Part shown: positions 1 to 64,000 of the stretch, one piece after another
Numbering within the stretch: the first letter of the stretch is position 1
How the letters are laid out: the number at the start of each line of letters is the position of its first letter
DNA from: an uncultured cyanobacterium
Lineage (GTDB): Bacteria > Cyanobacteriota > Cyanobacteriia > Phormidesmidales > Phormidesmidaceae
DNA length: 64,000 bases
Direction: 5' to 3'
Assembly: GCA_963793265.1 (NCBI GenBank)
Contig: CAWBZI010000001.1
Location: forward strand, 1,312,001 to 1,376,000
Notes under the pieces: generated by a model
The model's input: only the letters and a program-made list of their open reading frames with translations
What the model was told of the DNA's origin: nothing
Database searches by the model: none
Translations under genes and position numbers: made by a program

Positions 1-627
1 ATGGCGAGGATTTTCAACAAACTTCTCTAAATAAACCCCTGGATTACCAAAAGAAGCCTCCGCCTCACCCTGAGCGGCCATAAACATCTTACGCAGCTCG
101 TCCGGCTCGCGCACCAGCCGCATTCCGCGCCCGCCGCCGCCTGCTGTGGCCTTGATAATTACCGGATAGCCGATTTTAGCGGCCAGCTCGGAGGCTTCTT
201 CCGGGCTACTGAGCAGCCCTTCACTGCCAGGCACCGTCGGCACTTTTACCCGCTGCATCGTGGCTTTAGCGGTGGCCTTATCGCCCATCGCCCGCATTGC
301 GTCTGCCGTGGGGCCAATGAACGTAAGGTTGTGATCGGCACAAATTTCAGCAAACCGAGCGTTCTCTGCCAAAAAGCCGTAGCCGGGATGGATGGCCGTT
401 GCGCCTCTAGTGAGCGCTGCTGCGATGATGTTTGGAATATTTAGATAGCTTTTGCTGCTAGGGGCTTCGCCAATGCAAACCGCTTCGTCGGCAAGCTGCA
501 CGTGAAGGGCACTGCGATCGACCGTAGAGTGCACCGCGACGGTTGCAATCCCCATTTCCTCACAGCTACGAATAATTCGCAGCGCAATTTCACCCCGATT
601 GGCAATTAAGATTTTAGAAAAGCTCAT
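1..627 (-). CDS. accC: Acetyl-CoA carboxylase biotin carboxylase subunit (5' part; runs off the window start)
   Basis: Manual translation from ATG at 627 gives [34 protein letters not shown]...[11 protein letters not shown]...[12 protein letters not shown]. Absent from the ORF track because it has no stop in the window. Confidence 0.96.
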
Positions 628-750
628 CTGGCAGCCAGCATTTTTTCGCTGAGTTGTTAAGAAGATGATCGTATCACGCAGGGTCTTCTCACCAACTTTC
701 TGACGAAAGAGGCTCATTATGTCGTATTGTTGTTAACCGACACCGTGTTT

Positions 751-832
751 GCGGATGTGGTGGAATTGGTAGACACGCACGCTTGAGGGGCGTGTGGCGC
801 AAGCCTTGCGAGTTCGAGTCTCGCCATCCGCA
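751..832 (+). tRNA. trnL: tRNA-Leu(GAG), CCA not encoded
   Basis: Acceptor stem GCGGATG/CATCCGC; D-loop with GG; anticodon arm CACGC-TTGAGGG-GCGTG; long variable arm; T-loop TTCGAGT. Confidence 0.96.
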
Positions 833-839
833 TAGCCAT

Positions 840-894
840 AATAAATAACCCCGCAGGGATGCCAAAGTGGCTCAACCCTGTGGGGTTATTTATT
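840..894. terminator. Long hairpin after tRNA-Leu, probable intrinsic terminator
   Basis: AATAAATAACCCCGCAGGG...CCCTGTGGGGTTATTTATT inverted repeat. Confidence 0.7.
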
Positions 895-966
895 AGCTGT
901 CTCGCTATGATGAATAATAGGTAAATTTTTGTAAACATTGTCGTAAACACTCATACAGTAAACGCT

Positions 967-1578
967 TTGACTTCAGCCTCTTCTATCGGTTCTTCTCAGC
1001 AGGCAGCCTGGCAGTCCTTACAGCCCCTTTGGCAAGGCGATAAATCAGTGGTCGATCGAGGGCTTCCTCACGATCAGCTCTCACCGGCCTGGCAGATATT
1101 AATGCTGGGTGACGGTTCTCCTACGCGGCATCTACAGCTACTCACGCGCGAGCCGACTGAGGTAGATGTGATTGATATGTCACCAGTAGAAGCAGAGGGT
1201 GATGCGGCCCCGATGCAGATTGAAAAGGTGCCGGGGCCGCATTTGAGACGGCAGGTTTGGCTGCGGACGGCCTCTGGGCAGCGTTTGGCCTACGCTACCT
1301 CATGGTGGGAAGCGAGCCATGTAGACGAGTATTTAGAAAATCGGTCGCTGCCGGTTTGGGCTAGCTTGGCAAAGCTACGCACAGAGCTTTATCGCGATAT
1401 TCAAGGCATTTACTTTGGTCATTCGGCAGCGCTTGAGGAGGCTTTTGAGCAAAAAGGACCTTTTTGGGGTCGGCACTATTTGTTTTGGCATCACGGTAAG
1501 CCGCTGACGCTTATTTACGAGGTGTTTTCGCCTTATTTGATCCGCTATCTGGGGCCGATGGGTTCGGACTGCGGTTAG
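967..1578 (+). CDS. Chorismate pyruvate-lyase family protein (UbiC/Ycf21/DUF98-like)
   Basis: Contains the family-typical LGDGSPTRHL, RRQVWL...LAYATSWW and WGRHYLFW...IYEVFSP segments. Confidence 0.85.
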   Translation: MTSASSIGSSQQAAWQSLQPLWQGDKSVVDRGLPHDQLSPAWQILMLGDGSPTRHLQLLTREPTEVDVIDMSPVEAEGDAAPMQIEKVPGPHLRRQVWLRTASGQRLAYATSWWEASHVDEYLENRSLPVWASLAKLRTELYRDIQGIYFGHSAALEEAFEQKGPFWGRHYLFWHHGKPLTLIYEVFSPYLIRYLGPMGSDCG

Positions 1579-2455
1579 TGTCAATCCAAATTTGAGCGCG
1601 TACGGGGCCGTAGCGATCGCGCAGTGACTTTTCTATGCGTTCACCAATAGCACCTGCTATCACCATAAATTCTGGATGCAGCGCTAGGTGTAGTTCTATC
1701 CATACCTGACGGCCCACCATGCCCCGCGAAAGGATGCGGGTACAGCGGGTGACGCCTTCTACCTGGCAGGCAATTTGAGCGATCGCCTCTGGTGCGATCG
1801 CTGTCGGCTTCAGCAGCATGGGTAGCTGGCTATGCAATACCTGCCACAGGCTGCGCGTCGATAAAATCACCAGCAGCACCGCTATCACCGGATCTAGCCA
1901 CAAGTAACCCCGCCCAATCGCAATCAACCCGAGCAGCATCAGCCCCGTGCTCCAGGCATCCGCTAATATATGCTGAGCATTCAGCTTGAGCGCCAGGCTA
2001 TTGAGCTGCTTGCTTTGCCCGGCCACCAACCAAACGGTTCCTAGTAGCGATAGCGCGATCACCCATACCAAAACGATCACTGGCCCGCTCACGCTGACTT
2101 GAAAAGCACCGCGCGTCGTATGAAACAGCGAAGCTTCAAGCTGATCAAAAGCAACAATCGCCAAAGAAATTCCGGCGAATCCTAGCACCGCCGATAGCAG
2201 CAGCGCCCCGACGGCCTCGCCTCGACCATAGCCCCAAATTTCTTTGCCGAGCGTTCGCTGGGGAGAGGCGATCGCAATCAGCCCCAGCAGCGTACTAAAA
2301 ACGTCGATTAGCGTATGCAAAGATTCTGCTAACAAACACAGAGAATTACTTGCCCACCCCGCCGTTAGCTCAACGGCAAATACTAAGAGTGTCGCCCACA
2401 ACACCATCAGCAGCAGGCGATAGCTCATTCGCCGCTGGTATCCGCTTCCATTCAT
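1511..2455 (-). CDS. Cation diffusion facilitator family transporter
   Basis: About 6 TM segments, HxxxD sites (ESLHTLID, HILAD) and a C-terminal dimerisation domain. ATG 2455 preferred to TTG 2518. The 3' end overlaps the convergent gene by 68 bp. Confidence 0.85.
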   Translation of the reverse strand: MNGSGYQRRMSYRLLLMVLWATLLVFAVELTAGWASNSLCLLAESLHTLIDVFSTLLGLIAIASPQRTLGKEIWGYGRGEAVGALLLSAVLGFAGISLAIVAFDQLEASLFHTTRGAFQVSVSGPVIVLVWVIALSLLGTVWLVAGQSKQLNSLALKLNAQHILADAWSTGLMLLGLIAIGRGYLWLDPVIAVLLVILSTRSLWQVLHSQLPMLLKPTAIAPEAIAQIACQVEGVTRCTRILSRGMVGRQVWIELHLALHPEFMVIAGAIGERIEKSLRDRYGPVRAQIWIDTNRSPNPSAPDSGSNKAKTPRK

Positions 2456-2647
2456 AGCGCTTAGGCTATCACGAAGGCGGCAAACAGCCTGCGGTCTAAT
2501 CGACCGGGCCGTTATCAATAGTAGACAAATGCTTTCTTTGTAGCCTTCGACTCAATAGCTTTAGATGGCCTTAAGTGAGCGCCTGTATAGAGGTCACGAA
2601 GAGAAGAACTCTATAGATTAAGTGCAGGTAGCTGCCTTTAAAATCAG

Positions 2648-2689
2648 AAAAGGCACCGACGACTGGCCGTGTTTCGTCTCGGTGCCTTT
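2648..2689. terminator. Hairpin, probable terminator of the DALR gene
   Basis: AAAGGCACCGACGA...TCGTCTCGGTGCCTTT. Confidence 0.55.
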
Positions 2690-2821
2690 ACTGGTTCGCT
2701 CCTCACACTTCATCAATATAGGGGATAGCTCTAAATTTGTCACCTTCGATGGCCATCACTTTCAATTGGCACACGGCTTTTTCGCAGGTAAGAAAGGCAC
2801 CTCAGCATCGCTGTTGCATCC

Positions 2822-3907
2822 CTAAAGGCTGGCCGGAGCCTCTAGATTGAAATACTGATGTAGCAGTGCTTTGAGAACATCTTTTATGACGGCCACTAAA
2901 TAAAACCTTGCATGATATTCGTTAGGAATGTCTGCGGTCGCGCCTGCTAAAGGGGAAGTCGTATGCTGAGGAAAACCACTCAAACAGGTGCGACAAAATA
3001 GGTCAAATGATTGACACAGTTGGGATGCACGCTTCAAGAGCAAAAAATATTGCTTTGAGGGCAATCGATAAGGAATCCAAAACAGAGCCTCGGCCATATC
3101 GTCAATGATCGCAATGAGCTGTTGCACAATCTGCATCTGGCTCTGATCAGCCGCTAGCCAAAGAGACGCCCCATCTGGAAACATAGTGCTGTCCGCGACT
3201 AGCGAACCATCAGTATAGAAATGAACCTGCTCCCATAGACGTAGAAGCCTACAGCACTGGGTATAGGTGTATTGCATCTGCCACGTTAGCTCATCTGAAA
3301 TCAGCTCACCTTGAACTGGTTTGGGCTCCAAGATATCGTCTACTATCGGGCTCTCTGCCTTTGAATAATGAGACAATAAATTGCCCTCATCGTTGCAATT
3401 TATGCAGCGCTTCAGCCATAGATCAAGTCCTGCTTCAGAAAGACGAAAAGTAATCCATCCTGGCCGTTGAGTTTCTATTACAAACTCATTCCAAAGTAAC
3501 CAGCGTAAAGCAATGTCTTCTCCTCTGTGATCTGGCTCACAATTTGTCAATTCAAAGCCACGTTTCCTCAATTGTTTAGTCAGGCACTCAGAAAATTCTA
3601 AAAAGTTCCAAGTGTCCTCTGGTGCAATCTTCGAAAACAGCATTTGGGGCAGCGCTGATGTGTAGAGAATATCCTTCACAGTTTGCTTTCTTTGCAGCGG
3701 TACTTTTCGCCAACTTTCCCTTCTAGGCGCTGAAGTGGATAGTGAGTCGGGGTGCAGGCGAGTCGGATCTGCTTGAGGCAATAATTCAAATTGAGTGCGA
3801 CTGGCTTGTAAAAACTTGGTGAAGCTAGTAGAGACAGCTTCACACTTGCTAAACAAAACCCGATTTAAACAGTACATCAATGTACCTTTGAGAGATAAAA
3901 TTATCAC
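2822..3907 (-). CDS. Stand-alone DALR anticodon-binding-domain protein (ArgRS-like fragments)
   Basis: PGWITFRL, QYTYTQCCRLLRL (compare QYAHARxxSIL) and C-terminal LEAPASL; no HIGH motif. Start uncertain. Confidence 0.7.
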   Translation of the reverse strand: MIILSLKGTLMYCLNRVLFSKCEAVSTSFTKFLQASRTQFELLPQADPTRLHPDSLSTSAPRRESWRKVPLQRKQTVKDILYTSALPQMLFSKIAPEDTWNFLEFSECLTKQLRKRGFELTNCEPDHRGEDIALRWLLWNEFVIETQRPGWITFRLSEAGLDLWLKRCINCNDEGNLLSHYSKAESPIVDDILEPKPVQGELISDELTWQMQYTYTQCCRLLRLWEQVHFYTDGSLVADSTMFPDGASLWLAADQSQMQIVQQLIAIIDDMAEALFWIPYRLPSKQYFLLLKRASQLCQSFDLFCRTCLSGFPQHTTSPLAGATADIPNEYHARFYLVAVIKDVLKALLHQYFNLEAPASL

Positions 3908-4174
3908 TGCGACTGAACCTCTAAAGCACCTTGATAAAAGAATTCACTGTAGTTTTTACGGACGCTTCTGTAGTTTTATTGATGAGCCCTACTAAGAAAT
4001 GCTGAAGTAGTTGTAAAGAAGGGAATTTAGTCATACAAAACCCAACAATTTATATTAATGTACTAACAACGTTAGAGTTGTCGTGTTTGATTACTGTATG
4101 CGCTGTCATTCGGTGAATACAGTGATTGTCATAAGGACGCTAGCCGTTAGATGTTCCCTCCAGATAACAGCTAC

Positions 4175-4188
4175 GTAGAAACAATTAC
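4175..4188. promoter_or_regulatory. Candidate NtcA/Crp-family site upstream of the devH-like gene
   Basis: GTA-GAAACAAT-TAC fits GTA-N8-TAC; no clear -10 box at the class II spacing. Confidence 0.35.
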
Positions 4189-4314
4189 TTAAAGCAGCCC
4201 CGTCCCACAAAAATAACGCCTTGAAGTATCCGTATTTATACGGAAGTTTCAATTCAGTTGCTCATCCTTGTTTTGCCCGCAGCTCAAAGTTATGCAATTA
4301 TTCACACTCGTTAG

Positions 4315-5061
4315 ATGACATTCTCTACAACGGTTAAACTCAATTCTAGTATTGCTAATATGTCTTCCCCCCCTCAACCGGATAACGCACGTCCTTTTCT
4401 AGCGTGGCAACGTATCTCTGATTGGGCGAGCGAGCACTATCGCTGTCGTACGTTCAACAAAGACGAAAAGATTCCTGCCCGGCCTGGCTTGCTTTATTTG
4501 GTTCAAAAAGGGTCTGTTCGCCTGCTGGGCAACGCTCAAGTGAGTGCCTCTATGAAGCAAAAAAGTACCACTGCTCGGATGCCTCTAGTTGCCGCCGAAG
4601 AAGCGTTCTTGGGCTTCGTTGGGGCTGGTCAACCTTTTGAAGTCGTTGCTCAGCCGCCCTTTACCTTGCAAAGCTTTGCGCATGTGGATCAAACCACGGT
4701 GATTTGGCTGTATTGGAATGACTTAGACACGTGGCCTCATTTTCAAAAGGAGGTGCTAGACGCTTTTCGTCGGCAGCATCAGCGCAAGCTACTGTGGCTA
4801 AGTACGTTAGGGCAGCGTCGTACTATCGATCGGCTTTTGGGCTTTTTGACGCTACTCATTGATGAGCACGGTGAGCAGTGTGAGCAGGGCTACTACCTGC
4901 CCTTCCCACTGACTCACGCTCAAATCGGCAGCGCTATTGGCTCCACTAGGGTCACGGTGACTCGGCTAATGGGCAAGCTGCGTCAGAGCGGCATGATTGA
5001 ACACTACGGTGAAAACTTAATCTGCATTTCTAACGGGGCGACCTGGAAGAAACAAGGCTAG
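4315..5061 (+). CDS. devH: Crp/Fnr-family transcription regulator, DevH-like
   Basis: RPFLAWQRISDWASEHYRCRTF...PLTHAQIGSAIGSTRVTVTRLMGKLRQ closely resembles Anabaena DevH as recalled. Confidence 0.8.
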   Translation: MTFSTTVKLNSSIANMSSPPQPDNARPFLAWQRISDWASEHYRCRTFNKDEKIPARPGLLYLVQKGSVRLLGNAQVSASMKQKSTTARMPLVAAEEAFLGFVGAGQPFEVVAQPPFTLQSFAHVDQTTVIWLYWNDLDTWPHFQKEVLDAFRRQHQRKLLWLSTLGQRRTIDRLLGFLTLLIDEHGEQCEQGYYLPFPLTHAQIGSAIGSTRVTVTRLMGKLRQSGMIEHYGENLICISNGATWKKQG

Positions 5062-5087
5062 TAGCTCTGGCTTCTTAATCTACAAAT

Positions 5088-5157
5088 AAAGGCCCAGCTC
5101 ATCTTCTCGATGGCTGGGCCTTTGCTTATGGGCCTTTGCTTATGGGCCTTTGCTTAT
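5088..5157. terminator. Hairpin between convergent genes with its 3' arm triplicated
   Basis: AAAGGCCCAGC...GCTGGGCCTTT; GGGCCTTTGCTTAT occurs 3 times at 5116-5157. Confidence 0.7.
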
Positions 5158-5166
5158 AGGAGTATT

Positions 5167-7677
5167 TCAGGCGCGATGTAGCTTTAGCAGTAAGGAATTT
5201 ACCACCACGGTGACTGAGCTAAGGGCCATAAGCCCCCCGGCAAAACCAGGGTTTAGCGATACGCCGAAAGCAGGTAAAAAGGCTCCGGCAGCAAGCGGAA
5301 TGCAGATGAGGTTGTAGGTAAAGGCCCAGGCCAGGTTTTGGCGGATTTTGTTAAAGGTGGCGCGGCTGAGCTGAATGGCGCTCACCACGTCAGATAGGGC
5401 GTCGCGCATCAGCACGATGTCGGCAGTTTCCATCGCCACATCGGTGCCTGAGTTTAGGGCGATGCCAATATCGGCCTGGGCTAAAGCGGGCGCGTCGTTG
5501 ATACCATCACCAATGAGGCCGACGCGGTGTCCGGCTTCTTGCAGCGCGACGATCGCTTCTAACTTTCCTTCAGGCGTAACTTCTGCTCGCACGGCCTTAC
5601 CACTTAGTCCCAACTGTTTAGCCACTGCCGTTGCCGCTGCGTTGCTGTCGCCGCTGAGTATTTGGATGGATAGATTGAGCGATCGCAACTTCTCCACCGT
5701 CTCCACGGCATCTTCTCGCAAGCTATCAGCTACGCCAATCACACCGATCAACTGATTGCCTTTGGCCACAAACACAGCCGTTTTGCCTGATTGGCCCAGC
5801 GAAGCCGCTAACGCTTCGGCCTCGCTACTAATCGCGCAGTCATTTTTCTCCATCCAGGCCGAATTGCCGAGCAAAAACGTACTGCCGCTCACCATCGTCG
5901 CTGCGATCCCAAACCCAGCCTCAGTTTGAAAATCCGTTGCCGAAAGCAGATCTAGATGCTTTTGAGCCGCTGCCGATTGAATAGCCAGGCCCAAAGGATG
6001 ACGCGTACCGCTCTCAACCGTGGCCGCAATCTGCAATAGCCGATCAGTCGAAACATCAGCAGTCAAGGGGCAGCAGTCCGTCACCTGCGGTTTGCCCGTA
6101 GTCAATGTTCCTGTTTTATCGAATACCAGCGTGTCTAGACCGCGAGTCGATTCTAGAATATCGCCGCCGCGAATTAATAAGCCCTGCTGCGCGCCCATGC
6201 CAGAACCCACCAGAATTGCGGTCGGCGTGGCTAAACCTAGCGCACAAGGGCAGGCAACGACCACGACTGCGATCGCCAATTTCAAACTCACTAATAGCCG
6301 CAGCGAATTCCCACTGGCCATACTGCCACTCGCCCCCATCCCATCAGAAGCCATAGCCGAACCCGCATGAGCCGCATGATGCAAATGACCCATGGCCGAA
6401 GTTGCAATATCGGGCCATAGCGGCGTGCCGATAAAGTACCAAAAGCCAAACGTCAGCGCAGCGCAGGTCAGCACGCCATAGGTAAAGTAGCCAGAAATCA
6501 CATCGGCCAGCCCTTGAATCGGCGCTTTTCGAGTCTGCGCCGTCTCAATCAAATGAATCATCTGCGCCAGCGTCGTTTCGCCCCCGGTGCGCGAAACCTG
6601 TAGCGTAATCGCCCCCGACTGATTAAGACTGCCTGCGACCACCTCATCACCGGGCTGCTTCACAACCGGCATCGACTCACCCGTTAGCATGGACTCATCT
6701 ACAGTCGTTTGACCGATCGCAATCTGCCCATCCACCGGCACCTTTTCGCTCGGCAACACCTGCAGCCATTCACCCACCTGCACCTGAGCCGCTGGAATTT
6801 GCACGCCAGGTTCACCGCTCGGCGCATCCCCATTAGAATCGTCCTTATGAGAACCATCGGCCTCAGCCGTCAGATCGGGAGCGGGCACCAGTCGAGCCAG
6901 GGTTGGCTGTAGGGCAATGAGCGATCGCAATGAACTTGCCGCCTGAAACCGCGCCCGCTGCTCCAGCGTTCGCCCCAGCAAAATGAAGCTCAGCAGCATC
7001 ACGGGCTCATCAAAAAAGCACTCCCAGCCTAACCCTGGAAAAATTAACGCCGCCAAACTCGTGCCGTATGCACTCAGCGCGCCCAGGCTCACGAGCGTAT
7101 TCATGTTAGGCGAGCCGCGCCGAATGCCTTGGGCTCCTTCTACTAGAATTTTGCGGGCCGGAAAAATTAGCGTCAGCGTCGCTAGAATGCCATGAAACCA
7201 AAGGGCGCTCAGCACCGGAATCGAAAAGCCTTGCGCCCAGCCAAAATGCTCTATGTGCCCAATCGTAGAGAGCACCAGCAAAACCAGCGCCGTCACAAGC
7301 TGCTGGCTTTGATCCTTTTGAGCGGCCTCTTTACGCGCCAGCCAGTCAGATTCAGCCGCGAGCGGATTGTTGCTGTCCTCAGCCGATCTCACTTTGCTAG
7401 GGTAGCCCGCGTCGGTTAGGGCTTGGGCGATCACCTCGGGTTCTACTTCAGGCAAACAGGCCACCGCCGCCACTTCCGTCACCAAATTCACCGTTGCTGA
7501 GGCCACGCCTTCACACTGAGCCAGCTTTTTTTCTACCGTGCTCACGCAGCCCGCGCACATCATGCCCTGCACATCGAGCACGACCGTTTGGTTGGTCGTT
7601 TGAGCAGATTGAGCGGGAGATTGAGCGGGTTTAGCAGATCGAGCGGGGGGTGCAAGCTGAGTCATAAGCGTTGGCAT
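5167..7677 (-). CDS. ctaA: Cu(+)-transporting P1B-type ATPase, CtaA-like
   Basis: GMMCAGC HMA domain, TGES, CPC, DKTGT, GDGINDAP, YN and MALSS motifs. Confidence 0.85.
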   Translation of the reverse strand: MPTLMTQLAPPARSAKPAQSPAQSAQTTNQTVVLDVQGMMCAGCVSTVEKKLAQCEGVASATVNLVTEVAAVACLPEVEPEVIAQALTDAGYPSKVRSAEDSNNPLAAESDWLARKEAAQKDQSQQLVTALVLLVLSTIGHIEHFGWAQGFSIPVLSALWFHGILATLTLIFPARKILVEGAQGIRRGSPNMNTLVSLGALSAYGTSLAALIFPGLGWECFFDEPVMLLSFILLGRTLEQRARFQAASSLRSLIALQPTLARLVPAPDLTAEADGSHKDDSNGDAPSGEPGVQIPAAQVQVGEWLQVLPSEKVPVDGQIAIGQTTVDESMLTGESMPVVKQPGDEVVAGSLNQSGAITLQVSRTGGETTLAQMIHLIETAQTRKAPIQGLADVISGYFTYGVLTCAALTFGFWYFIGTPLWPDIATSAMGHLHHAAHAGSAMASDGMGASGSMASGNSLRLLVSLKLAIAVVVVACPCALGLATPTAILVGSGMGAQQGLLIRGGDILESTRGLDTLVFDKTGTLTTGKPQVTDCCPLTADVSTDRLLQIAATVESGTRHPLGLAIQSAAAQKHLDLLSATDFQTEAGFGIAATMVSGSTFLLGNSAWMEKNDCAISSEAEALAASLGQSGKTAVFVAKGNQLIGVIGVADSLREDAVETVEKLRSLNLSIQILSGDSNAAATAVAKQLGLSGKAVRAEVTPEGKLEAIVALQEAGHRVGLIGDGINDAPALAQADIGIALNSGTDVAMETADIVLMRDALSDVVSAIQLSRATFNKIRQNLAWAFTYNLICIPLAAGAFLPAFGVSLNPGFAGGLMALSSVTVVVNSLLLKLHRA

Positions 7678-7956
7678 AGAGCCCTATAGAGCCCTTAAAA
7701 GATTCTCTTCTTTGAGCCTAAGACAAAATTCTGGGTTCTGTGACGCTTTAGCCGTAAAACTCTGTCTTTGGAGGCGATGCCTTTGGGGGCGATCGCCCCC
7801 ATTCCAGAACAGTCATTCCTGACGGCAAAACTAGCCCTAGTAAAAATACTGACAGGCGATTTGTAAAATACGCTAGCGACAGGCTTCAGATACGGTGGGA
7901 CAATACCGTTAGTTTCCTGAACCAGTTGGAAGATCAGCCACCTAAATATAAAAGAT

Positions 7957-9768
7957 ATGTTTTCTGACATTGCAAATCACTGGGCTAGCCCGTGCATTGT
8001 GGCACTCTCCCAACGCGGCATCCTTAGCGGCTATCCCAACGGCACGTTTCGGCCAAAGGCTACGGTAAGCCGGGCGGAGTTTGCAGCCCTGATGCCGAAG
8101 GTGTTTCCAGATTTGTTAGCACAGCAGGCATCCCTAGCGTTTCGAGATGTGCCGGTTGAATATTGGGCGCATGACGCAATCGCCTGGGCCACCGAGCGCG
8201 GCCTGTTTAGCGGCTATGAAAACGGCACGTTTCGCCCCCGGCAAAATGTTTCTATCGCCCAGTCCATCGTTGTGTTAATGCTAGGACTAGAAGCGACCCA
8301 AGGCTTTGACACTACGTTGATACCGTTGGATGAGCCAGTAACGGAACAAAACTTGGTCGCTGAGCAGTTTAGCGATGCAGCAAAGATCCCGGACTATGCA
8401 CGTGAGGCAATCGCCGCTGCCCTTAACCGTCAGCTTCTAGAACAGCTCAAATCGCCGCGTTCACTGCGGCCCCAGCAGGCCGTGACTCGAGGCGAAGTCG
8501 CTGCTTTGCTCTGCCGCGTTTTAGAAGTACCGAGCACAGAGCTGGCCAGTCACTATCCAGCCTTGAGCGCTGCCGAAAATACTCAAGCTGTCTTTCAACA
8601 GTTTCTTCAGCAAGAGGCAGAGTTTGACCAGGCCAAGCTAGCTTTTCTAGATCGAAGCATACAGTCATCTCCCTATCGCAGCGATATTACTAAGTATGCG
8701 CTGCGATTACAGGAGCCAGATGCGATCGCCCCCTCCCTAAAAAATGCAGCACCTTATCCCAAAACGGGCGACGTATTTTTTGTTAATGACGACGGGCTAG
8801 CGTTTCTATCACCCGATATTTTGTCGGCCTGCGTGTGTATAGCAACGGTGCAGAACGGCGAGCTGCAGGGGCGATGGTTAGGACGGGATGCTTTAAGTGA
8901 TCGCCAGCTTTGGAGTTCAACCAAATTCATTCCGCTACTCAACGTCGCCGCGCGGGCTAATGCCGTTTCACCAACCGCAGATATCGACCAGTGCCGGGTG
9001 AGAGCTGTCGGCAGCACTGGTAAATATAGCGGCTTCCCCTTTCACGATTTGGCCGCTGGCATTATGAGCTACGACAACCGCATTGCGACCTCTAATTCGC
9101 TTGCGGTAATGTTCAAAAACTTTGAAACTCCAGCGCGTTTGGAAAAGTGGACACAGCAAATGACCGGGAGCCAGTCGCTTTCTTTCCAGGGCCGCTATGG
9201 TGAGGTGCCTTTCATCCAAATCCCTGAGCTGTATAGCTTGCAGACTAAAGAAGTGCTGCTAAAGTCACCGAAGGCAGACCATAGCGGCCAAAACCTGATG
9301 TCTACTTACGATTTGACGCGGCTGATGACTATGGCCGGTTGGCACTGGCGGCTACCGGCACGCTCAAGAATTCCTAATTTACAAACGCACAGTTTAGAGA
9401 GCATCATTCGAGCGATGGGTGTCGATACCGCGCGGTATGTGGATGTGGCGCTGACGGCTTTGGGCTTAGATCAGGTGGTGCGATCGCCTGTGATTATGTC
9501 TAAAAGTGGGTTTGGCCGGAGTGATGGACGCGATCGCACCGAACTCACCTACTGCGCCCTTGCCCAGTTCAGCCTCCCCCGCCAGATTGCCAATCCCAAC
9601 GTAGGCGCACCCGATCCTACCGCTGCCTATCAAAACTACTCAATTGGCTTCACGCTCATCGCGGCTCAGGGCGTAGGAGATGCCAATGAAGAAGCGCGAT
9701 ATGTAGATGCCCTAATGGCCGCTTCTGTTACAGAGATTATTCGTCGCGCCGTGCTGAATGAGCTATGA
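7957..9768 (+). CDS. S-layer homology (SLH) domain protein with a C-terminal serine-hydrolase-like region
   Basis: Three SLH repeats (SGYPNGTFRP, SGYENGTFRP, LRPQQAVTRGE); SSTK, YDN and KSG motifs downstream. Confidence 0.75.
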   Translation: MFSDIANHWASPCIVALSQRGILSGYPNGTFRPKATVSRAEFAALMPKVFPDLLAQQASLAFRDVPVEYWAHDAIAWATERGLFSGYENGTFRPRQNVSIAQSIVVLMLGLEATQGFDTTLIPLDEPVTEQNLVAEQFSDAAKIPDYAREAIAAALNRQLLEQLKSPRSLRPQQAVTRGEVAALLCRVLEVPSTELASHYPALSAAENTQAVFQQFLQQEAEFDQAKLAFLDRSIQSSPYRSDITKYALRLQEPDAIAPSLKNAAPYPKTGDVFFVNDDGLAFLSPDILSACVCIATVQNGELQGRWLGRDALSDRQLWSSTKFIPLLNVAARANAVSPTADIDQCRVRAVGSTGKYSGFPFHDLAAGIMSYDNRIATSNSLAVMFKNFETPARLEKWTQQMTGSQSLSFQGRYGEVPFIQIPELYSLQTKEVLLKSPKADHSGQNLMSTYDLTRLMTMAGWHWRLPARSRIPNLQTHSLESIIRAMGVDTARYVDVALTALGLDQVVRSPVIMSKSGFGRSDGRDRTELTYCALAQFSLPRQIANPNVGAPDPTAAYQNYSIGFTLIAAQGVGDANEEARYVDALMAASVTEIIRRAVLNEL

Positions 9769-9799
9769 CGCTGGCAGCACAGCCAATAGACGTGCTTAG

Positions 9800-11011
9800 C
9801 TACTTGTTCAATTTGAGATCAGTCGCAGATTTTGTAACGCGCTCTGTTTGAACCACGTCTATCCTCGATTCTGCTAGGCGCTTCATCCAGCCGCTCAAGT
9901 AGTCATAGTTAATCACTTGCTCTTTCGGATCGCTAGTATCAGCCGGATAAGGCATCATGCCTCTGACCGCCGCTTCCGTCACGCAAAACATTGACTTCTG
10001 AAAGCTCACGCAGAGCTGCACTCGAATATCGTCTTGCCCGCGCTTAGATTTTTGATAGATGTCGCGCAGGTATCTTGGCACATGATGACGCATGTCTTGC
10101 ATCAGCAGCGTCGGTGGGATGCCCGCTCCCCCAATTGGCAGCGGGTCAGCAAACAGCGCGCCATAGCCAAACTGCGCCTGATCGATCGGTACCTGCTGCG
10201 CTTGAGCGTTATACGAAACCGTGCCAAAAAACGGCGTTCCTCTTAAGAAGATGGTTTCTACATAGGGCACCGCCGTGTCTGATAAAAAGGTAAGCCCTAC
10301 TGACTCCGGGATAATGTCGTACTCAGTACCGCCTATATTCACGGCGTAGGTGATAGGCTTAGCCGCGCTGGCAACAAGTCCGTCTTTCACCAGCGAAACC
10401 ACATCGGCAATGGACTTGATTTTTCCCTGGTTGTATTTCTTGGCCAGATCCATGAAGATATCGCTCATTACCCGCCAAAACTGACCGAGCCCCGCGTAAT
10501 AGCAGAGCTGACGCACCTGCTCAGCCAAATACTCTGGAAAAATACCGTTCAGGGTCAGCAGCACCGGATTGAACCGGCTTTTGGCGCGAACCGCTGGAGA
10601 GCAGCAGGCCCAAAAGTCGTCTGAATCTAAATAGGCGTCTAATCCGCCGCCGCCGTGCCACATCATCGTTCGCATCACATACTCGGCATATTCGTAGTTA
10701 ATACGGTCATGCCATAGATGCTTCACTATCTTTTGTGGCGTTACATCTCCGTTGAAGTATTTGAACAGCGGGAACAGCACCAAGAACTGACTATCTGCAA
10801 TGTAGTTGAGATTTTTAGAATAGGCGTCTAAGACCACACCGTAGGCATCTAAAACACCGACAACCTCTTTTAAGTTCTCAGGCGTTTCGGGCAGTAGCGT
10901 CCCCCCCTCTACTAGGCGATCGATATAGTCTGCTGAAGAATAAGCTGGCGCGGCTTTTAGCTGCGGTGCAGAAGGTGTTGAGGTCATAGCAGGCACGCTT
11001 GAAATAGCCAA
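9800..11011 (-). CDS. cupB: CO2 hydration protein CupB (ChpX)
   Basis: WHDRINYEYAEY..MMWHGGGGLDAYLDS and GIPPTLLMQDM; follows ndhF4/ndhD4 with no cupS. Confidence 0.88.
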   Translation of the reverse strand: MAISSVPAMTSTPSAPQLKAAPAYSSADYIDRLVEGGTLLPETPENLKEVVGVLDAYGVVLDAYSKNLNYIADSQFLVLFPLFKYFNGDVTPQKIVKHLWHDRINYEYAEYVMRTMMWHGGGGLDAYLDSDDFWACCSPAVRAKSRFNPVLLTLNGIFPEYLAEQVRQLCYYAGLGQFWRVMSDIFMDLAKKYNQGKIKSIADVVSLVKDGLVASAAKPITYAVNIGGTEYDIIPESVGLTFLSDTAVPYVETIFLRGTPFFGTVSYNAQAQQVPIDQAQFGYGALFADPLPIGGAGIPPTLLMQDMRHHVPRYLRDIYQKSKRGQDDIRVQLCVSFQKSMFCVTEAAVRGMMPYPADTSDPKEQVINYDYLSGWMKRLAESRIDVVQTERVTKSATDLKLNK

Positions 11012-11019
11012 TTTTCAGA

Positions 11020-12597
11020 TCAGTTATTGAGGACAGATGCGCCGAAAGGGAAATCGGGATTAGGGAAGAAAGCAGGCGGCTGAGTAATCGCAACTTGCTC
11101 AGCCGGGGGGATAAATTCAGACGGGAAAATAAAGGTTGTCGTGGTCGCCTCCATCCAGCGCGTCATCCATTCAGGCTGCAGGCCAAAGGCAAATATCAGC
11201 AGCACTAGCGCTAGGGCAGGAACGCGATCGCGCCATTTTACCCCAGAGATCAGCGTATCGACCGGAGCATTCACGTTCGGCGGGGTCACCGTTAGCCGCC
11301 CGAAAAACACCCGGTTAATCATTAGCAAAAAGTATACCGCTGTGAGCCCCGAACCCACCATACACAGCAGCGTTTGCGGCGCGAAGCTCTCAAAACTACC
11401 GCGAAACACAACAAATTCTGAGATAAAGCCCATCATGCCAGGAATCCCGGCACTGGCCATTGCCCCTAGCACCATCAGCGAGCCAACAAAAGGCAGACCT
11501 CTCTCGGGAGCCATCAGCCCTTGTAACACATTTAAATCGCGTGTTCCTGTTTTTTTGTAAACCACACCTACCAGCAAAAACATCAGCGCCGAAATCAGAC
11601 CGTGGCTCACCATCTGCATGACCGTGCCTAGAATACTCAAAGGTGTAGCAGCAGCAGCGGCTAGCAGAATGTATCCCATATGACCGACCGAGCTATAGGC
11701 GACCATTTTTTTCATATCGGTTTGGGCGATCGCAGCCAAAGACCCATACAAAACGCTCGCCACCGCCCACCAGGCCAGCCAGGGCGAAATCTCTATCCAC
11801 GCATCAGGAAACAGCCCCACGCAAAAGCGCAAAATGCCGTAGGTTCCCAGCTTCAATAGCACGCCCGCTAGCAGCACCGATATCGGCGTAGAAGCTTCCA
11901 CGTGAGCATCAGGGAGCCAGGTATGAAAGGGCACCAGCGGAATTTTGATGCCGAATCCCACCAGCAAAATCACCAGCAGCACGGTCTGCTGCGCCAGCGT
12001 CAATCCTTGTGCTAGCGCCGGATCGTAGTCAAAGCTGCCCGTACCTGAAAGAAAAGCGAGTCCCAAAAAAGCCGCTAAGATCAGAATGCCAGAGAACGCG
12101 GTGTAGATTAAAAACTTAGTCGCCGCGTAGCCTCTGCGTTCGCCGCCCCAGATTGCGATTAATAAATAGAGCGGAATCAGCTCCAGCTCATAAAACAAGA
12201 AGAACAGCAGCAGGTTTTGAGCCAAAAACGCGCCCGCCACCGCGCCCGAGATAACCAGCAGCAGCGAGAAATAAAGCCGAGGTCGCTTAATATTCGCGCT
12301 TAGATACACCGAAACAAAGCTCAATAGCGCGTTGATAACCACCAAAGGCAGCGCAATGCCGTCAACCCCCATGCCGTAGCTGAGGCCCAAAGGCTCTATC
12401 CAGCTCAACTGCTCTACAAACTGAAAGCCAGGATTTGTTACGTCATACTGACTGACCAAATACAGCGAAAGCACAAACGTTACGCCGAGCGTAATCAAAG
12501 CGCCTAGCCTAGCCTGCGCGGACTCTAGCTTGCCGGGCCAGATGCCAATGAGCAAAGCACCCATCAGCGGAACTAACAGCAGTGAACTCAATATCAC
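11020..12597 (-). CDS. ndhD4: NDH-1 subunit 4, CO2-uptake type (NdhD4)
   Basis: FYELELIPLY, KIPLVPFHTWLPDAH, LLKLGTYG motifs; operon context. Confidence 0.88.
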   Translation of the reverse strand: MILSSLLLVPLMGALLIGIWPGKLESAQARLGALITLGVTFVLSLYLVSQYDVTNPGFQFVEQLSWIEPLGLSYGMGVDGIALPLVVINALLSFVSVYLSANIKRPRLYFSLLLVISGAVAGAFLAQNLLLFFLFYELELIPLYLLIAIWGGERRGYAATKFLIYTAFSGILILAAFLGLAFLSGTGSFDYDPALAQGLTLAQQTVLLVILLVGFGIKIPLVPFHTWLPDAHVEASTPISVLLAGVLLKLGTYGILRFCVGLFPDAWIEISPWLAWWAVASVLYGSLAAIAQTDMKKMVAYSSVGHMGYILLAAAAATPLSILGTVMQMVSHGLISALMFLLVGVVYKKTGTRDLNVLQGLMAPERGLPFVGSLMVLGAMASAGIPGMMGFISEFVVFRGSFESFAPQTLLCMVGSGLTAVYFLLMINRVFFGRLTVTPPNVNAPVDTLISGVKWRDRVPALALVLLIFAFGLQPEWMTRWMEATTTTFIFPSEFIPPAEQVAITQPPAFFPNPDFPFGASVLNN

Positions 12598-12664
12598 AAT
12601 CTTTTTCTGACCCCTTTCACCTTATCCAAAGTCTTGCTGCCTTCTCCTAAATTCAGTGCTGCTT

Positions 12665-14506
12665 CTACCACATCGCCCAGGTTGTCATTAGCACCAGTAG
12701 CGCTGTCCCGGCCACGATAGTGAGAATGTAGTTTTGCGATCGCCCCGAAGCGCTGTACTTAAGCCCCTCACCCGAGAGCAAAGACGCCGCCCCGACAAAA
12801 TTCACCGCCCCATCAATCACATAGCGATCCATCCAGTTGCTCAAATTTGAAAGCTGACTCACCAGCCGCACCACCGTTAGGTCGTAAAGCTTCCCAGTGT
12901 AAAAGTCGTTGCCGAGCAAATCTTGAACCACCCGCAGCCAGGCCGTACTAGAGCGCGACCAGGCTCGATTAAGCGGCAGATAAAAGCCCAGCGACACGCC
13001 CAGCACCCCAGAGGCCACCAACAGCAGCACCGCCGTCACATTGAAGTAGGCCATCGGCGGCAGCAGCGATAGCTGTGCCATCATCACCGGCACCAGCAGC
13101 ACCATCACCGAAAGCGTCACCATCGGCACGGCCATCAGCCAGCCCACCTCAGGCGTCCGGTGAGTCTTCGGCTGCGGCTTACCCAAAAACACCAGCCGAA
13201 ACACCCGCACCATATTCAGCGTCGTGAGAAAGTTCACCAGCAAAAACACGCCCACTAGCAGCGGATGCTCACTCCACAAAAACTCAATGCCTAAGCAAAA
13301 CGACCAGAAGCAGCCAAACGGAAGAATACCTGTAAGCCCCAAAGCAGCCGTCATATAGGCAATTGTCGTAGCAGGCATTCGCGACCAAAGCCCGCCCAGC
13401 TCCGTTAAGTCCTGATTATTAGTCGAAAAGATAATCGAACCGATGCTCATAAATACGAGCGCTTTAGCTAAGGCATGAGTGAATAGCAGCAGCAAGGCCA
13501 CACCCGGCCACTCCGTACCCACCGCAATAAAAACCAGCCCAATATAGGCGCTCGTAGAGTACGAAAACGCTCGCTTAAAATCGATTTGGGCCAAGGCCAC
13601 CAAAGAAGCCCCCACCGCCGTCACCGCACCAATCACAATCAGCACGTCTAGCGTAATGGGCGAAATTACAACCACCGGCTGAATCTTAATGAGTACATAA
13701 GCGCCTGTTGTCACCACCACTGAATTTCGCAAAATAGAAGCCGGACTCGGCCCCTCCATCGCTTCATCTAGCCATAGGTGCAAAGGAAACTGAGCGCACT
13801 TACCCGTCGGCCCTGCAATCAGCGCTAAGCCCGTCAACGTAGCGGCCAGCGGCGTAATATCAGCAACCTTCACCCAGTTATACAGATCGTTGTAGTTGAG
13901 ACTGCCAGCATAGGTGCTCAGCGCAATTAGCCCCATAAACAGCAGCACATCACCAACGCGCTTAGTCAAAAAGGCATCCCGAGCCGCCGTTACCACCAGC
14001 GGCTGAGCGTACCAGAACCCAACGATCAAGTACGTCGAGAGCGTTAGCATCTCTAGTAAAAAATAGCTAGAGAACAAAGAGCTGCTCAAAATAACGCCGC
14101 TAATCGCCCCTTCAAAAAAGCCCATCAGCGCAAAGAACCGAGCCAGCGCCCAGTCTTTTTCTAAGTAGCCCATCGCATAGATTTGCGCAAGCAGGCTCAA
14201 GCCTGCGGTCAGCTCTAAGAAAATCAGGTTGACAGCCGAAAGATCCAAAGAGGCCGATAGGTTGAGCCCTGCTGCTGAAAACCACTGGAAATCGACCTCT
14301 TGAGCGCCACCGCTCCAAATAGTCTGAAGTAAGAAGAACCCGTGCAAAGAAGCCAGCAGCGTCATAAAAACGTTGATGTACATAGCCGGACGAGGCCCGG
14401 TTCTTCGGATCAACCGAGTAGCCCAAGGCAGCGCTAGCAAAGCACCCACCAGGCCATACATCGGGATCAACCAACTCCACTGAATCAAAAACTGCATCTC
14501 TGGCAC
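12665..14506 (-). CDS. ndhF4: NDH-1 subunit 5, CO2-uptake type (NdhF4)
   Basis: RRTGPRPA, AARDAFLTKRVGD, KCAQFPLHLWLDEAMEGP motifs. Confidence 0.88.
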   Translation of the reverse strand: MPEMQFLIQWSWLIPMYGLVGALLALPWATRLIRRTGPRPAMYINVFMTLLASLHGFFLLQTIWSGGAQEVDFQWFSAAGLNLSASLDLSAVNLIFLELTAGLSLLAQIYAMGYLEKDWALARFFALMGFFEGAISGVILSSSLFSSYFLLEMLTLSTYLIVGFWYAQPLVVTAARDAFLTKRVGDVLLFMGLIALSTYAGSLNYNDLYNWVKVADITPLAATLTGLALIAGPTGKCAQFPLHLWLDEAMEGPSPASILRNSVVVTTGAYVLIKIQPVVVISPITLDVLIVIGAVTAVGASLVALAQIDFKRAFSYSTSAYIGLVFIAVGTEWPGVALLLLFTHALAKALVFMSIGSIIFSTNNQDLTELGGLWSRMPATTIAYMTAALGLTGILPFGCFWSFCLGIEFLWSEHPLLVGVFLLVNFLTTLNMVRVFRLVFLGKPQPKTHRTPEVGWLMAVPMVTLSVMVLLVPVMMAQLSLLPPMAYFNVTAVLLLVASGVLGVSLGFYLPLNRAWSRSSTAWLRVVQDLLGNDFYTGKLYDLTVVRLVSQLSNLSNWMDRYVIDGAVNFVGAASLLSGEGLKYSASGRSQNYILTIVAGTALLVLMTTWAMW

Positions 14507-15186
14507 TTCAGAATTTTTTAAAAATCGAAAAAGAAGACGATCTAATGAGTTGTGACGGCACCCTTTTTATGTCATTCCAAATGCTCAATTAAAATTGCTC
14601 TGAGAAAAGATAAAAGAATGTTTGCAAGGCTGTTTTAAGGGGCGTTTTTGCTTTATAGGAGCCTATTGACAACCGGCTGACATCGCTTTTACATACCTCT
14701 ACTCTACAAGTGGAAGCGCTCTCATATTTCTTTATATTACCTGACGCAGGTCGCTCAATGCCTTTAGCTAGCGCTTAACACAGCTTCATATTTCAACACA
14801 AACAGCCACGAACCCCGCATAAGCTTTAATAATGCTCGCTATTAGTAACAATCATTGAGGCTTATATTGTCAAAGGGGCAACGTCACTTTATTCTGAGTT
14901 ATGACGCAGGAGTTATACAGGCTCGCCTGAGATAAATTTTTGAGTCCGGTTTATTAAGAACTGGAGTTTTGAAACTAAGCTTTGCGCTATAAAATTTAGA
15001 CCAAATTTTAGGCATCTAGACGGCTAGTTTTAGCAGCTAAAGTTGCTGGCACTGTATCGCTATTCTGAAAAGTAGCGGTATTCCATAAAGATCGAATGAA
15101 AGGGTCGATGCAGCGCGATTAAGGCAAGTTTTAGAGGCAAAGGCTCAACTCTGTAATAGCTTTTTATTTGAAGGAGATCTCGACTA

Positions 15187-15495
15187 ATGCCTATTGCTGT
15201 TGGAATGATTGAAACAAAGGGGTTTCCCGCAGTCGTTGAGGCGGCTGATGCGATGGTGAAAGCTGCTCGCGTTACTTTGGTGGGCTACGAAAAAATTGGT
15301 AGTGGCCGAGTTACCGTCATTGTGCGCGGCGACGTTTCTGAAGTGCAGGCTTCTGTCTCTGCTGGCGTGGAGTCAGTCAAGCGCGTTAACGGCGGCGAAG
15401 TGCTCTCTACGCACATCATCGCGCGTCCTCACGAGAACCTGGAGTTCGTCCTGCCGATTCGCTACACCGAAGCGGTCGAACAGTTCAGGTCTTAA
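15187..15495 (+). CDS. ccmK2: Carboxysome shell protein CcmK2
   Basis: BMC domain, KIGSG pore motif, 102 aa, RBS AAGGAG. Confidence 0.93.
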
Positions 15496-15579
15496 GTGCT
15501 TTGGCTGATGATGTAGAAGCGAGGCTTAAAATTCGCCTTTCGTTTTGACTTTTTTGTTTTGATTTTTTAGGAAAAGAGT

Positions 15580-15918
15580 ATGGCAATTGCAGTAGGTATG
15601 GTGGAAACGTTGGGTTTCCCCGCAGTGGTTGAAGCGGCTGATGCGATGGTGAAAGCCGCTCGCGTTACTTTGGTGGGCTACGAAAAGATTGGTAGTGGCC
15701 GAGTCACCGTCATTGTGCGCGGCGACGTTTCTGAGGTGCAAGCCTCTGTCGCTGCTGGCGTTGAGAACGTCAAGCGGGTTAACGGCGGTCAGGTGCTCTC
15801 GACGCACATCATCGCGCGCCCTCACGAGAACCTTGAGTTCGTGCTACCGATTCGCTACACCGAAGCGGTTGAGCAGTTCCGCGAAAGCGTCAGCGGCATC
15901 CGCCCTTACGGTAGATAA
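15580..15918 (+). CDS. ccmK1: Carboxysome shell protein CcmK1
   Basis: BMC domain with a C-terminal extension of about 10 aa. Confidence 0.92.
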
Positions 15919-15928
15919 GTAACGCTTT

Positions 15929-16231
15929 ATGCGCTTAGCAAAAGTTAGAGGGACTGTCGTTAGTACCGTGAAAGACGACAGTCTGATGGGGGTCAAGCTG
16001 CTGCTTGTTCAGCTCATTGAAGAGTCAGGCGAGCTTCAGAACGAATATGAAGTCGCTGCCGATGTTGTCGGGGCTGGTGTTGGCGAGTGGGTGCTGGTGA
16101 GTCGGGGTAGTTCGGCGCGTCAGCAGCAGGGCTACAGCCAACGGCCTGTAGACGCTGCCATCATTGCAATTGTAGATACGGTTAGCCTGGATTCTGGTCT
16201 GCTGTATGACAAACGAGAAGATTTTAGATAG
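15929..16231 (+). CDS. ccmL: Carboxysome vertex protein CcmL
   Basis: AKVRGTVVST...VGAGVGEWVLVSRGSSAR...DAAIIAIVD. Confidence 0.95.
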   Translation: MRLAKVRGTVVSTVKDDSLMGVKLLLVQLIEESGELQNEYEVAADVVGAGVGEWVLVSRGSSARQQQGYSQRPVDAAIIAIVDTVSLDSGLLYDKREDFR

Positions 16232-16307
16232 GGACAAAACGGGTAATAACGTTGCTTTGTATCTGAAATACCAGTTTTGAAATGTCAGAAGAAAGCAGGA
16301 GGCCGGT

Positions 16308-18950
16308 ATGGCAACTTCAGGGCCGAGCATAGGTCTGTTAGCACATCCAAATGTAAGCGCGACGGCTGATGTACACGAGTTTTCTTTTATAGAGGGCGAT
16401 GTGTCTGTCGGCGCTGGCGCGATGGTAGCACCCGGTACGGCGATTACAGCTAGTGCTGGGGCTTCTGTCGTTGTGGGTGAAGGCTGCTTGCTGCTGCCTG
16501 GCGTGGTTGTAGAAGGCGTTGACGGGCCTCAGGTGATGAGCAAGGCTGGGGCTTCGGCGTCGGTTTGGGTGGGCGATCGCACTCTCATCTCTCACAAATG
16601 CGTCATCCACTCCCCCGCCTTCATCGGCGCAGACAGCTTCATCGGCTTTCGCTCCACTGTCTTTAACGCCCGAATTGGCGATGGCTGCGTTGTGATGATG
16701 CACACGCTCGTTCAAGACGTAGAAGTCCCAGCGGGCAAATGCGTTCCTTCTGGCAGCGTTATTACCACTCAGCACCAAGCCGATCAGCTTCCCAACGTGC
16801 GCCCCGAAGATCTTGAGTTTGCCAAAGAGATTATGGGCGGGCGTTCAGCCAGCTCATCAAGATCTCAGCAGACTTCTGGGGGTCGCCGTCAGTCTCAGGC
16901 CAAACTTATTCCCATCCGAGGCCGTTCTGGCCAAAGCTCAGCTAGCCGCTCAGGTGGTTCGCGAGCGTCTAGCTCACTTAACAGTCCATCCCCCAATCGT
17001 TCAAGCTACTCATACGCCACTAAAGGAGCCAACAAAGGAGCCGCTATGCAAACCCAAAGACTCTCTCCCGAAATCGTCCAGCAGGTACGCCAGTTTTTAG
17101 GCCAGGGCTACCGCATCGGCATGGAACACGCCGACGAAAGGCGCTACCGCAGCGGCGTTTGGGAAACCTGCACACCGATTAGAGAAACCAGAGAGCAGGC
17201 CGTCTTTGAAGCATTAGAGCGCTGCTTAGCAGAGCACAGTGGCGAATACGTCCGCATGTTTGGCATCGACCCTCAAGCCAAGCGCAGGGTCGGCATGTCA
17301 ACCGTTCAGCGCCCCGGCGATAAGCCAAAGGGCAGTAGCGTTCAGTCAGCTTCATCCGGTAGCTACGGTGGCTCCCGTCAATCTAATCGTCAGTCTAGCG
17401 GCTATTCTAACGGCCAGAACAGCAGCAACTCTAATGGCGGCGGACTCACAGCGGACGTTGTGCAACAGGTTCGCGGCCTGCTACAGAGTGGATTCATTAT
17501 CGGCACTGAGCACGCAGACGCGCGCAGATACACCAGCAACGTATGGAAAAGCTGCTCACCGATCAAGTCTACAAACGAGTCAGAAGTCATTGCTCACTTG
17601 GAGCACTGCCTAGCCGAGCACAGCGGCGAATATGTCCGCATGTTTGGCATCGATCCAAAGGCTAAACGCCGGGTATCTTCCGCCACCATTCAAAGAGCTG
17701 ACGGCAAGCCTGTTGATTCATCCGGCTCTGCTTCGGGTGCACAATCCTATGGCAACCAGTCTTACAGCAACCAGTCTTATAGCAGCTCATCTTACGGCGG
17801 CGCTCAAAGCAGCGGCTATGCCCAGAGCGACGATGGTGGTACGGTTGCCAAAGCTGTCAACCAGATTTTAGGACAGGGCAATCAGATTGGTGTGGAGTAC
17901 GCTGATGCTCGTCGCTATCGCAGCGGCATTTGGCAGACCGCGCCCTCTGTTTCCTCACTCAATCAGCTTCAGGGATTCTTGAGCCAGCACGCCGACAAGT
18001 ACGTTCGCGTCTTTGGCATAAACAAGTCACAAAAGACCAGAGGGTCTTCGCAGACGGTTCAAAAACCCGGACAAAAGCAAGAAATTCAGCCCTCGCAGCA
18101 AGGCGGTTCTCAAAACAGAAGAGATCCCATTAACGCAAATCCACCTCACTACGACGACCCGGCGTTTCGGAATCAGCCTAGCAGCTACAGCACTAATAGC
18201 TACAGCAGCTACCGAGCTGGCGGCAGTAGTGGCAGCGGCAACGGTAGCGGCAACGGCGACGGTATCGACGCTCGCGTGTTAGATCAAGTAACGCAGATCG
18301 TCAATCAGGGCCTCAAAATCTCGATTGAGTTTGCCGACAAGCGTCGCTACCGCAGCGGCCTCTGGAAAACAGGCGCAGCAATTAATGCTCGCCGACCGGC
18401 GGAGGCTATCTCGGAGGTCGGCAAGCAGCTCGCCCGACACAAAGATGACTACGTGCGTTTAGTCGGCATTGATGCCAAAGCCAAGCGCCGTGTTACAGAA
18501 GTGACCATTCAAAAGCCAGGGCAGGCCGCTCAGGGTGTTTCGGGTACCGGCAAAGATCCTATCAATGCAAATCCACCCCACTACGACGATCCAGCCTTCC
18601 GAGGTCAGCCTAGTAGCTACAGCACTAATAGCTATAGTAGCTACCGAGCTGGCGGCAACGGCACCGGCAATGGCACCGGGAACAACGGCGGCATGGACGC
18701 CAACGTGCTGGATCAAATCACCCAGCTTGTAAATCAGGGCCACAAAATCTCGATTGAATTTGCTGACAAGCGTCGTTTCCGCAGCGGTATTTGGAAAGAT
18801 GGTGAAGCAATTAGCGCTCGCCGTCCGGCAGAGGCTATCTCTGAGCTGGGCAAGCAGCTTGCACGCCATCAGGGCGAATATGTGCGCCTAGTTGGCGTTG
18901 ATACTCAGGCCAAGCGTCGGGTATTAGAAGCCACTATTCAGCGTCCATAA
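16308..18950 (+). CDS. ccmM: Carboxysome assembly protein CcmM (gamma-CA-like domain plus five RbcS-like domains)
   Basis: FIGFRSTVFNARIG..CVVMMH in the N-terminal domain; five E(H/Y/F)ADxRR(Y/F) repeats. Confidence 0.95.
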   Translation: MATSGPSIGLLAHPNVSATADVHEFSFIEGDVSVGAGAMVAPGTAITASAGASVVVGEGCLLLPGVVVEGVDGPQVMSKAGASASVWVGDRTLISHKCVIHSPAFIGADSFIGFRSTVFNARIGDGCVVMMHTLVQDVEVPAGKCVPSGSVITTQHQADQLPNVRPEDLEFAKEIMGGRSASSSRSQQTSGGRRQSQAKLIPIRGRSGQSSASRSGGSRASSSLNSPSPNRSSYSYATKGANKGAAMQTQRLSPEIVQQVRQFLGQGYRIGMEHADERRYRSGVWETCTPIRETREQAVFEALERCLAEHSGEYVRMFGIDPQAKRRVGMSTVQRPGDKPKGSSVQSASSGSYGGSRQSNRQSSGYSNGQNSSNSNGGGLTADVVQQVRGLLQSGFIIGTEHADARRYTSNVWKSCSPIKSTNESEVIAHLEHCLAEHSGEYVRMFGIDPKAKRRVSSATIQRADGKPVDSSGSASGAQSYGNQSYSNQSYSSSSYGGAQSSGYAQSDDGGTVAKAVNQILGQGNQIGVEYADARRYRSGIWQTAPSVSSLNQLQGFLSQHADKYVRVFGINKSQKTRGSSQTVQKPGQKQEIQPSQQGGSQNRRDPINANPPHYDDPAFRNQPSSYSTNSYSSYRAGGSSGSGNGSGNGDGIDARVLDQVTQIVNQGLKISIEFADKRRYRSGLWKTGAAINARRPAEAISEVGKQLARHKDDYVRLVGIDAKAKRRVTEVTIQKPGQAAQGVSGTGKDPINANPPHYDDPAFRGQPSSYSTNSYSSYRAGGNGTGNGTGNNGGMDANVLDQITQLVNQGHKISIEFADKRRFRSGIWKDGEAISARRPAEAISELGKQLARHQGEYVRLVGVDTQAKRRVLEATIQRP

Positions 18951-19015
18951 TCCAGCAGGCAGCTTAGGATAAATACATTGCTATTGCCTGAGCTGCTTGA
19001 AACTGATTTATTCGT

Positions 19016-19831
19016 ATGCAGCCTCTAAACGACGTGATCCAACGGGAACCTACGCTCATCAGCTCAACTCACTACTGCGTAGTGGGCGATGTGACTATTG
19101 ATAATTCGGCAGCGATCGCACCCGGCGTCGTCTTGCAGGCTGCTTCCGACAGTCGCATTATTATTGAGAAGGGTGTCTGCATTGCCGCAGGTGTCTGCAT
19201 TCAATCACGCTCAGGCATTCTAACTCTCTCAACCGGCGTCAGCTTAGGCGCAAACGTCTTAGTTATCGGTAACGGCACTATTGGCGCAAACGCCTGTATC
19301 AGTCCCGGCAGCACCGTCATCAATCCATCCGTAGCCGCCGAAGCCATTCTGCCACCCGCCTCACTTATTGGCGCAAACCCAAATAGTGCGAGTCCGAACA
19401 GTGTAAGCTCAACGTTCTCAAACGCTGGTACAAGCTCGACCTTTTCAAATTCAACCTTCTCAGACTCGAAGGTAAACGCAGCAGCCCCTCAACCGCAGCG
19501 AATCAATACCCACGCCTCAACCCCCCAAGAAACAACGTTCAAAAATACCTTCGTTGAACCGGGGCCGGTTACTGCTAAACCTATCGCCATCCCCGATATC
19601 AGCGACCAGTCGAGCACCTTTGTCCCACCGCCCTCTATCAATCAGCCCTTCAGCAACGTTGGTAACAACAGCAATAACAGCAACCTAACTAATAGCGTAC
19701 AATCAGGCAATGGATCGTCATCATTAGCCGTGCACTCTAGCAACCCTGTGTCCGGTAAATCGCAGGTTACGCAGCTCATTTCAGCGCTGTTTCCCAATCG
19801 GCAATCCTTGAACGGTAACTCTTCCTCATAA
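19016..19831 (+). CDS. ccmN: Carboxysome assembly protein CcmN
   Basis: Hexapeptide repeats, low-complexity linker and C-terminal GKSQVTQLISALFPNRQ encapsulation peptide. Confidence 0.92.
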   Translation: MQPLNDVIQREPTLISSTHYCVVGDVTIDNSAAIAPGVVLQAASDSRIIIEKGVCIAAGVCIQSRSGILTLSTGVSLGANVLVIGNGTIGANACISPGSTVINPSVAAEAILPPASLIGANPNSASPNSVSSTFSNAGTSSTFSNSTFSDSKVNAAAPQPQRINTHASTPQETTFKNTFVEPGPVTAKPIAIPDISDQSSTFVPPPSINQPFSNVGNNSNNSNLTNSVQSGNGSSSLAVHSSNPVSGKSQVTQLISALFPNRQSLNGNSSS

Positions 19832-19835
19832 GCGT

Positions 19836-20648
19836 ATGCATTCAGATGCGACTCCCCTTCGCAGGCCAACCGTCACTGCCCGTAACTGGCTGTACGACAC
19901 GGCCTTGGGTATGGTTTCTACCACCAGCTTTCCGGCTATTATTGGCACCGCTGATGCCATGATGAAGTCGGCTAACGTGTTTTTGGTGGGCTACGAAAAG
20001 ACGGGCGGCGGGCACTGCACGGCGATTGTGCGCGGCGGCGTTGCAGACGTGCGGATGGCTGTGCATGCCGGAGAAGAGACAGCTAAGCAGTTTGGGCAGT
20101 TTGTATCGGCCACGATGATTCCGCGCCCGATGGCGAATTTAGAAGCGGTGCTGCCGATTAACACGCGGCTTGAGGCACTTGAGGGTGTGGGTAGTTCTAT
20201 GGGCGGCAGTGCCATTGGCCTGCTAGAAACCCGAGGCTTTCCGGCGATGGTAGGGGCGGCTGATGCAATGACGAAATCGGCTGAGGTGACGCTGCTTTCG
20301 CATGAGACGATTGGCGAAGGGCTGTGTACCATTATTATTCAAGGGTCGCTCTCTAACGTGGTGATTGCCGTTGAAGCCGGTATGAATGAGGCTGAGCGCA
20401 TTGGTGAGCTGAATTCGGTGATGGTGATTCCTAGACCTTTAGATGAGCTAGAGCGGAGCCTGCCGAAGACGAATGTAATTGAAGAAAAGCAGCCTGTGCG
20501 GTTGCCGCTGAAGCTAGAGGAGCGCACAGCAGAGGCGCAGCCTGAGCGTCAGAAGGAGTTGATTCCAGCGCGATCGCCCGAGTTCGAGCCCGCCAAAGAA
20601 AAAGAGCTGGCCATACCCATCAAAGAACTAGAAACCGAAGAACTGTAG
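19836..20648 (+). CDS. ccmO: Tandem-BMC shell protein CcmO
   Basis: Two BMC domains, directly after ccmN. Confidence 0.92.
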   Translation: MHSDATPLRRPTVTARNWLYDTALGMVSTTSFPAIIGTADAMMKSANVFLVGYEKTGGGHCTAIVRGGVADVRMAVHAGEETAKQFGQFVSATMIPRPMANLEAVLPINTRLEALEGVGSSMGGSAIGLLETRGFPAMVGAADAMTKSAEVTLLSHETIGEGLCTIIIQGSLSNVVIAVEAGMNEAERIGELNSVMVIPRPLDELERSLPKTNVIEEKQPVRLPLKLEERTAEAQPERQKELIPARSPEFEPAKEKELAIPIKELETEEL

Positions 20649-20650
20649 GT

Positions 20651-21583
20651 TTACTGACGCTCGATTAATTCGCCAACAAACGAATCTACACGTTCTGACA
20701 CCTGCTCAACTAAGGTCGGATCGCCCGCTGAGAACCATTCAATTCGAGGTTCTTTGCGAAACCAGGTGCGCTGGCGTTTGGCAAACTGGCAGGTATGCTG
20801 AATAATCTGCTCAATGGCAGCGTCTAAAGAATACTCTCCCGCTAGATGCTGCTGCATTTCGGCATAGCCTAGCGTCTTCAACAGGGGCAAATCTGGCCCG
20901 TATTTTTCGATTAAACCGGCTACTTCAGCAGCAAGCCCTGCTTCAATCATTTGGTGCGTTCGGGTGGTTATACACGATCGCAACACATCCACATCACAAG
21001 CAAGCCCTATATATAGGATCGGGTAGCGCGGCGGATTCTCTCCCTGCTGGCTCGAAATCGTTTGCCCCGTCACATAAAAAACTTCTAAGGCCCGCAGCGT
21101 ACGTACCTGATCGTTTTGATGAATGCGCTGGGTAGCTTCAGGATCTACCTGCTTTAGCAGCCTGTAGCTATAGGGCTGGCCCAGTGCGATGAATTGTGAC
21201 CGCAGCGCTGAATGGGGCGGCACACGTGGTATTTTAAGTCCCTTAGCAACGGCATTGATGTACAAACCCGTGCCGCCGACTAATAGCGGAGACTGCTCAC
21301 CTTTTTGATGAATTTGCGCGATCGCCCCCTGCGCCCGCTGCTGATAGTCCGCCACCGTCAGCACCTCAGTCGGCTCACAAATATCTACAAACCGATGAGG
21401 CACCGCCTGTAAATCCGCCGCTGGTGGCTTAGCCGTCCCAATATCAAACGCTCGATACACCTGCCGAGAATCCGCGCTAAGAATCACCGAAGGTCGCTGC
21501 TGTGCCAAAGCCATTGCTAAACCAGACTTGCCAGAAGCCGTCGGGCCAACAACGATAATCAAATGTGGTGAGTTATAGTACAA
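20651..21583 (-). CDS. miaA: tRNA dimethylallyltransferase
   Basis: GPTASGKS, DSRQVY..DIGTAKP, VGGTGLY, FAKRQRTWF. Confidence 0.96.
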   Translation of the reverse strand: MYYNSPHLIIVVGPTASGKSGLAMALAQQRPSVILSADSRQVYRAFDIGTAKPPAADLQAVPHRFVDICEPTEVLTVADYQQRAQGAIAQIHQKGEQSPLLVGGTGLYINAVAKGLKIPRVPPHSALRSQFIALGQPYSYRLLKQVDPEATQRIHQNDQVRTLRALEVFYVTGQTISSQQGENPPRYPILYIGLACDVDVLRSCITTRTHQMIEAGLAAEVAGLIEKYGPDLPLLKTLGYAEMQQHLAGEYSLDAAIEQIIQHTCQFAKRQRTWFRKEPRIEWFSAGDPTLVEQVSERVDSFVGELIERQ

Positions 21584-21919
21584 GAGAACTAACTAGGCCA
21601 GATTGCGGCAAAAAAACAAATAATGCCCCTATTAATAATATAGAGGCGGTCTGCGACGTTATAGCAACGTCAAAATTAAGGCCATTTACAGCCCGCTACA
21701 TACGCAGTCTAAAAACAGGGTTGCAAACCCATTTTAATAAATGCGCTGAGACAGCTCTAAAATCGCTTTTAACGCCTTTGTGCTAGAATTTATAGGCTAA
21801 TATCATTTCCTCGCCTTAAAACGTCTCTCAAGCGCAATACAGAGTAGAGCATTATGAGCTGATAGATAGGCTGATAGAAAAGCCCCCTAAAGGTTAAAGA
21901 ACGAACCAGGAGAACACGT

Positions 21920-23863
21920 ATGGCGAATAACAATAACTACGGCGCACAGCAGATTCAGGTTCTAGAAGGACTTGAGCCCGTTCGTAAGCGTCCGGGTATG
22001 TACATCGGTAGCACCGGCCCACGCGGCCTGCACCATCTGGTGTACGAAGTTATTGATAATTCCGTCGATGAAGCACTAGCCGGTCACTGTAGTCACATCA
22101 CAGCCGCCCTCAACGCGGACGGGTCAGTTACCGTTACCGACGACGGACGAGGCATTCCAACTGACATTCACCCCACTACCGGCAAATCGGCTTTAGAAAC
22201 CGTCCTCACTGTCTTACACGCAGGCGGTAAGTTCGGCGGCGACAGCGGCTACAAAGTATCAGGCGGGCTGCACGGCGTAGGCGTTTCAGTCGTAAACGCG
22301 CTGTCTGAATGGGTAGAAGTCACCGTATGGCGCGAAGGCAAAGTTCACACCCAGCGCTTTGAGCAGGGTAACCCCATCGGCACCCTCAAAACCGAAAAAG
22401 GCAGCAGCAAAACGGGTACGCAGGTTGTCTTTAAGCCCGATGCCACCATCTTTACTCACACCGTAGAGTTTGACTACGACACCCTTGCCCGTAGGTTACG
22501 CGAGCTAGCCTACCTCAACGCAGGCGTAGACATTACCTTCACGGACTACCGCCTAGAGCTAATCAAAGCCAAGCAGCCGCGCGAGTCGCGCTTTTGCTAC
22601 GAAGGCGGCATCAAGGAATATGTAGAGTACATCAACGATGGCAAAGAGCCCCTGCACCCTGAAATTATCTACGTCAATTCTGATAAGAACGGCGTACAGG
22701 TAGAAGCCGCGCTGCAATGGTGTGGTGATGCCTTTTCAGACAATCTGCTGGGCTTTGCTAACAACATTCGCACTATCGATGGCGGTACGCACTTAGAAGG
22801 ACTTAAGACCGTACTCACTCGTACTCTGAACGTGTTTGCGCGTAAGCGTAAAAAGCGCAAAGATGGCGAGTCGAACATGGCGGGTGAAAACATCCGCGAA
22901 GGGCTTACAGCTGTGGTTTCGGTGAAGGTACCTGACCCTGAATTTGAGGGTCAAACTAAAACGAAGCTAGGCAATACCGAAGTACGCGGCATCGTCGATT
23001 CGCTAGTCGGTGAGGCGCTCACTGAATATTTAGACTTCAATCCCAACGTTGCTGATGCGATTTTGTCGAAGGCGATTCAGGCATTCAACGCGGCTGAGGC
23101 AGCGAAGAAAGCTCGTGACTTGGTTCGTCGTAAGTCTGTACTAGAGTCTTCGACTTTGCCCGGTAAGCTCTCAGACTGTAGCTCTCGCGACCCGTCTGAG
23201 TCTGAGATCTTCATCGTTGAGGGGGATTCTGCGGGCGGTAGTGCCAAGCAGGGGCGCGATCGCCGCTTCCAAGCCATCCTGCCGCTGCGAGGCAAAATTC
23301 TTAACATTGAGAAAACCGACGACTCCAAAATCTACAAAAACAACGAAGTCCAATCGCTAATTACGGCGCTAGGGCTCGGCATTAAAGGCGCTGAGTTCGA
23401 TCCGGCAAACCTCCGCTATCACCGCATCTGCCTGATGACAGACGCAGACGTAGACGGCTCGCACATTCGCACGCTGCTGCTGACCTTCTTCTACCGCTAT
23501 CAGCGCGATTTGGTAGACCAAGGCTACATCTACATCGCCTGCCCGCCGCTGTACAAGCTAGAGCGTGGCAAAAACCACACCTATTGCTACAGCGAACGTG
23601 AGCTAACCGATGGCATCGCCGCCCTACCTGAGAATGCAAAGTACAACGTACAGCGCTTTAAGGGCTTAGGTGAAATGATGCCGCAGCAGCTTTGGGATAC
23701 GACGATGAATCCTGAGTCGCGAACGCTGAAGCGGATTGAGATTGAAGATGCTGCTGAAGCCGATCGGATCTTTACGGTGCTGATGGGCGATCGCGTCGCT
23801 CCCCGCCGCGAATTCATCGAAACCCATGGCCCTCGCCTCAACATGACTGACTTGGACATCTAG
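21920..23863 (+). CDS. gyrB: DNA gyrase subunit B
   Basis: [34 protein letters not shown]; no intein. Confidence 0.98.
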
Positions 23864-23899
23864 ATTGAACCTGTCAGGACAGTCTTTCTGAGAAAAAGC

Positions 23900-23931
23900 A
23901 GCCCTCTGATACAAAAGTTCAGAGGGTTTTT
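23900..23931 (+). terminator. Intrinsic terminator after gyrB
   Basis: AGCCCTCTGA-loop-TCAGAGGGTTTTT. Confidence 0.7.
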
Positions 23932-24111
23932 CATGCCAAGACCTTCAATTCTTAAAACGCGCCTTGTAATAAACTCTCAACGTGAAATAATGTTGCGAAA
24001 TCTTTCTTAGGGTAGAGTCTCCGCCTTAAGATTTAAGTTCAGAACGCATAGTCACCAGACACGCAATTATTTTAGATATACCGTTCAGACACATTCTCCC
24101 CCTAAGAAAAC

Positions 24112-24828
24112 ATGAGCAACAATTTAGCGACCCAGCTCCGTGAGGGTACAAAAAAGGCCCACACTATGGCCGAAAACGTCGGGTTTGTTCGATGCTTTTT
24201 GCGGGGTGTCGTCGAGAAAAAGTCTTACCGTAAGCTCGTCGGCAACTTTTACTTCATCTATTGCGCCATGGAAGAAGAGCTAGAGAAGCACAAGGATCAC
24301 CCAGTTGTTTCTAAGGTGTACTTTCCTGAGCTAAACCGTAAAAAGAGCCTTGAAGAAGATCTTGCCTTTTACTACGGCGCTAATTGGAAAGACCAGATCG
24401 TACTCTCTCCCGCTGGTAAAAAGTACGTTGCCCGCATTCGCGAAATCTCAGAGACTCAGCCCGAGCTGCTAATCGGCCATTCCTACACTCGCTACCTGGG
24501 CGATCTCTCCGGTGGTCAAATTCTTAAGGGCATTTCTCAACGTGCAATGAACCTCACAGGTAGCGATGGCGTTTCCTTCTATGAGTTTCCAACGATTGAA
24601 GATGAAAAAGCCTTCAAGAACGAATATCGTGCTTCTTTGAGTGAAGCCCCTGTCGATGATGCTATGGCGGACGCCATTGTTGAAGAGGCGAACGATGCTT
24701 TTGGTATCAACATGGAGCTATTCCAAGAGCTAGAAGGTAACTTGATTAAGGCTGTCGGCGTGATGCTATACAACAGCCTGATCGGCGGTCGTCGTCGCGG
24801 TAGCACTGAGCTAGCCACCGAAGGTTAA
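24112..24828 (+). CDS. ho1: Heme oxygenase (biliverdin-producing)
   Basis: LREGTKKAHTMAENVGF, HSYTRYLGDLSGGQIL. Confidence 0.93.
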   Translation: MSNNLATQLREGTKKAHTMAENVGFVRCFLRGVVEKKSYRKLVGNFYFIYCAMEEELEKHKDHPVVSKVYFPELNRKKSLEEDLAFYYGANWKDQIVLSPAGKKYVARIREISETQPELLIGHSYTRYLGDLSGGQILKGISQRAMNLTGSDGVSFYEFPTIEDEKAFKNEYRASLSEAPVDDAMADAIVEEANDAFGINMELFQELEGNLIKAVGVMLYNSLIGGRRRGSTELATEG

Positions 24829-24883
24829 AATCGATTCTGACTATTCGCCTTACAAACACGACGATAGTAACTAGCTAACGAAG

Positions 24884-24915
24884 AAAGGATTGTTCTATAA
24901 GAGCAGTCCTTTTTT
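24884..24915 (+). terminator. Intrinsic terminator after ho1
   Basis: AAAGGATTGTTCT-ATA-AGAGCAGTCCTTTTTT. Confidence 0.7.
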
Positions 24916-25109
24916 GTTTTGTTTAGCAGGTGTGATCAGTAGATATAATTCTAAAGATAGAGAAACTTGCAGACGTTATTCTCTATAAGCAAGAGAGCAG
25001 CTTGTTTACATCTTTATTACTTTGTTCCTTTGACTGCTGGTACCTGATCTCTTCACAACAATCTAAGAAGACAAAAAACAACAAGTACACAGAGAAAAAA
25101 GCATCATCC

Positions 25110-25652
25110 ATGGTAAAAATCGTAGGCATCGGCGGTAGCTTAAGAACAGACTCTTACAGTATGCAAGCGTTATACATCGCTGCTGAACGCGCTAAAGACC
25201 TTGGCGCGGAAGTACAGGTTCTTGACTTAAAAGAGATGAACTTGCCCTTCTGTGATGGCGGCAGCGACTATCCCGACTACCCTGACGTAGAGGTCATGCG
25301 AAAGGCCGTCACCGAAGCAGACGGCCTTATCATCGCTACGCCCGAATACCATGGCAGCGTCAGCGGCGTGATTAAAAACGCCTTAGACCTGATGAGCTTT
25401 GAGCACTTAGACGGCAAAGTAGCAGGCGCAATCAGCGTCCTTGGCGGCCAGCCTAACAGCAATGCCCTCAACGATATGCGCGTCATTCTACGCTGGGTTC
25501 ACGCCTGGGTCATCCCTGAACAAATTGCCATCGGTCAAGCTTGGAACGCCTTTGATAAAGCAGGTAAGCTCAAAGATGAAAAGCTCTCAGATAGATTCGA
25601 TGCGTTTGCCAAAAGCCTGGTAGAGAATACAGAAAAGCTAAGCAGCCCATAG
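25110..25652 (+). CDS. NADPH-dependent FMN reductase
   Basis: GIGGSLR, TPEYHGSVSGVIKNALD; start placed at ATG 25110. Confidence 0.9.
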   Translation: MVKIVGIGGSLRTDSYSMQALYIAAERAKDLGAEVQVLDLKEMNLPFCDGGSDYPDYPDVEVMRKAVTEADGLIIATPEYHGSVSGVIKNALDLMSFEHLDGKVAGAISVLGGQPNSNALNDMRVILRWVHAWVIPEQIAIGQAWNAFDKAGKLKDEKLSDRFDAFAKSLVENTEKLSSP

Positions 25653-25671
25653 ATCCATCAAAAGCAGTCAC

Positions 25672-27006
25672 TTAGCCTGTTAGCAAGTCTTCTTCGGGGA
25701 AGTGAATGGCGCTGGGGCTCGGGTCGCCTAGTAAGGCCGACATGAGCAGCAGAATGCCGACGCGGCCTATGTACATTGTAATGATGATGAACAGTTGGCC
25801 CATTACAGATAAGTCGGCGGTGATGCCAGTAGAAAGGCCCACGGTAGCAAAAGCAGAGACGGACTCGAATAAGATGCTGATGAAGGTTAGATCGGGGTCG
25901 CTGATAGAAATGCAGGTGGTGATGATGATGACGCTAAAGGCTGAAGCCACGACGACAGAAAGCGCCTTCAGCACTCTCGCTGGTGGAATCTGTCTTTGAT
26001 AGCAGTTGACTTCTTCTTTGCCTCTAAGGGCGGCGTAGGTGCTCATGATTAGAATGCGGACGGTGGTGGTTTTGATGCCGCCACCTGTACTGCCTGGACT
26101 CGCGCCGACAAACATTAGCGCGATCGCAACAAACAATGAACTTGTCTCCATCGCCCCAATATCAATTGAGTTAAACCCCGCCGTTCGCATCACCACCGAC
26201 TGAAAACCAGCAAACAGCAGTTGAATGCCAAAGCCTTTATTTGCGAGCGTTTCAGGATTGTCAAATTCAATCAGCAAAAAGGCAATCGTGCCTAGAATCA
26301 ACAAAACAATCGTGGTGCTAGTGACAATCTTGAAGTGCAAAGAGAATACGTTACGAGCCTTGCGAAGACGAACGCGATCGCGAACCCACATAAACCCCTC
26401 CATAATCACCTGATAGCCAATCCCGCCAATAATAATCAGCGCCGAAATTACCGCCATCGGCCAGGCGCTTTCGGCATAGCCCACTAAGCTATCAGAGAAA
26501 AGGCTAAAGCCCGCGTTGTTGAAAGCGCTAATGCTGTGGAAAACAGAAAGCCATAGCGATCGCCCAAAAGCAAAATCTTCAGTAAACGTCGGCATCAGCA
26601 AAAACGCCCCGGTCAGCTCGAACACCAGCACCATCGAGATAATTGAAATTAGCAGCGCTTTTACATTTGCCAGCTCAGAGGTTTCCATCGCCTGCTGAAT
26701 CGCCAAGCGATCCTTTAACCCTAACCTGCGGCCAATCAACAGCAGCAATAGCGTGGTGGCCGACATATAGCCGAGTCCACCAAGCTGGATTAAGGTGAGA
26801 ATCACGCCCTGTCCAAACGATGAAAAGTAAGTGCCCGTATCCACCACAATCAGACCCGTCACACATACTGCTGAAGTCGCTGTAAATAGAGCCGTTAGCG
26901 GACTATTCCAATCACCACTGGCCAGCGAAAACGGCAGCATCAATAGCAGCGTGCCGACCACAATCAGGGTCAAAAAGCCAATACAAATCGTTCTAGAAAC
27001 GGTCAT
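25672..27006 (-). CDS. ktrB: TrkH/KtrB (NtpJ) potassium uptake membrane protein
   Basis: FTATSAVCVTGL, SAFNNAGF, RTAGF, GSTGGGIK, SAFATVGLSTG. Confidence 0.9.
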   Translation of the reverse strand: MTVSRTICIGFLTLIVVGTLLLMLPFSLASGDWNSPLTALFTATSAVCVTGLIVVDTGTYFSSFGQGVILTLIQLGGLGYMSATTLLLLLIGRRLGLKDRLAIQQAMETSELANVKALLISIISMVLVFELTGAFLLMPTFTEDFAFGRSLWLSVFHSISAFNNAGFSLFSDSLVGYAESAWPMAVISALIIIGGIGYQVIMEGFMWVRDRVRLRKARNVFSLHFKIVTSTTIVLLILGTIAFLLIEFDNPETLANKGFGIQLLFAGFQSVVMRTAGFNSIDIGAMETSSLFVAIALMFVGASPGSTGGGIKTTTVRILIMSTYAALRGKEEVNCYQRQIPPARVLKALSVVVASAFSVIIITTCISISDPDLTFISILFESVSAFATVGLSTGITADLSVMGQLFIIITMYIGRVGILLLMSALLGDPSPSAIHFPEEDLLTG

Positions 27007-27162
27007 AGATATAAATCACGCTCACTGGAAGCTGTGTGAAAGTCGGGCGCTCGCAAGGCATAGCACATCCTTCCATTAAGACACCTTGCGCCGCAAGCCC
27101 TAAACGAAGGAGCCCTTTACACTAAAGCAAATCCAACTTATTTAAGGAACCGCCGCGCACGT

Positions 27163-28050
27163 ATGGGCACCACTATCACCGAAAAGATCCAGCAGTTCTA
27201 TGACGAGTCCTCGCTGCTGTGGGAGCGTACCTGGGGCGAGCACATGCACCACGGCTACTATGGCGATAGCGGTCAGCATCGCAAAGACCGCCGCCAGGCG
27301 CAAATTGATCTTATAGAGGAGCTGCTGGCTTGGGCAGGCGTCGGCAGCGCGCAAACGATTTTAGACGTGGGCTGCGGCATTGGCGGCAGTACGCTTTATT
27401 TGGCCGATCAGTTTAAAGCAAAGGCTGTTGGTATCACGCTAAGCCCTGTACAGGCTAATCGGGCGGGCGATCGCGCCAAAGAAAAAAACATTCCCCTACA
27501 GCCCTGGGAGAGCTTCACCGAAACAGACACGCCTGTCACCGTCGATTTTCAGGTGGTAGACGCCCTAACAACGCCTTTTCCAGACGATTACTTTGACTTT
27601 GTGTGGTCGATGGAAAGCGGTGAGCACATGCCGGATAAAGAAGCCTTTTTGGCAGAATGCTATCGGGTACTAAAGCCGGGCGGTCAGTTTTTGATGGCGA
27701 CCTGGTGCCACCGCGAAATTGATAACCTGGCCGGGCCGCTCACCGAAAGCGAACAAACGCATCTCGATCAGCTCTACCAGCTCTACCATCTGCCCTACGT
27801 AATTTCACTTTCTGGATATCGCGACTTAGCCGAGCAGGTCGGGTTTAGAAACATGACCACGGCGGACTGGTCGCAGCAGGTAGAATTCTTTTGGCAAGAC
27901 GTTGTGCGCTCGGCGCTAGATCCAAAGGTGATTGCCGGGATTTTTCAGGCAGGGACAGAAACGGTGAGAGGGACAGCAGCAATCGCCCTCATGACCACCG
28001 GCTATGATCGCGGTCTTATCCGCTACGGCCTACTACGCGCCTCAAAATAA
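27163..28050 (+). CDS. SAM-dependent methyltransferase, gamma-tocopherol methyltransferase-like
   Basis: WGEHMHHGYY, LDVGCGIGGS, WSMESGEHMPDK, ATWCHR. Confidence 0.85.
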   Translation: MGTTITEKIQQFYDESSLLWERTWGEHMHHGYYGDSGQHRKDRRQAQIDLIEELLAWAGVGSAQTILDVGCGIGGSTLYLADQFKAKAVGITLSPVQANRAGDRAKEKNIPLQPWESFTETDTPVTVDFQVVDALTTPFPDDYFDFVWSMESGEHMPDKEAFLAECYRVLKPGGQFLMATWCHREIDNLAGPLTESEQTHLDQLYQLYHLPYVISLSGYRDLAEQVGFRNMTTADWSQQVEFFWQDVVRSALDPKVIAGIFQAGTETVRGTAAIALMTTGYDRGLIRYGLLRASK

Positions 28051-28080
28051 GCCTCTCAACAGAGCTATGTAACAAAAGCA

Positions 28081-28112
28081 AAAAAAGCCCCCATATAAAA
28101 ATACGGGGGCTT
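28081..28112. terminator. Hairpin between convergent genes
   Basis: AAAAAAGCCCCC...GGGGGCTT. Confidence 0.6.
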
Positions 28113-28171
28113 GAAGAAAGTTCTACCTACTCAAACATCTGATTCATTGAGAGTGATGCCTAGGCGATCGC

Positions 28172-29452
28172 TTACTGTCCGGTCGTAGAAGAAGCGGAAC
28201 AGTCAAGCAAGCGTACCATCGCTGCTGCTGCATAGTTGCGTTGAGCAGGCGTATTAGGTGCAAAGTTACTCCCTGTCTCGTTCAGCGGCGTTGCCACACC
28301 ACAGTACTCAGACATATTAGAGATAACAGACTGAGCCCAGTGACCCTGCGTATCGTTAAACGCCTTACCCGCCTGGTTAGCTGCTAGCTGATTAGTGTTG
28401 TTTTTGTACTCAGCCGCGCGACGCATAATCGCCATTAGCTCAGCACGGGTAACCACTTGAGTTGGCTTGAACGTACCGTCCTGGTAGCCGGTGATAAGCC
28501 CCAAGTCTTTCGCCATTTCAATCTTGGTTGCACTCCAGCGGTTTGCAGGCACGTCAGGATAGGGATTGCCCGTAACCTGCGGACGCTCGGGCACGGTTAA
28601 ACCATCTAGCGCGATCGAGACGAGCTGCTCGCGGGTCAGCGAAGCGGTGGGACGGAAGGTATTGTCTTCAGCAAAACCAGAGACAAAGCCAAGCTGAACC
28701 GCACGGTTGATTTCATCGGCGTAGATATCGCCTTGAACATCAGGGAAGCGAGAAGGCGCAGGCGGCGTCACTACAACGGGAGGATTAGGATCAGTCGGCG
28801 GCTGAACGATCACCTCACCACCCGACTGCTCAACGAGCTGCGCAACGGTCAAATCGTTAGCCAGGTAGGTACGACCAGTCACTCTATCGTTGAATGTTTG
28901 GCGCGCTAGTCTCCAACCGTCATTTAGGAAAATCTTGGTGTAGCCGCTCGGAGAGATACCGTCTGTTTGACCGATAACGAAACGCTGAGAACCTCGTGGA
29001 GCAAAGGGCTGAGGCTTCGCATAAAGTACCAGTACGCCGTTTTCTTCTTCGAGAACGGGGTCGTACTTTACGTCGCGGCCCGCCGTACGGATCAAGTAGC
29101 CGTTAGTGTCGGTACTGCGACCACAGATACCTGAAAAGTCAGGGAGCTGAGCGAGCAAAGGCAATACGGTTGTAGGATTTGAGCCAACGGTGCTAAAGCA
29201 AAGAGGCTCTGCTCGCTTTTGCTCAATAATCATCAGGCCGTAGCGCTGGCGACCGCCGAGGCGGCTGGTGGGATTGGTCACCAAAACGTAAGGCGACTGG
29301 TCGGTTTCTTGTGCGCCAAAGGTAGAGGATTGAGCGACCTGAGTAGGGGTTGCAGCGGGGCTAGTTTGAGCGAAGGCGGCGGGCGTGTTGCTGGCGGTGA
29401 CGGCGATCGCAGCAGTTGCCAAAGCGGCAATAGTAAAACGGAACGATTTCAT
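28172..29452 (-). CDS. Secreted DUF3747-like plus SLH-domain protein
   Basis: Signal peptide ending AFA, DFSGICGRSTDTNGY, Pro-rich linker, three SLH repeats. Confidence 0.8.
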   Translation of the reverse strand: MKSFRFTIAALATAAIAVTASNTPAAFAQTSPAATPTQVAQSSTFGAQETDQSPYVLVTNPTSRLGGRQRYGLMIIEQKRAEPLCFSTVGSNPTTVLPLLAQLPDFSGICGRSTDTNGYLIRTAGRDVKYDPVLEEENGVLVLYAKPQPFAPRGSQRFVIGQTDGISPSGYTKIFLNDGWRLARQTFNDRVTGRTYLANDLTVAQLVEQSGGEVIVQPPTDPNPPVVVTPPAPSRFPDVQGDIYADEINRAVQLGFVSGFAEDNTFRPTASLTREQLVSIALDGLTVPERPQVTGNPYPDVPANRWSATKIEMAKDLGLITGYQDGTFKPTQVVTRAELMAIMRRAAEYKNNTNQLAANQAGKAFNDTQGHWAQSVISNMSEYCGVATPLNETGSNFAPNTPAQRNYAAAAMVRLLDCSASSTTGQ

Positions 29453-29873
29453 CTTTTGGAGTGTCCTGTGTAGTAGATTTCACGATATCGGGGGCAGCGT
29501 GAACGGGTTGCACCTGATATTCTTGGGATGTAATAGAACAGCCTGAAGTAAAACAGCCTGATCAAAACAGCCGAATCAAAACATTAATGTGTAGATTTCA
29601 CGAATATTTTGAGCTGTTTTAGCTTAGAGAGTTCCCGGAATTGTCCGTGAAGTTCGCTAAGTTACCTTAGAACAAGGTGGGGCTACATCCGTAGAATGCC
29701 TGTAAATTAGCTGTGTGAGAGCGATTTAAAGGGCCGGTTAATGTTCTGCTGATTAGAGGGGGCAACCTCTGTATGAGTTTGTGAGCGCTTTGCTAGTAGT
29801 TATCTAGTAGCCTTGCCACTCTCCCACGGTGTCTGACACCATATGAAAAAGTCGTTAGAGGTCGCCCCCCGTC

Positions 29874-30488
29874 ATGTATACAGAGATAATCGATTTAATT
29901 CGTAAGTGCGATCACAGAAGGGTCGCTTTCGCGTTCGGCACACTTGTGGTAGGGGTCATGGCCTTCAGCCCGCTGACGGTGAAAGGTGCTAGTGCCGCCG
30001 AAGATGAAGCGATTGAAAAGCTCATCAGAGACAACGCCTGCGTAGGTTGTGACCTGCACGAGGCCGACTTACGCAGGCTCGATTTGAGCGGTGCTGATCT
30101 TACCGGAGCCGACTTAGAAGGGGCTAACTTCTACTATGCCAATCTGGACGGTGCCCAGCTCACTGGTGCTAACCTGATCGATGTCAATTTGACCTACACC
30201 AGCGCTCGCGGCACCGCTTTTGATGGGTCTGATTTGCGCTATGCCATTTTTGATAGAACTGATTTAACAGGCGCGTCGCTAGCCGATACAGACTTGCGCG
30301 AGTCATATATCGACGGGGCTGACTTTACCTCAGCCATCCTTGATCGGGCCAATATGGCAGATACGTTCTTTCGAGATGCTGACTTTTCGGTGGCTGCTAG
30401 CCTGTGTGGGCTCATTACCTGGTCGGGTAGCGAATACCGCCGAGGCTGTTCGGTTGCTGTACCCGAGCAAATTGACGATAAGTTTTAA
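29874..30488 (+). CDS. Pentapeptide repeat protein
   Basis: CVGCDL followed by A(D/N)Lxx repeats; N-terminal hydrophobic segment. Confidence 0.9.
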   Translation: MYTEIIDLIRKCDHRRVAFAFGTLVVGVMAFSPLTVKGASAAEDEAIEKLIRDNACVGCDLHEADLRRLDLSGADLTGADLEGANFYYANLDGAQLTGANLIDVNLTYTSARGTAFDGSDLRYAIFDRTDLTGASLADTDLRESYIDGADFTSAILDRANMADTFFRDADFSVAASLCGLITWSGSEYRRGCSVAVPEQIDDKF

Positions 30489-30522
30489 GGCTTGATCAGC
30501 AAAGCAGCTAAAAGCAAATAGG

Positions 30523-30558
30523 AAGGCGGTGTCTACAAGCTTAGGCACCGCTTTTTTT
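30523..30558. terminator. Terminator between convergent genes
   Basis: AAGGCGGTGTCTA-loop-TAGGCACCGCTTTTTTT. Confidence 0.7.
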
Positions 30559-30580
30559 GGGTTATTTTTTAAAGAGTCGA

Positions 30581-31063
30581 TTAATGAAAGACAGCAACGG
30601 TTAGCTTTTGCGTGGCTTTGGTTTGGCTATTGGGTTCAGCAAGCGTGTTAGGCGTCTTAGAGGCTTGGGCGAGTGGCTGCTGAGCGATCGCCTCCTTTGA
30701 ACGCTTCATATGCCACCAGTTCTGTAGCTGCATCGAAAAATTCACCGTGTACAGCGTCATCACCACTGGCTTACTCCGATAGCTTTGCCCTACAATTTCC
30801 ACGCAATACGAAGGGTGTCTGCGGGTAGATAAATCAACCGTGAACCGTTTGCCAATCCGCCGCCAGCTTGGCTCTTTACTGCGCCATTGAATACGGCAGC
30901 AGGGCCAGGGCAACTGGTCGCGATCGTACAGGCGGCAGCAAGGCCCGATCACTCTATAGGTGAGGTGTGCGCCCGGACTCTCAAATACGTAGCCCGTAGG
31001 CCAGGGGTGAGGCGGCACAGCAGTGGTGGAATAGTAGGCTGACGGTTGAGAGCTAGCAGTCAT
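30581..31063 (-). CDS. Hypothetical protein
   Basis: 160-aa ORF with an ATG start and a Cys/Trp-rich core (GPCCRLYDRDQLPWPCCRIQW). Confidence 0.65.
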   Translation of the reverse strand: MTASSQPSAYYSTTAVPPHPWPTGYVFESPGAHLTYRVIGPCCRLYDRDQLPWPCCRIQWRSKEPSWRRIGKRFTVDLSTRRHPSYCVEIVGQSYRSKPVVMTLYTVNFSMQLQNWWHMKRSKEAIAQQPLAQASKTPNTLAEPNSQTKATQKLTVAVFH

Positions 31064-31184
31064 AGGAAAAAGCTAAGGAGCGACAGCGGTATGAGTGGTG
31101 GTAAGACAAGTCGCTATGATATAAGAGCGATAAAGTAGACATCAGCTACCGTGATATTTCGGCAGTGATGTTCCCAGAATTGTA

Positions 31185-31535
31185 ATGGTAAAGAGGGCGA
31201 AAAAGATGGTCACAGCGAATGAGCCAGCCAATCAGCTAGCAGGTGAGCCAGCCGGGAAGCCGGAAAGAGGTCAGGATGAAAAAATTACGGTAGCGGTGAG
31301 CGATCGCATTTGTAAACACATGAACCGCGACCACGCCGAAGCCGTCCTCACCTACGCCCAGCGCTACGGCAACCAGCAGTCGGCCACCGCCGCCACCCTC
31401 ACCGCCATTGACGACACCGGCATGGACTTACAGGCCGAAGTTGAGGGCAAAGCGCTACCCGTACGCGTCAGCTTTGATCACGCGCTAAAAGATGCCGCTG
31501 ATGCTCACCACACGCTAGTCGCGATGCTCAAGTAA
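31185..31535 (+). CDS. DUF2470 domain protein
   Basis: RICKHMNRDHAEA...IDDTGMDL...HHTLVAM. Confidence 0.85.
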   Translation: MVKRAKKMVTANEPANQLAGEPAGKPERGQDEKITVAVSDRICKHMNRDHAEAVLTYAQRYGNQQSATAATLTAIDDTGMDLQAEVEGKALPVRVSFDHALKDAADAHHTLVAMLK

Positions 31536-31551
31536 TTTACAAATTGTGTAA

Positions 31552-31803
31552 ATGACGACCGTAAATATCCACTTTATGCCGGACGATGTGACCACCACTG
31601 CGAAAGTAGGAGAGTCGTGGCTATCAGTAGCCGCCCGCGCAGGCGTTCAAATTTCAACCGGATGTCTGTCGGGAGCCTGCCACGCCTGTGAGATAGAAAT
31701 AGCAAGTGATGCAGGAGAGGAACCCGTACTCGCCTGCCTACAGACCGTTCCGCTGAGTACTGAGCCGATAGAGGTCAACCTGTTTAATGACCCAACTTGG
31801 TAG
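31552..31803 (+). CDS. Small 2Fe-2S ferredoxin-like protein
   Basis: CX4CX2C...C (GCLSGACHAC...AC), ending DPTW. Confidence 0.85.
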   Translation: MTTVNIHFMPDDVTTTAKVGESWLSVAARAGVQISTGCLSGACHACEIEIASDAGEEPVLACLQTVPLSTEPIEVNLFNDPTW

Positions 31804-31964
31804 AGTCTACTTCAGTCAATATCGGTAGGTATTAGTCACAGGCGGGTTGTTCGGTTTCACCCATAGCCGAACATAAACCGGCTTGTTACAGTACTAATAC
31901 GAACAAACAAGAGCGAAATAACTATAGAATCGCGTTCTATCAGTTCTTAAGATAGGTATTAAGC

Positions 31965-32321
31965 ATGGATGATGTTACTGGGAACTTACCGGAGTTTATG
32001 AAGGCCAAAATGGACGCCAAATCTCCCCAAGAAAACGACCTGCTCAGCTATGTAAAGACGATGGATCCTGATACCATCACGCAGCTATCACGCCCTGATT
32101 CTGCTGAAGTTATGCAGGTTATAGAGCATAACGTTATTGGTTTGCTAGGTGGACTGCCCTCTCAAAACTTTGACGTTACCGTCACCACGAACCGAGAAAA
32201 CTTAGGCAGGTTGCTAGCCTCAGCGATGATGAGTGGCTACTTTTTACGCGGCGCAGAACAGCGTTTGAAATTTGAAGAGCAGTTTTCCGAGTCGCTATTT
32301 GACGACAGCAATCTGTCATAG
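31965..32321 (+). CDS. DUF760 domain protein
   Basis: LLGGLPSQNFDVTVTTNRENLGRLLASAMMSGYFLR. Confidence 0.88.
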   Translation: MDDVTGNLPEFMKAKMDAKSPQENDLLSYVKTMDPDTITQLSRPDSAEVMQVIEHNVIGLLGGLPSQNFDVTVTTNRENLGRLLASAMMSGYFLRGAEQRLKFEEQFSESLFDDSNLS

Positions 32322-32337
32322 CAGCTAGGTCTTTTCA

Positions 32338-33528
32338 ATGCCTCGCCGCACCTCATCTCATAGCAAAAAACAAAGCTCGGTGGAGACTTCTCTGCCGAGC
32401 TTGCTAGTGTCTGGAGATATTGCGTCTGAAGGCATTACGTCTGAAAGCACTATCGCTGAAAATATCGTTACAGACCTCCGAGCGCAGCTTCTGAGCTGGT
32501 ACGCCTCTCAAGGCCGCGATCTTCCCTGGCGAAGAACCCAAGATCCCTATGCCATTTGGATCTCGGAAATTATGCTTCAGCAGACCCAGGTCAAAACGGT
32601 TATTCCGTACTACGAGCGCTGGCTAGAAAAGTTTCCCACCGTAGAAGCCCTAGCTGCCGCCAATCAGCAGACGGTACTCAAGCTGTGGGAAGGTCTTGGT
32701 TACTACGCCAGGGCCAGGAACTTACACAAAGCAGCTCAGCAGGTAGCCCACGAGCAAAAAGGTAAATTTCCCACCGATTTAGAAGGGGCTCAGGCCCTTA
32801 AAGGCATTGGCCGCACCACCGCAGGCGGCATCCTCAGCGCAGCTTTCAACCTCCCTACCCCAATACTCGACGGCAATGTCAAGCGCGTTCTTGCCCGCCT
32901 GGTCGCCTTCCCATTCGTCCCAAACAAAGCCCTAAATCAGCTCTGGCAGATCTCCGAACAGCTCCTCGATCCGCAGCACCCACGAGACTTTAACCAGGCC
33001 ATCATGGACTTAGGCGCAACCTTATGTACGCGCCACAATCCCGCCTGCCTGCTTTGCCCATGGCAACCCCACTGCGCAGCGTACAATCAAAATGCCGTAA
33101 CCGACTTTCCCATGACAGAATCTCGTAAGCCTATTCCTCACAAGCAAATTGGCGTTGCCGTTATCACTGATGCCCAGGGCAATATCTTGATTGATCGACG
33201 CAAGCAAGAAGGGCTATTAGGCGGGCTTTGGGAATTTCCTGGTGGCAAGATTGAGCCCGGAGAGAGCGTAGAAGCCTGTGTGAAGCGGGAAATTATGGAG
33301 GAGTTGGGAATTGAGATTGAGGTGGGAAGTCGCCTCATCACCATTGACCATGCCTACACCCATTTCAGAGTCACCCTCAATGTATTTAACTGCACACACC
33401 TCAGCGGCGAGCCAAAGCCAATAGAATGCGACGAAGTGAAGTGGGTCACCCTTGATGAGATTGAAGAGTATCCATTTCCGAAGGCGAACGGTCAGATTAT
33501 TGAGGCGATGAAGCAGCAAGCTGAGTAG
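32338..33528 (+). CDS. mutY: A/G-specific adenine glycosylase with C-terminal MutT/Nudix domain
   Basis: SEIMLQQTQV, GLGYYARARN, HhH-GPD, CX6CX2CX5C, and a Nudix box GGKIEPGES..REIMEELG. Confidence 0.94.
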   Translation: MPRRTSSHSKKQSSVETSLPSLLVSGDIASEGITSESTIAENIVTDLRAQLLSWYASQGRDLPWRRTQDPYAIWISEIMLQQTQVKTVIPYYERWLEKFPTVEALAAANQQTVLKLWEGLGYYARARNLHKAAQQVAHEQKGKFPTDLEGAQALKGIGRTTAGGILSAAFNLPTPILDGNVKRVLARLVAFPFVPNKALNQLWQISEQLLDPQHPRDFNQAIMDLGATLCTRHNPACLLCPWQPHCAAYNQNAVTDFPMTESRKPIPHKQIGVAVITDAQGNILIDRRKQEGLLGGLWEFPGGKIEPGESVEACVKREIMEELGIEIEVGSRLITIDHAYTHFRVTLNVFNCTHLSGEPKPIECDEVKWVTLDEIEEYPFPKANGQIIEAMKQQAE

Positions 33529-33541
33529 GGAAGTAATCGCA

Positions 33542-33883
33542 ATGGAAGCGCCAAACGAGCTATTATTCTCGATAGAAAAAGCAATCTACTTGTTCACGCG
33601 AGAATCACAACCTGGCAAAGGTGGCGATAAGCAAAAGTTTTGGAGAGAGGTTTTAGGTTTTAGCTCGCCTGAAGGCATTCGAGATGCCATATTAGAAAAC
33701 ACTAAGGTGACTGATTTAACGTTTGAAGAAGTTGATAAGTATGGCGATCGCTATCAATCCGTCATCGAAGTTTGCGGGCCTACGGGCAAGTCAAGATTGG
33801 TTAGGGTGGGATGGATAGTACGCCATAATGAGAGCATTGCTAGATTCGTAACGGCTATTCCAGAGAGAGGGAGAAGTGAGTGA
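33542..33883 (+). CDS. DUF6883-like protein (putative toxin domain)
   Basis: EK..YL...GKGGDK..F...LGF, DKYGDRY, GPTGK...VGWIV...RFVTA pattern. Confidence 0.65.
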   Translation: MEAPNELLFSIEKAIYLFTRESQPGKGGDKQKFWREVLGFSSPEGIRDAILENTKVTDLTFEEVDKYGDRYQSVIEVCGPTGKSRLVRVGWIVRHNESIARFVTAIPERGRSE

Positions 33884-34269
33884 TGACGAAGTTCAAATTA
33901 TTTGATCAAGTGCAACTTACGGAGCCCGTAGCGCTGACAGCCTGGATAAGCAACGCTATAGATAACTCGGACGCTGCTCCAGAAGGAACGGTTGGCACTG
34001 TCGTAGAAGTTCTAGCACCAGATGAAGCCTTCTTAGTTGAGCTTTTTGGAGATTGGATAGTTTCAGCAGATACAAATGGGCTGCATAGAGCAAATGCCGA
34101 AGAAGAAGGTGCATTTAGAGAAACGATAGGGGTTGAGACGGTGCGCTCTGATCAAATGAAGCTAATTTATAGAAAAAGTGCGAAAGAGGATTTGTTTCAG
34201 CTACTGGAGGGTATGCCAGAAAGCTTGATTGAAGAGGTTCAAACATTCGCAGAATCGCTGCAGCGTTAA
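33880..34269 (+). CDS. DUF4926-like protein (putative immunity/antitoxin)
   Basis: KLFDQVQL...GTVGTVVEV...AFLVEL; overlaps the upstream stop codon. Confidence 0.65.
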   Translation: MMTKFKLFDQVQLTEPVALTAWISNAIDNSDAAPEGTVGTVVEVLAPDEAFLVELFGDWIVSADTNGLHRANAEEEGAFRETIGVETVRSDQMKLIYRKSAKEDLFQLLEGMPESLIEEVQTFAESLQR

Positions 34270-34563
34270 GGCTTCAAGGAACATCACTATATGTTTCTTC
34301 TGTCTGCATTTGTTCTGTTGTAGAGGAAGGCGATCGCTCTGTACAAAGGGTCGTAGCGCTCAATCTGAAAGTACCAGGGCTCAGATCCAATACTCTTCGT
34401 ATAGAATGTTTCAAACTCTGGGGTTTCCGCTGCTCGGATCTCTTTAGACACAAAGTCATAGGCCCTCAAGTTCAACCAGGTTCCGGCGACACGAACAGAG
34501 AGAATCCATAGGTCTGTAACTGATATGAGAAAGAACCAGAAGTGCTTAGATAGCACGATGTTT

Positions 34564-36093
34564 TTATCCTTTCAGGCAGCGCACTGCTTCTAACATCCCT
34601 TTGGCTTTGTTGAGTGTTTCTTGATACTCACTTTTAGGCACTGAATCTGCAACTAAACCGGCACCCGCCTGTACGCTAATCGTTTGGCTACCATCGTCAG
34701 CGGACTGAACAACCATGGTGCGGATAGTGATTGCGCTATTGAGCTGGCCTTCAAAGTCGTAGTAGCCGTAGACGCCAGAGTAAGGGCCACGGCGGTCAGG
34801 CTCTAGCTCATTGATAATTTGCATCGCGCGAATCTTAGGCGCGCCGCTGACGGTGCCAGCAGGAAAGCTGGCGGTGAGTAAGTCCCAGGCTGTTTTGTTA
34901 GGGGCCAAATCACCCACTACGTTGCTGACAATATGCATGACGTGAGAGTAATTTTCTATCACCATCAGCTCATCTACCACGACGGTGCCGCTGCTGCATA
35001 CGCGGCCTAAGTCGTTGCGGCCCAAGTCAACTAGCATGACGTGCTCTGCAACTTCTTTAGGATCGGCAAGCAAATCAGCCGCATAGTCAGCATCTTCGGT
35101 GGGCGTTTTGCCTCTAGGCCGGGTGCCTGCGATGGGGCGTAGCGTGGCCTGCATCGGCTTACCGGCCTCTGTGCGGGTCGCTTTGACCATGACTTCGGGG
35201 CTAGAGCCGATGAGCTGCCAGCCGTTGAAGTTGAAGTAGCACATGTAAGGGGAGGGGTTGACCAAGCGGAGGGAGCGGTAGAGGTCGAATGGATCGCCGC
35301 TGTAGCTGGCCTGGAGGCGTTGGGAGGCGACGACCTGGAAAATGTCTCCGGCGCGGATGTGGGCTTTGGCTTTTTCGACGCAGGCGCAGAATTCTTCGGC
35401 GGTGCGGTTGCTGGTGTACTCCAGGGGCGGGGCGGTGCTCGCTTCGGGTGATGTCCACTGTAGGAGCGTGTCTTTTTCGCTCAAGGGAAGGCGAAGTTTG
35501 GTGATGAGGTTGGTGGCCAGGTCGCACGCCCCCTCATAAGCCGCCTGCAAATCCACTTCTTCCCCTCTCAAATCGGCATAGGCCACAGCCCACACTTTCC
35601 GCTTCACCTGATCAAAAATCAGCAGGTTATCCATCTGCATCCACAGCCCATCTGGCAAATCGCCTGGCTGACGCGGATAGGTGGTCACAGTCGGCTCAAT
35701 CCAGTTGATTAGCTCGTAGCCCCAAAAGCCAAACAAACCGCCGATGCCGGGCGGCAACTGGGGAAGCAGTACAGGCTTCAGCGGCGCTAAGCAATCTTGC
35801 AGAATATCGAATGGATTGCCGTCGATGACCTGTTGAGTTGAATCGCGGAAGGTCTGCGTTGTCTGTGCGCCCTTAGATTCGAGCACCCACATGGGGTCGC
35901 AGCCCAAAAAGCTATAGCGCCCTAGCGTGCCGCCCTCGACGGATTCCAGCAGAAAGCTATAGGGCTGACCGGCACAAACCTTGTACCAGGCGGACACAGG
36001 GGTGTCGAGATCGGCTACCCATTCTTGGTATACCGGCACAAAGTTTCCTTGTTTGGCAAGCTCGCAGAAGGTTTCAAAGTCTGGAAAGATCAT
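34564..36093 (-). CDS. trpE: Anthranilate synthase component I
   Basis: [44 protein letters not shown]. Confidence 0.95.
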
Positions 36094-36188
36094 GAGAATT
36101 AGAAAAGGAAGGGGGCGATCGCGCTCGTTAGGCTCTCGGTCAGCAGTCGTTAAACAAAAGAATAGAACATTTGCCCGAGCAATCGATA

Positions 36189-36225
36189 AAACAAAAGGGT
36201 AGCCATAACAGCTACCCTTTTGTTT
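36189..36225 (-). terminator. Terminator after psaD
   Basis: Perfect stem AAACAAAAGGGTAGC-7nt-GCTACCCTTTTGTTT. Confidence 0.8.
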
Positions 36226-36259
36226 AACTTTTTATTCTGGAATAAGGTTCAAACGAGGA

Positions 36260-36688
36260 TCAGACCTCGAAAGTATTCTTGCCGCCAAACTTGATGGTCG
36301 CAGGATCTGGATTTTCGCCAATACGACGCTCTTTCTTGCCGCTGTAGCCACGGCCTTCGTTCACTTTCTCAGGCGGTACGCCATCGGCAGGGTGCAGATA
36401 CGTCGTTTCGCCATTAGGCAAAATGCGATAGATTTTGTAGTCGGTAATCTTAGGCTTGAACTTGGTCTTGAGCTGTCGGCTCAGCGCCAAACACTGCTCT
36501 TTGCGGGATAGATACAGCAGGTTCTCGCCTTCATTCATGATGGCCGCACCAGCCGTAGGCATTTCAAAGACCTGCTCTTTGTCAGAGGTCCAAGTAATTG
36601 CGTACTTTTCTTCAACAGCAGCCTTGGTTAGAAGGCCGCCAGTGCTGCCTCCAAACTTGGGCATCTTACCAGTCAGTTTCTCTGCCAT
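36260..36688 (-). CDS. psaD: Photosystem I subunit II
   Basis: [36 protein letters not shown]. Confidence 0.97.
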
Positions 36689-36779
36689 GAATGAAATTCT
36701 CTCACTTCTTAGCTCACTTGGGATCGTATCATCGCCTTACGGACACTTTTACAGCCTCGCCAAGAAGCGTAACAGTTCG

Positions 36780-38882
36780 TTATGTAGCTTTGCTGTAGCG
36801 AGCTGATGAGGCTGTCTTGGCTGTTTTGGAGGTTTTGGGTGCTCTAGCTGATTTGGACGCGGCTGATTTGGCCGACCTACCCAACTGGCCCGGCTGCTCA
36901 ACGGCGGGCAGGGTGAAATGAATCTGGGTGCCCTGGTCTTTTCCAGCAGAAGTGGCCCAAATTTTGCCGCCAAGCCCTTCTACAATTTGCTGACAGATGG
37001 CTAGCCCTAAACCAGTGCCGCCAACAGAGCGCCGAAGCGCACCTTCTTCCTGGTAAAACCGCTCAAATACGGTTTCTAGGCGATCGCTCTCAATCCCTCT
37101 ACCGCTGTCGCTGACGGTGATTTCAACCATAGACTTACTGATAGGCTCAGCGTGAATCGTCACCTCACCATTGGCCTCTGTGAACTTGCAGGCGTTATCC
37201 AGCAGCTTTGAGAGCACTTCGACAATCCATTCACCGTCTGCACGCACGAAAGGCAGATCGTCGCTCAGGTCGGTTTCTATTCGCATAGAAGGCGCTGAGT
37301 CGGACGTGTTTTGCCAGCGCAGGCTGCTGAGCGCTAAATCGACGCACTCTTGTAGAGATAAGGATTCTAAATTCCACTCTACCCGGCGACTTTCGAGCCG
37401 AGAAAGGGTAAGGAAGTCTTGGACGAGCTTGCGCATTCGCTCGGCATCGGTCATGGCCGTATCGAGCATGATCTGACGCATATCGGCGTCCATGTCGGGC
37501 TCAGAAACCAGGCTCTCTAGGCACACGCGAATGGTAGATAAAGGTGTCCGTAGTTCGTGACCCGTAATGGCGATCAGGTTGCTGCGGGTGCGCTCAAGAT
37601 CGGCTAGCTGCTGGTTGAGATCTTCAAGATTGGCGTAGGCTTCAGCTTGAATAAGGGCCACGCTGAGCTGATTAGCGATCGCCTCTGACAGTTTCACCTC
37701 ATCGTCGTTCCAGTGCCGCCAGCTAGCGCTATCCAAATGCAGCTCAATCATCCCTAAGAGCCGGTTTTTGTGCACCAGTGGCACCATCAAGCAGCCGCGA
37801 ATTTGCCAGCGCCGCAGCCGCACGGTGGCGGTACTTAGCTCAATGCCCTCAACCGATTCGTTGATATCGTCAATTGCCAGCGTGGCATGATTGCTTTTTA
37901 CCCACTGATATAAAGGATTGTCTTTTAAAGGCCAGGCGACGCCCTCAAGCGAGTTGAGATTGGGCTGGCGGTATTCGTGCTGTACAATCACGTCTGCATT
38001 ATTCGGGGCGATGCGGTAGATAATGCAGCGGCTGACGTCCAGCACCCGTCCGAGCTGTTGGGTGGCGATCACAAATATTTCAGCCGGATTTAGCGACTGT
38101 CGAATGGCCGCGGTAATTGAGTTCACTAGGCGGGCTCTTTGCTCTTGGAGTGCGATCGCCCGGTACGCCTTGAGCTGCTTGTACTGACCCGCCTGCAAAT
38201 AAGTAATCAGCCGCTGCGCAAACGGATCGGTGCCCACTTCTAGGTCATGCCCCAGCACCTTTGGAATAAATCGCGTTTTTGCCGCCTTCACCTTTTTAGT
38301 CAGCTCAGGCCGATAAACCTGAATTCTATCTAGCAGCAGGTCAGCAGCCCGCAAACTTACCTGTCGGTCTAGCGTCCAAACCCCTTCAAACCGTCGAGTT
38401 TGATCTAAATGCGGCGTAGAAGCACCTTCTCCGGCAGCGCCCTCTTCTATAGCGCCTGCCAGCACATCTCGCTCTTCGTGCTCTCTACTCTCATCACCAG
38501 TAAGATGCTCGCGACAAATCAGCGCCGCGCTGTAGTGCTTGCCCAGTACCACCAAATGCCACTCCTGAGAAAGCGCATCCGACCCATCAAAGCTAATCTT
38601 TTCGTAAGCATCAACAGACTCGCTAAACTTAGTATCTGCCGCCGAGAGCACATACACCTGATCGCTAAGCTGACCAATGCGCTCATAGCGATGCGCCTCT
38701 TGTCGGTAGAACCGCTCCTGCTGAAAGCTTGCGATAATTAACGGCTTTTGTTCTGAACCTGCCAGCACCTGATCTTCCATCGCATGGGAGAGCGCTGTTA
38801 GTGAGGTTTTGAAATACATCTGAGAGCGTAGCATCGGCAGCGCCTCAAATATTTCTTCCACAATGGAAGTTGGATTACCCAT
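36780..38882 (-). CDS. DICT-GAF sensor histidine kinase
   Basis: KTSLTALSHAMED/ASFQQERFY (DICT), a GAF domain, HELRTPL, NACKFT, GGTGLGL. Confidence 0.9.
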   Translation of the reverse strand: MGNPTSIVEEIFEALPMLRSQMYFKTSLTALSHAMEDQVLAGSEQKPLIIASFQQERFYRQEAHRYERIGQLSDQVYVLSAADTKFSESVDAYEKISFDGSDALSQEWHLVVLGKHYSAALICREHLTGDESREHEERDVLAGAIEEGAAGEGASTPHLDQTRRFEGVWTLDRQVSLRAADLLLDRIQVYRPELTKKVKAAKTRFIPKVLGHDLEVGTDPFAQRLITYLQAGQYKQLKAYRAIALQEQRARLVNSITAAIRQSLNPAEIFVIATQQLGRVLDVSRCIIYRIAPNNADVIVQHEYRQPNLNSLEGVAWPLKDNPLYQWVKSNHATLAIDDINESVEGIELSTATVRLRRWQIRGCLMVPLVHKNRLLGMIELHLDSASWRHWNDDEVKLSEAIANQLSVALIQAEAYANLEDLNQQLADLERTRSNLIAITGHELRTPLSTIRVCLESLVSEPDMDADMRQIMLDTAMTDAERMRKLVQDFLTLSRLESRRVEWNLESLSLQECVDLALSSLRWQNTSDSAPSMRIETDLSDDLPFVRADGEWIVEVLSKLLDNACKFTEANGEVTIHAEPISKSMVEITVSDSGRGIESDRLETVFERFYQEEGALRRSVGGTGLGLAICQQIVEGLGGKIWATSAGKDQGTQIHFTLPAVEQPGQLGRSAKSAASKSARAPKTSKTAKTASSARYSKAT

Positions 38883-39066
38883 AGGAGGTTTGCTTATGTC
38901 CTAGCTCAAGGCGGCAAATGATAAGAGGCTGTGTTTAGGGTGGTTTAAAATTTTATGGTGTCTTAATAAGTACCGTTAGAATAGCAGGCGGCATTGACCG
39001 CAAAGCGCAGAAGTTAACTAAAGGTAAAACAGCCTTCCACAAAAACTTAAAAGACACTAGAGCAGC

Positions 39067-39114
39067 AAAAAGCGGTGGGCAAAGATCTACTAAGATCCTT
39101 GCGTCCACCGCTCT
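39067..39114 (-). terminator. Hairpin downstream of amt
   Basis: AAAAAGCGGTGG...CCACCGCTCT; reads as stem plus U-tract on the minus strand. Confidence 0.6.
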
Positions 39115-39165
39115 TCGGTTAGGTCAGCTTAATTTATCAAAAGCCTCGTACAGCGTATGAGGAGA

Positions 39166-40659
39166 CTAGATAATACCGCCCATATCGCTCGTGTCTTTGA
39201 GGAAACCGCTGTAAGCTTCCATGCCGTGCTCGCCAATATCTAAGCCTTTGAGTTCTTCTTCAGAAGAAACGCGCAGACCAATGAGAGACTTAAGCACAAC
39301 CCACAAAATGGAAGTCACAATTACGGTAAACAAGCCAATCGCTATAATCCCGATGATTTGAGCAATAAGCTGAGTTGGGCCAAAGCCAAAGAAAAGACCC
39401 AGGTCTTTATGGAACAAACCAACAGCCAATGTGCCCCAAATACCACAGACGAGGTGAACAGAAGTCGCGCCTACCGGGTCATCAATTTTGATGCTGTCAA
39501 AGAAGCCCACTGAGAACACAACGATTACACCTGCAATACCGCCGACGATGACTGCGCCCCAGTAGCCAATGCCACCACAGCCAGCAGTAATGCCAACAAG
39601 GCCAGCCAAAATACCGTTGATGACCATAGAAAGGTCAGGCTTGCCGCTGAGCGCCCAAGCTGTGAACGTTGCGGTGATACCACCGGCTGCGGCTGCGAGG
39701 TTAGTCACCAGTGCAATTTGAGGAACTGCGAGACTAGCAGCTAGCTCAGAGCCAGGGTTAAAGCCAAACCAGCCAATCCACAAAATAAGGCAACCTAACG
39801 TTGCAATGCTCATGTTGTGGCCGGGAATCGCATTCACGCCGCCGTTTTGGTACTTGCCAATGCGAGGGCCGAGGAAGATAGCGCCCATCAGAGCCGCCCA
39901 GCCGCCGACGGAGTGAACCACGGTAGAACCCGCAAAGTCGCTAAACGCAACGCCTTCGCCTAAGAAAGACATGTCGCTGAGCCAGCCGCCGCCCCAAACC
40001 CAGTGAGCCGTAACGGGGTAGCAAATTGCTGTAAGCAGAATGCTGAAAATAATGAAGCTAGAGAACTTAACGCGCTCAGCAACCGCACCGGAAACAATAG
40101 TGGCCGCAGTACCTGCAAACGCCGCCTGGAATAAGAAGAACACAGGGACGGTAAGCGTGAGCCCATCGACCAAAGTATCGGGTTCGGAGCCTGCTAGGAA
40201 GAAGCCGCTAAATCCAAAGAAGGCGTTGCCTGTACCGAACGCTAGCGCGTAGCCCAAAGCCCAAAATGACACGGTGGCTAAGGCGAATACGATTAGGTTT
40301 TTGGTGAGAATGTTGACGGCATTTTTTTGACGGCAAAAGCCTGTCTCTAACATGCCAAAGCCAGCGTTCATAAAGATGACCAATATGGAGGCCACCACAA
40401 TCCAGATATTATCTAGGACTATTTGCACGTCGCCAGCGATGACTTCATCTTGAGCGTGAGCTGCAAAGCCCCAGGTCGCGACGATTACAAACGCTAGAGG
40501 AATACAGGCTAGCCAGCCCCAGGCATATTTACGACCGAACGCGCCGCTTAAAGCGCGCTTAGCCATTTCGTTAAACGGCGGGACGTTGGCATCCCAAGGC
40601 GACGCGGCGCGCTTGGAAGACCTTTTTTTTCTAATTGTAAAATTGGACATTTTTGTCAA
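39166..40659 (-). CDS. amt: Ammonium transporter
   Basis: [40 protein letters not shown]. Start may be ATG 40650. Confidence 0.95.
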
Positions 40660-40790
40660 GCGTTCCTAACGCAAATAAGACAGTTCAGCAAATAGCCTTA
40701 GTCTTTAGGGCCGCTACGCGATCGCACAGCCCCATGACGGATTGCTCAAACTGTTGGTGCTTATTCCACCAAGTCTGAGCCCAGCAATCT

Positions 40791-40804
40791 GTATCGGCTG
40801 ATAC
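40791..40804 (-). promoter_or_regulatory. NtcA binding site upstream of amt
   Basis: GTA-TCGGCTGA-TAC, with a -10-like TGGAAT 22 nt downstream on the minus strand. Confidence 0.75.
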
Positions 40805-40971
40805 TTTTAATAGAGGAGTTACTACCCCAGATATTGTTTTTTGAACAGGTTTTAGGAAAGCTTTACAAAGCGACTCATTTTTTCTCTACTCAAGGGCACT
40901 TGCAGGCGGACTTTGTATCATTTCTGCAACATTGATTTTTCTTGATACCAAAAGGGTTTCAGCCAAAGATA

Positions 40972-41517
40972 TTAAGTATTGATCATATGCTTTAAATACT
41001 GCCTGGCACCGAGAGCCGCAAGCTGATTCTGCTTGTCATTTACCATTGTTTTGAGCTGCTGTCGGTAGTTTAGAACCTGTTCGAGCAGCGCTGGATTATG
41101 GGCAGCGAGCATTTGTACGGCGAGCAAGCCAGCATTTTTTGCATTGCCAATCGCGACCGTTGCCACTGGAATGCCGCCCGGCATCTGCACAATTGAGTAG
41201 AGAGAATCTACACCCGAGAGCGTGCTCGTTTTCACCGGCACCCCAATCACGGGCAGCGGCGAGAGGGCCGCGACCATACCGGGTAAATGCGCCGCACCGC
41301 CTGCGCCTGCGATAATGACTTTGAGCCCTCGGGTATGCGCTGTTTCTGCGTAGGTGACCATACGCTGCGGGGTGCGATGGGCCGATACAATGGCAACTTC
41401 GTGGGAGATTTGGAAATTTTCGCAAATAGCGATCGCGCCCATCATCGTCGGCAAATCCGAATCGCTGCCCATCACGATCCCAATCTCTATCGGTGCCCCT
41501 GCCTGTGGAGTTGCCAT
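40972..41517 (-). CDS. purE: N5-CAIR mutase
   Basis: MGSDSD, SAHRTP, AGAGGAAHLPG, QMPGGIPVATV. Confidence 0.97.
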   Translation of the reverse strand: MATPQAGAPIEIGIVMGSDSDLPTMMGAIAICENFQISHEVAIVSAHRTPQRMVTYAETAHTRGLKVIIAGAGGAAHLPGMVAALSPLPVIGVPVKTSTLSGVDSLYSIVQMPGGIPVATVAIGNAKNAGLLAVQMLAAHNPALLEQVLNYRQQLKTMVNDKQNQLAALGARQYLKHMINT

Positions 41518-41547
41518 AGCCTCAAGTTTTTCTCACTTATAGCGGTC

Positions 41548-42705
41548 ATGTCTGATAGTACTGTCATTCTCAACGCCCGTTTGCCCAGGCGGAAATCTTC
41601 AGATCTCTATCAGATTGTGATTGAGCAGGGGTTATTGCAGTCTGTAAAGCTGATGAGCGAGGTGCGATCGCCTTTCCTCAAATCAACGGTCATAGACGTG
41701 GCAGGCGACTGGATCTCTTCAGGCGCAGTCGATCTACAAATCAACGGAGCCTTGGGTCTAGCCTTTCCAGACTTAAGAGAAAGTCACTTCGAGCAGCTTC
41801 AGGCAATCTGCGATTTACTATGGCAGCAGGGCATCGATAGTTTTTGTCCGACGCTAGTCACCACCTCGATTGAAAACTTTCACGGCAGCCTATCTGCCAT
41901 TCACAAATTTCAGTCTCAGCAAAAAGGCGGCACCGCTAAAATACTGGGCGCACATTTAGAAGGGCCTTTTTTGAATCCAACAAAGCGCGGCGCACATCCC
42001 GCAGCGTTTTTACAACCGCTGACGCTGGATGCCGTAAAAACAGTCATTGGTGACTTTGTTGAAACCGTCAGCATCGTAACGCTAGCGCCCGAAATAGAAC
42101 AAAATAACGTTATTGAATGGCTCACACATCAAAACATCACAGTCAGCCTGGGTCATTCTTTAGCCACCGCCAAGCAGGCTACACAAGCATTTAATCAGGG
42201 CGCTACGATGGTGACTCACGCCTTTAACGCCATGCCTGGCCTGCATCACCGGGAACCTGGACTGTTGGGCGCAGCGCTCACGGATTCTCGCGTGTCCTGC
42301 GGCTTTATTGCCGACGGGCAGCACATCTGTCCGACCATGCTCAAATTGTTACTTCGCGCTGGGCGAGACAATCTGTTTCTAGTGAGTGACGCGCTCTCAC
42401 CGCTGGGCTTGCCGGACGGTAAATACCCATGGGATTCTCGTGAGATTGAGGTGATCGGTGGAACAGCAAGACTAGCGGATGGAACGCTTTCAGGAACAAC
42501 ACTGTCCTTGATAGAAGGCGCGAAGAATCTAGTGGAATGGGGAATTTGTGACGTGGGAGAGGCGATCGCACTTGTCACCCAAGCCCCCCGCAAAGCAATC
42601 GGCCTGCCCGACCTTGTGCCCAACGCACCCGCCCATCTTATCCGCTGCTGGCAGCACGACGTCCAAACCCATCAACTCAGTTGGCAGCGCCTACAAACTC
42701 TTTAA
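41548..42705 (+). CDS. nagA: N-acetylglucosamine-6-phosphate deacetylase
   Basis: DLQING, HLEGPFL..KRGAH, LGHS, THAFNAM, ADGQH. Start placed at ATG 41548 to avoid overlap with purE. Confidence 0.92.
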   Translation: MSDSTVILNARLPRRKSSDLYQIVIEQGLLQSVKLMSEVRSPFLKSTVIDVAGDWISSGAVDLQINGALGLAFPDLRESHFEQLQAICDLLWQQGIDSFCPTLVTTSIENFHGSLSAIHKFQSQQKGGTAKILGAHLEGPFLNPTKRGAHPAAFLQPLTLDAVKTVIGDFVETVSIVTLAPEIEQNNVIEWLTHQNITVSLGHSLATAKQATQAFNQGATMVTHAFNAMPGLHHREPGLLGAALTDSRVSCGFIADGQHICPTMLKLLLRAGRDNLFLVSDALSPLGLPDGKYPWDSREIEVIGGTARLADGTLSGTTLSLIEGAKNLVEWGICDVGEAIALVTQAPRKAIGLPDLVPNAPAHLIRCWQHDVQTHQLSWQRLQTL

Positions 42706-42817
42706 ATCTCCTAATGCATCTCTCATACTTGAGTAATTCGAGACTGCTACCGTCATAGGGCTAAAGCCTTGAACGAAGGTGCGAAAATCACGGCAAAAGG
42801 CACTAGGGGACAAACCG

Positions 42818-44500
42818 ATGACAGACACAGCACAGCTAACATCTGACAAATGGTGGGAAGAGAGCGTCATTTATCAGGTGTATGCGCTGACGTTTGCCGA
42901 TGGCGATGGCGACGGCACGGGGGATCTGCGCGGCATTATCGATCGGCTTGACTATCTAAACGATGGTGACCCCGACAGTAAAACTTCCTTAGGGATAGAC
43001 GCCATCTGGCTCTCACCCATCAACAAGTCTCCCATGATCGACAACGGCTATGACGTTGCTGACTACACAGACGTGTGCTCTACGTTTGGCTCGCTCGCTG
43101 ACTTTGACGAGCTAATTGAAAAGGCACATGAAAGAGGGATCAAAATCATCATGGATTTGGTGGTTAATCACTCTTCTAATCAGCACCCGTGGTTTGTTGA
43201 ATCGCGTCAAAACAGAACCAACCCTAAGGCTGACTGGTACCTGTGGGAAGAGGCCACCGGAGACAGGAAGTATCCTAACAACTGGCAGTCTTACTTTGGT
43301 GGCCCTGGCTGGGCATATTCTCCTGAGCGAGAACAGTTCTACTTTCATACTTTCAATAAAAACCAGCCTGATCTAAACTGGCAAAACCCCGAAGTCGTAG
43401 CAGCGATTCACGACATTATCCGCTTCTGGCTAGACCGTGGCGTAGATGGCTTTCGCCTGGATGCTTCTAGCGTATATAGCAAAGATATTTACTTTCGAGA
43501 TAATCCGATGAAGTATGGTTCTTCGGATAAGAACGATTACAACAACTATCATCATCTATATGACAAGAATTTGCCTGAGAATCACCAGATTTTGAAAGAG
43601 ATGCGGGCGATCGCAGACGAATACGGCAACCGCGTTATCATTGGTGAAACCTTCATCGATAGCCGACTCCACGATTCAGTCGCCTTCTACGGTGTGAATA
43701 ACGACGAGCTGCATTTACCGATTGCCTTCGAGTTTCCCTTTAGCCCCTGGTATCCAGGCTATTTACAAAGAGAGATTGAGAACAAAGAGAAAGTTACGCC
43801 TGCGGGCGCTTGCCCCACTTACTTTCTAGATAATCATGATATTCCTCGGCATATGTCGCGGTGGGTGGAGTGTAGCTTGTGTGTGAATTCGGAGGCGATC
43901 GCAAAAGCCGCTGCTACCATTCTCCTCACCCTTCGAGGCGTCCCCATGCTGTACTACGGCCAAGAGCTGGGCATGGAAGACAATGTGGATATCCCAGCCG
44001 ATAAGCTGCAAGACAAAGCGATTGTAAAAAGCGAGAGTGGTGAAACGCCGCCGCCGCGTGATGGTGCGCGTACGCCGATGCAATGGGATGCCTCTGCCCA
44101 TGCAGGCTTTAGCTTTGGTAAAGATGTAGAGCCTTGGCTACCTGTTCATGCCAATTACAAGGAGGTGAATGTTGCCTCACAGTTACAAGATCCTCAGTCG
44201 ATTTTGAACTTTTATCGGGCGCTGATTCGGGTGCGGAAGCAGAGTGTGGCGTTGAGACGAGGGGGGTGGCGATCGCTCATTCACTATCCTCAAGAGCACA
44301 TGGCCTACCTGCGAGAAGCCGAAGGTGAAACGGTACTCATCGCCATCAACTTCTTTTACGAGCAGCCCTTCACGCTAGACGTACCAATCGACAAAGAAAA
44401 CTGGACAGTACTGCTTTCCACTTCATATGAAGCCGGTAAGCAAGTAGATTTATCAGATACCCTTCAACCCTTTGAAGTCTCTATTTTGAGAAAGATATAG
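42818..44500 (+). CDS. GH13 alpha-glucosidase / oligo-1,6-glucosidase family
   Basis: DLVVNH, DGFRLDA, IGE, DNHD, YYGQELGM, RDGARTPMQW. Confidence 0.9.
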   Translation: MTDTAQLTSDKWWEESVIYQVYALTFADGDGDGTGDLRGIIDRLDYLNDGDPDSKTSLGIDAIWLSPINKSPMIDNGYDVADYTDVCSTFGSLADFDELIEKAHERGIKIIMDLVVNHSSNQHPWFVESRQNRTNPKADWYLWEEATGDRKYPNNWQSYFGGPGWAYSPEREQFYFHTFNKNQPDLNWQNPEVVAAIHDIIRFWLDRGVDGFRLDASSVYSKDIYFRDNPMKYGSSDKNDYNNYHHLYDKNLPENHQILKEMRAIADEYGNRVIIGETFIDSRLHDSVAFYGVNNDELHLPIAFEFPFSPWYPGYLQREIENKEKVTPAGACPTYFLDNHDIPRHMSRWVECSLCVNSEAIAKAAATILLTLRGVPMLYYGQELGMEDNVDIPADKLQDKAIVKSESGETPPPRDGARTPMQWDASAHAGFSFGKDVEPWLPVHANYKEVNVASQLQDPQSILNFYRALIRVRKQSVALRRGGWRSLIHYPQEHMAYLREAEGETVLIAINFFYEQPFTLDVPIDKENWTVLLSTSYEAGKQVDLSDTLQPFEVSILRKI

Positions 44501-44579
44501 CTGTATCAAAATAGGAAAACGCCAGTATTGACTTCGCCGGGCGTAGAACCTTTTAATTAGAAGAAGCTGCTATACACAG

Positions 44580-44852
44580 TCACTTAAACTGGCTGTAGTG
44601 ACTACCAATTGCATGAAGATAGACATGCTCATCATCGAAATCATACACAAGACGATCCCGTTTAGAGATTCGTCTAGCCCAAAGACCTGACAGCTCGTAC
44701 TTTAGTGGTTCTGGCTTACCTGAGCCAACGGTTGGATCGCCCCGCAGCATTTCCCCGATCTGCCTGCGCAAAACCCTATGGGCATTTTTATCTTGCTCCC
44801 GTAGTTTTTCGTAAGCTAGCCAGGTACCAGCTTTGAATACTAAATTCCTCAT
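44580..44852 (-). CDS. yoeB: YoeB/Txe family toxin
   Basis: GKPEPLKYELSGLWARRI...DRLVY...HY. Confidence 0.9.
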   Translation of the reverse strand: MRNLVFKAGTWLAYEKLREQDKNAHRVLRRQIGEMLRGDPTVGSGKPEPLKYELSGLWARRISKRDRLVYDFDDEHVYLHAIGSHYSQFK

Positions 44853-45130
44853 TCAGCATTCACTGACAAAATATCGTCTAGTTCTTGCTGAGTGGGAATG
44901 TAGCCGCCTTGAGCACCGGGCGTCTGCCGAGCCGCTCGAATTTGGCTCATTAAGTATGGATCTTGCAGTATGTAAAGCGTCTCTTGCTCGCTCTCCCAGT
45001 CATCAACACTCATCACAATAAAGTCAGTTCCGTTACGGCGAGTTACTCTTAAAGGCTCGTGGCGACTCGCTGATGACTCTACAAATGTTCTCAGATTATC
45101 GCGGAATTTGTTGACGCTAACGCTTTCCAT
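44849..45130 (-). CDS. yefM: YefM/Phd family antitoxin
   Basis: FRDNL...VTRRNG..IVMSVDDWESEQETLYIL; ATGA overlap with the toxin gene. Confidence 0.9.
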   Translation of the reverse strand: MESVSVNKFRDNLRTFVESSASRHEPLRVTRRNGTDFIVMSVDDWESEQETLYILQDPYLMSQIRAARQTPGAQGGYIPTQQELDDILSVNAE

Positions 45131-45158
45131 AGTGATGAAATACCTTATTCAATATGAC

Positions 45159-45175
45159 GTACGGTATTGCCGTAC
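45159..45175. promoter_or_regulatory. Inverted repeat, probable TA operator
   Basis: GTACGG-TATTG-CCGTAC, 29-45 bp upstream of the yefM start. Confidence 0.55.
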
Positions 45176-45393
45176 TTAAATAATAGCTTAGATAGCCAAG
45201 AAGTTTATAAACGAGAAGAGATGGTGAAGGTGATAAAGGTCACCCACAGACAGGAATTCTGATGGCTAAGATCAGAACAAGTTTTTTTGATACGGCTGCT
45301 AAAAGTTACGGATTGTCCGTAGAAGCAGCGTAGAAGAATACTATCTTGATCGGCTTAACAGTTGCATCTCTCTCAATTTCTCAAGGAATTTCT

Positions 45394-46077
45394 ATGGCTA
45401 GTAAGGTCACCCCGCTCTACGCTAAAACTCGCATTTTGTTGAACCTATGGGCGTTGGATGAAACGCCCGCTGCCAAATCTCACTTTGTACCCGGTGGTGA
45501 GGCTTACAAAGCGGCGTTAGCGGAGCTGATAAAAGACGATAGTCTTGCAGAAACACCAAAAACTAAGAAGACGAAAGTCTATTCGCTCACGGCGAGCGGG
45601 CAAGACAAGTTAGCAAAGAACTTAGCAGACGAGGCTTTTGCATTTAGCTCAAATATTGGCCCGAAAACGACTAATGCGCTCTTGAGCTGGATAAGAATCA
45701 TCAGAGCCACAGGTTCACAAAATGAGCAAATGAACCAAGCAGCGGCTCAAACCCACGCCGATAGTCAGCCCTCTACCAACGGCAAGGCTTCTCAAATTGA
45801 TTCCTACGACGAATTTACTCAAACAGCTCTAAAAACCTACGATCAGCTCAATCAGGACTACAACCTGGACGACCTAGTACCTATCTATCGAATTCGTCGG
45901 GAAATAGGCGATCGCCTCCCTCGCCAAAAATTCAATGAATGGCTATTAGAAGTGCAGGCCAACGACCTCGTGCAGCTCATGGGCAGCAACCTATCTAACG
46001 TCACCGCCGACCAAATGGAAGACTCTTTGACCATTCCTGGGGCAGGCGCTAGATTCTTTGTGAAGCGGCTATCTTAG
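45394..46077 (+). CDS. Hypothetical protein, probably winged-helix, with an RcaD-like C-terminal domain
   Basis: VYSLTASGQDKL resembles a wHTH wing; C-terminal LVPIYRIRREIG...FNEWLLEVQANDLVQL...RFF. Start placed at ATG 45394. Confidence 0.6.
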   Translation: MASKVTPLYAKTRILLNLWALDETPAAKSHFVPGGEAYKAALAELIKDDSLAETPKTKKTKVYSLTASGQDKLAKNLADEAFAFSSNIGPKTTNALLSWIRIIRATGSQNEQMNQAAAQTHADSQPSTNGKASQIDSYDEFTQTALKTYDQLNQDYNLDDLVPIYRIRREIGDRLPRQKFNEWLLEVQANDLVQLMGSNLSNVTADQMEDSLTIPGAGARFFVKRLS

Positions 46078-46124
46078 CTAGCGTTAAAGCAACAAGCCCA
46101 CCCATCCTTTCAGCTCTAAATATA

Positions 46125-48173
46125 ATGTCTGCTTCCTCAAAAAGCTCTACCGAGTCTGCTATTTTCTCTGCGCTAACCGCAAACAATCCATTTGAAAGAC
46201 CACCCGTTGTAAGAGAACAAAACATCTGGGGCGAATCTTTCCCAGACATTCCTTCCTTGAATGCAAAGGCTTCTGACAGCCTGTTTAATGCGGTAAGTCA
46301 GGTAAGGTCTGCCGACTCCGAACTAGAAAAAATTACCTCGCTTGTCTTTTTGTCCGACCGAGGCGTTGGGAAAAGCCATGTCATCAAGCGTATTCGTAGA
46401 AGACTACAGGCTAGTAGCGAAGGTATTTTTATTTACGCTAGCGCTGACAGATATGGCAACTTAGCGCTGATCAACTCTCTTTTTCAACAGTCTATTGCCG
46501 AAAGTTTGGAGCAGCAAAGCAATGACGGCGTAACGCAATGGCAAGAGATTGCAGCCTTGGTCGTGGCAGACGCCATGAGATCGGTGAATCCTGACGCCAC
46601 CGTGTTGATAGCCTCAGAACTGGTGAAAAAGTTTGACCGAGCCTATCAAAGTAAGCGATCACAGGGCAAAGACTTAGTAAGAGCCTTGGTTAGAGCTATT
46701 CAGAAGCTCGCGGTTCAAAGGCAGTGGCCTAAGACTGATAGCTATATTCTACGAGCGCTGGTCTGGACACTTTCTGAAGAACGCGGATCTTTGGCAGTGA
46801 AATGGTTAGCCGGGGAAGAACTTGGGGCCGAAGACGCCGCTGATCTACGACTACCCCTCAACAATAGAAGCGAAGGCGAAGCGAACGCTTCAGCACCCAC
46901 CGTTGTAGCCAACCTAATTTCTTTGCTTAACGAATACAAAACGGTTGTTATTTGCTTTGATGAGCTGGATACATCGGCAGTTGATGAAGACGGGCGAGAC
47001 GCACCCTACCTGATTTTGAACTTAGTTAAGCGATTGTTTGATTCGGTTAAGCAGTCATCTGGAGCCAAAGGCGTTGTGATTTTGACCTCAGTGCTGCCTG
47101 ATGCCTGGCGTCAGATCAAGCAGTTGCAGATTTCACTACAGAGAATATCTGCCTACGGCGACCCTATCAGCCTGACGTACTTGAACGAAGAAACCGCAAT
47201 AGATTTGTGCGCGCTAACGCTCGGCAGATTTTATGAGAGAAAAGGCTTAAAACCCAGAAATCCAATATATCCGTTCACCCGAGAAGAGATCGCCGCTTTT
47301 GGTAAAGGGAGGCCATCGGCTCGCGAAGCGCTAAAGTGGTTTGCCGCAAAGCTAGACGAAAAACTAAAGACCATTGAACCACCTTCTCTTTCCTATACGG
47401 AGAGGTTTGAGGTAGCTTACCAAAATGCTCTCGATCAGTTCGACATAGACGATCTCGACAATAACGAAGTAACGGCTTCTGCGCTACGGTTTTGCTTTGA
47501 GAAGATAGCAGGCATCGAGAAGACTAAAGAACAGCCGATAGAAGGCGTCGTAATTAAAAGCGTAGAAGATATTACACCTAGATCTAAGAATGATGGTCGG
47601 CTTCACTTTAAGGTACTAGGGGAAGAGGGTGGCGAGTCTGTAGTGGTTGGGCTCGGTGTCATTCAAGAGACGCACGGACTTTCAGTAGGCGCTGGCTTTA
47701 GGCGGCTGCTCGATAAGGAGACATTTGGGCTGTCGCGAGGATGTTTGGTGCGATCACGTGATCGCAAAATCAAGCGCTGTTGGGACTCTTTTGAGTACTA
47801 CCAACAGCTTATTGCCCAGGGCGGCGAATGGGTAGATCTCACCTCCGAAGAGATCAAACCACTGCTAGCGTTGCAATACGTTTACGAACACCACGAAAAG
47901 TTCGATCTCACCGTCAAACGGCTAGATTCTTTTGCCTTCACACGCAAGCTGCTCCAAAGCAATCCACTAATAAAAGAAATCTTGAGCCGCCCAGAAGGCC
48001 ACGTTGTAGAGGAGGCCCTAGAAGGTGATGAGCTTCAGCGCCTCAGCGATACCGTAGATTTGGAAACGCTTGAGACTGATTTGGCCAGCGATTTAGCCAT
48101 TGAAGACAACGATGAGAAAGCGGCTGAAGTTCGAGCCGACCTAGAAGAATTTGCTGAAGCCCTTGCCGTATGA
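46125..48173 (+). CDS. P-loop ATPase (AAA-like)
   Basis: Walker A SDRGVGKSH, Walker B VVICFDELD, PIYPF, R-E-A-L-K-W motif, acidic tail. Confidence 0.8.
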   Translation: MSASSKSSTESAIFSALTANNPFERPPVVREQNIWGESFPDIPSLNAKASDSLFNAVSQVRSADSELEKITSLVFLSDRGVGKSHVIKRIRRRLQASSEGIFIYASADRYGNLALINSLFQQSIAESLEQQSNDGVTQWQEIAALVVADAMRSVNPDATVLIASELVKKFDRAYQSKRSQGKDLVRALVRAIQKLAVQRQWPKTDSYILRALVWTLSEERGSLAVKWLAGEELGAEDAADLRLPLNNRSEGEANASAPTVVANLISLLNEYKTVVICFDELDTSAVDEDGRDAPYLILNLVKRLFDSVKQSSGAKGVVILTSVLPDAWRQIKQLQISLQRISAYGDPISLTYLNEETAIDLCALTLGRFYERKGLKPRNPIYPFTREEIAAFGKGRPSAREALKWFAAKLDEKLKTIEPPSLSYTERFEVAYQNALDQFDIDDLDNNEVTASALRFCFEKIAGIEKTKEQPIEGVVIKSVEDITPRSKNDGRLHFKVLGEEGGESVVVGLGVIQETHGLSVGAGFRRLLDKETFGLSRGCLVRSRDRKIKRCWDSFEYYQQLIAQGGEWVDLTSEEIKPLLALQYVYEHHEKFDLTVKRLDSFAFTRKLLQSNPLIKEILSRPEGHVVEEALEGDELQRLSDTVDLETLETDLASDLAIEDNDEKAAEVRADLEEFAEALAV

Positions 48174-49579
48174 CGATTCTCAACATTTCACTATGCCTAC
48201 CTGAGCTAGATGTTGCGGCGCTGTCTCAGGCGTCGCAGGGCCGTTCTATTGTGGCGATGACCCAGCGGTTTATTGTCCCTGACAAATCGTTCGCACTGCT
48301 CCCGTGTCAGCATCTAGCTGATGATTTGCAGCCCGAGGCTCTGTACCAGGATCGCGTACTCAAAGAACTAGCGCCGCTTAGGTTAGCCAGCGACGAGCCA
48401 GCAATCACAACACACTGGGCTGAGTGCGTATTTTGTCAGCAAATTGTGGATGAGGATGCGATTACAGCGCTAGGCGATCACACCATTTGGAAAACAGAAG
48501 CCCTACTGCATCACCTGCAAACCCACGGCAAGCTATTTCTCTCTTTTCTAAGGGTCTACGAACTGCCTCAAGCGATCGCAATATCAACCGCACCCGTCTG
48601 TGAGCAGCTTTATAAATTCCTACCGTTACCACAATATTTAGAAGTCAGCACTCAAGCCCCAGTTCTAGACGCTGACGAATTCACTGCTGCCAAACAAGCC
48701 GTGCTTGAACCGACAGAAAGAGCGATCGCGCCGCCTAATATCCCAGACGAACATGACATCCCAGCAGATGAAACAGACATTTTAGATGATCCTGACTGGG
48801 TATCGAAGATATCCGAAGTCGGACACTCTAGCGATGGACACACTTTTGAAAAATTAGTCAGAAAAGGACTCATAGAATTGGGATTCAGCAACTCGTCAGA
48901 GCAGTTAACCGCTAGCCTGGATCCTAAAGCAACAGGCGGCGCAGGCGGATTAGATTTTTACGCCGATTTGCCTTATAAAGTTGTCGGTGAATGTAAAGCC
49001 AGTAAGAAAAAAGTAATCAACAGCGATGCGGCTACTCAGTTGGTTAGGCTAGGACTTCAAAATCTACAGCACGACGAGTATCCGAACTGCATCAAAATAG
49101 TTGTAGCTGCAGGGAGACTAACGGCAAAAGCAAATCAAATTGCTGAGGGACATCGCATTAATATCATCCGCCCCGAAGTTATGCAACAGCTAGTAAATAG
49201 TAAGCTAACGCTCGAAAACGACTTTGATCTGTTTCAACTCAAAGGTTCTTTAGAATCAGAGCCTTTTGGCGAAGCAGCCAATCAAAAAATCAACCAATAT
49301 GTAGACTGGTGCCTCGCTGAGTGGACAGAAAGGAAGGAGTACAAACAGCTTGTTCAGCAGGCAGTCAATACATTAAAGGAACTCTCAGAGCAGCCAATCG
49401 CTTCACAATCCGAGGATTTCTCAGTCAAAGAGATTCGGGCACATCACAACGCTAAATATCAGCCAATTGTTAAAACTGCTAGAATGGCTCGAATTTTAGA
49501 AAACCAGTATATTCAGGGCAGTCTTATCAACAAAAGAACTCACACAGATGGCTCTATTGGCTACTATCTAAAGAGCTAG
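48170..49579 (+). CDS. DUF1802-like domain fused to an Mrr-like PD-(D/E)xK endonuclease
   Basis: N-terminal HTIW...FLRVYELP; C-terminal FEKLV...LGF...GGLDF...VVGECK; ATGA overlap with the ATPase gene. Confidence 0.75.
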   Translation: MTILNISLCLPELDVAALSQASQGRSIVAMTQRFIVPDKSFALLPCQHLADDLQPEALYQDRVLKELAPLRLASDEPAITTHWAECVFCQQIVDEDAITALGDHTIWKTEALLHHLQTHGKLFLSFLRVYELPQAIAISTAPVCEQLYKFLPLPQYLEVSTQAPVLDADEFTAAKQAVLEPTERAIAPPNIPDEHDIPADETDILDDPDWVSKISEVGHSSDGHTFEKLVRKGLIELGFSNSSEQLTASLDPKATGGAGGLDFYADLPYKVVGECKASKKKVINSDAATQLVRLGLQNLQHDEYPNCIKIVVAAGRLTAKANQIAEGHRINIIRPEVMQQLVNSKLTLENDFDLFQLKGSLESEPFGEAANQKINQYVDWCLAEWTERKEYKQLVQQAVNTLKELSEQPIASQSEDFSVKEIRAHHNAKYQPIVKTARMARILENQYIQGSLINKRTHTDGSIGYYLKS

Positions 49580-49640
49580 CGGTAGCGCGTTCTGCTGTTT
49601 GCCAACACGTACTATATGTAATTGCGATCGCCCCACCCCT

Positions 49641-50090
49641 ATGAAAAAGTCCTCACTCTACGAAGCCGACTTTTACGCCTGGACTCAAGAGCAGTCTAAG
49701 CTGATTGCGCTGGGAAAATGGCAGGGACTAGATGCTGCAAATCTAGTAGAGGAAATCGAATCGTTGGGCCGCAAAGAACGTCAGGAACTCAGGAATCGGC
49801 TGGGCATCTTGATCGGTCATTTGTTGAAGTGGCAGTTTCAACCCGGCCAAAAGAGTAATAGCTGGAGCAATAGCTGGCGCGGCACTATTCGCGAGCAAAG
49901 AAAACAGATTAATTTACTCATTAAAGATAGCCCTAGCCTTAAGCCATATCTAAAGGAAGCGTTGAATGATGCTTATGACTTGGGTATTTCGTTAGCCATT
50001 AAGGAAACGCAGCTATCAGAGGAAACCTTGCCAGACACCTGCCCGTATCGATTAAGTGATATTTTAGAACCTGGATTTTTACCTACTTAA
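49641..50090 (+). CDS. DUF29 family protein
   Basis: LYEADFYAW, NLVEEIESLGR, HLLKWQFQP, SPSLK, PDTCPY. Confidence 0.9.
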   Translation: MKKSSLYEADFYAWTQEQSKLIALGKWQGLDAANLVEEIESLGRKERQELRNRLGILIGHLLKWQFQPGQKSNSWSNSWRGTIREQRKQINLLIKDSPSLKPYLKEALNDAYDLGISLAIKETQLSEETLPDTCPYRLSDILEPGFLPT

Positions 50091-50167
50091 GGCGCTGCTA
50101 CGTGAGGATTAGAGAACCGTCGATATTAACGGCGTACTCTATGATTGAGGAAAGCGAGGTAACTGTT

Positions 50168-50434
50168 ATGAACCAGCAGCAGATTGAGGCGATCGCGCAA
50201 ACTATCAGCACCCTGTCCGACGAGGATAGGCAAGCATTAGAGCAGACACTACAGCAATCAAACGGTTCAGGTTCAACTGAACAAACTAACAACGCACGAG
50301 AAGTACCCGAACAAGAGACACTTAGCGACTTTTTTGAAGCGGTAAAAGCGATTCGAGTCGAAGGCGGCCCCCCAGATTGGTCGAGTAGAATAAACGACTA
50401 CTTAAACGAAGATGCTGTTTCAGAGCATGACTAA
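50168..50434 (+). CDS. Putative antitoxin of the PIN toxin
   Basis: Small acidic ORF ending GPPDWSSRINDYL; overlaps the PIN gene start. Confidence 0.6.
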   Translation: MNQQQIEAIAQTISTLSDEDRQALEQTLQQSNGSGSTEQTNNAREVPEQETLSDFFEAVKAIRVEGGPPDWSSRINDYLNEDAVSEHD

Positions 50435-50843
50435 GGTTTTTCTGGATTCGGCCTACTTGATTGCACTGGTGTCTACCTCAGACAAATTTCATTTAAAAGC
50501 GAACCAACTTTCTCGCTGGCTAATTGATAGCCAAGTCGAAATCGTGACGACCCGAGCAGTTTTATTAGAAGTCGGCAACGCCTTATCAAAAGAACGCTAT
50601 CGTCACATCGCAGTCGAACTTCTAAGCAGGATAGAGAGAAATATCAACATTGAGATTGTGCCACTGTCAGAGCGCCTGTATACAGAAGCTGTAGCGCTAT
50701 TCAAATCTCGCTCGGACAAAGAATGGGGTCTTGTTGACTGCGTGTCTTATGTCGCGATGACCGAGCAGGGCATCACTCAAGTGCTAACCTCTGATAAGCA
50801 TTTTAAGCAAATGGGATTTGAAGCAATGCTTTTAGATGATTAG
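50427..50843 (+). CDS. vapC: PIN-domain (VapC-like) toxin
   Basis: FLDSAYLIAL, E in VLLEV, WGLVDCVSY, TSDKHF. Confidence 0.88.
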   Translation: MTKVFLDSAYLIALVSTSDKFHLKANQLSRWLIDSQVEIVTTRAVLLEVGNALSKERYRHIAVELLSRIERNINIEIVPLSERLYTEAVALFKSRSDKEWGLVDCVSYVAMTEQGITQVLTSDKHFKQMGFEAMLLDD

Positions 50844-50923
50844 AGCGTAGTATTTTCGACTGTAAACGTACTAAAATCATAACCGCGCAGCCCTTTCCTA
50901 TCAGTACTGACCAACCGCCTGTT

Positions 50924-51634
50924 ATGACCAACTCCACCCTTGATGATAAAACGGTAGTCCGCGACTATTTCAACGCGACGGGCTTCGATCGCTGGAAGCG
51001 CATTTATGGCGACGGTGAAGTAAATAAGGTGCAGGTGAATATTCGCGCCGGGCACCAAAAGACGATTGATAATGTGCTCGAATGGTTCGCTGAAGATGGC
51101 GATTTGTCGCAAATGACGGTGTGCGATGCGGGGTGTGGGGTGGGGAGCCTGGCGATTCCATTAGCGAAGATGGGGGCGAAGGTGTATGCCAGCGATATTT
51201 CTGAGAAGATGGCGGGTGAGGCGGACGTGCGGGCCAAAGCTGAGCTAGCAGATGTGCTGAGCGCTGAGCAAATGCCTGAGTTTGAGGCGAAGGATTTGGA
51301 GGCGATTGAGGGCAGCTATCATACGGTGGTGTGCTTGGACGTGCTGATTCACTATCCGCAGGAGAAGGCGGACAATATGGTGAAGCACCTCAGCTCGCTG
51401 GCTACCGACCGGGTAATTATGAGCTTTGCACCGAAGACCTGCTTTTATGCCACGCTTAAAAAGGTAGGAGACTTTTTTCCGGGGCCGAGTAAGGCGACGC
51501 GGGCCTATTTGCACAGAGAGTCGGATGTGGTGAAAGCGCTGGAGGCAAATGGCTGGGTAATTGGAAGGCGATCGCTCAACAAAGCCCCCTTCTATTTCTC
51601 TCGTTTGCTCGAAGCCACCCGTCCTAGCACATAA
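50924..51634 (+). CDS. chlM: Mg-protoporphyrin IX methyltransferase
   Basis: YFNATGFDRWKRIYG, DAGCGVG, CLDVLIHYP, SFAPKT, ATRAYLH. Confidence 0.96.
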   Translation: MTNSTLDDKTVVRDYFNATGFDRWKRIYGDGEVNKVQVNIRAGHQKTIDNVLEWFAEDGDLSQMTVCDAGCGVGSLAIPLAKMGAKVYASDISEKMAGEADVRAKAELADVLSAEQMPEFEAKDLEAIEGSYHTVVCLDVLIHYPQEKADNMVKHLSSLATDRVIMSFAPKTCFYATLKKVGDFFPGPSKATRAYLHRESDVVKALEANGWVIGRRSLNKAPFYFSRLLEATRPST

Positions 51635-51669
51635 CCAACTGCTTCCACCCACCTACCCTTCTCATCGTC

Positions 51670-52095
51670 ATGGCTAATGCAAAACGCATTGCAGGGCTTG
51701 GGCTCTCTGGATTAGGACTACTGCTCGGCTTTCTTTGCCTGGGCAGGGCCGTAGAAACTGCGCTGGATAAAGATCCTAACCGGCTCGGTAAGCGAGAGAC
51801 AATCACCGCCGGGCTGCTGCTAGGCATTCCGATTACCGCATCGGCGCTATGGATGATCAAGGACTTGGAGCGTAGCCGAAAGCTAGCTGAATCTGAGCGA
51901 TTACAGGCACTTTTCTATAAGGCGCTTAAGGCGAACAATGGCAGGATTAACCCGCTTCAGTTCGCGATGCTGGGTCAAATTTCTGTTGAGGAAGCTAAAG
52001 ACTGTCTGGATGCTTGGGCTGTTCCGCTCAACGCAGACTTTCAGGTAGACGAGGCCGGGGTGGTGATGTATTGCTTTAACGTGTTTGAAAACTGA
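51670..52095 (+). CDS. Hypothetical membrane protein
   Basis: Two TM segments and a C-terminal wHTH-like region. Confidence 0.7.
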   Translation: MANAKRIAGLGLSGLGLLLGFLCLGRAVETALDKDPNRLGKRETITAGLLLGIPITASALWMIKDLERSRKLAESERLQALFYKALKANNGRINPLQFAMLGQISVEEAKDCLDAWAVPLNADFQVDEAGVVMYCFNVFEN

Positions 52096-52113
52096 TCTTT
52101 TTGGAAGAATGCC

Positions 52114-52488
52114 ATGGCTCGTTTGTTTTTCATAGTCGCCTCTCTTTTGGGCGGGCTCTCCGTAGCAGGCGGCGCGTTCGGTGCTCATGCCCTCAAAGGA
52201 ACGTTGAGCGAAACGGCTTTGAACAGTTTTGAAACCGGCGTAAGATACCAGATGTATCATGCCCTAGCGTTGCTTGTTGTTGCCTTACTGATTAAGCAGT
52301 CGCCCGAAATCTCGATACTCAACGTCGCAGGCTGGTGCTTCATTGCGGGCATTGTTCTATTTTCGGGCAGTCTTTACGGGCTGAGCCTGGCGGGGATTAA
52401 GGCGCTAGGGCCAGTTACGCCATTAGGCGGCGTTGCTTTTATGGCGGGCTGGATTTGTTTGATGGTTGCTAGTACAAAAGCGTTCTAG
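52114..52488 (+). CDS. DUF423 membrane protein
   Basis: GAFGAH, YQMYHALAL, FSGSLY, TPLGG. Confidence 0.9.
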   Translation: MARLFFIVASLLGGLSVAGGAFGAHALKGTLSETALNSFETGVRYQMYHALALLVVALLIKQSPEISILNVAGWCFIAGIVLFSGSLYGLSLAGIKALGPVTPLGGVAFMAGWICLMVASTKAF

Positions 52489-52510
52489 GCTCTCTTGATT
52501 TAGCCGCTCG

Positions 52511-53074
52511 CTACGAATCAATATACAATTCATCAAGCACGTCAATACTAGCCTCTTCTGAATCGAGCGTTTCAGCTTCAGTCATTTCAGCTTCAGTCAT
52601 CTCAGCTTCAGGCATCTCAGCTTCAGTCATTTGGGCCTCAGTCATTTGGGCCTCAGACGCACCCTCTTCAGCCATCGTCTCGTCAGTCGCTTCGTCTTCC
52701 ATCATGGCTTCTTCTGCAAGATCTGTATCGATAGACTGCGCTGTCGCTTCTGGCTGAATTGAAACCGTTCCATCTTCGGAAACAACGAGCTTCCATTCAC
52801 CCTTACTCTGGTTGTCATGCTGACTAATAGAGGAGAGTGAATTAGAAGAAGACAGCGCTTGGTCTTGAGGAACGACGCTACCGTCAGATTGCAAGATCAG
52901 CTTAGGGGTTTGCTCAGAAGCAGCGGTGACAGGCGCTATACGGGTCGATTCCGAGGTGGGTGATAGTGCGATCGCACTTCCTGCTGTCAGGGCCATGCCA
53001 GCGCCCGTTTGCAGCAGCGCGCCAAAGAGCACAAGCGGCAGATTGGTATTTTGAGAATTTGCATCGGCTGACAT
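52511..53074 (-). CDS. Hypothetical acidic protein with an N-terminal hydrophobic segment and EA(E/Q)MT repeats
   Basis: RBS AGGAG precedes ATG 53074; internal 15-bp tandem repeats. Confidence 0.65.
   Translation of the reverse strand: MSADANSQNTNLPLVLFGALLQTGAGMALTAGSAIALSPTSESTRIAPVTAASEQTPKLILQSDGSVVPQDQALSSSNSLSSISQHDNQSKGEWKLVVSEDGTVSIQPEATAQSIDTDLAEEAMMEDEATDETMAEEGASEAQMTEAQMTEAEMPEAEMTEAEMTEAETLDSEEASIDVLDELYIDS
52571..52656. repeat. Coding tandem repeat, 15-bp unit, about 5.7 copies
   Basis: Units TTCAGCTTCAGTCAT / CTCAGCTTCAGGCAT / TTGGGCCTCAGTCAT. Confidence 0.85.
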
Positions 53075-53247
53075 AGCAGTGACTCCTAACAGGACTTCCG
53101 TAATATTACTGACTTTCTTGTCAAGCAAGATAATAACTCAAAAGAACTAACGTATCTTCAAATATGAAGAATATTGACTTTAGTAGGATAAAATCGTCTG
53201 TATTCTATTGATTTTGCGATTAAGACTGATGAATTGAACGCATTGCG

Positions 53248-54477
53248 ATGATTAAAGCCCTTCCCAATCCCCTCCAGCTTCCCTGGGTAATTTATGCGCT
53301 AGAGCAGGGAAACGCTTCGCTGCACCGAGCCTTAGCGCTGGCGAATGCAGCCGCATCAGATCGTCAAATCTTTATTATCAGCAACAGTGAATATGCGACG
53401 GTTGCCCAAAACAAACTCTCTCAAAATTTTGACGCTACCGATAATATTTCCATTCATTCAGTTGCTTGCAGCGCCACATTCGGCAGCCCAGATGACGAGC
53501 TTTTACAGGTGAGTCAGCTATTTTCAATCGCCCCTTTTGTCCTCATTGTTGATTCGCTACCAAAGGGCTTCTACGGCGAACTACCCGACATTCTGGCTGA
53601 GCTGGCTAACATTCCCAAAGTTTTGATACTGCGAGATTTGAAGCCGACCGATGCGTTAGTAAAGCCCCTCCCCAGAAGAACTGCTCGCAGTCTCGACAGC
53701 CTCATCGCAGAACATTACGATCTGGCCATTATCCCTGGCGATCGCGAAGCCCCCACTGCACTCACCCTTCCTCCTGGTGAGCAAGCATTCTGCAACCTCA
53801 AACAAACCCATCCCTGGCTGAGCCGGTTGACTCACAGCTACTATCAAGACAAAGCAACAACTATTTTAGTCATAGCCTCAGCAGCAGCCGAGAAAGAAAT
53901 ATATGGCTACATCGCCAGCACCTTAGCGCAACAGTGCCCTGATGCAAATATCCGATGTTTCTCTCGCATTCCGCCCAACAACTGTCCGGTTGAACTTTGG
54001 GATGCCTACTGGCCCCCGGTAGACTATCTACCAGGGGCAGATTTGGTGATTGGCTCAGGTGACTACAGCACAGTTCATACCTGTCAGGCGTTAGGAATTC
54101 CGCTCATTGCATTTCCCTGGCAGCGTCAGGACGATCTACAAAGAGAAAGACTTGACCATGCCGCTAGCTTGAGCCCTGAACTGATCAAAATTGTCACGAG
54201 CCCTGAAGAGGCGCTCGGGAATGCGTTTGCTTTGCTCAATCAGATGATAGCGAGCAGACTGACTGAGCTTCAGAAGACAAAGGATGTAGCGTCTGGCTTG
54301 GCGGATTTCGTAGATAAAACCGCAGGCAAAGAAACAGAGGGAATTACAGAGGCGATCGCACTCATCGAAGCAGCCATTGTCGCTAAGTGGAATCAAATTG
54401 CTCATGCCGCGATGACAGCAGACGTGCAGCAGATGAGAGAGCGGCAAGAGGCACTCGCCGAGGACGATCAGTGGTAG
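53248..54477 (+). CDS. GT-B fold glycosyltransferase-like protein (GT28 C-terminal-like)
   Basis: ADLVIGSGDYSTVHTCQALGIPLIAFP...DDLQRER. Confidence 0.6.
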   Translation: MIKALPNPLQLPWVIYALEQGNASLHRALALANAAASDRQIFIISNSEYATVAQNKLSQNFDATDNISIHSVACSATFGSPDDELLQVSQLFSIAPFVLIVDSLPKGFYGELPDILAELANIPKVLILRDLKPTDALVKPLPRRTARSLDSLIAEHYDLAIIPGDREAPTALTLPPGEQAFCNLKQTHPWLSRLTHSYYQDKATTILVIASAAAEKEIYGYIASTLAQQCPDANIRCFSRIPPNNCPVELWDAYWPPVDYLPGADLVIGSGDYSTVHTCQALGIPLIAFPWQRQDDLQRERLDHAASLSPELIKIVTSPEEALGNAFALLNQMIASRLTELQKTKDVASGLADFVDKTAGKETEGITEAIALIEAAIVAKWNQIAHAAMTADVQQMRERQEALAEDDQW

Positions 54478-54482
54478 CGGTG

Positions 54483-56081
54483 ATGAAAGAAGCAAGCTAC
54501 AAGAAATACTATCAGGCCATAGCGGAGACGCCAAAAGTCGCAGTGCCTTACAGACAGCTTGCTAGTGCTCTATTGGAGGACGCAGATTTTGAACAGGCGA
54601 TCGCCTTCGCTAAAATCGCGCTAAGCCTGAATCCCAATGACTTTCAAGCAGCCCTCCTGCTTCAAAAAAGCATCGACGCGCTACACAAACTGTCCTATCC
54701 AAAAAGGCCATCAGCGCAAGCACACCAGCCAGCTAAACAACCACCACTAATAGCCGAAGAAGGGAACAACTACACTTTTATCAGTCAAAAAGTACAAGGG
54801 TTCATCAACAGCTCACAGCCTTATCACCTGCCTGTTTCCATCATTATCCCGACCTATAATCGTAAAGACAAACTTGCTCGCGCGCTAGCTGCCCTTACTC
54901 ATCAGAGCTATCCTCAACACCTCATCGAAATTATCGTAGCCGACGACGGCAGCACCGACGGTATCGAAACCGTCATTCAAAAGTTTCAACAGCACCTTAC
55001 GATCAAACATGTTTGGCAGCCAGATTTAGGCTTTCGGCTAGCGGGCGTGTGCAATCTTGGCATTCAGAATGCGACTCACAACTGCATTGTTTTGCTACAG
55101 TGCGACATGATTCCTCGGCCTGAGCTGGTAGAAGCCTATATGCAGTACCTTCATACCGGCGAGAGAGTCTTTTTGATTGGCGGGCGTCAGTTTGTGTGTG
55201 CAGATGATATTACAGATGATCAAATTTTAGCCGACGTTGACGCAGCCTTGAGTTTACCGGCGATTAAAACCAACAACGAAATTTGGCAAGGACAAAAGTC
55301 CTGGCAAGACTGGCGAATTCCCGTCTATCAAGAAACAGACGGTCTTAAGAAAGAGAAATATCCTTTCAGAGCGGCTGTGGGCTCTAACCTCGCATTCTCT
55401 AAGCAGTTAGTGGAAGAGATTGGGGGCTTTGACGAAGACTTCCATGCCTGGGGCGGCGAAGATCGAGAGTTTGGCTATCGGGCTTATAATGCGGGCTACT
55501 ATTTTATTCCGGTTAAGAAGGCGCAGTGTTTGCATCAGGAGCCACCGGAGGGCGTGAATGAGAGCGATCGCAAGCTGGGCAGCAGGCTGGCGAAAAAAGG
55601 GTGCGAGGAGAAATGCCCTATGCCTACCGATAGGAAATATCAGGCAGGAAGAGTTTATGCCGTGCCTAAAGTCTCTATCTGCGTCGTTGTTTTTTCAAAT
55701 GCCGACACGCCGCGATTGCTCAGAACCTCTATCGAAAGCGTGCTCAACCAAACTTACACAGATTTAGAAGCTTTTGTTATTGTCTGTGGCGTTAACAGCC
55801 ATCGTTTTCAAAGCCTGCAGGTTAACTTCTCGGCAGATAAACGCGTGAGATGGAAAGTGTTGAGGCGGCAATACGCTTTGGAAAGCGTTTTGAACGGCGG
55901 CTTTAAGCGAGCAAAAGGCGCTTATATTGGGTACTTGAAGGCGGGAGATACGCTACGGCCCGATGAGATTGAAAGATTAAATCAGCGTTTGGATGAGGGC
56001 GATGATGGCTGCGCGTTTGAGGAGGCGATCGCGCAGCCCTTTCAGTTATTTAGAAAGCGCGACTGGATGAGAGCGCAATGA
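54483..56081 (+). CDS. GT2 glycosyltransferase resembling chondroitin/hyaluronan synthases (KfoC/PmHAS), with an N-terminal TPR-like segment
   Basis: SIIIPTYNR, VADDGS, QCDMIP, DWR, WGGEDREFGYR, HQEPP, then VPKVSI...ESVLNQTYTDLE. Start is 54471 or 54483. Confidence 0.8.
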   Translation: MKEASYKKYYQAIAETPKVAVPYRQLASALLEDADFEQAIAFAKIALSLNPNDFQAALLLQKSIDALHKLSYPKRPSAQAHQPAKQPPLIAEEGNNYTFISQKVQGFINSSQPYHLPVSIIIPTYNRKDKLARALAALTHQSYPQHLIEIIVADDGSTDGIETVIQKFQQHLTIKHVWQPDLGFRLAGVCNLGIQNATHNCIVLLQCDMIPRPELVEAYMQYLHTGERVFLIGGRQFVCADDITDDQILADVDAALSLPAIKTNNEIWQGQKSWQDWRIPVYQETDGLKKEKYPFRAAVGSNLAFSKQLVEEIGGFDEDFHAWGGEDREFGYRAYNAGYYFIPVKKAQCLHQEPPEGVNESDRKLGSRLAKKGCEEKCPMPTDRKYQAGRVYAVPKVSICVVVFSNADTPRLLRTSIESVLNQTYTDLEAFVIVCGVNSHRFQSLQVNFSADKRVRWKVLRRQYALESVLNGGFKRAKGAYIGYLKAGDTLRPDEIERLNQRLDEGDDGCAFEEAIAQPFQLFRKRDWMRAQ

Positions 56082-58511
56082 ATCTTTTGCCTTGAGTGCC
56101 AGCATCCAAAACAGCGGGATTCCAGAATATTCATGAGGCGCAATATTGTTAGCAGGCGCGATCGCTCTAAACGCAGCATTCTTACGAATATCAGGATACG
56201 CATCACAGGCAAATCGATACAGCGCTGAAAACCGTTCTCTATTGAAAGGCTGCTTTTGCCGGTAAGGCCAATCCCGATTGAAATAGGGCAACAGCCACTC
56301 AAATCCTTTCTCTAAACCAGCGCCCTCGCGCGTCGTGTATCGCCATAAGTCAATGCCGACATGCTCCGCAACTTTGGCTAAGTTAGCCCAGTTTTGCAGG
56401 TTAAAGGTGCAGTAGTGCAGCGTGGCGCTTCGCTTCAGTTCTTGAGGCTGTTTGCCACCGGGCTCAAACTGTTTTGCCAGCCTGAGCTTACTGTATTCGA
56501 GCGTTTTGAAAAGAGCGATCGCATCATCACAAAACCCAGCTAGCGCGGCCACTTGAAGATCATAGCAGGTGCCATGATTATTCACCGCTCGCCCCTCTGC
56601 TTGGCCCTGAGCGCTCGTCATCAGCCAGTTCAAAAGCGACTGACACCAGGCTTGTAGCCCTTCATAGTCGGCCTGTGACCACGCATCCGAGTAGCGCAGC
56701 AGCTTCACCGCATCTAAAAAGTAATAGAAATCTTTGGTGTCAATAATGCCCCACCGTGCGCCCAGATTGTTGTTGTTTCCCATCTCAACCTGAGCATATT
56801 TAAGATGAGGCGTCATTTTAGTCGCCGGATCTAAAAACCACGTGCGTACCAGGTTTGCAGCATGGTCTGCATAGTGGCGATCGCCCGTGATATACCAGGC
56901 CATTGCTAAAGTCGTCGTATTGTTTAGCGTTCTCTGTAGGCGAGCGTGGTCGTATTGGTTGCTCTCTTTAGAATATAACTTAGTTGCAGGCATTCGCTGA
57001 CCGTCGCGAAATACATACGGTAAGCCATCGGGCTTCGTTGGATCTGGCCAGCTAAAGGCCGATAGTGAAAAGTAGTCGTGGGGACTACCGCTGGCGGGCA
57101 TGGCTGTTTTTTGCATCACAGAGTAGGCCGGATGCTGGAGGGCTTTGTTAGCTAGTGCCTTGAGCTGTCGAAAGAAATCAAAGGCGCGTGGCTGGCGATC
57201 GCACCGACACTTATACAGGCACTTATCGCGAAACTGATCCAGGGTTTGCTGATTAAAAAACAACAGCTCGTGAGCCTTGAAGCAACGGCGAAAGATGCTT
57301 TCATCAATTGCATCGATAAACTGCCATACCGCCGCCTGCCGGTCAACTGTGCGCCCGCTCAGTCCTGCGCGGCCCTGATCGTGATCTAGCGCGTGGCCAG
57401 AGGCCAGACGAGCGACCCGGCCTGCCGATTGCCACTGGCCCGCTTCAGCAGAAACCGTCCACTGCTTTCGCTCCCAGGGTTTGTAGTTCCACCTGTCCCA
57501 AATGCCCGGTATTTTTAGCCGCCTGAACAGCTCAACTTTGGTAAAACGGCCATACTGTAAAGATTCGTCAAAGCGTTCCTTGGAGCTTTGATGAATTGCA
57601 ATTTGCGGTTCTTCAGTCGGCGGTGGAATTTCGCCGGGCGTAAAAAGCTGCTCGTTGGTAGTTAGCCGAATCATCGGCAAAATAAAGTGTTTAATCGATG
57701 GTTTATTGTCTCGCTTGGGCCTGATCTGAACAGTTTTTAAAACACGACGCCAGGCAGCTAGCGTCATAAAACAGCCGCCGTCTAACACTAGCGTCCAGTC
57801 GGCTTTTTGCTGACCTTCGTCTAAGGCTAAATTGCGGACGGCGTTGAGGTTGATGGCGGCTAGGTTTTTGGGTCTGTAGGGGCGATCGCCCGCCCAAATC
57901 TGACTGTTGCGATCAAGTTTTTGAAAGGCGGGCGATCGCAAAAAATCAGGCTCCAAAAAACTCTCAAAGTCGTAATCCACCCTGGCATAGGCCGCCTTGT
58001 CAAACGGGATATGCCGATACGTTTGATGGTGCGTCGTTAAAGTCTTTAAGATCTTCTGTTCTTGTTCTGCATCTACAATTCTGTTGACTATCCAAGTCTT
58101 TTGGCAGCGATGCAAAGGCGGCTCATGATTCAAAATAAACTCAAGATTGGCCAGCGTTTGCCCCACATAATGACGCGGTGGCAAATCACTGCCTAAGATT
58201 CTGTAAAGAATAAAGCTAGGCGAACTCTGTTGACTCGTCGCGCTCGATACAACACAATCTTCGATGCCTAAAACATTCGAGACAAGGGCATTCCACTCAC
58301 CCAGCTCAGTAAAATTTTCAATATCGAAAGCATGCTTTCGTTGCACAGAGATCTCTTTAAAGCGGGCCACCCAGTCGGCAATGAGCTGACCAGAGAGCCG
58401 TGAGCTTTGAACAGACGCTTTAGAGAAATAGTGGCCCATTGAGTCATAGTTACCGCACCAGTACTGCCACCAGGCAAGGTCTAAAAGGTCAAAGTTGTTC
58501 ATCTTCATCAC
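56046..58511 (-). CDS. Alginate-lyase-family protein with an N-terminal GT-like domain
   Basis: HDYFS...WPDP..PDGLPY..RDG, WFLDPATKMTPHLKYAQ, NNHGT, HYCTFNL. Confidence 0.75.
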   Translation of the reverse strand: MMKMNNFDLLDLAWWQYWCGNYDSMGHYFSKASVQSSRLSGQLIADWVARFKEISVQRKHAFDIENFTELGEWNALVSNVLGIEDCVVSSATSQQSSPSFILYRILGSDLPPRHYVGQTLANLEFILNHEPPLHRCQKTWIVNRIVDAEQEQKILKTLTTHHQTYRHIPFDKAAYARVDYDFESFLEPDFLRSPAFQKLDRNSQIWAGDRPYRPKNLAAINLNAVRNLALDEGQQKADWTLVLDGGCFMTLAAWRRVLKTVQIRPKRDNKPSIKHFILPMIRLTTNEQLFTPGEIPPPTEEPQIAIHQSSKERFDESLQYGRFTKVELFRRLKIPGIWDRWNYKPWERKQWTVSAEAGQWQSAGRVARLASGHALDHDQGRAGLSGRTVDRQAAVWQFIDAIDESIFRRCFKAHELLFFNQQTLDQFRDKCLYKCRCDRQPRAFDFFRQLKALANKALQHPAYSVMQKTAMPASGSPHDYFSLSAFSWPDPTKPDGLPYVFRDGQRMPATKLYSKESNQYDHARLQRTLNNTTTLAMAWYITGDRHYADHAANLVRTWFLDPATKMTPHLKYAQVEMGNNNNLGARWGIIDTKDFYYFLDAVKLLRYSDAWSQADYEGLQAWCQSLLNWLMTSAQGQAEGRAVNNHGTCYDLQVAALAGFCDDAIALFKTLEYSKLRLAKQFEPGGKQPQELKRSATLHYCTFNLQNWANLAKVAEHVGIDLWRYTTREGAGLEKGFEWLLPYFNRDWPYRQKQPFNRERFSALYRFACDAYPDIRKNAAFRAIAPANNIAPHEYSGIPLFWMLALKAKDSLRSHPVALSK

Positions 58512-60496
58512 GAACCGCTCGCCTGCAGTTTGCTGGTGACTCGCTCAATCCGCAGGCGAATTTCCTCAGCTTGATCGTCTCGGCCCAGTGTTTGCCAGAG
58601 TGCAAGTGCCTGCTCAAGGTAGTCTATTGACTGTTCAAAGCTCGACTGTTGTTCATAAACGCCACTGATCTGTCTAAGAATTCTAGCTGTCGCTGCCAGA
58701 TCGTCTAGCTCGCGGCTAATCGTGACAGCCTGCTGATAAGCGTCAATGGACTGTTCGTAGCTGCCCTGCTGATAGTAGACAGCGCCCATGCTCTTGAGCA
58801 CTTTGCCCTCACCACGACGATCGCCAATCTGATTGCGAATATCGAGTGCTCTTTGATAGTAGTCAATCGCCTGTGCGTAGTCTTCTCTCGCCTTGTGCAC
58901 ATTACCAATATTGTTCAGCGTAGAAGCTTCTACGGTTTGATGGCCAACCTCGCTGTTTAGATCCAAAACCTGTTGATAATAGTCCAGCGCCTTGTCATAT
59001 TGTTGTAGGTCAAAATAAATACGACCGATGTTGTTGAGCATTCGAGCTTCGCTAGAGCGATCGCCAATCTGCCTGCGCGCAGCTAACGACTGTTCGTAAT
59101 AGTCCAGCGCTTGAGTCAAATCGCCACGATCATGAGCTAGCAAGCCCAAACCGTTAAACGCCAGTCCCAGACCCGGTACAAAATCAATTTCTTGGCTAAT
59201 CGCCAAAACCTGCTCATAGGTTGAACGCGATAAATCTTGCTTTTCTTGGGAGCGATAGTTGAGGGCGATTTCAGTGAGCGCGTTGGCTTCACCCATGCGA
59301 TCGCCGTTTGCCTGATGAATTGCTAACGACTGCTGCGCGTAGTCCAGCGCCTGATCGTACTGGCCCAAGTACCAGTGAGCAGCCGATAGGTTCACCAGGG
59401 TTTGGCCCTGCCCCCCCAAGTCGTCCAGATCAGTCTGTATCGCTAGCGCCTGCTCATAATGTGAGATGGCCTTAGTATATTGACCCCATGAGGCATAGAC
59501 CCGAGCCAGGTTTCGTAAAGCCTTGGCTTCGCTGAGGCGATCGCCCACCAGCGGTCGTTTACTAATTTCCAAAGCCTGCTGATAGTTCTCTACAGCCTGT
59601 GAATAGTCACTTTGATGATAGTAAGACTCCCCGATTCTGTTGAGCGTTTTGCCCTGCTCTGCCAAATCGCCCGTTTCTGCTTGAACAGCTAGCGCCTGCT
59701 GATAAAGCGATCTGGCCTGCGGATAGTCACTCTGGAGCTGATACACCCAGCCTGTCAGCCGGAGCACTCGGCCTTTTCCAGTGCGATCGCCAATCTCATC
59801 AAACAGCGATCGCGCCTGCGCGTAATAGCCCAGCGCCTGCGGATAGTCGTACGTCCGCAGGCTCATCTCGCCCTGATTTTCTAGCGTTTGCCCTTCCCCC
59901 TGTCGGTCTTGAATTGCGTCTGCAACCGCCCAGCTTTTCTCATACATCGCCTGAGCTTTGTCATACTCGCCCGCCTGCCGATGCATCGTTCCTAGCTTTC
60001 TAAGCGCAATGCCCTCCCCTAGCTGCTCCCTAAGCGCCTCCGATAGCGCCAGACTTCGACGATAGTAGTCCCAAGCCATTTCACGATCTTTTTCAGATTC
60101 AGCCACCTCACCTAAGTACCGCAGCGTTTCACTTTGCCCTAGCCGATCTTTCACCCGCTCAGCAATCTGCAAACTCTCCTGCAAAGCTGCCTTCGCCTGC
60201 TGCGTTTCGCCCGTCGCCAAATAGGCCCGTCCTAAGTTCGCCAGCGCCTGACTTTCTCCTAAGCGATCGCGCACCTCCCTGGCCCGTTGCAAATGCCGCT
60301 GATGATACTCAATCGCCTGCAAATACACGCCCTGATTGTGATACACCTCGCCAATATTGCCAACTGCCTGCCCCTCTCCTAGCGCGTCGTCGATTTCTCG
60401 GGCAATCGTCAAATGCTGCTCATGATCCTGCAAAGCTGCCGGGTAATCGCCTAAGTTGTTGCGCATTACCCCCAAATTGCCGTACGCATAGCCCAT
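58508..60496 (-). CDS. Long TPR array, probably the C-terminal half of the upstream AAA_35 gene
   Basis: About 16 repeats of roughly 40 aa (GDRxGEGxxLxNLG); the frame stays open upstream past 60640. Confidence 0.8.
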   Translation of the reverse strand: MGYAYGNLGVMRNNLGDYPAALQDHEQHLTIAREIDDALGEGQAVGNIGEVYHNQGVYLQAIEYHQRHLQRAREVRDRLGESQALANLGRAYLATGETQQAKAALQESLQIAERVKDRLGQSETLRYLGEVAESEKDREMAWDYYRRSLALSEALREQLGEGIALRKLGTMHRQAGEYDKAQAMYEKSWAVADAIQDRQGEGQTLENQGEMSLRTYDYPQALGYYAQARSLFDEIGDRTGKGRVLRLTGWVYQLQSDYPQARSLYQQALAVQAETGDLAEQGKTLNRIGESYYHQSDYSQAVENYQQALEISKRPLVGDRLSEAKALRNLARVYASWGQYTKAISHYEQALAIQTDLDDLGGQGQTLVNLSAAHWYLGQYDQALDYAQQSLAIHQANGDRMGEANALTEIALNYRSQEKQDLSRSTYEQVLAISQEIDFVPGLGLAFNGLGLLAHDRGDLTQALDYYEQSLAARRQIGDRSSEARMLNNIGRIYFDLQQYDKALDYYQQVLDLNSEVGHQTVEASTLNNIGNVHKAREDYAQAIDYYQRALDIRNQIGDRRGEGKVLKSMGAVYYQQGSYEQSIDAYQQAVTISRELDDLAATARILRQISGVYEQQSSFEQSIDYLEQALALWQTLGRDDQAEEIRLRIERVTSKLQASGS

Positions 60497-60627
60497 CCCA
60501 CGCCGATCTTCTAAAGCTTCAGCCTGATCCCGGCTCCGGCTCAGGTAGTCAAGCGCGTCTTCAAACCCACCAAGCCGATAGAAAACATTGCGCCAGCGCT
60601 GAATTCCCAGCGTGCCAATAAACGAAT

Positions 60628-62625
60628 CTAAGGCCCCGCCACCCGCTCGGCCTTGGCCTCTAAAGTTTTCACGTCCGTCGCCAGCTTGTTCTTTTGAGCG
60701 GCCAGCTTGTCCTTTTGAGCAGTCAGCTCACTCGTTTGTGCCGCCACCTCGCTCAGCTGAGTCTGCAAAACTTCAGATTCATCATTCTTCGCCGCCAAGT
60801 CTTGCGTCACACTCGTCAGCTCTTGCCGCGTCTGCGCCGTTCTTGCCTGTGCCGCCTGACTGGCCGCCTCTGCTGTCTGCTGTGCGTCAATCGCCTGCGC
60901 CACCTCGGCGGTCACCTGCTGATTTTCTTCAGCTAGCGCCTGGTTCGTCGCCCCAAGCGCGTCATTGGCTAAGCCCAGCTTTTGATTATTGACTTGCAGG
61001 GCTTCTTGGTCGGCTTGCAGTTCTCTTTTTTCAGTCGAAAGTTCTGCCAGCCCAGCCAAAGCCGATTCCTTACTCAGTTCCGCTTTGCGCATATCGTCTT
61101 GCGCCGACTCAGCGCGCGCTGACTCTTGCAAAGCTTTTCCCTGAGCCCACACCGCCCCTGCCGTAGACAGGCTAATTAGCCCAGCGCCCAGCGCCGTTAG
61201 CCAGCCAGTTCTACGCTTAGCTCGCAGCAAATCACGCCGCGCCGCCGCCAGCTTTTGCTGAATCGCACCTAGCTCAGCGCGAAAGCCCAGCTTCTGACTT
61301 TCCACTAAAAAGTCATAGTCCTGCTTGCCCAAACTCCGAGACTCGGCCCAGACTAAAGCACCTGTTAGCGCCTCCCCTTGCAGCAGCAGCGAATCGTCTT
61401 GTTTGCCCGCATCAATCCAGTGATTAATTTCTTCACCGTAAGGGCGAATTGCCATCAGCGCCCGGTCTATCCAGGCTTGGGCAAACACCTCGCGATAAAT
61501 CGGGTTATACACTTGCAGCGTACCGATACGATCTACGACCAGGCCCGAAAGGCGAAGGATGACCTGCTGCGAGCTGCCGTCTTGTAAAATGCCGCCATGA
61601 TTTAGGATCTGCTGATAGAGGCCCAAAAGCTGGTTGGCGTGGGTTTCACTGTGGAGAATGCGATCACGAATCGTCTTTAGGTGCGATGGCTGATCCTGCA
61701 TTTCCCAGTTGTCGATCACGTAGGTTCTCACCACATATTCCACAAGCTGCTCGGGGCTCGGTGAGTCGGGTAGGGAGGAGGGCGCTGGGGCCAGATCTGG
61801 AGGAAGCCCTGCGGCTGTTTGCGCGGACAGGGATTTGCGGGCGATCGCATCGTGCACAATCAAATGACAGACCTTCTGCGTCAAAAACGGCTGTCCGCCC
61901 GTCCAGGCCAGCACCGCCTTTAGCACCGCTTCAGGCTCACTTACTTTTTCAGCTAAGCCCGGCAGCAAAGGAGCCGCTTCGGCAAAATTAAACCCCACAA
62001 GCTGAATCGCCTGACCAATATTAAACGGCGTTCGCAGCCGGTCATTGGTCAGCTCATCTGGGGCCGCAACGCCCACCATGGCAAAGGTTAGCCGGTTCAG
62101 CTCAAGATTTTCAGCGCGCGTATCGTAGCACTCTCGAATCACTGCAAAAAAGTCGTGAATATCAAACGGCAGGCTCAGAACGCTGTCAATCTCCTCCCAA
62201 AAGATCACCACTGGCCCTGGCACAATTCTCAGCAGCACATCGCGAAAAAACTTACCCAGCCGCCGCACCGCCGATAGCTGATGATGTGCCTCCCACCAGC
62301 TATCCAGATCAAAATCCGGGTCAAGCCGCTCCAGTCGCAGCCGAGCAACGATATTATCGATCACGCTGAAATACCATTCCTTTGGCGTAATGCTCGTCGT
62401 ACCCAAGCCGCTAATATCAATCGAAGCGCAGGCCACCCCCTCAGCTCTTAGCCGGTCAATCGTTCGCACCCGCAGGCTCGACTTCCCCATCTGTCGGGAG
62501 TTTAGCACCGCGCAAAATTCACCGGCCTTCAGCGCCTGATACAGCATCTCATCGGCTGCTCTTGCCACATAGGTCGTCGCATCCGCAGGCAGGCTACCCC
62601 CGACCTGATAGCGGTATTTTGTCAT
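60628..62625 (-). CDS. AAA_35-like ATPase with TM helix and coiled coil (frameshifted relative to the TPR array)
   Basis: [41 protein letters not shown]. Confidence 0.8.
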
Positions 62626-62643
62626 GACCCTCTAAGCCTCCGC

Positions 62644-64000
62644 CTACAAACGCGTCTGAAAGTACTCTCGATAAAGCTCACACAGCGGCAGCACGCTATT
62701 ACCCTGATATTTCACCAGCCCCATACTGCTCAACTTAAACGCCTCAGTTGAGCCAATTTGCACCGGCCCCGCCGCCTCAATCACCTGCGCAAAAGCCGCC
62801 GCCAGCTCAGGATCGGCCTCAATATTCAGCAGATGCCGCCGCAAATGATCGTTATATAGGCCCCCTTCAGTTGGCGCTTCGACGAGCAGTTCATCTACCG
62901 TGATTCGGCCCCGCGCAATTCGGTTGAGCGCAATTCTCAGTAGATAAGGATGTCCGCCGACTAGCCTCAATAGCTGCTGAAGCACGGGATCTGAAAACGC
63001 TAACCGATGGCGAGAAATCATATCCAACCGCTCCTGGTAGTTAAGCTCTCTCAAATCAACCGGAAGCCCCACATTAAACGGCGAACGGTTAATGCTCAGC
63101 GGCACATACACTTCTTTTGAATGCACAATTACCAGATGAAGCTTGGCCCACATCGGATCGCTTTTGCCCTCTTCGTGCCACACCCGCAGCATCCCAAAAA
63201 AATCCGTAGCAATCTCGGGATGCTCAAACACCTGATCGACTTCATCGAGCCCCAGCAAAATAGGCTTATCGATTTCGGGCAGCAGGTAATTCTCAAAATA
63301 GCGCTGACAGCGGCGCACAATGCCCCGTGAGCCCTGCCAATACTCAGCCAGCTTATCGGGCAAATCCAGCTCCTCAGTCACCAGAGAGCAAAACCACTGC
63401 AAGAATTCATTGAGATCGTCCAAAGCCTTTTCGTCCGCCGTTTGCAGGCTCATCCGCACGGTTTCATACCCCTGCTGCTTAGCGTGACTCAGCACCCGAA
63501 TCAACAGCGAGGTTTTACCCATCTGCCGAGGAGCCTTGATGCGAATGAGTGAGCCGCGCCTTTGAATGGCCTCGTAGCAGTCGGCCTCGATAGGTGATCG
63601 CTCAATATAAAACGGCGAGTCCAGCGGCACCAGCCCCTCCGGCTCCTCAAAGTCAATCGGCGGCAGCGCTTTTTCTGGTTCTTCTACGGGTAGGTCTTCT
63701 ACGGGTAGCGCTTCTTCTACAACAGGCACTTCTGCAAAGCTAATGTCTCGTTTTTTTGCAGCAGGTGCTGAAACTTTCACATCGGCGACCTTCATGCTTA
63801 GCAACCGCTCTTGACCAAGCTGCGAATGCAAAACCGGCGTTGCCGACTCAGGAATATTCTCCAAATCAATTGCCAGCAGGCCGAACTCAAACGCTTCTGG
63901 GAACGGTCTGCCGTAGCCCAAGCCATCGTAAAAGCCCACCGCAAACTTAATCGCCGCGCGATCGCCTATCGACTGATTCATGCCGATCACGTAGTCCACA
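62644..64000 (-). CDS. CHAT-like remnant plus AAA_35-like ATPase (5' end outside the window)
   Basis: YVIGMNQSIGDRAAIKFAVGFYDGL resembles a CHAT C-terminus; KAPRQMGKTS, LGLDEVD, SPFNVG, VGGHPYL. Confidence 0.82.
   Translation of the reverse strand, partial: VDYVIGMNQSIGDRAAIKFAVGFYDGLGYGRPFPEAFEFGLLAIDLENIPESATPVLHSQLGQERLLSMKVADVKVSAPAAKKRDISFAEVPVVEEALPVEDLPVEEPEKALPPIDFEEPEGLVPLDSPFYIERSPIEADCYEAIQRRGSLIRIKAPRQMGKTSLLIRVLSHAKQQGYETVRMSLQTADEKALDDLNEFLQWFCSLVTEELDLPDKLAEYWQGSRGIVRRCQRYFENYLLPEIDKPILLGLDEVDQVFEHPEIATDFFGMLRVWHEEGKSDPMWAKLHLVIVHSKEVYVPLSINRSPFNVGLPVDLRELNYQERLDMISRHRLAFSDPVLQQLLRLVGGHPYLLRIALNRIARGRITVDELLVEAPTEGGLYNDHLRRHLLNIEADPELAAAFAQVIEAAGPVQIGSTEAFKLSSMGLVKYQGNSVLPLCELYREYFQTRL

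What the first reader, a model, noticed from the sequence alone, without database searches (positions are those of the whole stretch)
9420..61900. Local G-rich to C-rich strand switch centred on HIP1 (GCGATCGC) sites
Seen by eye at many HIP1 sites: the 50-150 nt to the left are G/T-rich and those to the right are C/A-rich, within one gene and regardless of gene direction. Examples: 9530 (GTGGGTTTGGCCGGAGTGATGGAC | ACCGAACTCACCTACTGCGCCC), 16573 (TCGGTTTGGGTGG | ACTCTCATCTCTCACAAA), 23256, 31300, 42562, 44269 (GAGGGGGGTG | TCATTCACTATCCTC), 51568 and 61841. The pattern is symmetric on both strands. Knowledge: HIP1 is methylated and its function is unresolved; a role in methyl-directed repair has been proposed. 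Inference: a strand-asymmetric repair or mutation process starts at HIP1 and spreads both ways, leaving a footprint at synonymous sites. Not quantified here.
Basis: partly seen in the sequence, partly recalled or inferred. Interest (0 to 1): 0.78.

Follow-up and report, generated by a model that had tools for sequence, protein, structure and literature searches.

The report
One-way G/C footprint around HIP1
In this cyanobacterium and most others tested that are rich in the 8-base palindrome HIP1, each DNA strand is G-rich before the word and C-rich after it at silent positions for up to about a kilobase, which points to a repair or recombination step that starts at HIP1 and rewrites one strand in one direction.

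Summary
Confirmed and general. In the window, 60 of 66 scorable HIP1 sites switch from G-rich to C-rich. On contig C1 z=43, while 63 control palindromes stay within ±3. The signal sits in silent sites, is equal for sense and antisense genes, ignores sequence context, and fades over about 55 nt with a tail of about 1.2 kb. The T/A part is weak. 181 of 185 HIP1-rich genomes lean the same way. It follows the motif: 0.04 at sites found in one of three species, 0.35 at sites shared by all three. Total substitution rate is unchanged; changes to C rise and their reverses fall. Best reading: HIP1 biases mismatch resolution so the strand 3' of it is rewritten. The enzyme is unknown and dependence on methylation is not shown. 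Not found in print. The scan noted the same footprint six times before on other DNA, twice in this genome.

The parts
1613..63965 (.). Span of the 67 HIP1 (GCGATCGC) copies in the window; each strand is G-rich 5' and C-rich 3' of most copies
   Evidence: 60 of 66 scorable sites positive
9530..9537 (.). HIP1 in the 603-aa ORF 7957-9768 (+); skew +0.43 left, -0.47 right
16573..16580 (.). HIP1 in ccmM (16308-18950, +); +0.44 / -0.39
23256..23263 (.). HIP1 in gyrB (21920-23863, +); +0.13 / -0.32
31300..31307 (.). HIP1 outside ORFs of 200 aa or more; +0.27 / -0.38
42562..42569 (.). HIP1 in nagA (41287-42705, +); +0.35 / -0.41
44269..44276 (.). HIP1 in an alpha-amylase-family glycosidase gene (42779-44500, +); +0.32 / -0.25
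51568..51575 (.). HIP1 in chlM (50924-51634, +); +0.39 / -0.58
61841..61848 (.). HIP1 in a minus-strand ORF (60628-62625); same polarity, +0.35 / -0.30
2055..63601 (.). Span of 11 GTGATCGC/GCGATCAC sites, the one near-miss class that carries the same two-sided switch genome-wide

Best explanation
HIP1 is an entry site for polar mismatch processing. Something that recognises the full octamer nicks or loads there, and the strand running 3' from the site is preferentially excised or resynthesised, over about 55 nt often and about 1 kb sometimes. Strand choice is then partly set by position relative to HIP1 rather than by strand age. Mispairs containing a G (G-T, G-G, G-A) are more common or better recognised than their C-containing mirror images (A-C, C-C, C-T). 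Rewriting the 3' strand therefore gains C and loses G on it, leaves A versus T almost unchanged, and leaves the total rate about the same. Shown: the footprint, its polarity, range, age dependence and reciprocal rate changes. Inferred: the nick, the excised strand, the mispair hierarchy and any role of MutS/MutL. Unknown: the recognising protein and the role of methylation.
For: Reciprocal rate changes at four-fold sites, 0-30 nt versus over 400 nt, pair G004-G009: T>C 1.52, C>T 0.74, A>G 0.60, G>A 1.07, G>C 1.98, C>G 0.62, A>C 1.55, C>A 0.86, A<>T about 1, total 0.94 [0.84-1.06]; the second pair is similar. A non-reversible three-species fit at 0-80 nt agrees in direction: C>T 0.78, A>G 0.73, C>A 0.73, A>C 1.40, total 0.94 [0.85-1.00]. 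All 24 of 24 neighbour contexts shift the same way. No 10-11 nt periodicity. Both neighbouring sites contribute, with opposite sign. Strength by site class tracks freedom to change: skew 0.41, 0.11, 0.077, 0.054 against divergence 0.324, 0.133, 0.069, 0.038 (measured in relatives). Skew grows with site age. The ~1 kb tail matches the range Elhai cites for GATC-directed repair. G-T is among the best repaired mismatches and C-C is not repaired in E. coli (PMC5416779). MutS found in 5 of 5 and MutL in 40 of 40 genomes searched.
Against: A simple additive preference C > A=T > G, as selection or conversion drive would give, fits the same six base pairs. In the non-reversible fit the increases T>C [0.96-1.52] and G>C [0.91-1.96] include 1. 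E. coli GATC sites show no comparable footprint (0.042±0.020, 434 sites). Half-sites carrying one GmeC show no switch (n=295), and rCCGGy in Oscillatoria PCC 10802 shows none (18085 vs 17747), both against Elhai's GmeC rule. MutL is present in low-skew genomes too. G000 encodes an ExoVII homologue (41%), so a lack of 3'-5' exonuclease does not explain the polarity. The paired test of lineages with and without a site was clear in only 1 of 3 pairs. The far baseline may differ in rate for other reasons.
Confidence: 0.45

Rival explanations
1. Recombination or transformation drive. HIP1 marks where incoming or sister-chromosome DNA is cut, loaded or begins strand exchange. Heteroduplex starting there is resolved with a base bias, so existing alleles are fixed unequally, as in GC-biased gene conversion. 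This differs from the best reading in the substrate: heteroduplex between alleles, not replication errors or lesions.
For: Reciprocal rates with unchanged total are what a fixation bias gives. HIP1 raises transformation of PCC 7002 in a homology- and methylation-dependent way, and not through AddAB (10.1101/2024.09.10.611283). HIP1 abundance correlates with DNA-uptake proteins (PMC13756078 abstract). HIP1 itself is highly conserved: 365 of 416 coding sites identical versus 37% of random 8-mers. ComEC found in 40 of 40 genomes.
Against: ComEC is equally present in the 20 lowest-skew genomes. The amplitude is nearly uniform along the genome (0.92±0.15, minimum 0.54, 57 bins). No allele-frequency data could be obtained.
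Confidence: 0.27
2. Strand-specific mutagenesis. A nick or break at HIP1 exposes the strand 5' of the site as single-stranded DNA, or a patch is filled by a polymerase with a different error spectrum, as around meiotic break hotspots (recalled).
For: The polarity fits: a G-rich strand 5' of the site is what C deamination on resected 3' tails would leave. T>C and G>A on the opposite strand are raised or unchanged.
Against: Total rate is not raised (0.94; my hand estimate for pure added damage is about 1.25). C>T, A>G and C>A fall below the far rate. Transversions shift as much as transitions. No context preference.
Confidence: 0.13
3. Weak selection for G-rich sequence 5' and C-rich sequence 3' of HIP1, because a protein loaded at HIP1 binds, pairs or translocates better on such strands.
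For: An additive preference with log-odds about +0.65 for C and -0.5 for G reproduces the rate ratios. Xu et al. argue that HIP1 is under selection (PMC5861425).
Against: No motif, triplet or helical periodicity. The reach of about 1 kb and the opposing pull of neighbouring sites are hard to get from binding. The T-over-A part expected for RecA-type GT preference (recalled) is near zero. Strength varies from 0 to 1.1 among HIP1-rich genomes.
Confidence: 0.12
4. Artefact of codon or amino-acid usage, gene direction or replication skew, or reverse causation: HIP1 arises where a G-to-C switch already exists.
For: Offsets out of codon register do give false signals (-0.18 and -0.35 for two hexamers). 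GT-rich islands round Chi were later put down to codon usage (recalled). No control motif was run across all 251 genomes.
Against: Equal for sense and antisense genes at four-fold sites. In-register controls are within ±0.05 for 5 of 6 motifs. Amplitude is independent of regional skew. Sites found in one of three species have no skew (0.04±0.04, n=28). Among 31,402 8-mer pairs far from HIP1, only GTGATCGC and words overlapping it stand out.
Confidence: 0.03

Closest known systems
HIP1 and Elhai's proposed GmeC-directed mismatch repair (PMC4390886; sections 8, 10, 11 and part 1 of 18 read, plus passages)
   Same: Same motif. Elhai proposes a nicking enzyme at methylated HIP1 that directs MutS/MutL over about 1 kb; the footprint's long tail has that range.
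   Different: Elhai reports only 1-3 nt palindromic extensions, no flanking strand bias and no polarity. His rule predicts action at half-sites and at rCCGGy; neither shows the switch here.
E. coli Dam/MutH methyl-directed mismatch repair
   Same: A short methylated palindrome with a GATC core sets which strand is excised; repair efficiency depends on the mispair (PMC5416779, passages).
   Different: Excision runs both ways and follows strand age. mutH is reported absent in cyanobacteria (PMC5101192, passages). GATC in 100 kb of E. coli shows no comparable footprint.
GC-biased gene conversion (recalled)
   Same: Forward and reverse substitution rates move in opposite directions with little change in total; non-synonymous sites are also pushed.
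   Different: Here the bias is strand-oriented (C versus G on one strand), anchored on a motif, and GC content changes little.
Strand-asymmetric mutation round meiotic double-strand-break hotspots
   Same: Rotationally symmetric base asymmetry centred on a site, G-rich on the 5' side.
   Different: That pattern comes with raised mutation; here total rate is not raised. It has not been tied to a bacterial palindrome.
GC-skew inversion at a replication terminus (recalled)
   Same: Same sign: G-rich before, C-rich after.
   Different: Occurs once per chromosome over megabases; here about 6,900 times over 0.1-1 kb, adding to the regional skew on both sides.

Membership tests
HIP1 | GCGATCGC hyper-abundant in a cyanobacterial genome | tested here: met
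   6,888 copies, 1.16-1.35 per kb on all 7 contigs; named relatives are Phormidesmis-group records
HIP1 | More conserved than comparable octamers | tested here: met
   365 of 416 coding sites identical between G004 and G009 versus 37% of random coding 8-mers
HIP1 | GATC and CGATCG methyltransferases encoded | tested here: inconclusive
   G000 has a Dam-like enzyme (36% to E. coli Dam) and a conserved C5 methyltransferase; their specificities were inferred, not tested
Dam/MutH methyl-directed mismatch repair | MutS and MutL present | tested here: met
   MutS 5 of 5, MutL 40 of 40
Dam/MutH methyl-directed mismatch repair | MutH endonuclease | not tested
   Not searched here; reported absent in all cyanobacteria examined by PMC5101192
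Dam/MutH methyl-directed mismatch repair | Any GATC serves as the signal | tested here: not met
   GATC and CGATCG outside HIP1 show no switch (-0.027 and -0.017); GGGATCCC shows none in 5 of 5 genomes
Dam/MutH methyl-directed mismatch repair | Lower total mutation rate near the signal | tested here: not met
   Total 0.94 [0.84-1.06] and 0.95 [0.78-1.13] in two pairs; my hand estimate for pure better repair is about 0.75
Elhai's GmeC-directed repair model | Half-sites and alternative HIPs carrying GmeC act like HIP1 | tested here: not met
   Half-sites: no switch, n=295; rCCGGy in PCC 10802: log ratio 0.019. Young age or high density of such sites could hide an effect
Elhai's GmeC-directed repair model | Effect needs a CGATCG methyltransferase | tested here: inconclusive
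   Two f6 genomes lack both candidates and the bias; but 23 genomes with neither found have median 0.18, one 0.87, and G097 and G099 have the C5 enzyme without the bias
Very-short-patch repair (Vsr) | Vsr endonuclease and a patch of about 10 nt limited to T-G mismatches | tested here: not met
   Vsr not found in 5 of 5 genomes; reach 55 nt to 1 kb and all C/G-involving pairs shift
NucS/EndoMS repair | NucS present | tested here: not met
   0 of 5 genomes over the family cut-off
GC-biased gene conversion-like drive | Derived-allele-frequency skew at polymorphic sites | not testable with these tools
   Contigs of 4 runs were near-identical or mixed with other organisms; 40 of 330 variant rows shown

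The most novel reading that the evidence does not exclude
HIP1 is the entry point of an undescribed, phylum-wide DNA processing system that chooses the strand to rewrite by its position relative to a palindrome (always the strand running 3' from it) rather than by its age. It would both preserve HIP1 and write a kilobase-scale sawtooth of C/G bias into most cyanobacterial genes, reaching into protein-coding positions.
Probability: 0.35. Interest if true: 0.92.

Novelty: new variant of a known kind. Interest (0 to 1): 0.8.

Why it matters
HIP1 has lacked a known function for about 30 years. The footprint shows that HIP1 anchors a directional, strand-specific process acting on the chromosome itself. 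It gives that process a polarity, two length scales and a predicted substitution spectrum, all of which can be tested with defined heteroduplexes or mutation accumulation. The per-genome strength (0 to 1.1) is a quantitative trait for finding the missing protein by comparative genomics. It also means that codon usage, synonymous rates and some amino-acid choices in cyanobacteria depend on distance and side relative to HIP1, which bears on codon-bias, dN/dS and gene-transfer analyses.

Tried and rejected
(1) Methyltransferase link. C5 enzyme and PF01555-type enzyme against skew in 185 genomes: both 0.66 (n=17), C5 only 0.18 (49), PF01555-type only 0.265 (96), neither found 0.18 (23). Not clean, confounded by kinship, and the second enzyme's specificity is unknown. 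(2) Dam-like clade. 20 of 20 high-skew versus 10 of 20 low-skew genomes in a hand-picked set. Over all 185, median 0.305 (138) versus 0.16 (47), but within the 7 families holding both states it was lower without the gene in 3 and higher in 4. Not established. (3) MutL, ComEC, Vsr and NucS do not separate high from low skew. (4) A lack of 3'-5' exonuclease as the cause of polarity: an ExoVII homologue is present. (5) Helical periodicity: none. (6) Replication direction: skew adds on both sides, slopes 0.77 and 1.06 on the regional value. (7) Parsimony polarisation at about 30% divergence is saturated and was not used for conclusions. (8) Paired lineages with and without a site: 355/325, 287/189 and 230/218; the shared-site control was 1407/1285. 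Mixed. (9) Polymorphism from public runs was uninformative. (10) No closely matching named record for family f6 came back, so no laboratory strain was measured by name except PCC 10802 and 20-kb loci. (11) Exact look-up of both methyltransferases found nothing. (12) First controls were out of codon register and were redone; TCGCGA still gave 0.21, probably through overlap with HIP1 (inference). (13) Searches for papers on Chi islands and hotspot asymmetry returned nothing relevant.
Full report
Observation. The window holds 67 copies of HIP1, GCGATCGC. Of 66 sites with full flanks, 60 are more G-skewed on the left than on the right (mean difference 0.284; random draws sd 0.026, maximum 0.095). 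The T/A part is 43 of 66, mean 0.10. The example sites lie in unrelated genes (ccmM, gyrB, nagA, chlM, a glycosidase) on either strand.

Genome-wide. G000 has 6,888 copies in 5.68 Mb; named relatives are Phormidesmis-group records. On contig C1 the difference is 0.225±0.005 over 2,199 sites, 82% positive. The 63 other palindromes with at least 30 copies away from HIP1 have z from -2.8 to +2.2. Read on the strand running 3' from the nearest HIP1, (C-G)/(C+G) at four-fold sites is about 0.6 at 0-10 nt, 0.44 at 20-30, 0.24 at 80-100 and 0.10 at 200-300, the same for sense and antisense genes. All 24 of 24 neighbour contexts shift the same way. The shift is C up and G down; A versus T moves -0.05 to +0.11 in log-odds. 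There is no helical period.

Range. A fit to 401,631 sites gives log-odds 1.35 decaying over 55 nt plus 0.57 decaying over about 1.2 kb. Left and right neighbours pull in opposite directions, and the next-nearest site counts about 0.3. In 443 intervals of 2 kb or more the skew falls from 0.54 to 0.19 at 300-400 nt and 0.07 at 800-1000 nt. The amplitude is 0.92±0.15 in 57 bins of 100 kb, never under 0.54, and adds to the regional skew. Intergenic bases shift less (0.11) than four-fold sites (0.41), first (0.077) and second (0.054) positions less still. This order follows divergence in two relatives (0.133, 0.324, 0.069, 0.038), so constraint can account for it; aligned intergenic DNA is biased to conserved parts.

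Motif. Among 31,402 8-mer pairs at least 400 nt from HIP1, the top is GTGATCGC/GCGATCAC (z=22.5), followed by words overlapping it. CGATCG without the outer G and C, plain GATC and half-sites show no switch. GTGATCGC is probably decayed HIP1: in relatives its flanks keep the skew (0.34-0.37, n=7), though only 4 of 23 such G004 comparisons are HIP1 in the other species.

Other genomes. I counted HIP1 followed by no G at six codon-symmetric offsets against the mirror pattern with no C; the tool's count matched my script in G000 (4158). Of 251 genomes drawn from the class, 185 had at least 500 matches in the two patterns together: 181 lean positive, 164 at z>3, median log ratio 0.26, G000 0.87, maximum 1.14. 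The 66 others total 2201 versus 2107 (counts typed by hand). Near-zero cases exist: G029, G165, G097, G099, G166, G210, G225, G273, G311. Kin are not independent, and no control motif was run over all 251. In G000, 5 of 6 in-register controls are within ±0.05. In named 10-22 kb loci, 80 of 99 with at least 8 sites are positive, pooled 0.126±0.008; 38 of 137 loci had fewer sites and were dropped. Two alternative palindromes lack the switch: GGGATCCC in 5 of 5 genomes and rCCGGy in Oscillatoria PCC 10802. E. coli GATC gives 0.042±0.020 over 434 sites.

Cause and effect. In three species 85-87% identical, flanks of sites present in one, two or three species have skew 0.04±0.04 (n=28), 0.21±0.04 (26) and 0.35±0.02 (107). 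The skew therefore accumulates after a site arises. A direct paired test was clear in 1 of 3 pairs only.

Rates. With saturation correction, four-fold rates at 0-30 nt relative to over 400 nt in G004-G009 are T>C 1.52 [1.28-1.82], C>T 0.74 [0.62-0.87], A>G 0.60 [0.48-0.76], G>A 1.07, G>C 1.98 [1.27-2.98], C>G 0.62 [0.38-0.92], A>C 1.55 [1.18-1.96], C>A 0.86, G>T 1.44, T>G 0.93, A<>T about 1, total 0.94 [0.84-1.06]. G004-G007 is similar except A>C 1.03 (reversibility assumed; the pairs share G004). A non-reversible fit on 2,770 near and 4,963 far sites gives C>T 0.78, A>G 0.73, C>A 0.73, A>C 1.40, T>C 1.30 [0.96-1.52], total 0.94 [0.85-1.00] (90% intervals). By my hand estimate pure extra repair would give a total near 0.75 and pure extra damage near 1.25. 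Neither fits, provided the far sites are a fair baseline.

Mechanism. The simplest account is that mispairs near HIP1 are resolved by rewriting the strand 3' of the site. A T opposite G then becomes C, a G opposite T becomes A, a G opposite G becomes C, an A opposite G becomes C, and a G opposite A becomes T. The mirror mispairs (A-C, C-C, C-T) push the other way, so the net direction needs G-containing mispairs to dominate. For G-T and C-C this agrees with E. coli data (PMC5416779, passages); for G-G and G-A it rests on recall. Whether the mispairs come from replication errors and lesions (best reading, 0.45) or from recombination heteroduplex (0.27) cannot be told from fixed differences. Added damage (0.13) and selection (0.12) remain open. 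No gene tested tracks the strength: MutS, MutL, ComEC are in all genomes searched, Vsr and NucS in none over cut-off, and the methyltransferase associations are unclean or vanish within families.

Literature. Elhai 2015 (PMC4390886: passages, sections 8, 10, 11 and part 1 of 18) proposes HIP1-directed repair and reports only 1-3 nt extensions. Xu et al. 2018 (PMC5861425: passages) and PMC13756078 (abstract, outline, passages) showed no mention of flanking skew in the passages returned. I saw passages of 10.1101/2024.09.10.611283 and PMC5101192. Searches found no paper on the footprint. The library lacks most subscription journals, and I read no supplements, which could bear on this. The scan's own notes hold six earlier reports of the same footprint, two in this genome (the search found none). 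They agree with my result but are not independent support; I saw them after the tests.

Verdict. Real, strong, phylum-wide and apparently undescribed in print. The kind of process (site-directed, strand-biased repair or conversion) is known and was proposed for HIP1, so I rate it a new variant of a known kind. Interest 0.8, because it makes the function of HIP1 directly testable.

Noticed in passing
G000 genome-wide; window 2055, 7427, 8897, 29908, 38065, 46655, 47750, 47758, 48474, 61660, 63594: GTGATCGC/GCGATCAC is the commonest one-off variant (766 versus 168-466 for the other 11) and the only one with the two-sided switch; it is what deamination of 5mC in HIP1 would give. In 80 kb of G029, where no C5 methyltransferase was found, it is rare (3) and first-position variants dominate (35-51).
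   Followed up: partly
G004 versus G009, loci L058-L172: HIP1 sites not shared between two species often differ at several positions: 27 of 85 have 3 or more mismatches, against about 13 expected from random coding 8-mers. This hints at multi-step or templated gain of sites.
   Followed up: partly
L053:1351-2775 and L184:1261-2307: A C5 methyltransferase (66 of 251 genomes) and a PF01555-type methyltransferase (119 of 251) have nearly complementary distributions, both found in only 17; all 9 genomes of this genus in the draw have both.
   Followed up: partly
L352-L371: D12-family methyltransferases of these cyanobacteria fall into at least three clades; five low-skew genomes carry a second Dam-like clade instead of the common one.
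   Followed up: partly
G027, G163, G207, G218, G257: The alternative palindrome GGGATCCC leans slightly the opposite way in 5 of 5 genomes of one genus (log ratios -0.02 to -0.12). Unexplained.
   Followed up: no
window 32338-33528 (+): mutY with a C-terminal MutT-like domain, both over their NCBIfam cut-offs. MutY acts on G-A mispairs (recalled), one of the classes in the model; no link tested.
   Followed up: no
G000 contigs C1-C7: Regional GC skew away from HIP1 is patchy, -0.06 to +0.06 per 200 kb, with no single long replichore pattern on the contigs.
   Followed up: no

Follow-up and report, generated by a model that had tools for sequence, protein, structure and literature searches.

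A predicted three-subunit, methylase-free anti-phage nuclease operon of filamentous cyanobacteria

Introduction

Do three adjacent cyanobacterial genes, encoding a protein with an RcaD-like C-terminus, a P-loop ATPase and a DUF1802-containing nuclease, form a defence system? The question is raised by positions 45394–49579 of the window (the whole 64,000-nucleotide stretch of DNA from an uncultured cyanobacterium analysed here), which an initial annotation read as an ATPase-driven, possibly modification-sensing module. RcaD and RcaG have long been filed under light-colour regulation. The available part of PMC2799420 presents RcaD as a promoter-binding regulator; it binds the cpc2 promoter, reportedly with help from RcaG. 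Promoter DNA was used there to pull down two Lyngbya relatives, and an RcaD-like protein bound unrelated DNA too.

Results

Organization and distribution of the operon

The three genes are all transcribed rightwards (forward strand), as initially annotated. The first, G1 (45394–46077), encodes 227 aa from an ATG, with an alternative TTG start upstream at 45346 giving 243 aa; it is separated by 47 bp from the ATPase gene (46125–48173; 682 aa), which overlaps the nuclease gene (48170–49579; 469 aa) by the ATGA at 48170–48173. A scan for promoters and terminators returned no more sites than in shuffled sequence. A divergent YefM-YoeB toxin-antitoxin pair lies upstream (44580–45130, reverse strand) and a DUF29 gene, a small gene and a PIN-domain gene lie downstream (49641–50843, forward strand); both groups are outside the conserved operon, whose flanks vary between genomes. 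The earlier statement that no methyltransferase is nearby holds for DNA methyltransferases and fails for methyltransferases in general, as the gene at 50924–51634, 1.3 kb downstream of the operon, encodes the Mg-protoporphyrin IX methyltransferase of the chlorophyll pathway. At 34 loci, 74 proteins representing 124 flanking ORFs (two per side, at least 120 aa) included no DNA methyltransferase, and none of PglX, PglZ, SspD or DndC occurs among these or the window neighbours.

Across 401 sampled genomes there are 72 strong G1 sites, and 69 of them have all three genes together in the same order, a linkage far exceeding chance; in one genome a PLD-SNF2 helicase gene comes after G1 instead. The operon was not found in the majority of the 401 genomes, the two other members of the window's family among them, and its prevalence is high in two families (22/25 and 33/45 genomes). 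It is single-copy and almost fixed in some groups (19/19 genomes in g5 and 8/8 in g29). A defence-island setting was considered and rejected, the flanks being largely housekeeping genes with scattered toxin-antitoxin genes. Mobility genes are absent from most flanks, and a search of plasmids with the G1 C-terminal domain (CTD) gave no match.

Predicted architecture of the three proteins

The G1 alignment has two conserved blocks, corresponding to an N-terminal domain (residues 10–100; 45421–45693, forward strand) that is probably a winged helix, and the RcaD-like CTD (residues 133–227; 45790–46074, forward strand). Winged-helix matches are weak, with PadR at E 0.027 for G1, and DUF6293_C and SelB-wing in 6 and 4 of 38 relatives respectively; from its sequence G1 is probably a two-domain winged-helix-type protein. 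An ESM Atlas search with G1 matched unnamed cyanobacterial clusters only, sequence searches of solved structures with the three protein alignments and the G1-CTD gave weak rows only, and hhalign among seven domains found no internal homology. The similarity to RcaD noted initially is real and resides in the CTD, but it falls short of identity: G1 and one RcaD-named protein are 25% identical over 153 aa (19% for the ATPases), and the G1-CTD profile finds RcaD-type proteins (270–325 aa among those so named) at no better than E 1e-7 to 1e-9. By these comparisons G1 is a distant RcaD paralogue, not RcaD itself.

The ATPase contains the Walker A (SDRGVGKSH) and Walker B (ICFDELD) motifs reported earlier, with K83 and D279 conserved in 53/53 aligned relatives and E280 in 43/53. 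Its model (pLDDT 89.6) has an AAA+ module at approximately residues 15–420, and its top structural rows are Cdc6/Orc1/TnsC at Z 13–14.7, led by Cdc6 7jgr_G (Z 14.7, rmsd 3.3, 241 aligned) with TnsC at Z 13.0–14.5, and BrxC also matches (Z 11.4–12.5). The modelled fold thus places it in the ORC/Cdc6/TnsC clade of AAA+ proteins. An alpha/beta domain follows at residues 445–625 (47457–47999, forward strand), whose modelled order of helices and strands is restriction-nuclease-like and in which the ExK motif is absent; it is probably an inactive REase. Aligning this C-terminal domain with the nuclease domain by hhalign gave no match, and an ESM Atlas search with the C-terminal part gave nothing above 0.9.

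The nuclease model (pLDDT 92.1) consists of a DUF1802/ASCH-like domain, a flexible linker, a PD-(D/E)xK domain, a long helix and a winged helix. DUF1802 (residues 8–176, E 2.4e-20; 48179–48709, forward strand) is predicted to have the PUA/ASCH-like fold proposed at the outset: residues 3–163 match the ASCH protein CXorf40A (6kir_A; Z 10.0, rmsd 3.2, 136 aligned), Foldseek rows include the ZmASCH and TRIP4 ASCH domains at E ~0.01, and the best viral row is also an ASCH protein (E 1.6e-3). The top Foldseek row is MspJI (E 2.4e-3). An Mrr_cat match at residues 221–334 (E 4.5e-4) scores 20.8 bits, slightly below the cut-off of 21. The PD-(D/E)xK domain (48782–49219, forward strand) finds structural support, with residues 204–386 matching N.BspD6I (Z 12.8, rmsd 3.2, 174 aligned), FokI (Z 12.4, rmsd 2.7, 144) and R.BspD6I2 (Z 12.0, rmsd 3.3, 158). 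The C-terminal winged helix (49331–49576, forward strand) gives many winged-helix rows at Z 9–11 over residues 388–469. The signature noted in the initial annotation as intact, E227-D262-E274-K276, is indeed so, and is conserved in 114/114 aligned rows (our own selection from search results) and in 63/63 operon nucleases; in the two full-length paralogues inspected that stand alone, E227 and K276 have been lost. The models identify the protein as a predicted fusion of ASCH-like, PD-(D/E)xK and winged-helix domains.

Exchange of alleles at fixed sites

Within genus g5 the G1 N-terminus has a median identity of 93%, versus 41–52% for the parts of the ATPase and 53% for the REase, and 16 loci contain five ATPase and three REase classes that are common across genera and freely combined. 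Loci L036 and L032 align at 91–97% on both sides of an ATPase that does not align, and alleles of 25–50% identity are exchanged at a single site within a genus. From these sequence patterns, ATPase and nuclease alleles are swapped independently at fixed chromosomal sites.

The last 37 residues of G1, an allele-specific 'wing' (residues 191–227; 45964–46074, forward strand), track the ATPase allele at 47 of 49 loci and at 46 of 48 new metagenome loci. The N-terminal domain follows the genus, its nearest other-genus relative being of the same ATPase class in only 9/49. This covariation could be plain linkage; the match to ATPase class rises along G1 from 9 to 31 to 47 of 49, a gradient that fits linkage too. 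The DUF1802 part of the nuclease also co-varies with the ATPase allele, which is compatible with an adaptor role as well. A complex prediction for the G1-CTD with the ATPase scored 0.52, compared with 0.00 for the best control; the mark for such predictions is reached by 116 of 157 solved pairs and 2 of 215 mismatched pairs, with 18 of the solved and both mismatched pairs standing at or below 0.60. The prediction runs share at least 89% of contacts, with a partner pLDDT of 85, and lend weak support to predicted binding of the ATPase by the G1-CTD.

Copies of the G1 C-terminal domain in phages

Tandem pairs of G1-CTD copies are present in all ten viral loci fetched, representing about five phage types, and in ORF078R of cyanophage PaV-LD, and neither the ATPase nor the nuclease accompanies them. 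Copies are fused to portal, head protease and minor head proteins, and P0239 combines portal, InPase and G1-CTD; the carriers are rich in lysine, one group of them having a fused Dps/ferritin domain. The ATPase was confirmed in 0 of 83 candidate stretches of viral contigs, and the best 80 metagenome matches comprised host loci only, with no CTD-only proteins. Literature on PaV-LD structural proteins yielded no proteomics for ORF078R, and titles and abstract starts, covering few subscription journals, contained nothing about the G1-CTD domain as a cyanophage mimic or decoy.

When the best copy per non-host protein is taken, the wing is better kept than the body in 26/34, versus 31/59 in hosts; across all 57 copies the excess is not significant (p 0.16). 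A single origin of 56 non-host copies is rejected (p-AU 0.016) on a broad set that includes proteins of unproven viral nature, and is not rejected on the strict set of viral-contig or head-annotated rows (22 vs 30 rows, p-AU 0.072). Class assignment of the phage copies is loose because the median likeness between host wings of different classes is already 51%. The wider set of non-host copies spans several host allele types, which suggests that they may act as decoys. Mimicry of RcaD by the second phage copy was considered and rejected, since 0/86 rows scored higher with the RcaD profile.

Relationship to described systems

PADLOC assigned no family to the window proteins, BREX and Ssp models included, or to any of 20/20 nucleases, and ATPase relatives gave only matches with E above 1e-4; the DS41_1 model of DS-41 scored 18.9 bits against a cut-off of 370. 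No PADLOC system matches the operon; the broader claim that it matches no described system was too strong. One sentence in section 22 of PMC10853773 (Rakesh et al.) predicts an unnamed defence operon of Orc/Cdc6, ASCH-REase and DndG-like winged-helix proteins, and the locus described here has an Orc/Cdc6-clade ATPase, an ASCH-fused REase and a probable winged-helix protein in common with it, and no methylase is named for it. It is most likely the same kind of operon, though the predicted one has a triple winged helix and 'mobile' neighbourhoods, in place of a 227-aa G1 with two conserved domains at fixed chromosomal sites. The main text of PMC10853773, in the part available, makes no mention of cyanobacteria, RcaD, RcaG, DUF1802, mimics or decoys.

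The Orc/Cdc6-HerA/FtsK 'capture' systems of PMC10853773 similarly combine a winged-helix gene, a related ATPase and a nuclease, and share the C-terminal domain of the first protein; an inactive REase plus a winged helix at the C-terminus after the AAA+ module are stated for these FtsK-linked kin. In the third position they have an exonuclease-PD-(D/E)xK-FtsK fusion in place of an ASCH-REase, and identity between the systems is only 19–25%; no such fusion was found in the window's genome by tblastn, and the three operon proteins have no HerA/FtsK family match. On our reading the capture systems include RcaD/RcaG-type operons. RcaD-named genes are followed by an ATPase gene and in 11/15 loci by a PD-(D/E)xK-FtsK fusion, in most cases with a 3'-5' exonuclease ahead of it. 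From this arrangement RcaD and RcaG probably also belong to defence, which sharpens the earlier suggestion to that effect. Like the gene for the putatively DNA-binding G1, the rcaD gene of Calothrix PCC 7601 encodes a DNA-binding protein and precedes an ATPase gene (PMC2799420, available part), whereas G1 is a shorter (227 vs ~285 aa), distant paralogue and the third gene differs.

PUA-superfamily modification-dependent restriction enzymes (the TspA15I, YenY4I and ScoA3V groups, PMC6765204; also MspJI) likewise place a PUA/ASCH-like domain before the nuclease with no DNA methyltransferase nearby, but are single proteins, while the nuclease here comes together with G1 and an AAA+ ATPase. BREX (BrxA/B/C) and Ssp (SspB/SspC) also pair a winged-helix protein with an Orc/Cdc6-clade ATPase; unlike in BREX, Ssp and Dnd, none of the flanks examined carries a gene for a methyltransferase, PglZ or sulfur modification. 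The phage protein P0239, joining portal and InPase to the G1-CTD, resembles the polyvalent phage proteins, in which cargo domains are fused to portal, MuF or InPase and presumed injected; the accessible portion of PMC5512222 reports a paucity of these in cyanobacteria and does not describe the G1-CTD.

Discussion

We consider it likely that the operon serves filamentous cyanobacteria as an anti-phage nuclease system of three subunits and without a methylase. An anti-virus role is suspected because parts are swapped between strains and cyanophages carry copies of one part; the ATPase–nuclease module proposed initially is conserved, and its defence role is a prediction. A literature search covering few subscription journals found no experiment on the operon.

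TnsD, TnsC and TnsAB form a selector-adaptor-cutter chain, and by analogy the operon appears to be built similarly. G1 would bind DNA at low specificity, and its CTD would load the matching ATPase, which would oligomerise on DNA with ATP; the inactive-REase-like domain of the ATPase would then engage the ASCH-like domain of the nuclease and license cutting. Self DNA would be spared because cutting requires assembly or a foreign mark. The trigger may be modified bases read by the ASCH-like domain, a tentative proposal from the predicted fold; a DNA structure (ends or replication forms) and a phage protein are, taken together, somewhat more likely. The phage double-CTD proteins would most likely be brought in along with the phage DNA and tie up the ATPase as allele-matched decoys.

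Counting against defence are the housekeeping neighbourhoods, the near-fixed single copy, the weak complex prediction, a single phage origin that the strict set does not reject and the regulator role described for the sister protein RcaD.

Three other explanations account for parts of these data. In a selfish addiction or homing-like cassette, without anti-phage benefit, the nuclease would kill or cut any cell whose G1-ATPase pair is lost or mismatched, which would keep the operon at one site and drive allele turnover, consistent with the fixed site, swapped alleles and inactive stand-alone nucleases; this reading is unlikely, leaving the phage G1-CTD copies unexplained and sitting poorly with the scarcity of mobility genes. 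Quite improbable is a housekeeping role in DNA transactions, whether repair, resolution or the handling of chromosomes in polyploid filamentous cells. Here G1 and the Cdc6-like ATPase would guide a structure-specific nuclease to DNA that is damaged or branched, and the G1 domain taken up by phages would serve generically to bind or condense DNA. Single copy, fixed sites, the prevalence in two families, general nucleic acid binding by ASCH relatives (TRIP4-dsDNA rows) and the lysine-rich, in one group Dps/ferritin-fused, phage carriers agree with it, but the exchange of such divergent alleles at one site, the failure to find the operon in most sampled genomes, and broken ATPase genes at 3/62 loci and further broken operons (L099 and L101) do not. 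That G1, homologous to RcaD, is an ATPase-aided regulator acting on promoters with the nuclease gene as passenger is very doubtful despite the reported promoter binding and pull-downs, given a linked nuclease with an intact active site, RcaD-like binding of unrelated DNA, and the nuclease-FtsK fusion behind RcaD-named genes.

Returning to an anti-phage nuclease system, we tentatively propose that it is allele-diversified, the loader and ATPase forming a lock with several keys that injected, host-matched tandem mimics jam, and that the sister RcaD/RcaG would be part of an anti-invader nuclease-FtsK machine. While the architecture was already predicted (PMC10853773), allele swapping with wing-ATPase tracking, phage tandem CTD copies and the RcaD/RcaG-defence link are new here. 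If this is correct, few defence systems would be more widespread than the operon in Nostocales and Oscillatoriales-type cyanobacteria, which form blooms and build soil crusts; its position outside defence islands would be why current catalogues missed it. In the phage copies there would be a ready counter-defence to test, along with naturally matched and mismatched partners for studying the loading of Cdc6/TnsC-like ATPases, and the actual role of RcaD and RcaG, an old loose end, would become testable.

Protein products of the operon

All features described in the initial annotation (three open reading frames, a 47-bp gap, an ATGA overlap and the sequence motifs) are present in the sequence as claimed. 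Pfam assigns the ATPase to AAA_16 (E 8.5e-8) and the nuclease to DUF1802 (E 2.4e-20) with a marginal Mrr_cat match (20.8 bits against a cut-off of 21), and the sole match of the first protein, G1, is PadR (E 0.027). Sub-threshold NCBIfam matches are to Sll1717-type ATPases and DS41_1. PADLOC, proposed as a check, matches none of the window proteins. The G+C content of the operon (0.465-0.488) is slightly below that of the genome (~0.51). A YefM-YoeB pair lies upstream (window 44580-45130), with DUF29 and an antitoxin-like and PIN gene pair downstream (49641-50843).

In the G1 alignment two blocks are conserved and the linker between them is variable; both blocks are probably winged helices, judging from weak profile matches. 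We refer to residues 10-100 as the N-terminus, 133-227 as the C-terminal domain (CTD) and 191-227 as its wing. A predicted complex of the G1 CTD with the ATPase receives weak support (0.52, versus 0.00 for the best control).

The ATPase model (pLDDT 89.6) groups with Cdc6/Orc1, TnsC, MuB and BrxC (Z 11-14.7). Its residues 445-625 are modelled as helix-three strands-helix-strand-helix-strand, an order that we read as typical of restriction nucleases; the segment lacks an ExK motif, and no search confirmed that fold for it. The Walker B glutamate is replaced by Q in seven ATPases (loci L065-L069, L047 and L052) and by R in three lone paralogues. ATPase relatives without G1 or nuclease occur at L058, L059, L061, L062 and L070, with a vWA/TerF-like gene 3' of the ATPase in four of the five (one domain-scanned). 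Two tandem ATPase genes precede one nuclease at L051 and L161, the latter also having two G1 genes, and these are possibly carriers of two alleles. The ATPase gene is interrupted or missing in operons L011, L041, L060, L099 and L101.

The nuclease model (pLDDT 92.1) has three parts: an ASCH part (residues 3-163; CXorf40A, an ASCH protein, Z 10.0, rmsd 3.2, 136 aligned), a catalytic part (204-386) and a winged helix (388-469; Z 9-11). The catalytic part takes the anticipated restriction-type fold, matching the catalytic domains of N.BspD6I (Z 12.8) and FokI (Z 12.4); Foldseek alone returned no row at E <=0.001 for the nuclease model, its list being headed by MspJI, BspD6I and ASCH proteins. The active site is intact in all 63 operon nucleases inspected and lost in both stand-alone full-length paralogues, at L031 8044-9540 (G000:C5), in the window's own genome, and at L100 4568-6028. 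An ADP-ribosylglycohydrolase-like gene lies within a few kb of both dead paralogues (by inspection), and likewise of operon L033 (Pfam).

Distribution and linkage

The ATPase, the G1 CTD and the nuclease are each found in 77 of 401 genomes sampled across the phylum, and are concentrated in two families (22/25 and 33/45 genomes for the ATPase). The best 80 loci from the genome collection, as named, comprise 75 from photosynthetic cyanobacteria, one from Obscuribacterales, one from an Acetobacteraceae bin and three without taxon. The linkage set comprised 72 sites with a strong G1 match (a further 14, weak or fragmentary, were set aside), 74 full-length nuclease sites (8 partial left out) and 80 ATPase sites (5 weak left out). 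The proposed three-gene unit recurs in other genomes, with all three genes together at 69 of the 72 G1 sites; of the remaining three, two are next to the end of a contig and the third has a PLD-SNF2 helicase gene instead. At L098 (5657-9873) such a gene follows G1 where the ATPase and nuclease would be expected, as though the site had been taken over by a different defence gene. The initial statement that no methyltransferase lies nearby needs amending, as one is encoded 1.3 kb downstream of the window operon; it is a Mg-protoporphyrin enzyme. Proteins flanking the operons are mostly housekeeping and include no DNA methyltransferase.

Exchange of alleles

Comparison of 59 intact loci (three with broken ATPases left out) reveals three mutually independent similarity blocks: the G1 N-terminus; the wing, the ATPase and, more loosely, DUF1802; and, as the third, the REase plus the adjoining winged helix. 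Within one genus, g5, median identity is 93% for the G1 N-terminus, 41-52% for parts of the ATPase and 53% for the REase, and its 16 loci include five ATPase and three REase allele classes. The three large REase classes are each paired with ATPase classes 0-4 and each occur in six to ten genera. The DNA of L036 and L032 aligns at 91-97% identity until G1 ends, resumes aligning at this level from within the nuclease gene, and does not align in the interval.

The nearest relative from another genus had the same ATPase class in 47 of 49 cases by the wing, 31 by the CTD body, 9 by the G1 N-terminus, 35 by DUF1802 and 11 by the REase, and in a fresh set of metagenome loci, the class of the wing equalled that of the ATPase in 46/48, and the class of the N-terminus did so in 17/48 (14 loci whose ATPase could not be assigned to a class were left out); such class counts are not statistical tests, because kin are not independent. 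Linkage alone could produce this covariation of wing and ATPase, and the spacer between them gives a hint to the contrary: by eye, L007 (class 0) and L025 (class 2) are more alike there than L025 and L032 (both class 2).

Phage copies of the G1 CTD

The N-terminal domain is undetected in 71 of the best 150 G1 profile matches, 35 of which have two CTD copies. The CTD-only proteins include fusions to a portal protein plus InPase, to a head maturation protease and to a minor head protein, as well as to virion-protein or GNAT-like domains or ferritin. In each of ten IMG/VR loci, representing about five phage types, one protein carries two copies of the CTD, and neither the ATPase nor the nuclease is encoded nearby; the CTD gene is in or beside head or tail modules in seven (by inspection), and its product is ferritin-fused in the other three. 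ORF078R of the isolated Planktothrix phage PaV-LD also has two copies, likewise without ATPase or nuclease, and lies five genes downstream of that for the major head protein. No viral contig was found to carry the ATPase.

A tree of 30 host and 56 non-host domains shows eight changes of the host/non-host label (bootstrap 7-9), and in it copies from L073, L074, L076 and L078 adjoin the window's own CTD (93/82, unstarred; 49-55% identical). A single origin of non-host copies is rejected on the broad set (p-AU 0.016) and not rejected when the set is restricted to the 22 rows that come from viral contigs or carry a head annotation (p-AU 0.072). Judged by the best copy of each protein, the wing is better kept than the body in 26 of 34 non-host proteins, compared with 31 of 59 hosts; when all 57 copies are counted, they do not differ significantly from hosts. 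We interpret the phage proteins as injected decoys, with generic DNA binding as a possible alternative.

A clade of 11 phage-side copies (e.g. the second copy of L072) has no close host relative in the set and may match an unsampled host allele. L072 and L082 (PaV-LD ORF078R-081R and 085R) encode several paralogues sharing an N-terminal domain and cysteine motif, with differing C-terminal cargo (G1-CTD, ADP-ribosyltransferase-like and others), possibly a virion-loading signal family.

Relationship to RcaD and RcaG

The G1-CTD profile also recovers a second family of 270-325 aa, for which NCBI names eight of ten clusters looked up 'transcription factor RcaD'. The RcaD likeness noted initially holds at the level of the CTD profile and is distant in sequence, with G1 only 25% and the window ATPase only 19% identical to one RcaD-type pair. 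All 15 RcaD-type loci fetched have a related ATPase gene next, followed in 11 (nine by domain scan, two by 79-85% identity) by a PD-(D/E)xK-FtsK fusion, and in most of these a 3'-5' exonuclease comes first; at a twelfth locus there is a fragment. This is the Orc/Cdc6-HerA/FtsK arrangement in the portion of PMC10853773 consulted. In excerpts of PMC2799420, of two Lyngbya proteins the RcaD-like one bound DNA without specificity, and the second, with relatives of 217-245 aa such as All4300, is only 22% like RcaD; from its size and identity, we infer that the second would be a G1 protein.

Standing of the system

One sentence in the same portion of PMC10853773 describes operons that combine an ASCH-REase with an Orc/Cdc6 ATPase and a DndG-like triple winged-helix protein, with a predicted counter-invader role. 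The window operon is most likely of this kind; what G1 shows of the winged-helix component is two conserved blocks with weak winged-helix matches. The initial view that the operon matches no named system stands for PADLOC and goes too far in that the kind was already predicted. The portions consulted of PMC12839542, PMC12707154, PMC13092281 and PMC5512222 yielded no description of the operon. The system is real, widespread and already predicted, and we consider a defence role likely. PUA-superfamily nuclease fusions are often modification-dependent, according to the part of PMC6765204 consulted, and within the defence reading modification sensing is a tentative proposal, somewhat short of an even chance. 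No earlier description of the allele structure, the phage copies or the RcaD/RcaG link was found in the literature searched. Most of the interest lies in these three features, the operon as such being a variant of an already predicted kind.
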